From Isurus oxyrinchus (Eukaryota): a DNA stretch of 64,000 bases. The DNA is taken from positions 3,658,001-3,722,000 of the forward strand of contig JANJGN010000034.1 in NCBI GenBank assembly GCA_026770705.1, read 5' to 3'. Shown here piece by piece: positions 1 through 64,000 of this stretch. The position numbers were made by a program, and so were the translations under genes. The notes below the pieces were generated by a model that was given only the letters and a program-made list of their open reading frames with translations, was not told where the DNA came from and searched no databases. Within the stretch, counting starts at the first letter, position 1. Each line of letters begins with the position of its first letter.

Positions 1-303
1 TGGTCAAACGTCTCTAGTGCAATAAACATAGTGGATGAAATGTTGCAGGTTAACTGTAAGAATTGATCTGTGGGAAGATCGAAAACAGAGCATGAATCTC
101 TAAAACATGGCTACGTCATTAACAGGGTTGAAGAGTAAACATTGCAGGATGTACCAGAATTGATAATAACAGAGCAAGACAGAAGGTGTCCTTACCCTAA
201 TAAAATAACAGCATTATTTAAAAAAAATGCAACATCATTACAAAAATAAACTTCATATACAGGGTGCCAAAATATAATTAAAGATGATTCTTATTACAAA
301 GTG

Positions 304-2232
304 ATATAAACAAAAAAACTGCAGATGCTGGAAATCCAAAACAAAAAACAGAATTTCCTGGAAAAACTCAGCAGGTCTGGCAGTGTCGGCGGAGAAGAAG
401 CATTGACATTTCGAGTCCTCATGACAGTTCAACAGAACTGAGTGAATCTTAGGAGAGGGGTGAAATATAAACTGGTTTAAGGTGGGATGGGGGGTTTGGG
501 TGGGGGGAGAGAAGTGGGGGCGGGGTGTGGTTGTAGGGGCAAGCAAGCCATGATAGGAGCAGATAATCAAAAGATGTCACAGACAAAAGAACAAAAGAAC
601 ACAGAGGCGTTGAAGGTGGTTAATTATCTAAACGAACATGCTAATTAAGAATAGATGTTACGGCACCCAAGCTACAGCTCTAGTGGGGATGGGTGGGCAT
701 AAAAGATTTAAAAATAATGGAATTTGGAGGGAAAAGAAAAATCTATATAAATTATTTGAAAAACACAAAAGGAACGGGGTAGAAAGAGAAAGGGGGTGGG
801 GATGGAGGAGTAGTGTTCAAGGTCTAAAGTTGTTGATTTCAATATTCCGTCCAGAAGACTGTAAAGTTCCTAGTCCGAGGATGAGTTGCTGTTCCTCCAG
901 TTTGCGTTGGGCATCACTGGAACAATGCAGCAAGCTAAGGACAGTCTTGTGGGCAAGAGAGCAGGGTGGAGTGTTAAAATGGCAAGCAACAGGGAGGTTT
1001 GGGTCATTCTTGCGGACAGACCGCAGGTGTTCTTCAAAGTGGTCATCCACTTTACGTTTGGTCTTTCCGATACAGAGGAGACCGCATTAGGAGCAACAAA
1101 TGCAGTAGACTAAGTTGGTGTAAATGCAAGTGAAATGCTGTTTCATTTCAAAGGAGTGTTTGGGCCCTTGCACTGAGTAGAGAGCAGATGAAGGGACAGG
1201 AGTTGTATCTTTTGCGTGGGCATGGGGAGATGCCTTAGGCAGTGGTTGAGGAGTAGTTGGTGATGGAGGAGTGGATCAGGGTGCCCCGGAGGAAACAATC
1301 CATACGGAATGCCGCCGGGGCGTGTGAGGGGAAGATATGTTTGGTGGTGGTATCATGCTGGAGTTGGCGTAAATGGCGGAGGATGCTCCTTTGAAAGCGG
1401 AGGCTGATGGGCTGATAAGTGAGGACAAGGGGGACCCTATCAATTTTCTGGTAGGGAGGGGAATGGGTGAGGGTGGATGCATGGGAGATGGGCCGAAAAC
1501 GGTTGAAGGCCCGGTCAATGGCCATGGGTGGAAAAACTCGGTTTAGGAAGAAGGAGGACATGTCAGACGAAGTCTTTTTGAAGGTAGCTTCAACAGAACA
1601 GATGCGAAGGTACTGAGAGAATGAGACGGAGTCCTTACAGGAAACGGGGTCTGTGGAGCTGTAGTCGAGGTAGCTGTGGGAGTCGTTAGTCTTGCAATGG
1701 ATATTGGTGGACAGTTAATCAACAGAGATTGAGACAGAGAGGTCAAGGAAGGGAAGGGAAGTGTCAGAGATTGTTCATGTGAAAATAATAGAGGGGTGGT
1801 GACTGGATGCAAAATTAATACATTTTTCCAAGTCCCGACGAGAGAATGAAACAGCACAGAAGTTACCATTGATGTTTCGGAGAAAGAGTTGTGGAAGGGT
1901 GCTGGATTAGCACTGGAACAAGGAGTGTTCCACATACTGCATATAGAGACAGTAATAGCTGGGGCCCATGCGGGTACACATAGCCACACCTTTTATATTG
2001 AGGAACTGAGAGGATTTGTAAGAGAAATTGTTCAGTGTGAGGACAGGTTCAGCCAGACGGAGGAGAGTAGTGATGGATGGGGATTGTACCGACCCCTGTT
2101 CGAGGAAGAAGCTAAGGGCACTGACACCATCGTGGTTGGGGACGGATGTGTAGAGGGATTGGACGTCCATTGTGAAGACGAAGCAGTTGGGGCCAGGGAA
2201 CCGGAAATTGTTGACGTGACTTAATGTGTCTG
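304..2232 (-). mobile_element. Penelope-like retroelement (RT + GIY-YIG), 5'-truncated, frameshifted
   Basis: RT motifs FTMDVQSLYTS and KGVAMCTRMGPSY (ORF 1907-2257); GIY-YIG C-terminus EHLRSVRKNDPNLPVACHFN (817-1050); 10-bp TSD ttacaaagtg at 294-303 and 2233-2242; near-identical to the copy at 39461-41054. Confidence 0.93.
401..439 (-). ncRNA. Degenerate minimal hammerhead ribozyme motif in Penelope terminus
   Basis: Minus strand agtt-CTGTTGA-a-ctgtc-atgag-gactc-GAAA-tgTC; stem II and the ACGT palindrome are damaged relative to the copy at 39561-39599. Confidence 0.5.
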
Positions 2233-2859
2233 TTACAAAGTGTCGTGATGTGATCAACTAATAGCCTGGAAGGTTCAAAAGGCAATATCCATATAAATTA
2301 AGGAACTTAGAAAAAAATAAACAACATGATAATCTTGTGGGATTTTAGCAAACTTATACTAATTGTTCAGAATAAAATAGAGCACATGGATTAGGATGTA
2401 ATATGTCTAATATATACACAGTGATCCCATATAATCAAATATGAAATGTAAAATTGCCACTCAAGGTTTGAACAGATTTACAAATGAGGAATGGAACAAA
2501 ATAAATTTGATAAATAAGACGACAGGACCGCACAGGTAACAAGGGTCATACTACAACTTAAGTGGATATGATAAGGGAGGCAGAAATAAGTATCAGAAAC
2601 GCTAATCTACTGTCAAAAAACTAAAATTTGATAGCTGAAATTACAACTTGGGGAAAGAATAACAATGGCAAAATTATTGACAACAACAGTGCAGAACCAC
2701 AAGATCTCCTGACTTGGAACACAACGCGCTAGCTATATTCTTCCTTAGCCCAAATAAAGAAACACATTCTATCAGAGGCCAAGTGTCCCTGCAAGTAATG
2801 TACAGAAGCGGCAAGAAAAGACGATGGAGCACAACTTTTTCAAGGTCAAGTATGAATGG

Positions 2860-4677
2860 GGAATTGATGTATCTGTCCATTTCTCATCCCAGTTGCCCTT
2901 TAGAAGGTGGTGAGCAGCTGCAGTCTTGAACATACGTACGTACAACCAGAGTGCTGTTAAGAATGGAGTTTCAGGATTTTTTACCATCGACAGTGAAGGA
3001 ATTGTGATACAATTCCAAGCCGTGTCGGCATGTGGCTTGGAGGGGAATTTGTTGGCTGCTTCTATTCATCTGCTGTCCTTGCCATTCTAGGTGGTAAAGG
3101 TCCCGTGTTTGAAAGGTACTGTTTGCGGAGACATTGTGATTTTGTTCAGCTCATCAGAGATATGTTACAAAGTGCTACCACTGTCTGGTCATGGTGGAGG
3201 GAGTGAATCTTTGCGGATCGGGTGTAAATCAACTGCACTGCTTTGTCTTGATGGCTTCGAGAACCTTAAACGCTTTTAGGGCAGCACTCATGCAGGCAAG
3301 TCGAGGACATTTCATCAGACTACTGACATTTAATTTGTAGATGGCGGGCAGGCTTTGGGGAGTCACGAGGTGAGCTACCCATTTCAGAGTTCCTGGCCGC
3401 TGACCTGTCTGCCAATGCAGGCACGTTATTTATGTAGCTAATACAGTTCAGTTTCTGGTCAACGGTATGACCTAGGATGTTGACAATAGGGAATTGAGCG
3501 CTTTCACCAGCATTAAATGTCAAGGGGCGATGGTTGGATTATCTGACTTTGAAGATGTTCATTGCCTAGCAATTGCATAGTGTGAATGTTATTTTCCACT
3601 TCTCAGCCCAATCTTAGATGTTGCCCAGGTCTTGCTGCATTTGAACATGGACTGCTACAGTATCAGAGGATTCGCAAATTGTGTGGAACATTGTGCATTC
3701 ATCAGCAAACTATCATGGACAGATGCGTCAGCGGATTCAGGGATTTTGTTGAGGCTGTGGTCAAGACTGGTGTTTTCACGTCTTGTTTCTCCTCTTATCA
3801 TTTGCCGCAGACAGAGTCTAGCAGCTATGGCAAATTGGACTCGGCTTGTTCAGTCTGTAATTGCATTGCCGAGCGAAACTTGGTGACGGGCATTCAAGTC
3901 TCTGGCCCAGAGTATGTTCTTCGCCCCTGTTGCTCTAAGTGCTTCGTGTAAGTGGTGTTCAAGTGAAAGAATATGTATTCATTAGCTGAGGCGTGCTGTA
4001 CGATATCATCAGGCTGGAGTTTCGTTGCCATTGTTTGACATTAGATCATGAGACGACAGGGGGCCCGGGATCGATGTTCTGACAACTCCATCCTGACTGT
4101 ATACCAATTTTACGCCAATTCTGCTGGATCTATCTTGCCATTGGGTCAGGAAATACCAAGGGATGATGATGATCATGTCTGGTACGTTACCTATAACTCA
4201 TGATTCGGTGAGCATAAATTCGTCAGGCTGCTGCTTGACTAGTCTTGCAGTCGGCTCTCTCAAATTTGGCACAGGTACCGACATGTTAGTGAGGAGGACT
4301 TTGCACCATCGAAAGGGTTGCATTTTTGTTTATCGTTTCCGGTGCCTAGGTTGGGCAAGCCATTTTTATTCCTTATTTTCTTTCTAGGTTAGGTATAATC
4401 GAGTGCTTGCTAGGACACTTCAGAGTCAAACACATTGCTATGGGACAGCAGTCACTTGCCAGACGATCTAGGGAAAGGCAGCATCAGCCAGCATTCAGGC
4501 CATTAATGAGCAAAATTGTTGTTTATGTCAGTTAATAACTGGTGCTCACGGGGCGTATAATTCCAGAATATTTTACTGATTGAATTCAAATTCCACTGTG
4601 GGTGGGAGTGAAACCCAAAGCATAACGCTGGGTCTCCGGATTGCTCATCTGGTGACAGCACCATTACGCCACCGACT
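2860..4677 (-). mobile_element. Decayed, internally deleted CR1-group (Zenon-like) LINE with SINE-like tRNA-derived 5' end
   Basis: 3' tail near 2860-2930; RT remnants (NILGHTVDQKLNC in ORF 3320-3523; FADE-like motif near 3690-3710); APE remnants about 3850-4310; A-box TGGCGTAATGG near 4660-4672 on minus. Confidence 0.75.
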
Positions 4678-5298
4678 CTACTTATCTCATCAGCCAAGTG
4701 TTGCTTAATAAGGCCCTTTTCTGATTAAGCTGGCTTTTCACTGTCCTAATTTCTGTCTTGCATGCTTAGCGCTTTTTTTAAATGTCTCTGTGCAAATTGT
4801 TGAAACTGCAATTAGTTATGAAGTATCCACCGTCCTTGTCTCTTAATAAGTTGATGCAGATTAAATGAAAATGAAATCATGAACAATATTAAATCATGTA
4901 ATAACCCCACTATTGTATATTCCATGGATTAATAAATATTATCGGGTTTCACTGGCTCAAAAACATAAATAACTAAATATGCGCAATGACTGTTGTTGCG
5001 AAACAATGAATGCCCAGAATTGCTAGATGGTTGCCAAAACATTGGAATCTTGGAACTACGTCCGGATCCTACAGCCAGTTTTATTTGGGCAAACTGGATA
5101 ATGAAGCTAAATGAAAGATGAGGGATGAAAAACATGACAATTCTGATGCCCGTTATAATTTCATGATTAGAACCATGTTTCTTTTACACAATTGTTCAAT
5201 GCCATTTCATGTTAATTATTCAGCTAAAACTTCAAAAAACGACAGGCAATCGCAAGTGATTCTGTTTTTGGAACCAAAGTAAGCATATTTGTTCTCAC

Positions 5299-5334
5299 CA
5301 AAACCTTGGCTAGTGGAAATGCAGTCAGCCAACT
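5299..5334 (-). CDS. 36-nt microexon, (E)LADCISTSQGF
   Basis: tttgtttacatacag|agttggctgactgcatttccactagccaaggttttg|gtgaga. Confidence 0.75.
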
Positions 5335-8300
5335 CTGTATGTAAACAAAACAAAGAGTTCAGGCCGTGCATAAGTAATATTGCTGTAAGTGACGTCTTCC
5401 ATATTTTGGGGAAGTGAACCTGCCCTGTCAATGAACTTTAGTCCAAAATCCTGCCTTGTTAACAGTGATGATTGCCAACCCTTCCATAATTGCGTGAGCA
5501 ATGCCAGGAAATGAGGTTTTATTTCATAAGGTACAGTTGCCAGTAAATCCCTGAGATATAATTTGGGTTAAGTGCATTTTCATAATAAATTTTGCCAACA
5601 CATGCTTATTCGTTGTGTAACGATCACCAATTCAACAATAAATATGTATGAATGAAATAAAACATCATTGAATTGACGGCATTAGCATTAGATACCGAAA
5701 AGGATATATCCAAGCAAACGTATTGCTGATTCTGTCGAAGATGTTGCTTTGGCATAAATTAGAGATCGACGCTAAATTGCCTATTTTCTAAAAGAAAATG
5801 CTGTTTTATTCCCTCCAGCTTGAAAACAATCAGTAATCACCTGTTTCCTTTGATTTTAACTTTTCTTCTGTGAAGTGAAAGGTTTTCATCTCAATATATT
5901 ATTTGAATATATAACACATGTTACATCTTTCGCATGGAATTAGCATGTGATGTAACGTTGCACCATGAAACGCCGCGTATAATCGTGCCCTTTCCTTAAT
6001 AATAGTCACTTTGGAAACGTAGGAACATGAGAAAAACGCGTTCATCAAGATCTTGTTCTGTTACCAACTCATACAGACCAAATAATTTGAACTTAGGAAG
6101 GGCGAATAAACCCATTTAAGAGGTTAAAAACTAAACATAAAGACAACGGATAATCTCAGATATTAAGGGATGTTCATGGACAGGGGTTTGTCAGATGAAA
6201 GCAGACCACTACGCTGGGAGATGGGACTCCTGCAATTTGAACTTCAATAGTAGTAGGGAAAAAAAAACTATCATAGATGAAGATGCACTTGGATGAATTT
6301 GAGAACAAGGGCATGAAAACAAATACTGTTTTATTGGAACTGCAGAGAATGAAGGCTAGTACGAAAACAGTTGAATGGCAAAAGTGACTATGCATAAGTC
6401 AGGTGTATGATGAGCTCCAATAACGAAAAATGAAGTACAATAATAGCATAAGAAATAGGAGCTAGAGTGGACAACACAACCTGCGGAGCATGGCTGATCC
6501 TGCTATTCAACGCCAATCTCCCAACGGCCCCTCATACCCATTAATACTCTGAAAGAGGAAGACAATGTCAACCTCAACTTTAAATTGGTCAAATGAGAAA
6601 GCCTCCCCAACGCTTTGGAGTGCAGTATTCCAAAGACACATAAGCCTCCGAGTGAGTTTTGTTCCTCATGTCAGTTGAAAGTGACCTAGCCATCGTCCAG
6701 AAAAAATGCTCTCTGTTGCAGATTCCCCAATCAGGGGAAACATTTTTTTCCATGCCAACCGTTTTAGAACACGTAAGACAGTTGGTTGTTTCAATAAGAT
6801 CACGCCATATTTTTGTAAGCTCCAGAAAATATCGACCAACACTACACAGCTTCTCCTCATGCGAAAATGCTCTCCTCCCAGAGACCCATCCAGTAATACA
6901 TCACTGTAATGCTTCAAGCTCCAGCACACACTTATTTGCTTAAAACAAAATGGCCCACCGAGTTACCTCAACATTACCCACATTACACTCAATCTGTCAT
7001 GCAATTAACCTGTAGATATGGCTTTTTGAGAATACTTTTATGATAACCAAACTTGCCTCGTTTAGAAGCACTGAGATAGGGAACTTCAATTCTTAAAACG
7101 TCATGGAGCTTTTACGTATGTTCAGACCGGAAACGGCTGCACATATGCTGTGCGGCAATTTTACTTATTTTTAAGTACAGTAGTGTTGTGCATAAGGAGA
7201 TAACGTGAAAACGCGGATCAGGTAAATGACAACCAAGCATAGTTTGAGGAAGAGTCCCAGGGAAGGGCATGAACTGGTTCCAAAGGTTTTGGGACAGGGA
7301 GAGGTCCGAAAATAAAAGTTCCAAAGAGGGGACAGGGACAGAACGAGGCCCACTGTTCAGTTGAAAAGGAGGCAGAAACATGAAGTTTGCAAACAGGAAA
7401 GGATTGTGGATAGGAGGCTTTAAGTGTCGTAGGCTCAGGGGAAACACTGAAGTCAGAAGAATGCAGCCGAAATATGTTTATGGGGGTCTTTTATTGGCAA
7501 AGGTGCGCCTTTGGAGCAGCAGCTTTCTGCTAAGCTTTGCCTCAGATTTAAAAGTGTGCTTGTGAGTTAAACTTTGATTGTATATTTCGGAGGCCAGGGC
7601 AGCATAATCTTGGGATACGAGATTGAAATCCTACCAGTTTGGCCGATAATGTTGACTTTCAAATTGGAGTTACTTCTGGAAATATTTCCATGGATTAAGG
7701 TATTCGATTAGTTAAGACTGGTAAGTTATTGAGTAAGTAATTGAGACAGAGTTTCAGTGAGTTTCGTTGACTCATGGTGTCACTGCTTTCTCTATGGTCG
7801 ATTAATAAATCCAAGGCCTCTTCTCGCATCTCTCATTTATTGCAAAATGTGCTGTGTGCAACAATGATTAGCTTGTTAATTCACGTGTACCTTATACTTA
7901 CTTTGAATTTTGGTGTACAAGATATATATTGTAATTTAATTTTATCATTCTCACTTTGAAAGAAAGATTTTTTTTGTTGCTTAAACCGCATGGAATATTG
8001 TAGCATTTTCCCCACTGAGCAAGTGTCCTGAATCCCAAACCTTGTCCACTTTAAGAAAAAAAGAACGTTATTTATCCCTCATCTGAAGTTCCAGCAAGTT
8101 CATGTTATGACATTGTATCATGACAAAATATATTGTAAATAGTTTTAGCTCTAGTACTGATTGCTTGTGGATTTCACGAATAATAGTGTCAGCTGTGAAT
8201 TATTTCATTTATTCTTAAATCCTGTTTCATGTCCATTTACCAGTTCTCTGGCCATGCTAATGTATCACCCGCAGCCTTATGAGTCTTTTGCGCAGCACCT

Positions 8301-11300
8301 TGTCCAGTGCATTTTGCATATCCAAGCATCCTCATTCCACGGATTACCCTTTATCTACCCTATGAGAAAATGTTCCAAAACAAATAATCAATTAAAAAAA
8401 CACAATTTACTTGTTGTAAAATTATGTTGACTTGACTAACTGTACTATCTTTTCCCCTAATATGTTGCATGGATTTTTGGAACATGGATTCTACAACATG
8501 ACAGATGGCTTAAGTGAGCCTCAACGGTCTGTTGTTCCCTGTCTTCTCGTTGCTTCCTTTCTTGAATAAGATTGACAAGTTTGCTAACCTCCAAACTGCG
8601 AAGGCTGCTCTAGCATCTTTGGAACTTTGGAAATTATTGGCAGTGTATTTGCTTTCTTGGTACATTTATTTTATTAGAACCCTAAAACATAGGCTATCGG
8701 ATTCTGTGGAATCAACATAATTGGATTGCTTGAGTTTTCCCAGTGCTCTTTCTCTGCTGACATTTATTCTGTTACTTAGCTCGTACTAGTTAACTCTTTA
8801 TAACCTCTTTATTCTGGTATTCAACTCATATCTTTTGCTGAGACAGGCACAAAAGAAGTTTCTAAATGTATCGGACGTTTCCTCTTTCTCCATTATAATT
8901 TATCCAGTGTCTCGTTCTGAGGGACCGACTTTTTTGGTTGCATTTTGTGAGCTTCTGAAATGAAAGCCGCTTCATATAATCTGCAATTAATATCACCCTC
9001 CTTATTATATTAGGGATGGATTCTTCTTGCTGAGTTTTTTTTTCTCCGTATGTGTTTCTGTTGATCATTTTGAATTAACTATTTAAATATTTGCTAACTG
9101 CATGTACCGTGACACCCTTTAGACTATTAACCTAATCAATCTTAAAAAAAAAATCCTCTCACTTCTTACTTTTATTAATGGATGTGCTTAACTTTTAGAT
9201 TCTTGTTTAAGATTGCAGTACTTTGCTTTAAAAGTTATTGTGGAATTCAATGACGTTATGATAACTATATTCCCATGGGTCTTAAGGTATGACGTTACTA
9301 ATAAACCTTGCATCATTGCATGATACTCGATCTAAACTAGATTTATACCCTGTTTCTTCCATAACATACTGCTCCAGATAATTATCATGAAAACATTGTT
9401 CAAATTAATCTTTCACGCCACCATGTTGATTGGTCCAATCTATATGAAGATTAATGTCCGCCAAAGCCATTACATTGCATTTGCTACACTCTGAAATTAC
9501 TTCTCACTTAATTCTCTGCTACGTGTAAAAGCTATTTGTTGGCCCTATAAAGCAACACTTGTTCTGATACCCGTTATATATAACTCGATCAATAATGATT
9601 CTACATCATGAATTTCTGAGGCAAGATAATTTTCATTAATTTTATTAAGTCATTCTCTATCATAAAGTTTAGTGGTCCTATTTTTCCACTCTACCAGTCA
9701 TTTCAAAAGAATATACCCTACCTTAGTCACTTTTAACCAAGCCACACTAATAATGATGAGAACAAAACGCCTGTCTCTATTAATGCCACTATTTGACTTA
9801 TCGTACTGCAGATGATCTGCTCATTTAGAAATTGTGATTTTCTTTTCGTTATTTCCTGAATGGGCCGGACTCCAGGACGACTTGATGCGGTTAAAGCAAC
9901 TGCCACAGAGAGCACATTTAACTTGTCTGTCCATTTGGATATACATTTCTATGGCCTCAAGACTTACCTTTAGATGGTACAATCTCCCTGTCCCGAACAC
10001 TCTGCCCCCGCCACACCCTCCGCCCTGCCACCCGTCCCCACCCCACCTCAACGCACTCCGTAATTAAGAAAAACATTTCTGCTACTTAGCAAATATTAAT
10101 GCTTTACACGAGTATTCACGTTCTTTCCATTTCTGTCACACTCCAGGTTTTATGATCCACACTGTAAATTTCACTATTGACACGTGATTAACAATAACTT
10201 GCTCACTGACGATCAGGCTGGGTTACGCAAAGCTCACACAGATTGGGACCTCATTACAACGTTTTTTCAAAAATGGACAAAAGAGCCGAAGTGAAGAGGT
10301 GAGGGGAGAGTAATTGCTCGTGACTTCAGGGGTGCAATTCCCCGAATATGGCATAAAGCAGCCAAAGCCTCACAGGGGCCAAAAGGAATCAGGGGAGAAT
10401 CAGTCCACTAGCTGGAATCACAACTAGCACAAAGGAAAGTAGTTTCGGTGGTTGGAGGTCAATCATGTCCCTTCGAAGACGTCAGTGCAGGAGCTCCTCA
10501 GGGTAGTGTCCATGACCGAATCATCTTCAGCTGCTGCATGTAAGATGGTCCTTCCATATCTTCTCACTTTCTAACACAAAATAATCACATTGGCTGTAAA
10601 AAACTCAAGCAATGTTTCTTTGACATCACCTCCCAATTCCAAGACCTCTACCTCCTAGGAAGACACAGGGAGCACTGCCGCCGTCATGCTCCTTCCCAAG
10701 TCACACACCATCCAGACATGAGATTCTTTTTCCGATCCGTCACTGTCGGTGGTCAATTTCCTGGATCTCACTTCTTGCAGCACTGTAGGTTTTTCTACAT
10801 TGCTCGGACTGCAGCGGTCCAAGATGGAGGCTCGCCCGCACCTTCTGATGATCAATTACATATGGGCAATATATACCGACTTAGCCTGAAACATCAATAC
10901 ATATGAGGAAACAATTATTTTTTTCTTTCTGCAGGAATACTCATGAAGGCTATCTGGCTGCTTTATAGACTAAACAAAGATTGGTAGCTTTGGACGAAAC
11001 ACCACAAGTAAAATATCAAATAGGCTGCAAAATGTCTCCCCACATAATTTGTTTCTCCCTGCTTCTGTGGAACAAGTGAATGGAAAACTAAGTTGATACT
11101 TTTGAAAAATGACTCTGTCCCCTAAAGACACGAGTGATGCCAAGCTTGCTCTTCACTTCATTGGATAGGAACACCGCCTGCAATTTCTAACATTTGGAGA
11201 AGGGGGAAGGAAAAATAACAACGTGCATTGATGTGGCGCCTTCTGTTCACGCCAAAAGATCCTGAAACACTTATAAACAATTCATTTCAGGTTCAGTTCT

Positions 11301-14300
11301 CTTCCCGGATTTGCCTTGGGCTGCAAGTCTTGTCAGTTATAAATAATGACACCGAGAGTGGCATTGGGACTAAGGCACGTAAACGTTAAAATTTGTGCAA
11401 ATTTGAAGACGGGACAGTTAGGTGACCAAGCGGATAAATGGATGCAGTATCGTCATATGGGTCGGATTGGGGAATAACAATCGCATAAAATAGACTTCAA
11501 CATCTATATTATTCTGGCCAACATAGCCATAATTTGCTGGTAACGTTATTATATGAAGTGCATATGCAATGGTGTTTTATGTTATTGTGCAGAGATAACG
11601 TTTTCTTTGAACAGTAGAATTGTTTCAACACAGCACAGAACCATCTGTCCCTCCTCGTGCGTGGTAGCTGTCTCTGAGAACAAATAAGTAAGCTTCACTC
11701 CAGTGCCTTGTCCTTCTCGTTCATTATGTGGACTCTTCCTTTATTTATTTTTGAAAACAGCCGCTAATCCTTCTTACAATAGGTTCCTGCAGATGCTAAT
11801 CACTCCCATGGAGAAGCAAAATAACGCTGAGTATTGGCTGCTACTTTGCCAGTCAGCTTCAGTCATTCTTCTCTGGTTCTCCAACGTTCTGTCAAACTGA
11901 TTCTGTTTTGTCCGTGTATTTTGGGAAGTTGCTATGCGATTATGTATAATTATTTTGCATCTCCTCTCAAACGTCCCTTCTACAACAACAAAAAAAAAAT
12001 CACCACCTCCATCAACATTCTCCTATAAGGTCACAATGTTTTCCATGTTTAGTCATGTCCAAAACTTGAAACACAACATTGCTTCCTCCAATTTAAAAAG
12101 AAAATACTCATGTTTTTCATTCCTCAATGCTCCTCATCACCAAGCCAACTTAGTTATGAATGTAAAATTCCTGCAACTGAAAGTAACCGAGCAAAATTTG
12201 CAAAGTGGCATTGATCATTTAGCTGCTTAGAGATCACCTGGAAGACCATGTTAACGTCCGGTGCCTTGAAATCTTCTTCCGCGCATGGAGCCAGGTAAAT
12301 TTGAAAGAAGGCAGCCTGAAGATTAAAGTACCAATGCAAATAAATGACGATCTCAAATGTTGATGACCTTCAGCCCATTTTTTGAAGAGCAGCCTCTTGA
12401 AAAACTGCAAGGATTTTATAGAATATTATCAGCGACCGTCTGATAGTTTATCGGGGATTTAAAACTGACAAGAGCCCAACTACCAGTGAGCTAATTGTAA
12501 ATCGGTATAAGAAGAGTCATGCTATTTGATGAATGTTCATTTTTATTCCAGTAGATGCCACGTGGGCACCTGAATTCGTTAGCCATTAGCAGCATTGTGA
12601 AATAAATTCTTGCACATGGAAAAAAAAAATAATAATGCCTGGAACAAGTTTTGCAACATATTAAGCTTCATAGTCTTCATTGTTAACAAACATACCATGC
12701 CATCGGCTTCGATATACTCCCTATGCTTGACATTGTCGAAGAGCCATTTTAGTGCATACTGATTTGCCTTGTTGTCCAGATGCTTTTCCCTTTTTGGCTA
12801 TTCACTTATATTGCACGTCCTCAGGCTATTCTGGGGGAGCGGGAGTAACGTTATGCGTGTTATTCGACACAGCATGCCTTTTGAATGAATGATTCACAAG
12901 CTCGTCGCCCCCTACCTATGAATTTCCTATACGTTTAGAACGTCAAGTCCACACCAATAAGGCAAATTCATGAACAGGTAATTTGCTTTAGCAATTTGTA
13001 TTCAAGATTCACCATGAAAATGAAAATAACGCTGGCGAATTTCCACAATAATTGAAAGAGACATTTTTGTTCACCTGAAAGAGTAAACTGAGCTTTAGTA
13101 CCTCGGCTTTAATAAAGCACTGCCAATAGGATATCCACCACAGTACTAGTGCAACGGCCCCAATTCTCCAACCGGAGTGTGATAACAATGTTAATCCATA
13201 CACGAGCACAATAAATCTTTTTAATACTTTTTTAGAGTGTCGGCTTCTTTTCTTAATGTACAAAGCGCAAGGAAGCAGACTGGCGTCAAGCACATCAGTG
13301 CAATGCAGAAATTAAGACAAGCAAATTAAGCAATGCTTCTCTGCCATCTTTGGCAGTACTCAGCGAAAAAAAAATATTTCTAATATCTTGTTGCCCCACT
13401 GATATGGAATACCATCCACAAAAATTTAAAAAATAGGGAACATAGAGCATTATGTATAAATGCAGTTTCAAATACATAACACATCGTTTGCACAGTTAAA
13501 AATACCAGAATGCCGCGAAAATGACACAGGAACAGAATATTCTTGATGGGTGTGTGCAGATTTTTAGGTATTCTAGGCAGCTTCCGCTCCCACACCACCC
13601 TCGCCCACACCCCATCCCCACACCCCATCCCCACACCACCACTGGACTTTTATTAGGGCTCAATTTGCTTTACAGATGGTAAACGGGAATACTTATGACT
13701 ATGTCTGCATTCCGTTCAAGACTTCTGGTCCAATTATTCGTTAGTGCTTTTTGTTCTCTGTCAGCTGTTAGCCTTTTATTATAGCTTGATGCTTCGCGCA
13801 ATCACAGAAATAAGTACGCTGTTTGTGATTGACTTGGAAGCATTCAGAAACAAAACTCTATAGGGTTCCAGGCACATTGAAGCTTCTGTTAATCAAACTC
13901 CACTTAATATTTGACAAAAAAATTACACTTATAACAACATTAATTCTAAGTGTTTAAACAGGCGATTTTCATGACACTTACCTATTTTCTTTAAGGTTTT
14001 TTGGCAGTTGGCTAATTCTGGGCAGAAAAAAAGAGGGAAAACATGTTCCTTTGAATTCATTTAGGAGCAACTTTACTAGAGAGTGATAGATTCTTTATGA
14101 ATCTGAATTAGTTGTTTATTCCATCAAGCCCATGCTGGCACTCTTCAGACAAGTAAATCCATAAAGTTTCGGTCCCATATCCCTCCTCCACAAGTACCAA
14201 AGGTTTCCATTGACACATCGATCTCTCCATGAAATTGTTAAAAGTCTCCGCTTCCACCAATATCAACAGCAGTTCCAGCGAGTTCCAGGCCGTTGCCATC

Positions 14301-17300
14301 CACTGCGTTGAAGTTGGTCCTGCTTTCTTTCTTCCTGCATTATGTAGCCAAAACCACCAGTTTGCAGGAGCTAGACCTTCCAAGGTCAGCTAATCTGAGC
14401 ATTCTTTATTTATCTATGCCCTACGAACCTCTGATAATATTGCATTCCCCTCACAAATCTGGCGTCAATGACAATCATTGCAATGAAAGCAGCTCAGTTT
14501 TCTACAAGCTGACTTTACAACTTACATCCATGAAAAGATGAAACTTTGTGATAAATTTCATGTGCACCAAAACAAGGGCCTGCAAATGTTTTCGCAAGCA
14601 TTGGTGCCTAGAGTTTCACTCAATGCTTCGATGACAACAAAATCCAAAACAAAAAATGCTGGAACAACTCCGAAGTTCTGACAGCGTCTGTGCAGAGAAC
14701 AGAGTTATCGTTTCGACTCACTTTTTCTTTCAGATTTCCAGCATCAGCAGTATTTTGCCTTTACCAATATTTTGAACATTGTCTATGAGGTGTCACTGAA
14801 AGATTCGGAATAACTTCCATGATTTAGTGAGGTACCTCATTTTGACAAACCAACTATCCGATATGCTTCACTTAGAACTTGCTGAATATATACTGCCAAA
14901 TCGAAATATCTATGCAGTCTTTTGTCACAATTTCTTTGATCCAGCACACTCTTCAGCACCTTTCTATTTACTTTATATTGTCTGTACCTCTCAATAATGA
15001 CAAAACATGTCATCATATATGTCTGTTTGCTAAATTCCATCCAATACGTTTTTTGCCTGTCTCGTAGCGTATCTTTGCCCCGTTGTAATTGATTTGCATC
15101 ATCATGACTGGTTGCACACCGAGAAATGTGCCATCATGGGCAAATTTTGTCCTCGCCATTCCCGTGATATAATCATTCCAATATTTTATGCATTCAATTC
15201 TTCAAGCACTGAAATTTAGAATTCATAACTGCCAATCATAACATTCTCCAGTATAATAGACAAACATTTATTTCCAATGTGTCGTGCCTGTTCATATGCT
15301 TTTTATTTATCTTCTTAAATCGAAGAGACACTAACACTCGTATTTCATGAGTCCATGCTGTGTCATTTATGTGGCTCTTTTTCAAGGGGTGGAAAATTCA
15401 TTGGGTTACAATCCATTGAAACTCATTCACTAGCCTTCCCAATCATTTGGAAAGAGAAAAGAAAGTTGAAAAACCACAGTTTAATTTACCCATTCATTGC
15501 TTGTACCCGCCTCTCTCATGTATTTACTTTCCTTTAATATCTTGATTTTTTTTGTTGAAAAAGGGTCTATCGCTTTCCTAATGTCAACTGTATGTTTCAG
15601 TTGATGAAAATGCCACTGAGATACTAGTCGAGCAGCATCAATCCTTTTCCAAATTTTATTCTGGCTCTCTTGAGCCAAGTGCCTCTCTGAACGTGTTTGC
15701 TGGAATATGTTCCTGAATATAAACTACAGAGAATCCCAAAACCGATGTCAGTCTGATTGTCTGTGGTTGCTACGAATATCATTGCGCACTTTGCTGTATA
15801 ACAGTTGCAAGTTTCCACTGACCTGTTCTCCGTCATTCACTAATATCCAGCGAAAATGTAACCATTATTTCGAACAATCTCACTATTTCTGTTAGCAATT
15901 CATTTATGAAGCTGAAATGCAAGGTAGCTGGACTAAGAAACATTTCCTCTCTAAAGCATAGCATATTCTCTCCGCAGCACCATTTCTTCAAATATGGAGA
16001 CAATCGATCACATCTACAAGTTGCGCTTTTGCCAGCAGGGCGTTCCTTAATAAGGACAAATAAAAAGTGAACCATATTATCCTAGCCTGCACTGCAGCTG
16101 TCACCTTATCTTCACTCATAATCAACAGCCCACCTCTTGTTACCCCTTTAATATATACAGTCTTTTAGAGGATTATTGGGTTACCTTTTAAGTCATCTGC
16201 CAATTATTGACATTTCACTTTTTCATTTCTATTTCCAATTTAAAATGCGTTGTAACCTCATTTTATTTGGCATGCCTCTAGCATGAACACATCTGCTGGG
16301 GTTCATCATATACCCTATTTCATTTTGTTTCCTCACACTCTCTATCACCCTCATCACATAAGGGAGCCTGTCTTTGTGACCCTGCACCATTAAACATGTT
16401 GAATTGTACCCAGCCGTCAGTTCAATCTTATACTGAAAGACTACTAATGCTCCATTATAGTTTATTGTGTCAATCATTGGTTCCATTTTACCCTGACAAC
16501 ATTCTTTCTCAACTATTTTAACTTTGTCCTCTAACAAATTTGAATACCTACATTGGATGTTTCCCTGACCTTCCCCAATAAAAGTCTTTACCTTATGGTT
16601 CATGGAGCACCATCAAGCACAATATGGTCTCAATAAGTTGGAAAGATGTTTTTTCTTAATGTCTCCATTGTAAAGCTATTTCTTGATAAATATAAATTGT
16701 TTTTATGTCATAAGTCAACTTGTGCTTTCCGAGAGGAATGAGTTCCTTTCTGCATTGTGAACTCAGAGATTTATATGATTGTTATGAAACTGTTTTTGTT
16801 GCCCTTCTCCTGTCCTGTTATCACGTGTTTCTTGGTAATATGGGCACAAAACAAATGTAACAGAATGCAAGTATTACGTGAGAAGAGTTCTATACACCTT
16901 TAGCAAAGTGGTATTTTCTCATCGCATTCGCTATAAGTGGATAATGGCAACATTGCATCGTCTCGTGACAGCCTTTTAAAACTGATAATTCATTTCCCTT
17001 GTATGTTTCTACATTGTACTGTTTATTCATGTGGAATGCACATGAAAATGGTCCAATTGATGTGCCTCTCTTGTGTGGTTAACGTTTGCAGCAATGAATC
17101 TGGAAAAATATTTTGTTCGAGCTCCTTCTCTGGATGCAGAATTAATGCTGACACCATTCTCACTATTCCCTTTACAGATTCATCCACAGGCTTACACACT
17201 TACTGTATCCTGTTTTTATCTAATCCTCTTAAAGATGGAAAATCGTTTATGTTTTGAAGGAGCACAACACGCATCTTCTAACTGATTAAAGTAACGTGTT

Positions 17301-20300
17301 ATATTCATTCACGTACCTCCCTTTAGCCCACGTATTTTCTCATCTGTTTGAGAGTCGTAAATGAGTTATAAACTTTCAGCAAGAAACATTGAATTGCAAT
17401 AGTATATCAGTAGTAAATAGCTGTTACAACACACAATAATGCAATATATTGCTAATAGGCAATCAGCAAAAAATTAACAATGCATTAGCAGTATTGACCA
17501 ATGATGATTTAACCTTGATATCCGTTCCCGTGTAAATGAGTGCAACTGCTATTTGTAGGATTATAACATCCAATAGATAACAAACTGACAATTTATTGTT
17601 GTTTTCCATGAAAACTTATCTCAAGGATTGCCGAGAAAAAAAAACTAAGTAAAGAGTTCTGTACTTTATCACACATAAACAGAACTGGTTGAAGGTCTCC
17701 ATCTACTCATTAATTTCAACGTATAAATCATTGAATAGAGAACTGCGGGTGGAAGTCTATTCAGTGACTGGGACGCTCATTTCAGGACTGGTATTCTCTA
17801 AAACCATTTGAGATACCTGCAAGTTCCATGAGGATTTTGGTCTTGTCATTCTAGGATGAACTGGCCTATGATTTGAAAAGTTTTGTCGAATGTGTCGGTT
17901 TGATCATTTGCAATTTACATTGTATTTTATGAAGCAGTGCCTTCAACTGTGGCATGCTGCTATGCTGCAGGTATGGTGTGAATGTCTAAGGTCGTGGGAT
18001 GGATCTTTTTCAAGTGAATTGCTTTGTTTTGGACTTTGCCTTAATTTTGCGTTTTACTGGAACACTTTTGACCTAGGCTAGCTGTGTCTATTCTATATTG
18101 CTGCTGAATTGTTCCAAATGTATGCCGGACAGGATATGAGGATTCAGGCTGTGTGTGATTCGCCAGGGAATCCGAAGCCTCCTAGTAACTGTTGTTGGCA
18201 TAGCAATTATTTGGCTCGTTCAGTGAATTTCTGTATAATACAAACCTCCAAAATTTTGTTGCCAGGGGATTCATGGGTGCAAATGCCGTTGGCTGCCAAG
18301 GGAAGAGTGTTAGGTTGTTTCTTGGGGAAATAGCCATTGTCTGGCAATTTTCCTGCGTGAACGTTATTTACCCATTACCAGACATAGTCAAAACCTCTTT
18401 CCACATATGGGCACGGACTGTTCTAACATCTGATGAGTCAGAAATGGCCCTGACATTACGTAATGATCAGCTAAATTTTTCACTTTTAACCTTAATCCTC
18501 TACCGTGAAAGAGATGCAAAATATCTGTTCAAGTTATCCACCATTTCCTACTTTTCCATTATTAATTCCCCAGGCTAATTCTGTACCTGACCAAAACTCG
18601 CTTTACTTTCTTTTTTGAATTTTAACTAGCTGTGAAAACTCCTACCTGCTTCGTTTTATATTTGTAGCTACAGTTCTCTGATATTCCACTTTTTCTTCAG
18701 TTTTAATGTTTTATTCATGTTTGCTCTTCCTTATATGGTGTCCAATTTTCTAACCTGCCACTCATATTTCAGGAGTTATTACCGTTTCCTTCAAATATGA
18801 TACATTGTTTCACTGTTCTACGTAGCCAAGGGTGAGCTGCCCTTGCCTTGGAGTGTTTGCTTTTCCAGTCATTGGAATACATATTTCCTGAGTATTCTGA
18901 AATACCCCCTTAAATGTCTGCCACTGCATTTTCCTTGACATATCCCGTAATCTAATTTCCCATTTCACTTTACTGGGCTCTGCGTTCATTCCCCACAATT
19001 GACATTATTTAGCTTTAAACAATTACTCTCTGATCCACTCCTCTCTTCCAAAAGTGAAGGTGAAATTCAATCGCATCCTTATTTTTTAATCGTGGCAACT
19101 TCACTACGATGGCATCCCTTAATCCTGTCTCCGTGCATGTTATCAGATCTAGTATAGCCACCAAATCTGCTTGCTGATAAAGCTTTCTGCTCTAAGAAAC
19201 TGTCCCAAAAAAAAAACTCAATCATCTAGGCTACCTTTACCAATCGGATTTGTCAATCTATCTGCAGATTAAAATCATCGACGATTTTCACCCTACATTT
19301 CTCACAGATCATCATTATGTATTTTTATGCAACTGGTCCTATACTGTGGTTACTATAAGGCGCCCATATTTCAAGCCTACGAATTGCATTTTAACTTTAA
19401 TATTTTTCATGTCCAATTAAACTGATTCAACAATTGATCTCCAAAAGTATTGCCATGTGTATCTATAGCAACAATTTCATCCTTGGTTGACTGAACTCCA
19501 GCTTTTTTAGGTGTGCTATCCTTCCAAGTTGTCATTTATTCTTGATATTCAAGTCGCAGCCTTTGTCTCCCTGCAGCCATGTCTCTGTGATGGCTAACAG
19601 ATCATATACATTTACTTCTAGTTGCTTTGTTCAGTGCGTGTGCATTTGTTACATCTGCTACACTCATTGACATAGATGGCATTTAGTGTTGTTGTTTTGT
19701 TAGTCGACTCCTAAGTTTGTACACTCCTTCTCTTCCTTCTTTGTTAATAGTTTCTAGTATGTGCACGTCATTGGCCAGCTTCAATTATCTTAATTGGCCT
19801 TATTTGGAGGGCTCCTGCAGTCACATTTAAACTTTCAGTTGAGTGCAGCAGATTACTTTCTCTGAATGGTATTTAATGAATCAGTGCCTTTCATGTTGTC
19901 TTTAGACGTTTAATACCAGATTATTCATTGAATTCAAATTTCACCATCTGTTCTGCTGGGACTCTAACCTGGGTTGTTAGAGCATTACCCTAGGTCTCTA
20001 GAATACTGCTTAACTGGTGACAATACCAGGATGCCAAGTCCGGAACACCAATTGCATTTTCCTACTTAGCTCATTTGCCTATTATTAACTATTTAAGTTG
20101 CCACATCTTCCCAAACGTCTTCCCGTGTCCCCGAAATCAACCCTACCCCTTCCCACCCACAGCAGATAGTGAATGATGTCAAATTTTCCTCCTGTTCATA
20201 TGTTCTGCACTCTGATTTAAAGTTAAAGGTTAGTTACTTAGTTTCATCTTGGGATCCTTTCCTTTGTCCATGGTGGAAGCAAGTTTCTAATGGGCCAAAA

Positions 20301-23300
20301 CAAATTATGAACAATGCTGAGCGGGTTTCTCCTGTCTATTGTGTGGCTTACTAGCCCTATCAGCCACACCTTCCAGCTCCTTATAATCTATAGCCAACTG
20401 CTAGGTGTTTAATTGGTTGGAATTTGATTTTGAATAATTTTTTTGGACACAATATACTAGGAAATTGCTCAACGTGGCCAGTGTAAGAAGTTTCACTGAG
20501 AAGCGTACTGTCTCCTCTTTCTCGTAAAGCGAGCTCTGGTGCATGAATCTTCAGCACGTTTGTACTAGTTGTGATGGTTCATAAAATATGTTGTATCTAG
20601 TGCCATCACTGAAATCTGGAGTGAATCAAATTGACAGAATACACGCATCTCTTATGTTGGCGAGCTAAGAAGGATTTGGAGTTGTAGAATTTACTCGGCA
20701 AATCTGGTTGGTTACAAATGGTTAAATCTTGGCTTTTCTCGAATCGTGCTGATCCCTGGCATCATTAAAGATGGTGATAACTGTGGATTATCCTCACTCA
20801 GTTTGTTTTTAAAATTCAAAACCACAATTCACGACCTGCTGTGGAAGAGCTGTATGTGTTTGAACTGCTATGTCTGAGGGGTTATTTGCGACTATAACTA
20901 AGATGTAATTTCGGTATGTAATGCAGGGCTCCTGCCACATCTGAATTTGAATCTACGGCCAAATCGAAACTTCAATTTCTTCACGTCCGATTCAGTGCCA
21001 TAAAGTACCTTTCTCGATCGTTTCCAACAATGACTCTGCAACAGACAGCATATTCATTATGTTTATCTGTTGGAAATAAAACAATCAATGTGGCATCAAT
21101 CACATCTTATGTCCATTTTACATGTGGAATGCCACATGAAAGCATGGTACATAATGATTAACAACAGCGAAGAAAACACTCTGTTAGAAATAAAAAAAAA
21201 CATATTACATCGAACAGAGGAATCTCTTTAAAAAACTTAGAGCATTACTGCTTTCCTTCTTTCTCATAATTCTTGCAGGAATCAATTTTCGGGTATTCCA
21301 GATAATTGACAAGGACGTTCTATTTTGTCCATCCAACTGAATGCTAGCAGGGTCTCACTTTAACAACTTCCGTGAAAAGGATGGAACAGTACAAAAGGAG
21401 CTCCACACTTCTTGGACGCGACCATCGTTGTCGAAGTTTATCTTGACCCAATGGCCATAGCAATGCAATCACGCACTGCCGCATTATGAAGTTCGGTGAG
21501 GTATATAAAATTAAGCATTAATCGGCCTCTGAGAACGCTGGCTTTGTACAGTGGCTCTTATGCTGCACTGGCAATTTCTATGTTTCGCGTTGCAGACATT
21601 GAATTCAGTAGTGATAAGGCCACCCAGCCTCAAAAGGTCTGTTTCAAATAAAACCAAATTAAAATTATTAAGACAAAAACAATTGTAAGCACATACGTAT
21701 GTCTACAAAATTACCACTATAATAACTGCAATATCCCCTAATTAATCTGACACTCAGTTACACCCCCATCAGGCAACAGGAAAATTTACAGATTTCAAGA
21801 GGCAGCTGGTAAAGCGCACTCTGGACGGTTACCTTCAATTTGAATTTGTTTCAGCTCTGGGTTCTTGCAGAGAGACTTGAGTCTCAACACGCTGTAGGCT
21901 TCTCACACTTGCCAGATCTTAAAATGCTTCTGTCTTACAAACAATCCCTAATAAACTTTATACAAATCTTTCTGTTCGGATGTACATTTTTCATTGTGTT
22001 TCTAGGATTTACTTATTCTAACAATAATATTCCTTGCATCCACTAATTTGAATAATAAGGTAAAAAAAAAAACACTGTGCCTGGTGTCATCTAATTAGCT
22101 GCAATATTTCAGCAAACTCGTTTGAATGTTTTATTTAAAAAGTGCAAATATCCCACTTCAGACCTGTGTTTCCAAACTTTCCCAATTTTACCTAATTGCC
22201 AGTTCAAATAATGTATTTCAATACCAGCTGGCTTTAATGCAATTATCACACAGATAAACACGCAAACATGGACACAGACACCAGTAAACACCACTTTTTA
22301 ATCGGTATAGAACGCATGCAAATGATTTTTTCAGAACTCCGTAATTCAAACTGTTAGACACTTTAATCTGTTTACCATTAGCTTTTTCTTCCTGCTTTTT
22401 TTCTATTAACAAGCGAACACATTTCCAAAGAATTGCAAATTAATGCCAGTTACTGCAATTTTGGATAAATTATTGCGTAACACATGAATTAGCTAAACAG
22501 TTGTTAAATTTCTACATTTACATATACGTTATGACATCTACCTTTGAACAAGAAACTGGAGGCTAAATAACATGGCCATTCAATCGTTAGAAACAATTGC
22601 TAGTGCATGACTTCATAGTGTATTCTCCATTTACTGCAAGAATTATATCTTTACCGATTTTCCTTGCCTACAAAATTGTTAAGCTACATTAAGTGGGTTT
22701 ACAGGCACCCGTTGAATTTATTTTGGTGACTACAGTGGGAGGAAATCTATATATCTTTATCCGTGCAGTTTTCAAGCAGCCGTGCACCATGGTACTCACC
22801 TAACTCTTTAATCAATTCTTGGCAATTCGCTATTCCTGGAACACAGACAAATTTTAAGTGGCTTTTGTTTCCTTACTTCATTAACAGAATGTTTTAATAA
22901 AAGTCATAGATTTTTTTCAAAATATAAAACACTAACAGAACCATTTCAGTGTGTTGGTAGTTGAGTATCCAGAAGATAAATGATACAGACATAACTTTGA
23001 GGAACAAGCAGATCAGCGGACCAAATATCTGCGTTGAGTTGTAGGTTTAAAGATGCATCCAAAGGTCCATAAAATGGCGGAGTTCCTGAGGCAGCTAAGG
23101 CCATTGCTGACGCCAGAAATAGATAAAGACATAGGCAGAATATTGGCTTGACGGGTAGGTGGGCTTCAGAAGAGGTCTCACCTTGAGGAGTGCAGTTTTA
23201 ACATTGTGGTAGCGCTGCAAGCCCTGACCATATTGAAATTGTCCCAGGATTTGAAAAGAAGAAGAAAACATATATATAATGGAGACATGACCTGATTGGA

Positions 23301-26300
23301 GCCAATGAACATCGCAAAACACATTGACTGCAGGTATTCAAAAAGGTAGCTCAGCAGCAGCTTCTCAAAGGCAATTAGGAATTCGCAATATATGCAGTCC
23401 TGACCAGCCACTCTAAAATTTCGTGAATGAATCAACAAAAAGAAGCAGAAGGTCAAAAAGGATTTGAAGAGGGCAGCTGTTTTGATCAGTTGAACTCTAA
23501 GAATGGAACAGGATGAGAGTCTTGCCAATAGTGCATTGGGAGTGTTTAAGTGCAAAACAGTCAGGGGAAATTTTGCACTCCTAGTTTTGAATAGCATTTC
23601 ATGTTCGTTCTTTCTCAGGATTCCTGGAGGGCATGCTTTGCATATGCCAGATGAATAAACATGCTTGCTGTTGGTCCAGCTGAGCGTCAATAGAGACGCA
23701 AATGATCGTGTTATATTAGAGGGAACAATTCACACAGCAGCAGTTCCTCGATTATTGCAATGGAATACAGGCCTACTAATTTCCTTTAGAATTGACCGCT
23801 ATCGCCGTCCATGAATCTACTTTGATGCCGAGCAATCAGAATTCAATCGGGGCTGAATTTTACGCTCCACAATTGGGAGGGAATTCCTGCTTTGTGGAGT
23901 GTATTATGGGGCTTGATGACTTCGGGCTCCATTTACGATGTCATCATGCCGGTTTCCAATAATACACCAAGCGAATATTTCAAACATGCCCGCATTATTT
24001 GAAGATCAATTTAAAAGGCAATTGAAGTGATTAGCTAACCATTTCACTGCAACGACACGGTCAGAAGGCAATAATGCATCATATGGGCAAGGTTTCTGAC
24101 TGGTGGGAAATCCTTATTTTTAGCACATGCTTTCCTGGGCGGAGTCTAAACTGCGGTTGAAACCGGACTCTCACTTTTGCTTTTAGAAGTCTATTGATCA
24201 TAGAGACTGCTCACATGAGTGGACAGAATGACCCTTTGGATATTTTCGAGTGGAGAACTGTCTTCTTGTCCAACACCCAGCAGGAGTGCCGAAAAGTTTC
24301 TTAGACAGGTGGGCATTGTTGCCGCAGTTGGAAACAAATCCTGCAATGAGGCTGACAGAAGGATTAATAGGAGGAGGAGAATATTAATGAGAGGAAAAAG
24401 GAAACATAGGGAATCTCAGAATGTTGTGCTTCCCCAGGAAGGCAAAAGAGCAGCGTCAGGCCCAGAGCTTCAGACGGAACCTAGAAAGCATCAGCTGGGG
24501 TGCTTGCAAACTTATACCACCCTAAGGGTATACAGGCAATGTTATTGCAATCTGCAACAGACATTATCAGGGCTTTGACCGTTTTGTGGCAATGTGACCA
24601 AGACCTCCTCACCACGCCACAGCTGTTTACATCGTTGGTCACATCCTCCCATGTAACATGAGCTCCGTACTTTTCCCAGCGCTGACCAATAGCCGTTGGC
24701 CCATATACTGCTTTCTGACAGGCACTAATGGCATCTCGATCGAATGTAGAGGCAGATCGGACAGTTCAAGAACGCCCCCCCTCCCCCACCAGCCCCGCAC
24801 TGATGGTGCAGACATGCATGAATGCCAATAAACAATAACTACAATTCAACTATGCCAAAAGGTGGGAAATTACTAATATTTAAAATTCTGCCACCAGTGA
24901 AGACTGTCATGATTGACAAAGATGGATTAATTTTAAAATAAAAACAGAAAATTCCATGAAGTATTCAGCAGACTTAGAAGCATATGTAGCCAAAGGATAA
25001 GAATTAACGTTCAATGCACACATGACACTACGTCACAGCCAAGGGAAGCAGACATGTAATTATTTTTGCACGTTCAAAGAGAGGGGGTGGAGCAGGTGAA
25101 TCAAAATAGAGAGTCAGGAGTAGGTTGAATCTCTGGAGTAATTTGACGGAGATGCCGTGGACATAAGACAGAGAAAGTGAAAATGATACTGTTAAAGATT
25201 AGACAGTCGCTAAAATTTCAGGTGGAAGAATGTGTTAATAGTAGAAAACAGGTCAGCACTCTTTGAAAGCATACCGTACAGACAGGTTGCAAGCCGTCTT
25301 TGCGGGAGATGTGATGTAGTGTACATATCAACATGAAGTTGAAATCCATTGTCTGAACGTGTTGAACTCATTATTTCGTGCCGAATTTTGTGAAGTGCCT
25401 TGCCGGAGTGTGAGGTGCAGTTTCTGTACTATGCTTTGGCCAACTGGGTGGAACGGGGTCTCATCTTAAGATTAGGTGCATTGTAGCCTCCCTCACTTAA
25501 CAATGAGTTCAGCAACTTCATGGAATTGACTCTGCCCTCCATTTTGTTATTGTTCGCACACCCCATGCCCCACTGTGACAGTTCCTAACTTGTTCTTACG
25601 TTTTGCTTTGAGGAAGCCAAGCCCCTTTTTTTCTGCTATTATTAGGTTCTGTTGTTTAAACTTTACGTCACAATAAGTGCCTTAATTCATTTTACCACTA
25701 TCTTTTCCATCTCATTTTGTCGTGTACCCATGACATCATTGATAAATGTCTCCTGAGTGCTCAGCTACCCCTGAGCTGCTATTCTGCTTAATATAGATCA
25801 CCACCTCTCTTTATGAATCCTTTTACATTTCTACCTCTCTTCAGCAGTGATTAGAAACATACGGACTAGAAACAGTAAATCTGTTGCTCCATCCACAGAT
25901 GCCGCCAGGCCAGCTGTGTTATTCCAGAATGTGATGCCTTTATATCAGATTTAATTTAGCTAAAATCTAAATTGCCGTACCTCACAAGACATTCCTTGAC
26001 TCTACATATTAGATGCACACGATTGATCAGCTGATGGTCCTACTGGCAGTGGGAAGTGCAAGATTTGAGTGGGGTTGGGTGAGGTTGGCTTTGCTTTTTT
26101 ATAATGCTGTCCATTGCCTTCCACCAGGTGCCTACAACTTCTGAGACTGGAACTCCCGGCCTCCAGCATTCTTTGGGCATTTATGACAATTCCCGGCAAT
26201 GAGATTATTAGCAGGCGGGCAGCGAAAGCAGCTCGCAATATGAAATGTCGTCAACTACTGGATGCGGAACTCGCCACCAGTGAATATTGTTCAGCCCCAG

Positions 26301-29300
26301 GTCTCTATGTTGCATTGTGGCCTTTAATGCTCGGGGTGATGGCATAGGCTGAGCAATTTGGAATGAGCCCGTCACTGTACTGGCATGATGCTCACTCTTG
26401 ATATTGAGGTGTTGCTGTACATCAGTTTGAATCTGGATGTGAACCGTTTTGGCGCAAGTATTTCATGTGAGGTTGAAGTGAAGGGTTAACAAGGCAAATA
26501 TTTTCCCATGAAGTGCCAGAACAAGGTATTCTGGCATTGACCAGCTCAGTGTTTCATAATTCAAAACTTTGAATGTTTTAATCGGTTTACCTTTGTCTTT
26601 GACTTTCAGCTTTGCTTCTGTTAATCATCAAAAACATACCAAACCAATGCAAAATTAGGCTTTAAATGCCTTACACGGATATACGTAAGGTGCTAACGAT
26701 TCGTTTACCCACAAAATTACTAACATAAACGGCGCAGGTTTGCAAGCATATTGACCTGTGTCCATTGTTATGTACGTTAGGAGTAAATATATCATTATAT
26801 CATGCGTCTGTAACTGCCGAAATATTTGGCAGCCGCGTTTCTCGTTACTCACCCAATTCTTTCAATGTTTCTAGGCACTTAGCATAATCTGGATCGAAGA
26901 CAATTTAATATTTTTTCAATTGTAACCCACATTAGCTTTGTTAATTCACTAATATAATTGCTTGTAAATGTTACAAACATGGTTAATATGTACAAAAGTT
27001 CAAAACATTTTAACAGAATTTGAGGCGGTATATTCACAACATGAATGGTACAGGGCCAATGTAGAGAGGGTGGGTTATGGAGGCGTGGTGGGGGGTGGCG
27101 TGTGGGGGGGGGGGGTGTAGTTCAGTTGGCCGAAGATTCTAGGGTTTAAGTTGTAACCATTTGTGTACATAAAGGGGGCGATCCGGAGGCAGAAATTGCC
27201 TTTGCTAATGCCATAATCAGACAAAGACACAGGAGGCATATCTGGCGTCAAAATTAGGTAGACATCTGAGGAGACCTCACCATGCAGAGTACAGAGTACT
27301 CGTTCATTCCCGAATTTGCAAATTGTTTGCCAGAATTTTAAAACAAGCACAAATGAATTAGAATCAAGCTGTACATGATTGGAACAAATTAACATGACAA
27401 ACAAATGGACGGCCGCCGTTCTTGAAGGCGGCTCACCACTAACTTCTTAAGGGCATTTAGAGGTAGGCAATAACTGTTAACACAGCCAGGGATGGCCATG
27501 TCTGCTGCACGGATCAATGAATATAAAAGGCTGAAGGATAAAATGGACCTGAATATGGCAGCAAAGTTAGAATCAAACTGAAGCCTAAGGATGAAATATG
27601 TTGTGAGTCTTGCCAATAGTGTTTTGGGGGAGTTATATTGCAATGAATAGAGGATGTTCTACCCGTAAGTTTGAACAGGTTAATAGTCCTTCTTTCTCCG
27701 GATTCCTGCAGGTGTCTGGTTTGGGATATTCCAGAAAAGTGAACACGTTAACCTTTTTGTCCACCTGAGGGCCAACGGGTACTCACTTCGGTATCTTCTC
27801 ATATCGAAGTAACAATTGATACAGCAGCCGTCCCACAATCCTTGCACTGGACAACAGACCTCCAGAGCTGACATCTATCACATCCACTTTGAAGCAACGA
27901 GTCAGAGTTCAATTCTAGATCTGTTGCTCTTTCGTATTATGGCACTAATGTGTTTTTTTTTACGCTAAAGTTGAAAGCATAGGGGGAGCTGCTTGGACGT
28001 TTACGTCGTTGTCCAACCATAATTGTGGCATTAGACATTAGGTTTAATGCTATAAACCAGTTTGAAGCATTTTGTGGTACTTATTGGTGCATATTATTTA
28101 ACTAATTGATGAACATACAATCATTCATGTCTTTGTTACTGACCCGAATGAAGGTGGTTTTCAGAATCTCTGACCTTGTCCAGCAAAATGTTTCGTTATT
28201 CAAAGCATTGCACGTTTTACTCGGTGTACCTTTGTCTTTGGCTTGCAACCTGTTTTCTGTTCGGTAGAAAAAGCATTTCGAATCGGTTGCCAAAATTAAT
28301 GCAAGTTACTGCGATGAAAGTGAATTACTTGTGTAGTGAAATAATTGGCCAAGCAGTTGCTAAATTGTTTCATTAACAAATATGTTATGACATGTGGATA
28401 CGAACATCAAATTGGTGCGAAGACTACAATTGCTGCTCCATCTTTAGAAGCTATTACTACCAAATGGCTTTACAGCGTATTTTCCAATTAATCAAATAAA
28501 TAATTCGTTAATGTTTATCCTTGCCGATACTGTTGCTGAGGGTTTGCAGGATCATTGAACTCTATCAATTGATAAGTACAGTTGCAGTAAATATATCAAA
28601 AGAGTGTGTGTTTATAACAGTGGGAGTTTTAAGCAGCCACCTTCCATGTAACTCACCTAATTCCTGCAGCGACCCTTGGCATTTGGCTATTTCTGTGTTG
28701 GAGACCATTTATTTGTATTTAAATTTGCAATGACATTTAGTCCGGTAATTCGTTAATAGAATCATTCTTGCATTATTTTCAATTCAAAAAAAGCTGTAAC
28801 AAAACATTTTAACAGGGTGCAGAGCCATGTTTCGAGGACTGTAATGACACAGCGCCAGAATTGGAGAACAAGCAATCCAGTTGGCCAAAGACCTATGGTG
28901 AGATGTAAAGGTTTAATTTATCCCCAAAGGCTAATGGATAAGTGGAGGCCCTTAGGCAGCAAATGCCATTGCTGGCGGCATAAACCGCTAAATGGACAGA
29001 CGGCATGTCTGGCGAAAATTGTAGGTAACCTGCAGAATAGATCTCACCTTAACGAGAACGGAGAGTTAGGGCTGCCTGCTTGCAGCAAATGAACATAGAC
29101 GAACACAAAGACTGCCGCAGTTCATGAAGGGGGTTCATCATCATCTTCTCCAGTGCAATTCGGAATGGACAATAGGCTGAGCCAGCAATGACCATGTCTC
29201 GTGAACTGCTAAATAAGAAGAACTAATCAAGGCTGAAAGACAAAGTGGATGGGGGACTTTGCTTCATATTTTTTAATCAATTCAAGTCTAAACATGGAAG

Positions 29301-32300
29301 GCGATGGGAGCATTATAATTGCTAGAGTTAGAGCGCAATACAGAAGTGGACATTTTTCAATTCTTACATCTGAACAGCACTATTTTCTTCTTCTCACAGC
29401 ACTTGGAGGATTTCGCTTGGGAGTTTTCCATATCATTTAATACAGTGCTTTTTTCTCTACCTGTGAGCTCCAACATCTTCTACGAAAAAGTGAACAATTG
29501 ATACAACAATCCTACTATTCTTGCACTAGAGCACAAGCCTAGAAATATCATGGAATTAGTATAATCGCTGTGCGACTGCTAATTGAGAACTCATGTCTCA
29601 ACATGTTATTTTTAGTACTTGGTTCTTGATCCTTGGAACTTGCATCATTTTCCATGCTAAATATGTTGGCATATGTTTGAGCCGTGTTGCATTCGTCCAT
29701 CATTACACCATGAAAATGATGACATTGGACAATAGCTACAGTGCCATGTACTGATCTCAAAGTTTTTCAAATTCTGAAAGGCACATCAGATTTTTTTTTT
29801 ATTTTTGGGGGATTACAGAGACAATAATTCATCCAGTTGTCTACATGTTCTTGAATTTGGTTCAGAGAATCACTGAGAAAACACATATAAGTAATTCATA
29901 ATTGCATATTAATTGTTCTCTAATTCCAAACATTAGATTTATGCTGAATTACCTTTGTCTTTGCCTTCAAGCTTTTTTACTGTTAGGCAGAAAACACATT
30001 TGCAAAGATTATGAAATTAAGGCAAGCTACAGCGATGATGGTTTATTTCTTGAATTACTTAGCAATTTATTTGCTAAATTGTTTCATGAACAAACATTTT
30101 TTGCATTGTCTACTTCACAGCAAATTCGCAGGAAAAGTGAACTGGCATTCATTCTTAAGGAACTAACCAGTTTCCTGATTTCATTGGCATTTTATTGTAA
30201 ACGGTATAAACATGCTCCTGATGATACCTCTTCTCTGCGAAACTGCAAATGTACGATGTATTTATGCACGGTCACATTGTTCTGTTTCAATTTATATTGC
30301 ACTTAATTGTGGGGGAGTTAACAACGATACAGGTATTTAGCCTTTGAAGTTGTTAAACAAAACAAACCGCATTTCAGATGTGTTGAATTATCGTTTGACA
30401 TGCAATGTTCTTGGTTACTGTAATCTAGAAAAGGTAATTGGATGTAATCTTGCGTTGAGGAAAATGAAACATTATCGGGGTTACTGAGATATGGTTATAT
30501 GAAAAGCGGGACGGGATGAAAAACTTTAAGATAGAAAAGATACGAAATGATTTATTTGGTAGTACAGAAGTACATTGGTAGAGTCATTGGTGGAGGAGAA
30601 TGTAACAATTAACAGTGAACAGCCAAGTTTTTATTTCCGATTTCGAACCTGGTAGATTGACTCCTGGTAGATTGGTCAAGGAATTGCCATGAGGAAGGCA
30701 AAAGGGAATGCCCTGGTGCGAATATTTTGTTTGTTTGGAGAAGGCAAGTTCATTCAGCCTGATTTTGACTTATACACAAAGGATTCTCTCCATGTGCAAA
30801 AAGAAGGTGAAGCCAACATTTTATAACTTTACCAATCAATGCCCACTAGCCAATCATGCAACACTCTCTCATCATGCGGTATGCAATTCTGTGCTCTTTA
30901 ATGTTTGTTTTATCTTGAGTAGCCGTCCTGATGAGTGTCCGAATGTAAGCATCGATAACATATGCATTGTCTCTGCGATAATTAGATTTGGTACTACAGA
31001 TGAAAAAAAAGGAAGTTGAGTATTTGTACTTTTAATATCAACCTGTCGGTTGATAAAATGGACATATCAAGTAAGGGATTTAGGAATCTATATATACTTT
31101 TTCATATTAATGAGAATTGTACTGATTATTCTTTAAGAAGAGTGTGTGTTAGAATTTCCGGAACATGTTGGTACCAGCGACATAGATGTCATCCAATGAA
31201 ACGGGAGATGTTTGCTAAGAATTGCCAAGAATTTTAAAAGTTCAACTTCAGAACTGTGGAAGTTTCAACAGGATCACTTTTCTTTTCAGCTCCCATGCTT
31301 ATAGATCCAACCTGATCATTCTGTCTTCTTAAGGCAACCTCTTCATGACATGAATCAAACTTACTGACTGATAATTAATGCCTCAAATATATCGTTCATC
31401 CATATGTAAAGAAAAACCGAAATGCTGAAAATGATATTGGACTTAAGTGTTTAATGCACCTGCATTATTTGTTTCTGTGATTCGTGTACGAGGAATCCCG
31501 TAGGATTCTGCACTCCCTATCCTTTTAATTAAATTTACATTTCCCAATTTTTTCAATCAGAAAATGCAAATGTAAATTCGGATTTTCGCTGATTGTAACC
31601 AACATGTTTTTTTTTTGCTCAGTCAGTTAGCCTATCTAAATTTTCTTTACACACCGTCTGCATCAAAAGGAAATAGTGTGCACTTGTGTTTTGTATCAAT
31701 TTCCCCGATACGGCCGAGTTTCCTGATGTGCCAATATGTTTTGTACACCTTGTGCTTTCTTAATACGTTCTGCTTGCCAATATCCAAATTTCTACGTCAC
31801 TCTATTGCTTTGTATTTTCACGTTGAATTTCGAAATGCCCTCTCATATGAACACCCGCCTCGGCCTCCATCACATATTTTGAAGCCATCTTAACAGCTCT
31901 AGTTAACATTTACTTGATTCACCGAAACAAGGTACCTGTGCCACTCAAGTGAGACCATCAAAATGGTAAAGCTGGCCATGTATGTCCAGACTCTCCCGTA
32001 AACTAGATTAATTTTCCCTGTAACAACCTGCGAACCACACATTCAACTTACTTACTTTATTTACCATCATGTTTTCCTGCTCATGTTTCAAGTCGTTATC
32101 TTAAACCTTCCCAATTCTGTTCCTTTAAAATAAAGAATAGTACCTAGCTACTCAGACTGCTTTAGACAAACCTATTTTTTTCTAGATCCTCTCTATGGAG
32201 ATTGTTCTCACCAGAAGTACGACAACTGGCTGTTTCCAATCGTATTCTAACGTTCTGTCAAAATAGGGGGTGATTTCATTAAGATTGCACCATGGGCAGT

Positions 32301-35300
32301 ACAAATTTCGGAACAGATGCTCTCGGAGGGAAAGAGCATTATTGAAATACATAACAATATGAAAACAAAGGCGAAATAGTGCCAATACTGGAAATCTGAG
32401 TTTGACTTAAAAAAAAACACAGTAAATGCTGGAGTAGCTCTGCAGGTCTGGCAGCATCTGTTGAGGATTTTATTTCTTGGACGTGGTCTGCCCGGGCTTG
32501 TGAGGCTTTTCGATTGGATGCTGCAGAGGAAAGATTTCCGAAGGAGATGAGGTCAGTGACAGGCCTGGAAACAATAGCTTGGCGTTTTGGTGTTCCGTGG
32601 TGTGGTCCTGGTCCAAGAAGAGCTGGGAAGACGTATCTGAGAGCTGGCTCTTAGTTTCTACAAGGTAGAGACCTTTACGTCAGACAACAACAGCGCCACC
32701 CTTGTCGGAACGTTTGAGAACAATGTCAGGGAATTGGCCTGATTTTAGTGAGTCTGGAAAATGAGAGGTTGGTGTGGATGAGAAGAGCAATGATTGAGAC
32801 GGGCGATGTATCATCGACAGTTGGAATCAAGCACACTTGAAACATTAACTCTGTTTCTTTCTACAAAGATGCTGCCAGATATGCTGTATGTATTCAACAG
32901 TTTCTGTTCTTTATTGCATGACCGTATTGTTTCCTACGACCAAACAACAACGTTTTACACCCCGAGCTAAATGATTTGTGGTAACACGTTTCTGAGTCCA
33001 TTATGCTCATCCTGTCTGCATGCGGCCGTTGTATCCATCAAAGCTTCCCTTAAGCATGTGCCTTGTCATTAAGACAAGAACAACATCATCTGCCGAACTA
33101 CACTGAATATATCAGATCCAACGCCTTAAAGTAAGATATATGACAATATTTGGCAAATATAGTTAACTTTGTAGATTCTGAAGTACAATTGAGACATGAA
33201 ATTACGCAGTCAAGTTTTACATCAGTACTTGCCTAAGAAAAGAAAATGCATCAATGGCAACCGACCGTCGGAATAGTCAGATCTCACTTATTAAACAGAT
33301 TGGCATATTTGGAGTGCATGGTGCAAAGCTATCAGTGCTTCATCAGCAAAGAGGGGGAATCATTTCAGCAAGAACTTTGAGTTATTTCTCTCACATCTGC
33401 TTTCTCAGGAAATGCGCTTTGTGTCAAACTTGAAATTATAAGTATTATAATTCATTGTTTTTTTTACATTAAGCACTTTATGCGGAAAGAAAGTGAAACA
33501 CCAAGAGTTCAACGTTTCTTGAGCCGTCCCGATAAAATCAGGATGTACCGGAGAACATTAAAATATGTAAGCACTTTTATGTGCTGTTTCCTCCCAAGAT
33601 TCATTCTCGTCATTATTATTCACAGTTCTACAGAATTACCTCGACCGCTGCGTTGGAGCTATGACCAGTAATCTTTTAAATCCCATAATTTTTTGCTGAA
33701 ATGCTAATACGGAATGGCTGTGTAATGCAACGATATAACTGGTGCTCCGAAGGCGTCTGAAACAGATGATTAATGACAATTAATAATGCAGACATATTGT
33801 AATGAACATTGCTTGTTGGAATATATAGTCCATTTGCTGGGGGCGTTATGTAAATGCGTGCAGACATAAGCAGGAATTTGGTGTTAATTTTACACGTTAC
33901 ATGATTAATATACAGTCAATGAATTGTAGAATTATTCAAAACCCACAGGGAGGAGATTCACATGCTTGCCGAATCTCCTGAAACGCAGCTCATCCCACTG
34001 ACCCACCATTCTCCCGTGTCCACGTATGTTTATCTTCACGTGTATATTCAGTTCGTTTAGAAAGCCAAGATTGTATCTGTTTCCATGATGTCCTTTGACA
34101 GTGCTTTCTGCTTCTACGGTCAAACGCCTTTGTTCTGAACCACTTTCTTCTCCACCTTTCCGCTAATTGGATCAGCTTATCCAATCCGAATAGACTCGCT
34201 CTGATTTCGACTATGAAAGTCTCTGCACAACTTTTTTTTTTCTGCATGAAGAATCCGAGTCATTTTAGTATCCTCTTCACAATTCAGAATACTTTTGAGT
34301 TTTTACTTGTCTGCAAATTTTTATCTTCCGACAACATGCAAACCTACTTCATTAATAGGCAAATGTGAGCAAAACCGTATTTTTAGCACGAGGTCCCTCG
34401 CTATCCTAACTGCATTAATTCATTTATTTCTAAAAAAAAATCACCTGTTCACCTATCCATTGTGTTTCCTGCCATTCAGCCAACATAGTTCTTAATTGTG
34501 GATGACGTTAGCAAGGCATTGGATTCTATTTATGAGCACTTTGGTGTAAGTCAAATGAAATTAAATTTCACTTTGCATTTTGTTTGTCATGACTCATCTG
34601 TAGCGCTACCATAAATAAAGATATCTCTATGCGGTGGATGATCAGGTGGGCTTAGCAAATCTTCACTAAGAAGGCAGAATATTAATTCTCTGCGTAAAGA
34701 ATCTCAGCAAATAAATTAATGGAGACACATTGCCTATGGAATTCAGAGCAGCCCTTGGGTGAAGGTAATTATAACGTTGGAAACAAAGTCGATATGGTCC
34801 AACTTGAAGCCGATTTGAACCGGAGCATTGCGGAGGACAATCAGACAAGCCAGCGTGGGTTGAATTTCATGCAAGCGTAGGATGACTGCTGGGTTTTTGC
34901 ATCTACTTACATTTTTTTCCAGAGATCAGGGAGTACCTATATACCATGGCCTTCAGAACAGAAGGTGCTGCTTTTCTGTACAACTTTTAAACCGAGGGAG
35001 AAACTTCATAAATTGTGCTCAATTGTATTGATATAGATACCATTTGGCGGACGTAATGTCCTGGATAGTTTTCATCGCTTTCTGGAGTCAGAGATCGATT
35101 TTGCTGATTATTGCTGTCCCTTGATAATTGGTGAGTTTTCTGTTGTTCTAATCTTCACAAATCAGATGGAGGCAGGGTTTATTCGATGATGCAGAATAAA
35201 ACTTTACCCGTACAATTCGACACATCACTCAAAGGATAGCAAAGCAAAACACTATGGCTGAGGAAACAGTGAAATAACAAAAATAAAACACAGAAAGTGA

Positions 35301-38300
35301 ATTATTAAAATAGAATATAGTGGCTGTGGCAGCATTGGTGCAGTAGAAACCGCGTTAATATTTCGAGTTGAATACGACTCTTATTCCGAACATATTTCCT
35401 CTATTCTTTAATTGGATGTGGGCATTGCTCATAAGGCCAGCATTTGTTGTGCATCCCAAAATAGCCCTTAAAATGAACTGTTACTAGGCCATTTCGAGGT
35501 CAGTTAAAATTCAACCGTACTGCTGCCTTTCTGGTGGTACATGTGCGCTAGAACAAGTAGGGAAGGCAGAGTTCCGTCCCTAAAGGGAATTAGTGGAGCT
35601 TTTTTTTACAACTATTGAAGATATCGTTCATGTTCGCCATGACTAGTTCTATGTTTCAGGTCCATTAACTCAATTTTAATTTATCAGCTGCTGTTGTTTC
35701 ATTTGAACCCTTGTAACCAATGCATTATTCTGGACCTTTGGACTATTTTTCCAGTTTCATTACCACTATGCCACGGTCTCCCCCAGGTCATACTATTTTT
35801 TTTTTTATGAGCGGACCATTTCTCTGCCCATTCTATTTCTTTGTTCGTAGGACTCAGTGTCCGCTTTGACAAGTCAGTAGAAATAATAGCTAGATTGTTC
35901 TGTTGAAGAATCATTCGGACTCGAGATGTTAACTGTGTTCCTCTCCGTAGATGCTGGCAGACCTCCTGAGTTTTTCCAAGTATTTTAAATTTTCGTGCTA
36001 GATTGCTTCTTTGATAATCTGCAATGAGGGAACAACGTTGACTTCTCCACTAATAACTTCCATGACCAATCTTCTGAGCAATCACTATGATCATGTTTAT
36101 GCCCAGCATAGAGCACAGACCCGTTCTCAATCAAACCTCTCATCAGAAATTGCAATGCACCCGAACACTGGATTGTTGGTCTATAATTGTGCATCTGCAT
36201 TGGAGTGCCCATTTTACTCCTGAGAAACATGGTGGAAGAGGTGATACAAGAAATGTGTGTTAATGAGTTTCATTACCTTAGTGAGATGGTCAGCAGTCAG
36301 GCAGTCAAGCATCAGATGAATGATGTGTGTGCTATCTAGTTGTCAGCTCAATCGTCCTAAGAACTGCTTTGCTGTTATATCCGTTCGCTGACAGTAACAT
36401 GAATTCGGCTATTTTTATGCCCAATTATATGGACGAGTGTACCCTCAGTAAGGCAACACAAGCAGAATTGAGCCGTTGCTTCAGTGCCCATTTGACAGTA
36501 CATTTTAAAACAGTGCACACATTATAAATTATTGTCAGTGAATTTTAACGAAGCATACATTTTTTTGAATTACCTTTTTTGGCGAATCTTTCATTAAAAA
36601 CAACAAAGATAGCGACATCCTTTCTGAATGGAACTTCTTTAACCTCAGGAAAAGACGCCAGGTACTTCAGAGGCACCGTACAATATTGGAGGCCAGTGGT
36701 GAAGTTGTAATGTCTTTGGCCTTGTAATATTGATTTTCAAGCTGACCTTTGGAAGCATGGGACCAAATCCAACCATGGCAACTGGCGGAACTTATTTTAA
36801 ATTAATAAATCTGGATGTATAAACCTAGCATCAGAGAACACCATGAAACTACTTTCGGTCGTCCTAAAAACGCATCTGGTTCACCAATTTCCTTTGAGGA
36901 TAAAAGTGTGCCATCCTCAAATAGTTTCGCCTCGGAGTGACTCTTCGCCCATTTCCATGTGGTTGACTCTTAATTCTCTTATCTTATTTGGCCTTGCGAG
37001 TCACTCGGTTAAAGGAAAATTGGGCTTAGGCGACAAATAATGGCCTGGCAAACGACGCCGACATCCCATGAAATAATATATAATATATTTACATAGAATC
37101 ATAGAAATCTTATAAACACGCACAAATACCATTTGGTTGACGAATATGCCCTGCGTCTCTGAACGAGTAATTCGTCAAGTAGTGCTTCTCCCCACAGCCC
37201 GGTACATTATTATCCAATTTTCCACAATTTTGTCATGCATATCTTGATGCAACTTATCTGCAGGCCACTCTCAAAAACTGAATTCCAGATTCTAAATATG
37301 CTCTGGGTATGAAAGTTTTTTTCCTATTGCGTCCAATGCTTAGATAACAGTTTGCCTTGGACCTGTGCCATCTGATGCTCGATCTTTCCACAAGTTGCAC
37401 GCGTTTCACTTTATGTTTTTGAATACCTTTGTCAAATCTCCTATGAATCTGCTCTATCCCAAGCGGCAGTCACAAATCTGCCAATATATCAAAGCAACTG
37501 GCGTTTGTCATAACTGCAGCAGTTCTTGCAAATCTTTTATGCACTATCGCTAATGCCTTCTCATCTTTCCTAAACTATGGCAAACATGAACAAAATGCTC
37601 CAGTAAATGACAATGCATTTTCCGTTTTAGCGTTAACATGGTTTCTTTGCTTTTGCACACTTACAACCAGATTTATAGCTTTTAGTCTTATTAAAACGAT
37701 TATTCCTTATTAACTATACTGTCAGGTTGCCCTGCAAAAGCCTACCATTTATTCACGCGTATAACCAGACACCTGTGACTCTGCACTGTTTTCATAATTG
37801 TACCTCACAGTTCTCTACATTTCTATGCAAAACATGTCTGCCCGCCTGTTTGCTAACTTTAAAAATTATTATTATGTTATTTTTTCCTTATTGTTTGCCT
37901 GTTACAGTCGTTAGGTACCATAATAAACATGCTACAAAATAAATCAATACAAATGCTGGCCTGGCCAGCTACACCGATGTCCCCTGAAATAATAAAGAAA
38001 TTTTGTGTTATTGTACAAATATGAAACGTTATACTGCATAAAAATATGCCAGCTATTTGTATGTTTCAGATAAGGCAGATTTTTATAACTGTGCCTTCGG
38101 GCAGAAAGCTGTCCACCCTCCTTCAGTATTCTGCTGCTCCTATTTCAGAAAGACACCCTGTATTTCATACCGACTCTTTGGCCCAAAATAAGTCACTTCA
38201 CACTCCCGTCTATTAAAATCTAACTCGGATTTATGCAGCCAAATGACAACGTTCTTTTGAAACACGATATCATGCTTCTTCCCAGTTCACAATAATTCCA

Positions 38301-41300
38301 ACTTTTCTGTCATCAGCAAATGTTGAAATTATGCTAGGTCTTTATGATATGTCCACAAGAGGATCCTTATTTACAGTGATCCCCGAGAACACCACAACAA
38401 AACATTCCCAGTCTGAGTAACTTTGGCTAGGGACTTCTCTCTGTTTCCTGCCACTCAGCCAATTTTCTACCTGTGGCCATCCTTTCCATTTGATTTCAGA
38501 GAATCAAAAGTTCCTCACAAGACTATCTGCAGCACTGCACATCTCAGTTTCACTGCCCTGCGTTAAAAAAATGTATTAAAAATTAGCAACATCATGTGCA
38601 TTTGTGCTATCTATGAATGAAATCATTGGCTTTATCGCTCCATGATTCCGAGTTGGGCTCTTTCATTCCATGTTGTGTCAAATGTGCCAACCTGTCAATA
38701 GCATTCACTGTAAAAATACTTGGTCCATGTTTGTACCAAACATGTAATGAGAAAAAGGAGCTTTGTTCATTTTCTGCAAAGCAAATTGTGTATCGCGAAA
38801 CAACTATCCAGTAACAGTTGTTACTTTTTACTTTGTACCACGCAAATCACCACTCAAATCACTTGCTGATGATTTAGAAGGACAGCTGGGACCGTATTTA
38901 AACGAAATGCATTTGTCCTATGTTTTACAGGCAGAAAATATTTGTGGTTCCGTTTTAATTTTGATAGCGAGATAACATGTTTAGTGCACTGACCAATCTT
39001 GGCAAGTGTCGAGGAAAGGATGTAGCTCAAGTTCTCAGTACCACAGCCATAGTTTGTCATCATCTACCGCCACTGCTATATCTACTGCCTGCCAAATTTT
39101 TGTGGCATGGAGTGAATCGAAATGCCTAAGACTGATGCCTGTAATGCTGGGAACGGAGGAGGAGGATGAGATGGATCATCCACTCGGCTCTTTTCAACGA
39201 AGGTTTGTGCAAATGATTCAGTATTTTCTTTTGAGATGACCATCTAGGGCGCTGTCTCTTTCAGGATTGTGATGCACGTGGAAACTTATTCACTGGTTAC
39301 TTCGTGTTTTAAATTAGGACTGGATGTCTCATGCCTGCAGGTTTTAAGTCAGACCAGACGGTTGCATCAGCGATAATTACTGCCCATCAGACGCTGCTTA
39401 AGCTTTTGTAATACCGATTTTGGCCCGTATTGCAGCTTCAGCAGGTTGGTATATCCATTAGATAAAAACAAAGAGAACTGCGGATGCTGGAAATCCAAAA
39501 CAAAAACAGAATTACCTGGAAAAACTCAGCAGGTCTGGCAGCATCGGCGGAGAAGAAAAGAGTTGACGTTTCGAGTCTTCATGACCCTTCGACAGAACTT
39601 GATTTCGAGTCCAGGAAAGAGNNNNNNNNNNNNNNNNNNNNNNNNNNNNNNNNNNNNNNNNNNNNNNNNNNNNNNNNNNNNNNNNNNNNNNNNNNNNNNN
39701 NNNNNNNNNNNNNNNNNNNNNNNNNNNNNNNNNNNNNNNNNNNNNNNNNNNNNNNNNNNNNNNNNNNNNNNNNNNNNNNNNCAAGCAGTGATAGAAGCAG
39801 ATCATCAAAAGATGTCAGTGACAATGGGACAAAAGAACACATAGGTGTTAAAGTTAAAGTTGGTGATATTATTTAAACGAATGTGCTAATTAAGAATGGA
39901 TGGTAGGGCACTCAAGGTACAGCTCTAGTGGGGGTGGGGGGAGCATAAAAGATTTTAAAATATTTAAAAATAAGTGGGAAAAGAAAAATCTGTAAAATTT
40001 ATAGGGAAAAAAAAGGGGGGGAAAAAAGGGGGAAACAGAAAGGGGGTGGGGATGGGGGAGGGAGCTCACGACCTAAAGTTATTGAATTCAATATTCAGAC
40101 CGGAAGGCTGTAAGGTGCCTAGTCGGAAGATGAGGTGTTGTTCCTCCAGTTTGCGTTGGGCTTCACTGGAACAATGCAGTAAGCCAAGGACAGACATGTG
40201 GGCAAGAGAGCAGGGTGGAGTGTTAAAATGGCAAGCGACAGGGAGGTTTGGGTCATTCTTGCGGACAGACCGCAGGTGTTCTGCAAAGCGGTCGCCCAGT
40301 TTACGTTTGGTCTCTCCAATGTAGAGGAGACCACATTGGGAGCAACGAATGCAGTAGACTAAGTTGGGGGAAATGCAAGTGAAATGCTGTTTCACTTGAA
40401 AGGAGTGTTTGGGCCCTTGGACGGTGAGGAGAGAGGAAGTGAAGGGGCAGGTGTTACATCTTTTGCGTGGGCATGGGGTGGTGCCATAGGAGGGGGTTGA
40501 GGAGTAGGGGGTGATGGAGGAGTGGACCAGGGTGTCCCGGAGGGAGCGATCCCTACGGAATGCCGATAAGGGGGGTGAAGGGAAGATGTGTTTGGTGGTG
40601 GCATCATGCTGGAGTTGGCGGAAATGGCGGAGGATGATCCTTTGAATGCGGAGGCTGGTGGGGTGATAAGTGAGGACAAGGGGGACCCTATCATGTTTCT
40701 GGGAGGGAGGAGAAGGCGTGAGGGCGGATGCGCGGGAGATGGGCCGGACACGGTTGAGGGCCCTGTCAACGACCGTGGGTGGAAAACCTCGGTTAAGGAA
40801 GAAGGAGGACATGTCAGAGGAACTGTTTTTGAAGGTAGCATCATCGGAACAGATGCGACGGAGGCGAAGGAACTGGGAGAATGGGATGGAGTCCTTACAG
40901 GAAGCGGGGTGTGAGGAGCTGTAGTCGAGGTAGCTGTGGGAGTCGGTGGGTTTGTAATGGATATTAGTGGACAGTCTATCACCAGAGATTGAGACAGAGA
41001 GGTCAAGGAAGGGAAGGGAAGTGTCAGAGATGGACCACGTGAAAATGATGGAGGGGTATATCCATTATTGGTATGCCTGTTTCACGCTGCTGGAATGCTC
41101 TCCTGCACTCCTTGTTGAATCTGGATTGAAATTTTGGTTCGATGATATTAGTAGAGTGAGCATTATGCCGCTGATGATATTACAGACTGCACTTGAGTAC
41201 AATTCTTTATGACCCATCTCTCTGCATGGGTGTCTGTGTTCCAATGTCTAGAATAATTCTGAATGTACCTCATTTGGCATAGTGGCATTCTGCTACAAAG

Positions 41301-44300
41301 AGTGATTCAGTCTTACAGAATGGCGTTGAAGACATCCTTTAGAAGGACATTTAATCTTATTTGCATCTCTCACTGTTTCTTCCACGTGGCAGTTAAAGTG
41401 CCGATTTATTGTTCATTTAGTCGAAATTGGGAAGCAGTAGGATCAGCGAATGTTTCTTTCTATTCATTAATGCTTAGACTAATGGCCTGAGACTTTACGC
41501 AGGGCCAATGGTCAGAAGTCCCAGGGAAAGCCCCTACAGAGTGCATAACACTCTGCAATTATGTTTTGTGCTCATGCCCTTCCAGTGAGAACATTCATAT
41601 TCAAGGATTGTGATGGTAGTGCTGAAACAGTGACTATAAGTTATACTTCAGGGTGAATTACAGTTTCATACTGCTCAAAGATATTCTGCGCGACAATACG
41701 CCCAATTTTAATTATCGTGCGCATATTAAAGTGAGATTCTCTTTGCAGCTGCACCGGGCATGTTGCAGATTCCTTAATAGCGATGTTGCTCTTAATGCTG
41801 GGCTGTCTGTTCAGGTTTAAACTTTTTTCTTTGCGTTTCCATTCCCTATCTTTATTTTGGATGTAACCAAAAGGCTTATTAGATAATTTCGGAGGAGGTT
41901 CAAATTCAAGACGTGGGTTTCTTTTTTTTTCTTCTTGCATCAAATGAAGGCCAGCCTGGGCAAGGATCATGGGCTTCCATCCCCAGGAAATTTCCATGAA
42001 TAGGATGAGTTCATATCACAGTTCAGTAGCTTAATGATCCTTATTGCTGATGCTAGATGTTAATTTCAGATCTGTTAATTAATTTTAAATTCCATCAGCT
42101 GCCTTGAGGTTACTAGCACTCCAAGATATTAATCCTGGTCTGGCCTCCCAGCACGCTGTGCCTGCTCGACACTTTAGCATGAAAAGCACTGATGCCATCG
42201 TTATGGATGTTACGGTCGTCGACCCCACCTAATCCCTTTGTGATTTTTTTAAACATCGCCAATGACAGCCATCAGTAGCCGAATAATATCACATGGATAT
42301 TAATATAACATTTCCAGACAGACAAATAGTTCTGCCCTTTAAACTATTTGGAACATCCAGATGTAGTTTAGTTTCTCTGCCGCAGAAAAAAAAGTTATTA
42401 AGTGCCAATTATACTCCATCTCCGCCATTGGCTTGGCTTGAATCAATCCCGTCAGGCGCTGTCATATTTGGAGGAGTCAAAAAACATCTATGATGCTATA
42501 AATTGATAATGCTAACGCCATTTTGCATAGGTATAAGTATAGAAAATTGCCAATTATTCACCGTCTGATGCCCAGGAATCATTCTTTCCGCTCAAGCTAA
42601 TCCAGCCCTGCTGATATTTCTCCAGTTATGGAAATTGTAACCCACGATTGCTTTAGAAACATCATTAGTTACAATACTCTTCTACTTTTGAGATCCTATG
42701 CTCCTGGATTCCATCAATACATTGCTACTACGGTGCAAACATCTTTCCTTCTTCAAAAATCTGCTTAGTAACAAAATATTGAAACGCCTGTTCAGGATTA
42801 CATTGTGCTCTCAGTGCACAATATCTGTAATGTGTCACAGCATTAATCGCCACCAATTTGAACCAATCGATGTCTGCCCTCTAATTCCATTAATTGAATA
42901 AAAATTTCCTGAGAATTGTTTCTTTTTCTTATTTCAACAAACTCTGAAGATGACAGTCAGGTGCAGTAAAAGTCGATTTTGGCAGGTGCATAGCTAATTG
43001 TTGTCTAAAAAATATGGTATAATGTCTGCGTAATTATTAGCAGCGGCGCCATTAACCTGTCTTTTGAATGGCATTCACGAATTATCATATTCTCATCTGA
43101 ACTCCACATCAAATGCAATTCAGATCAGGAGATGGCTGAGTGACATTTTCCAAGATTAAAAACATGAAGCATAATAGATTGCCACTGTAGTGACACTTAA
43201 TTGCATCATGTGCCAACATTGTGTTTCCAACCAAAATAATTATGAACCAGGACCATCAAGAAATGTTCTCTATTGCATTAAAATTCTCTTCTGTAAGGGA
43301 GAAGGTAACTCACTCTTAATATACCCTGGCATGTTTGACAATTATTAGAAGCAGTGCGGGAAATCTGATGTTATGGCCATAAGTGGCATTCAATCAAAGT
43401 GATGTCCTATAGCGGTGTCTGAACATTTCTTAGGAGGACCACAATTTAAGCTGCACTTAAAAACGGAGACAACAATGCTGTAATTCTAAGAGAGGGTTAA
43501 TGGGAGGGAACGTGAACATGCAAAGGGCCAGAATTGAATCAGTGCAATTACGTTGGTATGTAATTGATTGGCTAATGCTTTCCAACATTAATAGCCTTGC
43601 GGTTCTTAATAACAAGAATTATCATTTTGAAATGTGGTCTTACACGACTAAGACGCAACCAAAACCACCAAGTGAAGTTTTGAAAGACATAAAGAACGGG
43701 CTAAAGCATTGGTATTTTAAATGAATTCACATCTAAATATGAGATAAAATGGAAAGTTGGCAGGACTATCATTTTAATAGTAATGACTAAGCTGAAGAAC
43801 TAATTGGGATATTTTAGAAAACATATTGTGAAGAAATATCAATAGACATCCAAATGGTCCTCTGCCTAAGCTTTTGCCCCGTGCTACTGCGGTAAGGATG
43901 AAGAATCTACCCACTTTGCTAAGCTAAAAAGTGATCCATGCTCTCCGTTGTCAGCGATAAAACAGAGTTCCAAACGTACAAAGTTAACTTTAACATTTCT
44001 CGAGAGTTAATCACCTATACAGTAGCATTGCTTCAAAGAATAGTATTGAAAGACTACATTGGGCATAGGTGATTTTGGTATTATTTTACACAAAACACTG
44101 ACTGTCCGTGATAAACGTGTAGAAAATGCATTAGCAGCATCACTGCCTTTCTAACATTTCCACATTTTATGCTTAGTTTTCTAAATATATAAATTCCTCT
44201 CCTCAACAGTGTTCTGTTGTGCCGCTCCTGGTATGTGCTGTGATTGCTTTGACATTCGAATAATGTACCCACCTTGAAACACGTCCATTAGGAGTCACAA

Positions 44301-47300
44301 GAATAGTGTCCATTTGACAAAACTCAATCTATCAGGCAGCATTAATGAGACAGATGTATCAACCTAACAACCGTGAAAACCTTTAAGCAACCAGTTAGAA
44401 ATCTAAAAAAGTATGAAACACATTCATAGTGCTGTTGTTGAATATTTCTGCAAGGTTACCAGAGGGCAAAAAATAAAGGGGCATGGAATTGAATCATTTA
44501 AGGTTGTATTTGACTGAATATTAAATGGTTAATCATTTAAATAAATGTGTTCTTTCTTTAAATTATAAGATGTTGCCATACAGTATGGCAGGTGATGCAA
44601 TTCAGTCCACATTCAATAACATAGACAGTTTCCTGACTGTTACACAAATAACTTAGAATATATTTGCCATTACAAATGGCACTTTGACTGCGGATTCTCA
44701 TAGAAGGGGTTGCACAACTTAATGGTTTCCATTGAGACTTTTTCTCTTCGTTGACATTTTTGGCTGTCCTGCTGGTGGTGCTTATAAGAAATTATGGACT
44801 TTGTGCTTGGTCGATATACATTGAATAAGACATGTTCAGATAATAATATTTTCTTGCAGGTAATTATTATATGTTCATACAACCGCCAAACTCGGCGAAT
44901 AGGAAAAAATAACTATGAACTGGACATTTATTTCCGTGCTGCAGATCGCAGCTCATTATTTGGAAACCACCTTGGCTAATCTTCGAAAAAAGTCGCCATT
45001 GTTTTTTTTTTGTGTGTCGTTGAATGGATATAGACGTTTTCTTGTTAACCTAACATTTGATGGACGGTGGCAGAGACCTGCAGCAAACCTTCAGTATGTC
45101 ATTGGATTGATGGCCTACAAATGAGTCTTTGGAGGGAGATCCATAATTCATCCATGCACAGCCGAGCGTTCTGAAACATAATCATGGACAGATCTAAGCT
45201 GTGCTAAGCAGTGTGACATGGAAGACAGTGAATATCTGCCAATTCTTAAATGTTTCCTGCATCAATTTGCACTGAGACTGCTAAGGGAGCTTAGCACTTC
45301 CTTATATCTATCAAAGGATGAGCTATTAATCCATCGTTTTTCATTCTGAATTTAAACATTGGCAGTGGAACAGAAACATAATTACTCATGTGCGAATCTC
45401 TATTTGCTGCAATTCAATGTTCCTGTGCTCTGGCAACCACTAGCGTATTTATTTTCAATTTGGAGATGCTGCGACATCCTCATTATGGATCTGAAAGATT
45501 TTTGTAGGCACAGAATTTGGAAGAGTGTTTTCTCAGAGCAAATATTTTCTTACTAAAATGAGGGGCTTCCAACCAAGCAATCTTGCTTATAAGCCTGAAG
45601 TGAATGTTGCTGGGCTGCTGAACAGCTAGCTTCAGTCAAGTCAGCAATTAATTGTCCCGTATGCAACGTGGCCTTGTACAAAACACTGCATGAGATAACT
45701 GGATCATCTTTGCACTTTGTCTGCAGCTTCATTTTGTTTTCTTTTAAAACACGGTCATTTCAAGGAACCCGAATTAATGCAAGCAAATCGCACCTTTAGA
45801 TCATTAGGGACATTGTGTGGCAAATCAGACGCTATGCTGTCACATTTAGAAGTGTTTTTTTTTTAAATCTTCTGCCTTATGACAAATTGGGACGTGTTGT
45901 GCACCAAGGTTTCCTATATTGTGTCTATCGTTTCGGATGTATATATATATATGTGCAAATGTGCACTATAATCATAATATACGGTCATCAAACAACCAAA
46001 AAGAAGCCTGTATGTAGCTGCATTAGTTTAGTTTTCTAAGCCCGTTCAGATTTGAAATAACGAAACCATGTAAATTGTGAAAGCAAATTTTTAACTAGAT
46101 TCAAATTTCCGTACCTACCACATTCTTTTTGAGAAGTGGATAATTCTAGATCACAAAGAAAATAAGATGAATCACTTCTGTAATGTGCTCGTGATAATGA
46201 TATGTTCATTGATCCAAAAGTTGTTTATCCGAAACCGAAACACCAATATCCATGTCTAATTTACCAAACAATCCACCTATCATTAAGATGCTTATCAAAT
46301 GACCTAAAAGCCTTCCATTGCTGAGAGCAAAGCATTGGACGCTACGGTATGTTGCACAACACCTATAACATCGAGTTTATAATATACATCTTTGCATTTG
46401 TTATTCCGAAATCTCGAGTGAATAAATGCTGCTTTGCCTGTTTTGTAATGTGAATCATTTCATGACAGTATCGTGTTGTGTCGCGCTAACACTTTCTGAA
46501 ATGGCTTATTTTTCATAGCAGGTGTAACAGCTCAAAACAGGCCATCCAAGTGCCGTTGAAAGCCATCAGCAGCACTGAGAATCTGTACAACCACACGATC
46601 TAAACTCATCGCAAGGTATATCGCTGATGCTTACAATGAACGAATGAACTGTGGATCGATGCAAAGTAAAAGACGTCAAGACATTAGCAGCACGTACAAA
46701 TTCCATGTCAATCTGCTACAAACCAGTAGTGCTTGTATGCCGAACAGCGGAGGCAGCATGCGATAGGCAGAGGCAAGAAATCTTAGGACCAGCAGATCAG
46801 GTCAAAGCACTGCACTCCTGCAACATCCAGTTGTGAATTATAGTGCACAATTAAACAAAAAAATAGCTTGCTTAACTTGCTTAAGTCATAAACATATGAA
46901 TTTAGAAATTTGCACAAATGAAATTTCGGAAGGCAACATTATTTCCAAGAGCTTTATTATGTTGTGTTCCTTTCAACGAAGTCTCCAAAACGCAATCAGA
47001 TCCTATCACGAGCGATCCATCCAGACACTCCATCCCCCTGCACTGTCGTGCTGAATTGTGTGTTTGATGGATAGGTATCATTAAACTGATTTTACTTTGC
47101 ATTCGTTATCTATTGTCCATGTCTCTATTGCCCTGTCTACACACTTATTTCGGAGCAGAGGAACAAACAATTATGATTCCAGAACTCAGCCCAGTAGTTC
47201 GCTTTTACGTTGATAACTCTATAAATTCCATGCGAATTAACACTGCAAAGAAAAATGCCTTAATGTTGCTGACACATTGACTTTTTTATTTTCTCCGCTT

Positions 47301-50300
47301 GTCAGCCCAAATATTGCTTACTGAAATTCTATATAAAAATCCTCTGCAAATTTAGGGATGGTTTTGGTCATTGAACCCGTTTCACACCAACATTTTTTTT
47401 GGTCAGTAAGAAAACAGATGATTAGCTTCGTAATCTATTTTTGATGAAACCAACTCACAACATCAATGAACCCAAACATTGCTTTTGGCTCTGACGTTCG
47501 TTTTCTCCACTTGTAATGTAATCGAGGTTTCCAATATGCTCTTCCAGCACACTATTGATGATCAACTTACACTATGTCAAAAATGCTTCCATCTAATAAC
47601 AATGTACTGAAAGACTTCAGTAGAATTCTAAGTACATTTGCACACTTTCCATTTTTGGTCTTACTGCGAAATATAGAATTGTTATCTAAGTTCAAAGGAC
47701 CGAATTTCGGTTCTGAGTCATTTAATAATCTTGGCCTGGAAATGAATTAGCGTTTGCAGAATGTTGACTATATTATGAAATAAACGGTTTTGCCACATTA
47801 ATATCCTGGGTTGGAACCTAACCACAACAATTATGGCGCCAGTGATTATGTCGCATCACACTAACTCTTTACTGATTTCGCCTCTACAACTCTCCACAAT
47901 TTTTGCTCTTTTTGGATCTTTGTTCGACGTGATGTTCCATTTGCTGGAAGCACCTGCAGTGACTCATCCATGTGCCATATCTTACCTGACATCTAGAATC
48001 TCAGTCATACTTTTTAGAGGTTTCTTGACATCGATTGTTCTTGTCCAAACTTATAAAAATATGCCTGATATAAACATCCTGGTGTAGTCTTAATTTGGGC
48101 ATTTCTGTTGCATTAATGTGAATGTATTTTATTAACGTCATAATTAACATTTTCATCATAATCATCGTTATCATTAATCTTGCTAATTGCAACGTTACGG
48201 CAAAGCAAAGATATCTCGCCTGATTATTCAAGTGGATAAAGCAGGAAGCTCGTTTTTATCACCTACATTCTTTCACTTCACATGTTACCTCCGCTGCTGA
48301 GAGCAAATAAATACTCTGCTGCACACAGATTTTCAAACTGGGCCACGACCTCCAGAGCGCACCTTCCCCTTTGTCTACAAGGGCAGATGCAAAGGGGATG
48401 CTAATATTGTCCATGGGAATGGGAAGACAATAGCTGAGCAGTGTGACACCTGGAGACTTAATTATTGGAAGGGTGCCGACAGAGCCAAGTTGATATGAGA
48501 TTCTCATGGGTCCAAGGTGAAAGAAAATCGAAAACAGAGGGCCCTGACATGTGTAAAACCTCAGCCCTTTTGCTTCAACTGCAGCAAATGAAAAACATTC
48601 TGCAAAGACATAGTGCAGCTCCTCTATCAAGCCAGGCGTTGGTTGACACAGATTTGAAGAAAAGAAGCAACTGATATTATGAGGAGAAGAAAGGGTGTGG
48701 CAGAGTGTTTGGAAAGGATATTGTGCCATTTTTAAAATTAAATCTCCAGTACCATATCCAACATCATTGAATGCAATCTAAAGTCTTGATATCCATAATG
48801 TTGTGAGTTTATACGTGGACAAACACTATTTTTGTTTTCGAATCGGTCGCTATCCTGCGGTGCTTTTCATTCTGAGTAGTTGCATAGGTTATCGGCAATG
48901 GGATGATCCTAGCTGCCCACGGCATGAGTGGCAGATGTGGATAAAAGCTCGATTTCTGGAGGGAGCATTGCATTACTTCAAAGTTCAGAAAAAATGTATT
49001 CATTATTATTATTAATATTGTTATTATTATTATCATCATTTTATTATGCGTATGATGATTATTATTATCGTTGTTCTTATACACATATTATAATTTTAAA
49101 TGATTGAGGTCAATAAAGAGGAATATGCTCATTTATCGCCTGCTATGTCCTGAGAACTGATGTGTCTTCTTTAATTGACGGAAAACGGAAAAAAAAAAAT
49201 CACTTCTGCTACCCATTGTCATGAACAATTTCACCCTAAATAAGACAACCAAAGCAAAAGATCATAGTTCACGATGAATCTTTGCCCCGTTCATTTGTCG
49301 ACTTCGACTCAAAATGACAGATAAAAATTGAATTTTAATTTCACAATGTTCTCCGAAACTAAATGTGCACATGGTACTACCTCCTATTTCAAATGACATC
49401 CATCTCGATGTATCCATATGAAGAAATGCAAACAGGGTGCTCCAATGGTGAATTCCTGCTTTGTATGCTCGTATGAAAAGTGAACTCGGCCTATTCATAA
49501 CGAGAGCTTCTCCTTTCATAAGCATATGGATAAGTTGCCCCGCAGGAACCAGCAATGACTGTCTAGGTAAGCAAATATTCGAAGGTATGCTTGAGAAGAT
49601 GGATATCTCTCTGCCAGCTCTTGAATATCTTCATGGTCCAGTTCCCTCATAATTGCTGTGTTGTAAACATATTGCTAAAAGCTGTAAGAAAACAATTGCT
49701 GTTGGTATGTCTCCCCTTATGCTCCTCAGGAGGGAAGCAATTTTGGCAAAATTCAAAAGGAGTAACAATGCTAACTGTAACAGAAAAGGGTGCTGTTTGG
49801 TTGGCAAATCGAAGTTGAGCGTTCGAGACATTTCCATGAGATTCCACCAGGGAAAATCGTTTACCCTATTATGTTGATTTTTAAACATGGAATTTTGCAA
49901 TGTGTATGTATGGGTCTTTTACCTGCAGAGGAATAGGCTATGCGTATAAACATATGCAGCTTCAAGCAAGGATATGTGAGCCACTTTCCAAGGTTAGCTC
50001 AAATATTCAATTATTTTTTTTTATTTTCTGGCACTGTAACATTTAACACACTTAGAATTGCTCAGCCAGTGCTGTTCTGTCATGGAAAAAAAAAAGCGCT
50101 TCGCCAAATAATCAAATTAGAAATTCAACACTGTACACTCAGGATCTTCCCTGGATCAATTCCTGTTCGAAATAGTTATAGCTGACCAGAAGTGAGGCAT
50201 CGAGAAACTCTTCAGTAGGCAGCACCATGACACAGAGAGCAGAGCAAGCTTAATGATTGATTAATATTGCAAACTTATGTGGACACAAAGTTTCAGAAGA

Positions 50301-53300
50301 GCCCAAAGTGATCTATTATCCGTAACATTAAGATGTGTGCAAAAATGCTTGGAAATGAAGCATAACAACCGTTTTGAAATATGCAACCAGCGAATTCTTC
50401 AACTGCATTACCATTGACGTTTTCTTCAAGTTTTCCTTCTGGTAGGAGGAAGAGACATTTCAGGAGAAGTTCGAATTAATGCAAGGCACTTGCTTTTTTA
50501 TCCAACAGAGAGGAACGTAACCAGTCTGTAGCTAAATTGTTATATGTACAAACACGCTATTACATCCATTACTCTGGACCAATTTTTCGGGAACTGTGTT
50601 TCATTGTCCCTTCATTATTGGCTGATATTTTTGCATGAGATCCTGGTATGTTGTACAGGTGCATACAAAAATATCAAGTTAATGATTCGCTGTGTGTGTT
50701 AAATTCGCAATTCCACACTCTTCAGGTTGAAAGTTCTATAATTAACTTCTAGAATTTTCTTACTTTGTTTGAAGATCAAATAATTGGGTTTGTACGTTTT
50801 GTGTTTGACAGTGTTATACATGTTCACAGCAATTTTCTTACCTAAATCTTTTATCGATTCGTTGCACTTGGCTAATTCTGCAACAACAAAAAAAATAATT
50901 GCTTTGTGTTTCTACTGAATATTTAGTTTGAATCATAAGCAGGCCCATAAGAAAAACAAATGTGCAACGCAATTTTTCGTTGTGATGCAGGAATAATCCA
51001 TTCATTTATCTGGATCTTTTTATTGTTGTGTGGAATTCAGCCAATACGCAATTTGATGGTATTAAGATAGCCTTCGATGCAACTCTTCCTCCTTGCATCA
51101 TGTTTGCATGCAGCAGGTCTATCTATGTCAACTAATGCTTGTGCTTATCAGTTATATATTCTACTTGCTATTTGTGTAAATTCATTTATTTCGGAGGTCA
51201 TAACGTATCAATCAGTGATTGCCTTATATCGGTCTCTCAAAATTGTTCTCATTCCACTTAAGAATATATTTCCTTCCGTCACCCATGTGAAGAAAAAGAA
51301 GAAACAAGGGAATTATACAAGGCTGATGTAGCATACCTGATAAGCATGTCCATTCTGGTCTTATGGAACATTACTGATACATCGCATTGTTTTGACAATG
51401 TATTGTACAACAGGGAAGTAAACCATGCACAGTGAATATCTGTTATGCTTACTAATGTGCTGTAAATATTAACACAACTTCCATACGTGTACAAGTCTAT
51501 CTTCTAAAATTATTCAGCTGAATCATGTCTTTCAGGGATAGTTTTCATTAATCCGCAAATTTTTGCCAGTGGTTATTCGTTTTGTGTGTCTATCTTTTAC
51601 TATTCTTTTGCTTTCATTTATTCCACAAAAGAGCAACAATTTATCTCTAAACCTGAAGTCTTCTACATGTTCCGTGACACTGATGAGGACTGAAATAGCC
51701 CACAGGTTCACACTGCTCAAAAAAAAATGTATGCTTCATCAGTTCTGACACCTTGCCAATGATTTTTTTCCCCTTTATATTCTCAAATATTGGATCAGGA
51801 AAACTGCTGCACAAATGTTCTTCAAATCTGACGGAACTGTCAGCCCAAACTCAATTTTCTCAACCATCTTGTGACCAATAGCACAGGTTGGAAAAAGAAA
51901 AACAAGTCACGTGTGCACTCAGCAATCTGTCGATATTGAACTCTTCGCCAATACCTCAGAGGTCGAATCTTACTTTTGTGCCTGATGTTCGTGTTCCTCG
52001 CTTATACTGTTACTGCAATTGTAAAGGCCAGGTCAACACGTTATTAGAGACGTATCATTGGTATTCTACTGTCAACGCTTTGATTTAATCTATTTTTAGC
52101 ATCCGGATGTACGTCTCTTCATCGAGCAAAAGTACATTCCACACACTTTCCGTAGTAATTAGACATATACAAACATTATCCAATTTCAAACCACGCTATT
52201 TATTTTTTGGTTAAATGAATAACTCCGAGCAAAGAATAAATCAGCGGATTCAGGAATTTGACGATCGTATAAATTGAGCAACTGCACCTCAAGAATTCAT
52301 TAATTGAAATATAATGCATATCATATATGGAGTCTCCAAGGGCGCGCCTTCTCAATGATTTAATGTCTAAAGACCTAAAACCCTCCAATTCTGGCGCTGG
52401 CAAAATGTAGGCCTTTTTCGAATCAGGGTTCTTTATCGAGCCGGAGTGAAAATCTGCAGACCCCTACACTCGAAAATGATCTTCCCTGACCTCTGCATTT
52501 CTCTCCTCCCATAAGAGGATCCTCAAAACGATTTCTTTAAATCATACGCTCTAATATTTATAACCTGATGTATTGCCTCATCCATGTTTCAGCTCAGGCC
52601 CCGTCNNNNNNNNNNNNNNNNNNNNNNNNNNNNNNNNNNNNNNNNNNNNNNNNNNNNNNNNNNNNNNNNNNNNNNNNNNNNNNNNNNNNNNNNNNNNNNN
52701 NNNNNNNNNNNNNNNNNNNNNNNNNNNNNNNNNNNNNNNNNNNNNNNNNNNNNNNNNNNNNNNGAGTTCAACTTTTATGAAAAGCGCAAATAGATAAAAG
52801 AGCAGAGAACTTGTATTAGACACCTACCTCTTCTGACTTCATGGATTGTGCCCTCTGTTGAAGGCAATTAAGATATGACCTATTTGCAACAACGCTTTAC
52901 TTTCAATATACGTTAGTAACAAAAGTTTCACAAAGATGCAGTTATACTATTCAAGTTACTGTTGTGATCCCCAGGCACATTCTTAGAACAGTGGAATCGA
53001 AAACTCATGTTCGCTTTCCTTTTTTGTTAAGATCGTTACAGATTTAGAGAATACCGAAAACCGAGGGTGTTGGCAGAAAATTAAAGAAGAAAATGAAAAT
53101 GTTGTCAATAAGTTTGAAAAATATACATGTGGTGGGCGTGAGATGTGGGTGCGCAATTTCAAGGAAGAGGCACATACATTGCCACGTTTTGTTCATGAAA
53201 ATAAAAAGCTCATGTTACTGCAAATTACGAATCTAAATCGGATAGTGTAGCAAAATGATGCGGGGATCTGAAAAACCACATTGCTGAAAATGTCGGATGA

Positions 53301-56300
53301 GATTAGTAAGACTGTGTAGAAGCTACTCATGGGCTACATTTATTTCAGGGAATCACAGCATTGAAAAAAGGAAAGTTATGCTCAACTTGTCTCGAGCATG
53401 TACACTGGGACCAGTCAAAGACTGGAACCATTCCCTCAGTTTGTCTCTCCAAAGATACTGTGAACTGACCCGCCCTGGTCTCTTATAATTATGGATATCC
53501 ATAAGTGCATTAACTTATTTTATTCGTTATGCAACGTAAGTGGATTGTGTATAAAACTCTTTGGTTTATATATTGGAAATATATCGTGATAATTTTGAAT
53601 CTTCCTGATGCCTGAAGTTGTCACAAGTGACGTGAACAAAAGTTTGAAATATGTTGCTAATTAGATGCAGAGGGAATTTGTTGGGAAGCTAGGATAAATA
53701 TCAGATAGAGAAATGAGAAAAAATGCTTATACCCAGCGTTCATTAAAAAAGTAGAATACAGCAATAGTGGAACTGTCTGATTTAAATTCGAACAGCTGCC
53801 TTTGGGGGGCAGCTGAAGAACACGTGAAGCAATTGAATGGAGGGTTTTGCCTATTAGGTAGATGAACAAAGTTAGGGACACAGGTAAGGGAGCATGAACG
53901 TTGGCTTGTAGTAATTAGGCTTAATGTGCTATTTCTGTGGAGTACATTGTAAATTATTCTATCTCAGCTGCATGGAGTTATATATGAATAAATGCCACTA
54001 GTTGCCTCCTTCGAGGTCATTGCATTAAGGTATCCATGCCAACACCAGTTCGCCAAACACCTTTTCTCTCTTTGAAATGGCTGGCTCTGACTCAAAATAA
54101 TTTCATCATCAAAACAGAAAGGCCATTATTGGTTTCATGTCACAGCTTGCAAGATAAATAAAGAAAGGCTTCTTTTTCAAATCACAACTTGACTGTATCT
54201 CGATAAATGTCTCCCGCCTTAGTATTCTCCAAACGTGCTGTATTTCTGCAATTCTGGTGTCCCCTGTAGACCAATTTTAATTGCTCAAACATTGTCGATC
54301 ATGCATTCAGATCCCTTATCTTTTAACATTTCTCGAAAAATCTCATTGCTATTCTTTCTCCTCGCCAACAGGCCAAATCCCTTCCCCAACCCCACCACCA
54401 ACTCTCACTCTGTGCCAGTCTGAGGAGCAAGTTCCAGCCTTTTTTTGCTGACCCATATCAATATAATATGTCAGTTAAAAACTTAACGCCATAGCCAGCT
54501 ATGTGAGTGCAGCCTGTTTTGTGAAATTTTACCCTTGAAACAGCTTTAAAAGTTGTAGGTGTAACAGAAATACATGATGCTACATGTGCTCATTCAGTTT
54601 TTTTATTTGACCCAGTTTGGCGCCAGTTCAAACCTAATCCAACAGGATGTCACTGATAAAACATTCACCAGAAAATGAAAATACATGGTCATGCATTGAA
54701 GCATCAGAAATGTATTTATATATATCCTCTTCTCACCTAACCTCTTGACCACATCTTTTCCATTTGTCAACTCTGTAAGAGAACCATGTGTCCAATAATT
54801 AGTTGAAGAACAAATAGTCGTCTGGTCGTGCATGGTTCGAGTATTTCTCAAAAAGAGACATGAAGCTCATTCGATGTGCTCATTAGGAAAAATTGCAGGT
54901 TTGCAAATAGCAAGCAAATTGCACTGCATGAGAAGGAAGTGCTGATTGGTTGGGGAATTGACCTATTACAAGGTGTGTTGCAATGACGAATGCAGCAGGG
55001 GACTTCTAGAAGCCAAGCAACATTTCAAATACAAACTAGGTTGGCCAAATCTAATTCGCAGTCAAATGGTGAAAATGTATTTTCTGTTTTCCTGCTATGG
55101 ACATGAAGATTACTAAATAAGCCTTTCCGTTAATTGGTTGCAAAATCAAACACGCTATTTTGCCAGCAACTCTGATGTACAATTTATTCTTATGTGAGAC
55201 AGCGGACTGGGAAATATGAGCTTCATATCAAGGTTAACATCATGGATCAAATTTTGCATTTCCAGAACCTCCGTCAAGATGCATAAAAATGATCTGTTTC
55301 CAACCTGGTTTTGGAATTGCTGGCAAAACGCTTGTGAACAGGTTGTTTGATCTTCCATACCTATTGAGTTCCGGGGTATTTTAACTGAGACATATCCCGC
55401 TGGGGAACCCCTATACCCCCAACCACGGACGACCCCCCGTAAAGTTTGCACAGCAAATGTTCCTTGGACAGTTGCCCTGCCTTTGCAACCAATGGAAAAA
55501 GCTATATAATTCACAGAGTACGAATTGTTTGAACGACCTTGCCAGAAAAGTTGTTCAGGATTGTTTGATGTAATAAGAACAGTCTATTCCTTATATAAAC
55601 GCAGTGCTACAATAGTGAAACTCCAGCCAACGGAACCCTCTAGCAACCGGATATTCACGAAAAACCCACCACTCCTGCACTGATCGAAAAAAAAACAAAG
55701 GAAAACCGTGTCCTGCCTTCTGCATTCACCACCCCAGGACCAGCTGGTTAGAACCCCCATGCTCCAATCCTATTCGCTTGTGATACAAACTTATCTTCTC
55801 CCCTACTTCTGAATGTGTTGCATCCCACGGGGGTGCATGCCATTTCATCATTAAACATCATGGATCGTTCCATATGTTCACCTTTTCCGGTTGCTTCTAA
55901 ATTTACTTCTATTCTGAAGCGCACACATACACATGAAACATCGGCTTTTTGCAGGCAGCTCTGTTAGAAAGGAACATGCCAAATACGGTATTCCAATGCA
56001 ACTCCCTCTCCTTTCATTCCAACTGGTGCAGCACCCGGATTTGGACGGTGCTGTCGAAGGACACTTCATGAGTATGGCCGTGCATCCTGTAACTTTATAC
56101 TTGGTATATTTCAAAAGTTTGAAACACTTCTTTCTTCTAACTCGTCCATAATGGTGTGCATACGTCAATGGCCTTTCCACAATGATACTGCATCTCAGCT
56201 CATCAACATATTCTTATTTCACTTTTGGCAACTTTTTTCCCTCCTTCCGGTGTACTGTTCAAGATTTTAACTATTAGTTATGCGATTTGTTTTGGAGGCT

Positions 56301-59300
56301 GTGTTAGGTTCACACTACCTAATAACGTTCGCCTGACAAGGCGTATATAGTTTCTACATTCCACATTTGAAACACTAATTAAATATTAAAATTCTGTATC
56401 AGTTGAAAAGTCAGCTTTCTTTTCTCTATTCCATTCTCCGGCACCGAAATTCAAATACTGTCTTAACCTTTTGTGTTACTGGGCAATGCCAGTTGCGATG
56501 GGACTGAGTAGCTGCAGGCTGGAATGCCCAGTTTCACCTGTTGCTAAGTTCCAAGCGATACATTCCTGTGTAAAGAATTCATACGGTGGAAAGTCAATAC
56601 CAACTCCAAATCCGCAAGTCCCCTACTCGACTTTTGGTGATCATTGCTTCCATACAATTTGCATCTATCCTCGTCCATAGCCTCGTTATCAGCACTTACC
56701 CGGCCTCTGCCGCCCAATACACTCACATAGAAACCCTTTCCAGAAGTCGATTTTTTTTTAGTTCTGGTCCAGTTTTCTTCAGCGTGGCTGTTGTGAAAAT
56801 AATTTGAAGAAACCGGCACAACACGCAGCTATTCAAACAGTTGAAACATACATGAAGTGTTCTTGCTCTCATCTGATTCTGTGACCATTGAACTGTTGTT
56901 TACGGTAATTGTGTAACATAAACGCACTTCTATCTTGATTTCTTATTGTTGGCAGTTACAGTGACTGGTTCGTGAAAGCCAGCTAAGCTATCCAGTTACG
57001 TTACAATGACTGGTAACTAACGCATGTACAATTGCCCCGGAATTGCCAGGAAGTGAACATTTGTTTCCATGATACTTTTCCTAATCAGCCTAGGGAATAA
57101 ACGTCAATTGTGTTTTTTTTAAAAGGATAGATTTATCAATTATATGTATAGTCTTGTCTATCAGTAGTAAAGGATTTAGCGATTGAAAATAACTGAGCAT
57201 GCGCGGTAATCAAGCCATTTTCCACTGGGCTAAAAATAATAATAAATCGAAAGGGACATATGATATAAACCAGCAGACCGATCTTCCCTCTGATGATATT
57301 TTGGCGACTACTGCATTATTGTTAAAATAGCACGGAAACTAAACTTATTTTACTTCCTATTAATTGTGGACCAGTGTCAGGAAGTACCTTTCTCTTTTTG
57401 TTTCAACTTTTCTTCTGTGAGGGAAAAGCTTTAGTACATTGAACTGTATAAAAAAAATCGTCTCCAAAGTTTTCTGAAGTTGTGATGGCAAATTCTTAAT
57501 TTCGTGATATTTGACACATGCATGACAACATTCAACTTGATTTCATTATTCGTCACAACAATAATGACACAGCCTGAGAACTGGTGTGACGGAGGCCTGG
57601 GTACAGTCTAAAAGCAGCGACAGCTGAGTCAATGTGGAAAACAGGGATACAGCTCTGATATTCAACGGTAGCAGTGAATGGCGACAGATGAGGTTGGAGA
57701 CGGTTTGCAGCTGAAACTCTAACGAACTCCAACAAAAGCATAATTAATGAGACAGCTTGCCTGTGTTCACATTCTGCTTTACGGCAGGCGCCCAAACACC
57801 AAATGTGGCGATATAAGGGTTGTGTGGCCGTTTCCATGCGGCAATGTCAAGGAGGACTGATAGTGTAAAGAAGGAAATGCCAGAAGCAAGAGCATATACA
57901 AGTGAAAAACAGACAGTGTTTGGCGAAGTATACATGGCCAGAAGTGGCGGGATGATGGTTTTGGTGGCCTAAAATGTTATTTCCATTCTGTTCCGTGTCG
58001 TGTTGAAATACAAGCAAGGATAAAGACGGTAACAGCCTGCTGCCGGTTAAGCTGATGCCAGACACTCAGCGAGCGCGTGACTGGATCGGGAATGTGACGT
58101 CGGACATTATAGAAAATGACCCCAAATCGATCTTTAGATAAAACATGGCCAAGAAATCATTGGTGCTTTCCGATTGGAGCAATACATTTTCTGGCCATCA
58201 TGGAACAATAAACGAACAAACAGCTTCAAAGGAACAGCAAGTACTTTCCTTACCTAACTCCGCGGCAAATATTTCAACTAATTGTGCAACACAGACATAT
58301 AGAATTTTCAGTTATAGTTACATCAGCATTAATTGTATCAGCTTTACTTCTTTAAAATGAGTTAAGCGGCATTTTATTTTTTAAATAAAAATAAACGCTT
58401 GCATTGTTTTGGCTACTTTCCATCATCCAAATATGTAAACAATAATTCCCTAGAAATAAATTGTTTTGAAATGTAGATTACACTCTGAATTTTCACGAGA
58501 CCCATTATTCATAAAATGCATTAATACCAAGCAGCAGTGAGCCATTGAGATTCCACTAAGTAAGTCTGAATATGGCACAGACATGAGTGCAAGTTTTCAG
58601 ATTAAAAAAAAAACATTGCAATGGCATTGAAAAATAAATGCTCTCAAAAATCGAATTTGATGTTCATAGAAATATTTAAGGTCACTTGAAACTGTTTTTA
58701 CGTGTTATTGGAGAAATATGTGCAATGAATCATAACCACGTGTTAAATGTTAAATATTGTACACAATTGAATTGCTTCACTACTTTACCGTTGTCTTTTT
58801 CTGCCAGTTTTCCTTCTGATGGGTAGAAAATACATTTGCAGAGAATTTCCTGTTAAGGAAAGCTACTTGCAATCCAATGAATCGATAAATTGTCATATGT
58901 TCAAAAATGTTATTGCATCAGTAACTGTACAGCAGCTTATTAGGAAACGTCTTCATCGTTTCATTGTTATATGCTGTTTTTGCATGATTATCTTGCGTAT
59001 TGTACAGTTACAGAAAACAATGTTAACTTCGTGATGTGCCGTGAGTTTACAAAATCATAGTCAACAGGTTCAAAACATATTTATTTTCTATTATTTTCTT
59101 AACCTGCTTGCAATTATAATAACTGGATTAACAAGAATAAATTAAAACATGTTTATAGATTGTTGCTCACCTAAGTCTCTTACTGATATTTTGCATGTAT
59201 TGAGTTCTGGTCCAGAGGAAAAGAGATTACTTTGTATGTCAATTGAACCTAAGATTCTTATGCTACAAAAAAAATATGGCTTTCCAAAATTCTACATTTT

Positions 59301-61554
59301 TTTTGTAATTTAAAACGCAGAAACAATGATTTTTTTCGACGTTTGTTTTCCCTTGCAGTGTCGTTTTTATACTCTCCTTAAAAATATATTTTCAACGTAC
59401 CAGCATACCCATCCAGTCAATCCTTGACCTCTTACATGTAGCAATGTTATCCTCCAAGAATCCAGGAGTCATGATGACAAATTCTTACATCTTTCGTGGT
59501 GTTTTAAACATCAATGGGAATGTGCATTCTGATTTATTTGTCGTAATTACCACATTAAGGTTACAGCCTAGCAGCTGCGGTGGCAAGAGATCTGATAGAG
59601 AAAAACTGCCGGGACAGCGGAGTGACTGTGGGCATGAGGGGGGTAGCTCAGAGATTAAAGTGCAGCAGCGTTTGTGGTAGATTTGGGTGGGCACTGAGCT
59701 CAAATCCAGTTGAGTTGAAAAGGATGATAGAGATTGCAATGGACACAAAAACAAAGCAAAATATGTAAAACAGTCATCTCGGGATACCAATAGAGAAAGA
59801 GGCGATTTCTTATGATTGCTGGCTCGACATCATGCTTATTATCAGTTGAAATACAGCATTTTTGATTGACCTATTTTATTAATAAGTGACTGTCTTAAAC
59901 TTGCATTCGAAAATATTCTTCACCCAACAGAGGCAAAGATGTGTTCTCGCTCACCATTGTATAAGACGCAAGGAAAGGATACCTGCCAGTAATAACTTAT
60001 CGCACAATATGATTAATTCTGCATTATCTACCATGCCCCACCCCCGCATCTATCCCCATGACGTGCAAACCCTTTGCACAAAATAGACATTTTAACCATG
60101 AGCTGTAATGAAAACTGAGGTTTCTCCATATACAGGAGAAGCTAAATATAATATCTACACGTATACACTTGTATCACCCTAATTTGATTTTGGCTGAATG
60201 TCTTCAATTAAGAATAGACCTTATTTATGTGAGAATATTGACCTGCTTTTATTAATCTCTACTATCAATCTTCCTTTGTTCGTCAATTTATTCAGAGAAG
60301 AGTAACCATTTCACCTTGAAACCTGAACTCGGCCAACCAGTTTGCCTTATTTTGATAAGTCCGGAAATTCCCCACAAATAAACACTGCCAGAGCACTTTA
60401 CGTTTTTTAAAAAAATCATGATGTTCTCCTGATAAGTCCTAAAATTGCTGTATTCTGAAATTATACAATAACATATCCTTTTAGATTCTATGGGAAATGC
60501 CAGTCCCAGCCCCCGTCCTTTACAATTATCTGGCCGTAAAGTACAGATTCAAAAAAACGCCACAAGTCACACATTCATCTTAGCACTCTGTAGAAGGTGA
60601 ACTCTTCGTCTCAGTATCACTGAAGTCCATCTTTTTTTTTCTGACGTTGGTGTTCCTCGACCTGTAACGCCACTGCATTTTCTAAACGCTATTTCTACAC
60701 CCAACGGTGATTTAGCCTTACCATACCAATATTAAGGCGTTGATTTAATCTATTATAAGCAATGTGATATTTTTTTATTCGTGGAGCAGAGGGCTAAAGG
60801 ACATTTACATAACGAAGAAGCTGAGGGACCGACACATTATTCGATCCATAATGAAAATGTCAACCCTACAAATTCATGTGGGCATTAGCAACGCAAGCTA
60901 TATTTTCCACTCTGCATATTTTAGACACAGTACGACATATACAATGGTTACCAGATTTCCAGCGGTACCATCTAATTTTTCAATGGATGAACAACTTAGA
61001 GCAGAAAATAAAGCAGCAATTTTAGGAAGTCGACTATCTAATGAAACAAACGATCACACTGCAATAATTTATATGGTTGGATTCTAAAAAATAACCACTA
61101 TGCAGCCGACAATGTTTTGCCTCCACTGCTTCTTTTTTTAGTAGCAGCCTTTTACCTCTACAAAACTTGGCTTTCCCATGAGTTGGGTCTCTTGACAATC
61201 CAGGTTTTCCGCCCAACCAGCGCCTACAACTCCTGAGTGACATGCTTTGAAATTGCCTTTCTTGTGCCATAGATCTCCCCCTTCCTTAAAACGTTTCTTT
61301 ACAGCGAATTCTTCTGTCAAGTTTCTTATATGTGTTCTGTTCTATCAGAGCTGCATTAATGTCAGAGCCTTAATTCTTGGTGCTTTCTTGCTCATGAAAC
61401 CTTCTGGTGTACTGTTTTAAATGCTTATTTTTGCATTCGGTCTTTTTCAGTTCCAACTTTCTACAAAGAGAGCATGCCTACGTTTTCAATTCGATAAACG
61501 AGCATAGCGGTGGAATGAACCCCCTACCTTTTCTTACTGCATCTATTGTTTCCG
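5299..61554 (-). CDS. Partial multi-exon gene (or two tandem paralogs) built from alternating 36-nt/27-nt phase-1 microexons encoding a Cys-containing coiled coil; ends not identified
   Basis: Over 20 segments flanked by AG and GT, with lengths 27 or 36 (two of 24), all ending in G and stop-free in phase 1. They share motifs (36: xLxxCxxx[LIV]xxL; 27: Exx[LI]xxxxx). Spliced in order: AETIDAVRK-ELNTCKISVRDL-EGKLAEKDN-(VEIFAAEL)-EEKLKQKEK-EVNLEATGK-ELTNGKDVVKRL-EGTIHEVRR-ELAKCNESIKDL-EGKLEENVN // VKKLEGKDK-EIAKCQGSLQEL-ENRLQAKDK-DYAKCLETLKEL-EAKLKVKDK-GIANCQELIKEL-EKKQEEKAN-(AGIEIHYLNWQL)-(ELKQIQIE)-ESLLETIEK-DEKIRGLKG-ELANCQKTLKKI-EEKLKSKET-ELADCISTSQGF. Confidence 0.8.
5841..5867 (-). CDS. 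27-nt microexon, (E)EKLKSKET
   Basis: ctttcacttcacag|aagaaaagttaaaatcaaaggaaacag|gtgatt; close paralog of 57388-57414. Confidence 0.78.
6445..7010 (-). mobile_element. Old CR1 LINE 3' fragment
   Basis: Begins ataagaaataggagc... like a reversed CR1 3' end; ORF 6666-6929 has LKRLAWKKMFPLIGES, resembling the CR1 RT C-terminus. Confidence 0.6.
10185..10910 (+). mobile_element. Decayed CR1-group (Zenon-like) LINE fragment
   Basis: NNLLTDxQxGxR and QGSVxxxIIFSC-like RT remnants, followed by the family 3' tail (ggactgcagcggtccaagatggaggctc...atgggcaata). Confidence 0.72.
13982..14017 (-). CDS. 36-nt microexon, (E)LANCQKTLKKI
   Basis: ctctttttttctgcccag|aattagccaactgccaaaaaaccttaaagaaaatag|gtaagt; strong consensus splice sites. 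Confidence 0.85.
14640..14762. mobile_element. Short inverted pair of Penelope terminus fragments
   Basis: aaatccaaaacaaaaaatgctggaacaactc...gttatcgtttcgactc followed by the reverse-oriented cagatttccagcatcagcagtattttg; both match the terminus at 39465-39575. Confidence 0.6.
16100..17280 (-). mobile_element. Old CR1 LINE remnants
   Basis: ORF 16229-16603 ends in CVHARGMPNK, resembling the CR1 ORF2 start (xNARSIRNK); heavily decayed. Confidence 0.45.
17317..17343 (-). CDS. 27-nt microexon, (D)EKIRGLKG
   Basis: actctcaaacag|atgagaaaatacgtgggctaaagggag|gtacgt. Confidence 0.65.
17900..18480 (-). mobile_element. Decayed CR1-group (Zenon-like) LINE fragment
   Basis: Collinear similarity to 3100-3700. 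Confidence 0.55.
19762..20036 (-). mobile_element. tRNA-headed SINE (decayed)
   Basis: ttcattgaattcaaatttcaccatctg...agagcattaccctaggtctct...gtgacaatacca matches the copies at 35400-35783 and 36688-37075. Confidence 0.65.
21009..21035 (-). CDS. 27-nt microexon, (E)SLLETIEK
   Basis: gctgtctgttgcag|agtcattgttggaaacgatcgagaaag|gtactt. Confidence 0.72.
21833..21856 (-). CDS. Candidate 24-nt microexon, (E)LKQIQIE (shortened 36-type?)
   Basis: gaacccag|agctgaaacaaattcaaattgaag|gtaacc; phase-1 symmetric, weak pyrimidine tract. Confidence 0.45.
22192..22227 (-). CDS. Candidate divergent 36-nt microexon, (A)GIEIHYLNWQL
   Basis: aaagccag|ctggtattgaaatacattatttgaactggcaattag|gtaaaa; exact length and family ttag|gt end, no Cys, weak acceptor. 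Confidence 0.4.
22376..22402 (-). CDS. 27-nt microexon, (E)KKQEEKAN
   Basis: cttgttaatag|aaaaaaagcaggaagaaaaagctaatg|gtaaac; flanks homologous to the 26591, 28230 and 29953 exons. Confidence 0.72.
22800..22835 (-). CDS. 36-nt microexon, (G)IANCQELIKEL
   Basis: tttgtctgtgttccag|gaatagcgaattgccaagaattgattaaagagttag|gtgagt. Confidence 0.85.
23848..24600 (+). mobile_element. Probable PIF/Harbinger-derived remnant
   Basis: Terminus ggggctgaattttacgc; ORF 24219-24578 ends YTTLRVYRQCYCNL, resembling the N-terminal region of Harbinger transposases; recognition only. Confidence 0.45.
24935..25955. mobile_element. Two old Penelope 3' ends in inverted orientation
   Basis: 24935-25445 minus (ttgaactcattatttcgtgccgaattttgtgaagtgcc matches the GIY-YIG end); about 25465-25955 plus encodes LRLGAL*PPSLNNEFSNF (cf. 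FRLGTLQPSGLNIEFNNF) and then the terminus. Confidence 0.7.
26591..26617 (-). CDS. 27-nt microexon, (E)AKLKVKDK
   Basis: gatgattaacag|aagcaaagctgaaagtcaaagacaaag|gtaaac. Confidence 0.8.
26853..26888 (-). CDS. 36-nt microexon, (D)YAKCLETLKEL
   Basis: ttgtcttcgatccag|attatgctaagtgcctagaaacattgaaagaattgg|gtgagt. Confidence 0.85.
28230..28256 (-). CDS. 27-nt microexon, (E)NRLQAKDK
   Basis: tttttctaccgaacag|aaaacaggttgcaagccaaagacaaag|gtacac. Confidence 0.8.
28657..28692 (-). CDS. 36-nt microexon, (E)IAKCQGSLQEL
   Basis: gtctccaacacag|aaatagccaaatgccaagggtcgctgcaggaattag|gtgagt. Confidence 0.85.
29953..29979 (-). CDS. 27-nt microexon, (V)KKLEGKDK
   Basis: gttttctgcctaacag|taaaaaagcttgaaggcaaagacaaag|gtaatt. 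Confidence 0.8.
30168..30197 (-). pseudogene. Eroded 36-type pseudo-exon
   Basis: ...aaatgccaatgaaatcaggaaactg|gttagt at the position expected from the tandem unit; KCQ followed by a stop, no AG acceptor. Confidence 0.4.
30420..31240 (+). mobile_element. Old CR1 LINE remnants
   Basis: IIGVTEIWL-like APE motif near 30470-30500, followed by decayed RT-like sequence. Confidence 0.45.
31627..31662 (-). pseudogene. Possible eroded 36-type pseudo-exon, xQTVCKENLDRL
   Basis: Keeps the C5/L9/L12 register of the family; the donor reads ctgact instead of gtgagt. Confidence 0.3.
32380..32912 (-). mobile_element. Penelope-derived mini-element: internal pre-RT fragment between inverted termini
   Basis: Minus strand encodes PDIVLKRSDKGGAVVV*RKGLYLVETKSQLSDTS (Penelope DKG motif); left caggtctggcagcatctg and right agatgctgccaga are inverted. 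Confidence 0.75.
35275..35995. mobile_element. Inverted Penelope termini (about 35275-35392 minus; about 35895-35995 plus) with hammerhead relics, interrupted by a SINE
   Basis: gttctgttgaagaatcattcggactcgagatgttaac (plus, about 35897-35933); its inverted counterpart gttaatatttcgagttgaatacgactcttattccgaac near 35355-35391. Confidence 0.65.
35400..35783 (-). mobile_element. tRNA-headed SINE with LINE-derived 3' tail
   Basis: A-box TGGCATAGTGG and B-box-like GGTTCAAAT on minus; tail ggatgtgggcattgct...ggccagcatttgttgtgcatccc. Confidence 0.75.
36688..37075 (+). mobile_element. tRNA-headed SINE with LINE-derived 3' tail
   Basis: Full-length decayed copy: ...aaaaacgcatctggttcac...atgtggttgactctt...acgacgccgacatcccatgaa. 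Confidence 0.75.
39561..39599 (-). ncRNA. Minimal type-I hammerhead ribozyme motif (Penelope-associated)
   Basis: agtt-CTGTCGA-a-gggtc-atgaa-gactc-GAA-ACGT-C-aact: stem I agtt/aact, 5-bp stem II, palindromic ACGT stem III; the core has U in place of A6. Confidence 0.7.
39622..39781. other. Assembly gap (160 N)
   Basis: Run of N. Confidence 1.
40066..41055 (-). CDS. Penelope ORF C-terminal part: RT C-terminus/thumb + linker + GIY-YIG endonuclease
   Basis: Stop-free frame PSIIFTWS...LPFLDL...YKPTDSHSYL...CPRKRCNTC...NLVYCIRCSQCGLLYIGETKRKLGDRFAEHL...GLNIEFNNFRS. Confidence 0.93.
   Translation of the reverse strand, partial: PSIIFTWSISDTSLPFLDLSVSISGDRLSTNIHYKPTDSHSYLDYSSSHPASCKDSIPFSQFLRLRRICSDDATFKNSSSDMSSFFLNRGFPPTVVDRALNRVRPISRASALTPSPPSQKHDRVPLVLTYHPTSLRIQRIILRHFRQLQHDATTKHIFPSPPLSAFRRDRSLRDTLVHSSITPYSSTPSYGTTPCPRKRCNTCPFTSSLLTVQGPKHSFQVKQHFTCISPNLVYCIRCSQCGLLYIGETKRKLGDRFAEHLRSVRKNDPNLPVACHFNTPPCSLAHMSVLGLLHCSSEAQRKLEEQHLIFRLGTLQPSGLNIEFNNFRS
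49000..49075. repeat. Degenerate (ATT)n low-complexity tract
   Basis: cattattattattaatattgttattattattatcatcatt... Confidence 0.8.
50412..50438 (-). CDS. 27-nt microexon, (E)GKLEENVN
   Basis: ctcttcctcctaccag|aaggaaaacttgaagaaaacgtcaatg|gtaatg; paralog of 58789-58815. Confidence 0.82.
50842..50877 (-). CDS. 36-nt microexon, (E)LAKCNESIKDL
   Basis: tttttttgttgttgcag|aattagccaagtgcaacgaatcgataaaagatttag|gtaaga. Confidence 0.87.
52606..52763. other. Assembly gap (158 N)
   Basis: Run of N. Confidence 1.
52828..52854 (-). CDS. 27-nt microexon, (E)GTIHEVRR
   Basis: ttgccttcaacag|agggcacaatccatgaagtcagaagag|gtaggt; paralog of 61528-61554. Confidence 0.75.
54737..54772 (-). CDS. 36-nt microexon, (E)LTNGKDVVKRL
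   Basis: gttctcttacag|agttgacaaatggaaaagatgtggtcaagaggttag|gtgaga; Gly at the Cys position. Confidence 0.8.
55882..55908 (-). CDS. 27-nt microexon, (E)VNLEATGK
   Basis: gcttcagaatag|aagtaaatttagaagcaaccggaaaag|gtgaac; a competing out-of-frame AG lies 5 nt upstream. Confidence 0.6.
56727..56763 (-). pseudogene. 37-nt frameshifted 36-type exon containing an A9 run
   Basis: ctggaccag|aactaaaaaaaaatcgacttctggaaagggtttctat|gtgagt; acceptor context identical to the 59171-59206 exon (ctggaccag|aact). Confidence 0.5.
57388..57414 (-). CDS. 27-nt microexon, (E)EKLKQKEK
   Basis: cttttccctcacag|aagaaaagttgaaacaaaaagagaaag|gtactt. Confidence 0.82.
57560..58110 (-). mobile_element. Probable old L2-type LINE remnant
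   Basis: Weak resemblance to the L2 endonuclease/linker region; a similar remnant lies at about 59560-59760. Confidence 0.35.
58254..58283 (-). CDS. Variant 36-type exon: 30 nt with a CAC (dead) acceptor, or 24 nt via an in-frame TAG, (V)EIFAAEL
   Basis: tgtctgtgttgcac/aattag|ttgaaatatttgccgcggagttag|gtaagg. Confidence 0.5.
58789..58815 (-). CDS. 27-nt microexon, (E)GKLAEKDN
   Basis: ttttctacccatcag|aaggaaaactggcagaaaaagacaacg|gtaaag. Confidence 0.82.
59171..59206 (-). CDS. 36-nt microexon, (E)LNTCKISVRDL
   Basis: cttttcctctggaccag|aactcaatacatgcaaaatatcagtaagagacttag|gtgagc. Confidence 0.85.
61528..61554 (-). CDS. 27-nt microexon, (A)ETIDAVRK
   Basis: cttgtctttaacag|cggaaacaatagatgcagtaagaaaag|gtaggg. 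Confidence 0.78.
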
Positions 61555-63928
61555 CTGTTAAAGACAAGTAAAACAATACGTGATTGAGTACCACAAAGCA
61601 TAATTTAAATATCGGACAGTTACTAAATGTTCTTAAAGCTGCAAACAGCAGCCCTGGTTAATGCTGTAAGATACAACCACACAGTTTGAAATATTCTGCA
61701 ACGAATAATGAATACTGAAATTTTGCACCTTTTTTGCTTTTTCGTTCTTATTAAACTAATTACTTCAGTTTATATTGACGATTGTTATATCTTATATTTT
61801 CCATTGGGAACACACATATTGAACAGCAAAAACCGAGGATGATTGCAAAAAATACAATATCCATATATATTAATACATTTGCAGAAGAGAAATGTAGAGG
61901 GAAAGTGAATATCAGGGCCAGTTACACTGAAGAGCCCCGTTTTCTTCATTGCAATAATGGGTCATATATAGTTTTCAACTTACGAATTTAAATTGAATAG
62001 TCTATCGAAAGCATGGGGGAATATAAATTTGCACGGGACTAAAAGTGCCGACACGGAGCAGTGTGAACATATAGAAACTACGGAATGCATGTGTTTAATT
62101 GATCGAGTGTGTAAGTGGACCTATGGAACGGATTTTTAGTTGTGACTTTAATAACTACTTTCATATTACATTCACTGTGGTTATCGCACAACAATATGCC
62201 TTCATCTTATACTAACACGAGCCAAAGGAGATAATTTGTACCCTGCCCTTTATAAACTAATCTGCGCTACTTAAGGCTTACTTCCTGATTTGCAACAACC
62301 AGATCAGTTGAATGAGAAATGGTTATCCGTGCAGTTATAACATTAAATATCATTTAGAACAAAAAATAAAGGGTCTGTTAAAAATTTACATTAGACCTTG
62401 TAAAAAAAACGTTCAATATGTCTGCTAAATACCAGATAGAACTGTGAAATTTAGACAGGGTCACTCTTCCAAGAGAACAAACGATAATGTTAATGGAACC
62501 ATTGCTCACAGGGCTTTTTCTTTTCTTTTCCCAGGCGAAAACAAATTTGGTTGATGCCTTATTATAAGAATGCAATTATGGATTGTCCTACTAAAACACA
62601 CAAAAAAGAGCTATAACTTGAAGAAGGGCCGATGAAGTGTCAATGTCTTGTGCGAGCTGTCCGAGCATTGTTATATCCTACTTGAAAAAAAGTGGTCATT
62701 TAAGCTTCCTGCCAATTGCTTTCTTAAAACAAGGAAACAGTGAGATCCACTTAAAACATCTTGAAGTGATTACAACCCTGAGATAAACAGTGAAATACGT
62801 TTATAAACAGCCGTGGTCTCTTCTGTAATCTGGCGATTTGAAAGAGTCCACGTTCAAAACCAGAAGAAAGGAAATTTCTCTCCTTCCAATGGCCCCTGAT
62901 TTCAGCTGCTAAAAGTCTCTCGAAAGTTTTGACTAGAAAGCTATCACAGTTGCAGAACCGGTGGTAGAGCCTCACGATCTATACTTTAGTCAATCTACAT
63001 CTCAACTTCAAAATAAATGGGGCCTGCACTTGCACTGACTATGGACCATTCTCTTTTTTAAGTTTATATCTATCGATGTATTACATTTTGAAGCTAATGT
63101 TTGTGTTTATTTGTCTTTATTTCTAAGTATAAAGAAAATGATGCTGTGTTATTTTATATTAAATCATTCACGCGACCGTTCTGAAATATTCATCCTTACA
63201 AATACACAATAGAGAAGCGACTCTGAGTGAAAAAAAAAAATCTAAAGCGCATCTGGCACTAATTAGTGCACTTTGGATAGTTTATAATGGAAACCTTGGT
63301 TATTAATCAAATCTTTATTTTATTAAGGCTGGATTATACTCAGAATCATTTATGCCTAAAAAAAAACATGCTGTTGTAAGTATATGCATTTGAGATCAAT
63401 CTCAAATCGGATACTATGTGATAGATCCGCGTCACTCTAGTTTGAAAAACGTTGAGATGAGATTGTGCAATTACTGTACAATTATGGAAAATCGGGTAAT
63501 AGTTAACACACAGTGACAATTTCTATTGTTGCATCTGATAGACAATGTACGCAAACAAATAAAACCCAATAAAAACTTCAATTATGCCTGTGGCCAATTG
63601 CAGAATTGCAACGGGTTCTATTCGACATAAGGTACTTTTACTTCCTAGCTTAAAAGTTGCATTTCCGGGAGACATTTTTGGCTACCAGTGCCCTGTTAAA
63701 AATAGATGGTATACCCTCTGCATGACATCTCACGTGGCAAATTCGAAGCACTTATCACTGTCAGCTTCGCCTGAGTCTGTAGATTTTGTCCTTTGTGAGC
63801 TGGCAAGGTTTCAATTAATCAGATTAGCTCTTTTACAATATTCCCTACTTAGTAAATATTCAACCTAAGACTTCTGCATCAGTAGAGGTGTGCATTAGTT
63901 TATAATTATATCTTGAAATAACGTTCAC

Positions 63929-63965
63929 CTAATTTGATCACTGAAGTCTCTTGATTTACTTAGTA
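63929..63965 (-). pseudogene. Damaged 36-type exon ending ...TSVIKL
   Basis: ...tcagtgatcaaattag|gtgaac; expected acceptor reads CAT (37 nt); an AAG would give an in-frame 30-nt exon (63929-63958). Confidence 0.45.
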
Positions 63966-64000
63966 ATGTTAACACAACAGAGAATACTTTGTTATAGGAC

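Follow-up and report, generated by a model that had tools for sequence, protein, structure and literature searches.

Long heptad tails assembled from many tiny in-frame exons are known from chicken BG genes and a BG-derived zipper protein, and the gene described here shares with them this tail design, the arrangement in a tandem cluster, a rapid change of the tail and, probably, its alternative splicing (PMC4046983, PMC8813856, PMC5938342). BG genes have 13-36 exons of 21 (24) nt, an IgV domain and a transmembrane segment, and no B30.2 domain. In contrast, the shark gene has more than 110 exons of 27/36 nt spread over ~0.5 Mb, no Ig domain was found in it, and a B30.2 domain stands at its end. 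BTN3A1-type butyrophilins likewise have heptads followed by a phase-1 terminal B30.2 exon, but they carry IgV-IgC-TM and a short heptad region (PMC8813856, PMC12841164, PMC7348870).

The window, the whole stretch of 64,000 nucleotides that was analysed, is the Cys-rich middle of a gene of ~450-500 kb. The reading we prefer, with a probability of a little under 0.6, is that this gene encodes a coiled-coil rod, at least 1,170 residues and thus ~170 nm long, which carries a B30.2 head and is predicted to serve as a cytosol-facing tether of adjustable length. Such a tether would resemble a greatly extended butyrophilin/BG tail without the Ig domains.

Microexons in the window and in the whole gene

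A sequence-only reading had proposed 13 segments of 27 nt and 8-9 of 36 nt on the minus strand, with AG/GT ends, a final G and an open phase 1. Segments of this kind, AG-(27/36)-GT and in phase 1, were found at the claimed places. Position matrices were then built from exons that lie beyond the window, 31 of 36 nt and 38 of 27 nt, and on its minus strand they recovered eight 36-nt matches (18.4-54.8 bits) and 12 27-nt matches at >=15 bits (Table 1). On the plus strand, no match scored above 0 bits, and 100 dinucleotide-type resamples gave mean counts of 0.01 for 36-nt and 0.02-0.08 for 27-nt exons, so that the shuffled and plus-strand controls suggested with the proposal came out in its favour. 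The ninth 36-mer is a decayed copy at best. The exon hallmarks hold in general, with 48267-48293, which ends in T, and this copy, which lacks AG and has an in-frame stop, as exceptions. A 30-nt AG..GT version of the copy is possible at 63929-63958.

The proposed alternation turned out to be loose: the exons catalogued in the window, 23 in number, make 22 transitions, of which 15 alternate, seven are 27-to-27 and none is 36-to-36. A strict 36+27 doublet array exists in one block outside the window (13 doublets, C34:3,561,711-3,620,470, ~-96k to -37k relative to the window), whereas the window has 27-36-27 triads.

Table 1. Features of the locus. Scores are held-out matrix scores unless stated otherwise; positions are those of the window except where contig C34 is named.
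Feature	Position	Strand	Score or basis
Enclosing gene; whole window inside	1..64000	-	exon catalogue on contig C34
Terminal phase-1 B30.2 (PRY-SPRY) exon with stop codon	C34:3474116-3474636	-	SPRY E 2.9e-18
27-nt phase-1 microexon, class preceding Cys-type 36-mers	61528..61554	-	33.5 bits
36-nt microexon, Cys at residue 5	59171..59206	-	24.6 bits
27-nt microexon	58789..58815	-	29.5 bits
27-nt microexon	57388..57414	-	56.3 bits
Weaker 27-nt candidate	55882..55908	-	7.2 bits
36-nt microexon	54737..54772	-	18.4 bits
27-nt microexon	52828..52854	-	19.6 bits
36-nt microexon, Cys at residue 5	50842..50877	-	54.8 bits
27-nt microexon	50412..50438	-	20.2 bits
Weaker 27-nt candidate, ends in T	48267..48293	-	7.0 bits; consistent with class order
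27-nt candidate, 36-nt-like start, possibly shortened	46119..46145	-	27-nt model <0; general model 19.8
27-nt microexon	29953..29979	-	33.8 bits
36-nt microexon, Cys at residue 5	28657..28692	-	24.6 bits
27-nt microexon	28230..28256	-	35.3 bits
36-nt microexon, Cys at residue 5	26853..26888	-	32.2 bits
27-nt microexon	26591..26617	-	33.4 bits
36-nt microexon, Cys at residue 5	22800..22835	-	33.7 bits
27-nt microexon	22376..22402	-	24.0 bits
27-nt microexon	21009..21035	-	15.0 bits
27-nt microexon	17317..17343	-	22.0 bits
36-nt microexon, Cys at residue 5	13982..14017	-	44.1 bits
27-nt microexon	5841..5867	-	21.7 bits
36-nt microexon, Cys at residue 5	5299..5334	-	22.5 bits
36-nt-like copy, decayed: lacks AG, has in-frame stop	63929..63964	-	-7.8 bits
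27-nt pseudo-exon without GT donor; acceptor and body resemble the class	43264..43290	-	19.6 bits without GT requirement

The array had been placed within about 58 kb, and this part is confirmed, but the gene reaches far past the window on both sides. The catalogue comprises ~116 phase-1 microexons, 111 of them 27 or 36 nt long, which extend over ~450-500 kb from an upstream limit at ~C34:3.93-3.95 Mb to a downstream limit at 3.478 Mb and encode ~1,170 aa with a heptad pattern. The candidate at 290890-290916 may be false, since an old retroelement-like frame covers part of the same sequence. The flanks had been suggested as a place to look for a B30.2 exon, and a single one, 183 kb downstream of the window, closes the array; no second B30.2 was found in the 664 kb examined. 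These microexons and the terminal exon are likely spliced, presumably all into one transcript, and skipping of single exons would keep the frame and vary the length of the rod. For the B30.2 exon of this gene no RNA record was listed, and the contigs of RNA runs X1, X2, X4 and X5 did not cover it; those of X1, X2, X3 and X5 did not cover the B30.2 exon of a sister gene. These results give no evidence either way.

Reading frame and growth of the array

None of the 90 strong exons contains an in-frame stop, compared to 70/90 and 30/90 in the other two frames, although open exons had served to train the matrices, which makes this count partly circular. Variation among the strong exons is greatest at third codon positions. 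In the strict block, the periodicity at 3.5 has a power of 7.1, while 200 shuffles of the exon order never exceeded 3.4. The window alone shows weak periodicity, with a power of 2.9 against values of up to 4.2 after shuffling, and its 27-36-27 units interrupt the heptad. Core residues fall on positions 2, 5 and 9 of the 12-mers and position 4 of the 9-mers. The earlier proposal of a protein-coding modular array for a coiled coil like a BG/butyrophilin tail is supported. The rod would oligomerise and hold its B30.2 heads at a set distance.

The array grew by tandem duplication of exon and intron units. Each 36-mer co-varies with the following 27-mer (Mantel rho 0.42, 0/2000), and introns in the young block are still homologous (14.5-22.7 versus a background of 2.2). 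Around the 36-mers of the window this homology is absent (3.9-4.0), so exons were retained there while introns decayed. Between the microexons of the two closest sister genes, 28/287 sites differ, with three synonymous versus 20 non-synonymous codons, while introns differ by 12 %; these codon counts indicate weak purifying selection on the rod residues.

Such weak amino-acid constraint would also fit an array that is decaying or used in part, with a short 3' part expressed and a middle of pseudo-exons. The decayed copies at 43264-43290 and 63929-63964, the 16-kb stretch without exons at 30-46 kb of the window and the short public homologue models (358-460 aa) point in the same direction. However, 20 window exons hold length, AG/GT and frame despite the lost intron homology, each of the five genes of the cluster has kept an intact B30.2 exon, and a 1,697-aa elephant-shark model includes Cys-type middle blocks, which makes a relic very improbable.

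Relatives, N-terminus and cellular location

Five genes of the same design, the window's gene and four sisters, fill C34 2.7-7.5 Mb, and the sisters carry 21-nt blocks. A sixth family member lies on contig C21, close to a cluster of BTN and MHC class I genes. A second, putative B30.2 match on C21 (91.35 Mb) showed no microexons in 30 kb of sequence. MHC linkage of the C34 cluster was rejected, since 31 of 33 class I matches lie on C21, two on C16 and none on C34; a class II search gave no match anywhere.

The family is defined by a chondrichthyan-clade B30.2 domain with a 27/36-nt phase-1 array upstream, and its members have both. A tree of 37 rows, from which BTN3A1 is absent, unites the B30.2 domains of cartilaginous fishes in a clade of their own (100/100), separate from the sampled butyrophilins and TRIMs. 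Catshark XP_038668997 matches at 72 % in B30.2 and has four clear and one weak equivalents of the terminal microexons in conserved order. Elephant-shark XP_042192744 shows 9/12-residue tiling over 252-333 aa, whereas the longest tiling among 300 shuffles was 114-141 aa. Where RefSeq lists isoforms of homologues, the difference is a block of nine residues (3/4 pairs) or six. In public annotation, the homologues are mostly misnamed fragments (TRIM39/58/69-like, A33-like, nuclear-pore anchor-like). In the skate and elephant-shark models, read-through into an intron may account for the N-terminus. A literature search found no description of the family.

The best PDB match of the B30.2 domain is BTN3A1 (E 2.5e-29); its PRY half is divergent. 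Equivalents of the BTN3A1 pocket residues W391, K393, R412 and R469 look conserved; that of H351 is not. Through the basic residues common to both pockets, the head may bind an anionic ligand. AlphaFold pLDDT was 45 for the skate homologue and 49 for the B30.2 alignment, too poor for a fold search; a two-copy complex prediction of the skate homologue scored 0.01, and the ESM Atlas returned generic matches only (<0.9).

The first exon of the window's gene was searched for and not found, and no full transmembrane exon was found for this gene. Of the candidates tried, +302787 is antisense of a LINE-like frame, C34:4840063 belongs to a duplicated segment of 16.6 kb and has neither ATG nor donor in the other copy, and C34:3457358 is a repeat. 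Three others (C34:3953612, 3981461, 4854941) are unique sequence but unsupported. Since its own first exon was not found, the topology of this gene rests on its sisters. Two of the five cluster genes, the window's gene not among them, have a conserved 111-nt exon that starts in phase 1 with a hydrophobic run of only 6-9 residues; a homologue search with it found nothing. This short hydrophobic N-terminus, seen only in sisters, would probably anchor the rod to the membrane.

The same hydrophobic start could instead mark where a signal peptide ends; split leaders, too, open in phase 1 and with a few hydrophobic residues. With such a leader cleaved off, the gene product might be secreted, its chains cross-linked by the core cysteines into a long fibre or a stalk of collectin type that bears a B30.2 recognition head and occurs in mucus, seminal or uterine fluid, or the egg case. 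Cys occupies residue 5, a core position, in 19/42 36-mers, concentrated from +116k to -37k, and would suit an oxidising space. Teleost proteins with a signal peptide, a ~1,300-aa coiled coil and B30.2 also exist, but they belong to a separate B30.2 clade without 9/12 tiling, which also led to their rejection as orthologues. Moreover, there are only three N-glycan sequons in 1,170 aa, the leader-exon candidates failed as described above, and elephant-shark XP_042192744 has a strongly basic cluster after the hydrophobic stretch, an order that membrane anchors show. Secretion is considered rather unlikely, though it is the main rival of the cytosol-facing tether.

The initial proposal had also pointed to BG, butyrophilin and ERMAP genes, and a true butyrophilin/BG receptor or a TRIM could have Ig-TM or RING/B-box exons further upstream or too divergent for detection. 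The unlocated 5' end, the C21 family member beside BTN genes, and the match of tail design and B30.2 to butyrophilins (PMC8813856) agree with this. Nevertheless, no Ig, RING or B-box motif was found at exon scale in 864 kb (surroundings of the window's gene and two sister 5' ends), while the controls detected 8/8 BTN and 6/6 TRIM proteins. A BTN IgV query gave no match on C34 2.7-7.5 Mb, true BTN IgV exons sit on C21, and Pfam scans of P0126, P0224 and P0233 found no RING or B-box. In one sister, only ~42 kb separate the end of the preceding gene from the 111-nt exon, and it shares with the other sister only that exon and microexons. Membership as Ig-TM receptors is not supported, and a hidden receptor or TRIM is judged improbable. 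Of the features that define butyrophilins, heptads on short phase-1 exons and a terminal B30.2 are present, while IgV/IgC exons were not found in the regions named and the B30.2 does not group with the sampled BTN. The gene also departs from chicken BG: a single IgV with TM was not found, the tail is not one of 21-nt heptad exons, and a B30.2 is present.

Significance and comparison with known systems

The five giant genes fill roughly one quarter of their 20-Mb contig and take the butyrophilin/BG tail design to an extreme, detached from the Ig ectodomain, which bears on the origin of BG/BTN tails and on tail function. They offer a natural test case for how the spliceosome handles 100+ consecutive exons of 27-36 nt across 2-kb introns, and the array can be used as a benchmark for microexon-aware annotation. 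More tentatively, they may represent an undescribed, 400-million-year-old cartilaginous-fish family whose genes measure 0.5-1.5 Mb and rank with the vertebrate genes richest in exons. At least 100 interchangeable in-frame microexons would then encode B30.2-tipped rods hundreds of nm long, varied by exon skipping and by birth and death of exons, as a splice-programmed ruler or variable immune tether.

TRIM proteins resemble the shark gene product in combining a coiled coil with B30.2, but no RING/B-box was found here, and the rod, encoded by microexons, exceeds theirs in length about tenfold. Mammalian enterophilin-1 has a leucine-zipper rod and B30.2 without Ig domains; the likeness is one of architecture, and the shark rod is far longer. 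The teleost proteins XP_042081404 and A0A669BKT8 are alike in domain order and size (1,535 aa), but differ in B30.2 clade, tiling and a clear leader-like N-terminus. Micro-exon genes of Schistosoma encode secreted proteins that are not known to have a rod or B30.2. They are unrelated to the shark family and, in the gene structure reported, similar in a coding region of many short exons (bioRxiv 10.1101/2023.06.21.545858).

Microexons and the terminal exon of the window's gene

A plain AG..GT scan of the window showed phase-1 segments of 27 and 36 nt in excess, and this on the minus strand alone. Matrices built from 69 exons beyond the window's borders recovered, at a cut-off of 15 bits, 8 exons of 36 nt and 12 of 27 nt on this strand, compared to none on the plus strand and 0.01-0.08 matches per shuffle in 100 shuffles. 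Most of the segments counted by the sequence-only reading reappear with held-out matrices and withstand the shuffled and plus-strand controls it had named. Three weaker 27-nt candidates bring the total to 23 exons. The mostly alternating order it described holds for 15 of the 22 steps between exon types, but the other 7 are 27-to-27. Its ninth 36-mer is at best a decayed copy that lacks the AG and contains a stop.

The 664 kb examined span the window itself with flanks of 200 kb on its lower and 400 kb on its upper side. The array reaches about -180k downward and +270-290k, perhaps +317k, upward. The catalogue contains 116 exons (69 of 27 nt, 42 of 36, 3 of 30, 1 of 24 and 1 of 21), eight of which were added by hand, while the 5'-most are unsure. 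They encode 1,170 residues, lie a median of 2.3 kb apart, and end in G in 113 of 116 cases. A B30.2 exon, one of the flanking exon types suggested beforehand, is indeed present at the array end, and no second one was found within the 664 kb. The best PDB match of the family B30.2 profile is BTN3A1 (E 2.5e-29). We infer that all array exons and the B30.2 exon form one transcript.

Features of the window (C34:3658001-3722000 of a 4.98-Gb genome) and of related loci; positions without a contig are relative to 3,658,000, negative values lying below the window
Feature	Position	Strand	Remark
Terminal B30.2 exon	-183364 to -183884		phase 1, 173 codons, stop; Pfam SPRY E 2.9e-18
Decayed 36-mer copy	63929-63964		no AG, stop
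Second decayed copy	43264-43290		no donor
Retroelement remnant	40069-41081	-	in 16-kb exon-free gap; GIY-YIG E 2e-4, below cut-off
Retroelement remnant	1083-1992	-	
Intronic tandem repeats	48997-49068; 13589-13637		short
Sister B30.2 exon	C34 2.709 Mb	-	
Sister B30.2 exons	C34 4.817, 6.396, 7.497 Mb	+	
Head-to-head sister	C34:4005537-4817018	+	about 0.8 Mb; 27/36-nt exons
Fourth sister, 80 kb	C34:6397001-6477000		21-nt exons from 6.459 Mb
Sixth family member	C21:89.72 Mb (89693001-89723000)		microexons
Duplicated 16.6-kb segment	C34:4829865-4846174; 6435801-6452072		78% identity
Weak IgV-like matches	C34:15.74-15.87 Mb		about seven, in tandem
Overlapping open frames (L108-L109)	C34:2648001-2668000		left of gene cluster

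The sub-threshold GIY-YIG match suggests that the remnant in the exon-free gap is a Penelope-like element.

Coding signal and growth of the array

None of the 90 strong exons contains an in-frame stop, compared to 70 and 30 of 90 in the other two frames, and their codon third positions are the most variable, although this signal is partly circular. The hydrophobic fraction is 0.95, 0.93 and 0.86 at positions 2, 5 and 9 of the 12-mer and 0.80 at position 4 of the 9-mer, together an a-d-a-d-a pattern across 21 residues. In the strict block of 13 alternating doublets (about -96k to -37k), period 3.5 has a power of 7.1, compared to at most 3.4 in 200 exon-order shuffles. The window alone is less periodic (power 2.9; shuffles up to 4.2), since a third 27-mer class yields 30-residue units that break register and may serve as hinges. 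The stop-free frame and the heptad-type pattern support the earlier claim of a modular coding array, here for a coiled coil.

The 36-mers covary more closely with the following 27-mer (Mantel rho 0.42; 0/2000 permutations) than with the preceding one (rho 0.15; 27/2000). Deep intron flanks score 14.5-22.7 in similarity in the strict block, against a background of 2.2 (95th percentile 5.0), and are no longer alike around the window's 36-mers (3.9-4.0). Therefore, the array grew by tandem duplication of exon-plus-intron doublets; its older part retained only exons and splice sites.

Splicing of such exons appears to be reflected in homologues, all of them predicted gene models. In catshark XP_038668997, blocks ahead of the B30.2 domain match exons -145805, -147754, -150065 and -179581 with order kept, as does a weak match to -174047; the first ~125 residues look unrelated. 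Residues 250-900 of elephant-shark XP_042192744 (1,697 aa) score 15.1 per 100 residues against the exon profiles, compared to 2.2 +/- 0.9 in shuffles. Its 9- and 12-residue blocks starting with E/D tile 252 residues, compared to at most 114 in 300 shuffles and only 51-60 in the teleost giants. Pairs of isoforms of catshark, ray and chimaera homologues each differ in one block, which is 9 residues long in three cases and 6 in one. The teleost proteins P0018, P0020, P0031 and P0242 (1,535-2,154 aa), misnamed golgin or EEA1, combine a start resembling a leader with a giant coiled coil and a B30.2 domain; they form a separate, apparently uncharacterised group.

Sister genes and the N-terminus

Four further B30.2 exons on the contig are 43-45% identical, and 27/36-nt exons lie within 50 kb upstream of each. 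Of 12 sampled 10-kb stretches from 2.95 to 7.1 Mb, 11 have such exons on the expected strand and 0 on the opposite one. The neighbouring sister starts head-to-head with the window's gene at about +347k and, from +412k, also carries 21-nt heptad exons in a block. The fourth sister, whose 80 kb lack the 111-nt 5' exon, may be a partial duplicate without its 5' part, or else an alternative 3' end belonging to the preceding gene. The duplicated segment lies behind two B30.2 exons, and the open frames of L108-L109 are probably a repeat or retroelement. The sixth member, orthologue-like to catshark XP_038672308, is separated from class I genes by about 4 Mb and lies near an MHC class I/BTN/TRIM cluster; true BTN IgV exons are also on that contig. 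The five genes clustered on C34, by contrast, are not located in the MHC. In a midpoint-rooted B30.2 tree of 37 rows, the 13 family domains, picked with the same profile, fall on one side of a 100/100 branch. They include domains of this genome, catshark, basking shark, skate, electric ray and elephant shark; on the other side are 9 BTNs, 3 teleost giants and 12 TRIM-type domains. Judged by its homologues, the window comes from a cartilaginous fish, probably a shark.

No Ig, RING or B-box motif was detected in 864 kb (controls 8/8, for Ig, and 6/6); the flanking Ig exon considered beforehand was not recovered. Upstream of the first 27-nt microexon, two sisters share only two exons, one of 36 nt and a 111-nt phase-1 exon whose first 6-9 residues are hydrophobic. 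A search for a counterpart of this 5' exon in the window's gene found none, and several leader-exon candidates failed on examination. The predicted model of elephant-shark XP_042192744 opens with a hydrophobic run of 15 residues, after which comes a basic cluster.

Predicted product and known systems

Most likely, the predicted product is a parallel coiled-coil oligomer of about 170 nm, at a coiled-coil rise of 0.148 nm per residue, which would be anchored by its N-terminus and keep the B30.2 heads at a distance from this anchor, on the cytosolic side. A secreted, disulfide-linked fibre is the main rival; Cys occupies residue 5 in 19 of 42 36-mers, and the window is the Cys-rich part of the array. 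Rod length could change via splicing and duplication, since every exon is phase 1-1 and divisible by three and the frame thus survives exon loss or gain. W-x-R, R-T-L-G-like and F-K/R motifs are kept in most heads and either align with the BTN3A1 pocket or are similar to it, with H351 absent; as a guess, the head would bind an anionic ligand. K393, R412 and R469 are BTN3A1 pocket residues. H351 and W391 are named as such in PMC7348870.

In the closest pair of sisters, 28 of 287 microexon sites are different, with 3 synonymous and 20 non-synonymous codons, and introns diverge by 12%, which counts against strong constraint on the rod. BG tails, too, are reported as variable under selection in PMC5938342.

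A search of the main texts of openly accessible papers found none on this microexon-B30.2 family. The proposed likeness to BG and butyrophilin genes holds for the tail, which would work alike, but not for the Ig part of either, and a RING as in TRIM was likewise not found in the 864 kb. Its function is predicted only; the array is real and extends the known tail design to an extreme scale.

Follow-up and report, generated by a model that had tools for sequence, protein, structure and literature searches.

An array of short phase-1 exons in Isurus oxyrinchus predicts a long coiled coil, likely joined to a B30.2/SPRY domain

Exons of the window and the surrounding array

The window, by which we mean the whole stretch of 64,000 nucleotides of Isurus oxyrinchus DNA analyzed here, contains seven minus-strand exons at 22376-29979 with lengths of 27-36-27-36-27-36-27 nt, each bounded by AG and GT and in phase 1. 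The ends given for them in the original prediction were all confirmed, and these ends also bear out its claim that a 36+27 pair amounts to 63 nt, that is 21 amino acids or three heptads. Exon profiles were seeded from the seven exons and scored against all 36-nt and 27-nt candidates in the window. The 36-nt profile picked 8 of 394 candidates (scores 37.6-52.4; next best 6.9), and the 27-nt profile picked 9 of 402 (scores 35.9-48.2; next best 11.1). The features are listed below in the order of the minus strand.

1..64000, minus strand: window, wholly inside the array, which runs from ~C34:3,973,900 down to 3,528,800
61528..61554, minus strand: 27-nt phase-1 exon (short type), weak member, score 13.6
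59171..59206, minus strand: 36-nt exon (long type), Cys at first d
58789..58815, minus strand: 27-nt exon, same cassette type as the units at 22376-29979
57388..57414, minus strand: 27-nt exon at a short-short junction, where register is lost when no exon is skipped
55882..55908, minus strand: 27-nt exon, second short-short junction
54737..54772, minus strand: 36-nt exon, Gly replacing Cys at first d
50842..50877, minus strand: 36-nt exon, Cys at first d, coming after another long exon
50412..50438, minus strand: 27-nt exon, profile match and cassette alignment
43264..43290, minus strand: remnant of a 27-nt exon, acceptor kept, GT donor absent, excluded from the count
30382..30417, minus strand: site of a lost 36-nt exon in the cassette of exon 29953-29979, intron homology kept, exon unrecognisable in an alignment of six cassettes
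29953..29979, minus strand: 27-nt exon, first of the seven, positions f-g-a-b-c-d-e-f, Leu at a, Lys at d
28657..28692, minus strand: 36-nt exon, a-d-a-d = Ile, Cys, Leu, Leu
28230..28256, minus strand: 27-nt exon, 400 nt downstream of its long partner
26853..26888, minus strand: 36-nt exon, a-d-a-d = Tyr, Cys, Leu, Leu
26591..26617, minus strand: 27-nt exon, 235 nt downstream of its long partner
22800..22835, minus strand: 36-nt exon, a-d-a-d = Ile, Cys, Ile, Leu
22376..22402, minus strand: 27-nt exon, last of the seven, Gln at a, Lys at d
21009..21035, minus strand: 27-nt exon, weaker member, score 15.0, short-short junction
17317..17343, minus strand: 27-nt exon, weak member, score 13.6, short-short junction
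13982..14017, minus strand: 36-nt exon, Cys at first d
5841..5867, minus strand: 27-nt exon, profile match
5299..5334, minus strand: 36-nt exon, Cys at first d
C34:3,474,119-3,474,637, minus strand: terminal B30.2/SPRY exon, outside the window, 54 kb beyond the array end, entered in phase 1

Nowhere else in the window is the alternation as clean as in the run at 22376-29979, both flanks of which break it. Exon 26853..26888 shares 8 of 10 residues with a stretch of the catshark model P0254, in the identical frame. Tandem Repeats Finder did not detect the array. When contigs of four sequencing runs were compared with 13000-31000, cover among the pieces listed fell on intronic repeat stretches, with no exon-exon joint and zero depth in the bins of the three long exons at 22376-29979, a result that has no bearing on expression.

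The array comprises 89 in-frame 36- and 27-nt exons over ~445 kb of the minus strand, scoring above the ceiling set by opposite-strand decoys, and the seven exons probably form just a short section from the middle of a shark-type gene of roughly half a million bases. A stop in the phase-1 frame occurs in only 1 of the 90 canonical candidates, compared with 69/90 and 30/90 in the other two frames; the other 89 keep both splice sites despite high divergence. Alongside the exon with the stop, 8 non-canonical remnants were found. The translation contains no Pro in 926 amino acids, and a rod of up to ~930 residues (~140 nm) is predicted from it if all exons are used. The core a and d columns are constrained (pN/pS 0.36-0.58), whereas the short exons outside their Leu are near-neutral (non-core pN/pS 0.89); in 68 short-exon pairs with alignable flanks, exon identity was 0.647 versus 0.644 for the flanks, with a pN/pS of 1.01. 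Since the repeats share descent, counts across them are not independent.

Coiled-coil register and cassette duplication

Our register table of the seven exons reproduced the heptad assignment proposed earlier, with I/I/Y, L/L/I and L/L/L/Q at a and C/C/C, L/L/L and K/K/K/K at d. Hydrophobic periodicity peaked at 3.48 residues over their 71 amino acids, and the period was 3.50 in a strictly alternating 272-aa run. Across the whole array, 94% of the a positions are hydrophobic (n=131), as against 5-10% at b, c, e, f and g. The d positions are only 50% hydrophobic, with polar residues making up 50% compared with 6% at a, so that a dimer and a trimer are both possible. According to an extract of PMC13580157, a polar bias at d has been described for the stalks of trimeric adhesins and not for bZIP dimers, while Lys, the commonest polar d residue here (28/131), is accommodated at d in dimers by snorkelling of its long side chain. 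Pairing between g and e' was attractive in 40 cases, repulsive in 2 and neither in 78; the difference of 38 between attractive and repulsive pairs compares with a shuffle mean of -1.6 and a maximum of 26 in 5000 shuffles. With a hydrophobic stripe at a and d, a periodicity of 3.5 and complementary g-e' charges, the prediction of a long, parallel, in-register coiled coil is well supported at the level of sequence.

Long and short exons alternate at 73 of the 88 array junctions (shuffle mean 44, maximum 61 in 20,000) and at 13/19 junctions in the window, where the other 6/19 are long-long or short-short. It had been proposed that the heptad register needs the pair and that this explains the alternation. 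The pair does keep the register, and alternation lies far above chance. However, in 97 cassette pairs homology is seen at both exon ends, like exons always matching each other, and the copied unit, judged from these alignments, is a two-exon cassette with its intron, duplication of which yields alternation unaided. Moreover, with all exons included, 15/88 junctions fall out of register, and isoform models of relatives in the databases are set apart by one 9- or 6-aa segment, some having dropped a single segment of 9 aa. We infer that unequal crossing-over enlarged the array by copying, as one piece, a long exon with its intron and a short exon. Alternation would then have come with the cassette and been preserved by selection at core positions, and the first d may have been Cys in one cassette lineage and Leu in another.

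The B30.2/SPRY exon and its relatives

The terminal exon matches Pfam SPRY PF00622 at 3.4e-18 (66.3 bits, cut-off 26.3), and its matching phase suggests that the array likely splices to it. A 21-aa repeat is also found in the CD23-like C-type lectin neck; the identification of the downstream exon as SPRY led us to discard such a neck as a candidate reading. In a midpoint-rooted tree of limited sampling, the B30.2 domain fell into a separate clade of 15 rows (support 100/100), apart from 24 TRIM/BTN-type rows, and among the rows sampled this clade was found only in cartilaginous fish. Identity to TRIM domains is 30-45%. Five exons of the clade type lie on C34 and two others 2-4 Mb from an MHC class I cluster on C21. 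An MHC class I search gave no match on C34, and an MHC class II search gave none anywhere, its controls being equally silent.

With a clade-type B30.2 following an array of 27/36-nt phase-1 exons, and RING and Ig absent, the gene has the features of an unnamed cartilaginous-fish clade of coiled-coil and B30.2 proteins. Its relatives XP_038668997, XP_055510696, XP_069775384, XP_038672306, XP_042191566 and P0266 share the B30.2 clade, coil units of 9 and 12 residues and the core Cys. Their automatic models join a coiled coil to this SPRY type without RING or Ig, but at 218-945 aa they are far shorter than the predicted rod and are misnamed after TRIMs; databases label relatives 'TRIM39-like', 'TRIM58', 'TRIM69-like' or 'zinc-binding protein A33-like'. 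XP_038668997, which matches at 72% in the domain and is probably the ortholog, has a model that contains almost none of the rod. Catshark P0254 has a 12-residue unit with Cys at d, as in the array, and neither a hydrophobic N-terminus nor a membrane segment. Exons of 21 nt are present in the neighbouring paralog. No description of this shark family was found in the literature searched, which left out most subscription papers.

The chicken BG genes and the soluble zipper protein, as described in extracts of PMC4046983 and PMC5938342, likewise build a long coiled coil from many tandem microexons in which the first codon is split; their true heptads run across exon junctions, the number of exons varies and the coil contains conserved Cys. 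In contrast to the 36+27-nt pairs and ~89 exons over ~445 kb found here, BG exons measure 21 nt (rarely 18 or 24 nt) and number 13-36 per gene in these extracts, which describe signal, Ig-V and membrane exons and no B30.2, whereas here the end is B30.2 and the search turned up neither an Ig nor a membrane exon. The BG tail Cys, for which palmitoylation has been proposed (PMC5938342), are described there as outward-facing, while those of the array are at d. Butyrophilins (BTN/BTNL) resemble the gene in placing a terminal B30.2 (PRY-SPRY) after heptad repeats (PMC4046983, in part), a join that exon phase suggests here, but they have Ig domains, a membrane segment and few heptads, and the B30.2 domain here forms its own clade and does not group with BTN. 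TRIM proteins likewise place a coiled coil before B30.2; their coils are short and antiparallel in the extract of PMC6599887, whereas the present coil is long with charges that fit a parallel register. TRIMs also have RING and B-box domains, none of which was found here in 664 kb or in six relatives. Enterophilins are mammalian proteins with a long leucine zipper and B30.2 and without Ig or RING. Their likeness to the present gene would be one of architecture, a soluble heptad rod plus B30.2. An interaction with sorting nexin 1 is described for enterophilin (extract of PMC13749957).

Cellular location, core cysteines and possible functions

Motif, hydrophobic-exon, profile and phmmer scans and a self-comparison of the head-to-head paralogs did not find the start exon, nor did the first 50 residues of skate P0245 match the genome. 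The interval upstream of the array is bounded by a head-to-head, opposite-strand paralog, and there was no strict signal-exon candidate between this neighbour and the first array exon. Two signal-like frames were rejected: one on the plus strand at C34:3,960,787, which is a retroelement frame read in antisense, and one on the minus strand at C34:3,989,151, a single-copy frame, for want of a phase-1 donor. P0245, which falls in the subclade of the neighbouring paralogs, opens with a hydrophobic, signal-like stretch (KD9 3.31), but a hydrophobic N-terminus is absent from the models of 4/5 usable relatives' loci, and the ten relatives' models contain no hydrophobic stretch of membrane length (KD19 1.48 or less). 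Glycosylation sequons number 2 versus 4.0 expected, too few to weigh much. By analogy with the relatives' models, on which the location rests, the protein is probably cytosolic, a setting in which permanent disulfide stapling would be unlikely.

All 23 Cys of the array are at core positions, 22 at d and 1 at a. The claim that Cys occupies every third d holds for the three units at 22376-29979 and for 16/18 long exons of the surrounding 153-kb block; array-wide, however, Cys is at the first d in only 19/42 long exons, with a Leu block elsewhere and 11 consecutive long exons without Cys at d. Across these 19 exons the codon is TGC in 16 and TGT in 3. The next d is L, F or I in 16/19 exons after a first-d Cys, versus T or A in 16/23 after a first-d non-Cys. 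Most likely, Cys would act as a small buried core residue paired with a large residue at the next d, as Leu is with a small one; it would be reduced in the cytosol, yet placed to cross-link on oxidation. Within its block, the Cys column shows the highest conservation (16/18 versus 12/18 for Leu at a), which exceeds the need of a mere filler residue and counts against a plain core-packing role.

On balance, we favour the reading that the seven exons belong to the 89-exon array, likely spliced to SPRY/B30.2, and encode a parallel, in-register rod, probably cytosolic, with SPRY heads at one end. By analogy with the heptad tails of chicken BG and butyrophilins, the rod would likely be a spacer or scaffold presenting these heads to a ligand. 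It is possible, if doubtful, that the array is instead a pool of exons that are used alternatively or in part are dead, some never being spliced in, and that it yields much shorter rods of varying length. The register-breaking junctions, the remnants and the exon with a stop, the near-neutral short exons, the long exon lost from the cassette of 29953-29979, and the short models and segment-wise isoforms of relatives are all consistent with such a pool, whereas the 89/90 stop-free candidates with both splice sites and the constrained core columns argue for use of the exons. This possibility fits our preferred reading except in rod length. A butyrophilin/BG-type receptor anchored in the membrane, with Ig and transmembrane exons further upstream and the array as its cytoplasmic tail, is very improbable and has been largely refuted. 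Although phase-1 heptad microexons followed by B30.2 resemble the butyrophilin/BG layout (known from source extracts), and the best solved-structure matches of the domain are BTN3A1 and TRIM58 B30.2, no Ig, RING or B-box match occurred among 22,843 reading frames in 664 kb. In the same 664 kb, profiles of the BTN/ERMAP N-terminus (18 sequences) and the TRIM N-terminus (19 sequences) reached best E values of 0.3 and 0.39, with controls at 7.5e-137 and 1.6e-104; RING, B-box and Ig are absent from the six relatives scanned, none of the ten relatives' models contains a membrane-length stretch, and the opposite-strand paralog closes off the upstream interval.

The periodic interchain disulfides of the original prediction are geometrically plausible, since parallel in-register pairing sets Cys against Cys, and in the CREB3 zipper, which is parallel, Cys at d does make an interchain disulfide (PMC6423718, in part). 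A secreted or luminal rod, permanently stapled every 21 residues (~3 nm), could also draw on the confinement of Cys to the core, its retention in one block, the use of both Cys codons and the signal-like start of P0245. We nevertheless consider it unlikely, given that no signal-peptide or membrane exon was found, that the best loose candidate lacks a phase-1 donor and P0245's opening has no counterpart in the genome, that most usable relatives start without a hydrophobic stretch, that a long block of the same rod has Leu, and, with little weight, the sequon count. Cys layers in trimers can bind metal. We judge it rather improbable that the Cys ladder of a cytosolic rod serves as a regulated switch, be it through acylation, through metal bound by Cys3 layers in a trimer or through a dimer that is oxidised reversibly. 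The conservation of the Cys column above adjacent core columns and the polar bias at d, as in trimeric adhesin stalks, point towards such a switch, as do the redox role proposed for the CREB3 d-Cys (PMC6423718) and the palmitoylation proposed for BG tails, both from extracts. Against it, common ancestry in a single cassette with Cys accounts for a regional ladder that has no function, Lys at d is tolerated in dimers, and buried Cys would be poor acylation sites.

The disulfide staple is thus the less likely reading at present and a minority one, and the 21-aa pair and the Cys at d, though both hold, belong to a wider array and B30.2 system. This system represents a large cartilaginous-fish gene family that is in databases only as short, TRIM-named models. 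Speculatively, and with little confidence, it might be a B30.2 class without the TRIM RING and the butyrophilin Ig and membrane part, whose splicing-tuned rod of up to 140 nm carries ~16 paired core Cys mid-rod, one per 3 nm, which would be zipped by oxidation or bind metal: a redox-lockable ruler for an innate recognition domain. Beside TRIMs and butyrophilins, the family would constitute a third way of mounting a B30.2 head, with a building block of two exons and three heptads compared with one exon and one heptad in chicken BG. Its dozens of dated copies in one gene would allow a direct test of how heptad register constrains exon duplication and skipping.

Extent of the mini-exon array and its terminal exon

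The interval 22376-29979 of the window, which belongs to contig C34 of a 4.98-Gb genome (G000:C34:3,658,001-3,722,000), is filled exactly by seven minus-strand exons of 27, 36, 27, 36, 27, 36 and 27 nt. Each is bounded by AG and GT and all are in phase 1, so that junction codons are shared and a 36+27 pair encodes 21 residues, as the original prediction held. Its heptad register was likewise borne out, with I/Y, L/I and L at a, C, L and K at d, and a hydrophobic periodicity peaking at 3.48. With profiles seeded on the seven exons, eight of 394 candidates of 36 nt and nine of 402 of 27 nt stood apart in the window by a wide score gap.

A profile scan of 664 kb of contiguous genome (threshold 10; opposite-strand decoy maximum 9.4) gave 90 canonical candidates above the decoy ceiling, with one overlapping alternative call and 8 non-canonical matches excluded. 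A stop was present in the phase-1 frame of one of the 90, compared to 69 and 30 in the other two frames, and removal of this candidate left 89 exons (42 long, 47 short), extending from about 252 kb past the window's end to 129 kb ahead of its start. About a dozen further, weaker candidates emerged from a looser scan and are outside this count; some measure 18, 21 or 30 nt. Window positions 30440-50400 form a stretch of 20.4 kb without an intact array exon, containing one donor-less remnant (43264-43290). Two copies of a dispersed repeat (312-1797 and 39471-41057), 72-92% alike in pieces, lie about 39.2 kb apart in the gene's introns, and long reverse-transcriptase-like frames occur in others.

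A stop-terminated exon of 173 codons with phase-1 entry (C34:3,474,119-3,474,637, minus strand) is located 54,173 nt past the last mini-exon and matches Pfam SPRY at 3.4e-18; no second SPRY exon was seen elsewhere in the 664 kb. We infer that the array exons join this exon, as supported by the models of relatives, where such units lead into this type of SPRY domain.

Relatives of the SPRY domain

Relatives of the gene were found in sharks, rays and a chimaera. Its SPRY domain is 72% identical to that of a catshark model named 'TRIM39-like', 44% to four more C34 exons and 32-33% to two exons of contig C21. In a midpoint-rooted tree of 39 domains, sampled from the matches in hand, this domain, its genomic relatives and eight database proteins formed one side of a 100/100 branch, while 13 TRIM, nine BTN/ERMAP and two unlabelled rows formed the other. 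No RING, B-box or Ig was found in six relatives scanned, all with SPRY, and profiles of BTN and TRIM N-termini had no match among 22,843 reading frames around the gene, with held-out controls scoring strongly. Like butyrophilins, the predicted gene ends in B30.2, but it failed the Ig test; it also failed the RING test for TRIM. No description of this coiled-coil and B30.2 family was found in the literature searched.

A head-to-head paralog with 21-, 27- and 36-nt exons bounds the interval upstream of the gene. The positions of this paralog and of five other clade-type SPRY exons are as follows.

C34 about 4,013,900-4,817,018, plus strand: head-to-head paralog, about 800 kb, clade-type SPRY exon at its end
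C34 2.71 Mb: clade-type SPRY exon
C34 6.40 Mb: clade-type SPRY exon
C34 7.50 Mb: clade-type SPRY exon, near-identical to that at 6.40 Mb
C21 89.72 Mb: clade-type SPRY exon
C21 91.35 Mb: clade-type SPRY exon

In the parts of the paralog covered, on either side of its middle 500 kb, there are 27- and 36-nt exons at both ends, and single-heptad exons of 21 nt follow one another near 4.07-4.12 Mb. The 200 kb ahead of its SPRY exon held 49 plus- and 2 minus-strand candidates, mostly of 27 and 36 nt, a count that includes overlapping alternatives. An identical 27-nt exon occurs twice, 7.4 kb apart (C34:4,626,732-4,626,758 and 4,634,175-4,634,201), the result of a recent duplication. The C21 pair sits among many TRIM/BTN-type B30.2 exons. 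Of 33 MHC class I matches, 31 fell on C21, where 2-4 Mb separate the two family members from the closest matches, and none on C34. Certain W, R, P and G residues are invariant across the clade's SPRY domains in the variable-loop region, have no match in TRIM58 or BTN3A1, and may form a common ligand site.

Cysteines and compartment

All 23 cysteines of the predicted rod are at core positions, 22 of them at d. By long-exon order, Cys is present in none of the first 9, 16 of the next 18, none of the next 11 and 3 of the last 4. Cys at every third d, as originally predicted, holds for the seven exons but is a regional feature (19 of 42 long exons overall). Within the Cys block, Cys is the best-conserved column. 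The next d is occupied by a large residue in 16 of 19 Cys-type long exons and by a small one (T/A) in 16 of 23 others, as if each long exon kept one small core residue, a weak reading because the pattern amounts to one or two evolutionary events.

The chains of a parallel zipper can be linked by a disulfide through Cys at d (PMC6423718), so the geometry of the proposed periodic interchain disulfides is sound and the compartment decides. The start exon of the gene was not found. The most upstream long exon of the set (C34:3,973,872-3,973,907, minus strand) is a possible start exon: it contains an in-frame ATG, has A at -3 and continues with polar residues, much as relatives begin with short polar stretches. 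However, 1 kb further upstream there is a weaker 27-nt candidate. N-termini were surveyed in ten models from six loci; the probable ortholog, the 72% identical catshark model, whose N-terminus looks unreliable, was set aside. Four of the five usable loci have polar N-termini and lack a membrane-length hydrophobic stretch. Among them is catshark model P0254, which bears the same unit with Cys at d; it agrees with exon 26853-26888 at 8 of 10 residues, a match that scores low when taken alone. Skate model P0245 starts with a hydrophobic stretch that could represent either a signal peptide or read-through into an intron.

The B30.2 domains of TRIM and butyrophilins are cytosolic, and secreted B30.2 proteins exist. 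A secreted rod with permanent disulfide stapling would agree with the core position of every Cys, the zipper precedent and the skate start, if this is a signal peptide, but the polar starts, including that of P0254, argue against secretion, and the Cys are regional; we consider such a rod unlikely. A regulated thiol or metal role of the Cys appears quite improbable.

Coiled coil and exon alternation

Over the 926 residues of the predicted rod, hydrophobic residues make up 94% of a, 50% of d and 5-10% of the remaining positions, proline is absent and charge is balanced (206 K+R vs 213 D+E). In a parallel in-register arrangement, 40 of 120 g-e' pairs are attractive and 2 repulsive, exceeding all 5000 shuffles; given the common ancestry of the units, the number of independent pair types behind this result is about three rather than 120. 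The a/d hydrophobicity and the attractive pairing support, at the sequence level, the long parallel coiled coil that had been proposed. pN/pS was 0.36-0.58 in core and 0.76-0.89 in non-core columns. Excess conservation was observed in 46 long-exon pairs (identity 0.749 vs 0.645, pN/pS 0.68), and none in 68 short-exon pairs with alignable flanks (pN/pS 1.01). The polar excess at d is closer to that of trimeric adhesin stalks than to bZIP dimers, but its main residue is Lys, which is tolerated by dimers (PMC13580157).

Long and short exons alternate at 73 of 88 junctions (44 expected), which the original prediction attributed to heptad register. The copied unit, however, is the cassette (long exon, intron, short exon): the long-to-short introns of the seven exons align with those of other cassettes, and in each of the 97 pairs of two-exon units with homology at both ends the exons correspond like with like. 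Unequal crossing-over between homologous introns would gain or lose whole pairs without any selection, and cassette copying alone gives pairs. Selection on register probably helps to maintain alternation, since a 26-exon run alternates strictly with a clean 3.50 period. The 15 alternation-breaking junctions (5 long-long and 10 short-short, six of them among the 19 in the window) may in part be missed or skipped exons. By cassette alignment, the first of the seven exons (27 nt) has lost its long partner. In automatic models, the difference between isoforms comes down to a single 9-aa segment in two relatives, in one case within the coil, and to 6 aa in one. The pair keeps the heptad register, but the broken junctions, the lost partner, the single-segment isoforms and the paralog's single-heptad exons indicate that it is not a strict requirement.

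The heptad tail of chicken BG proteins is a cytoplasmic coil encoded by numerous 21-nt exons, and a soluble tail displaces tropomyosin (PMC4046983, PMC5938342). The shark gene resembles this tail in its heptad coil of many microexons, but has no Ig match. The microexon array is a real feature, from which splicing and the rod are predicted. Tandem NAGNAG acceptors are present at window 57388-57414, at C34:3,724,277-3,724,306 and at several exons of the neighbouring paralog; they would permit short-exon forms of 24 or 30 nt, and hence one-residue shifts of register.
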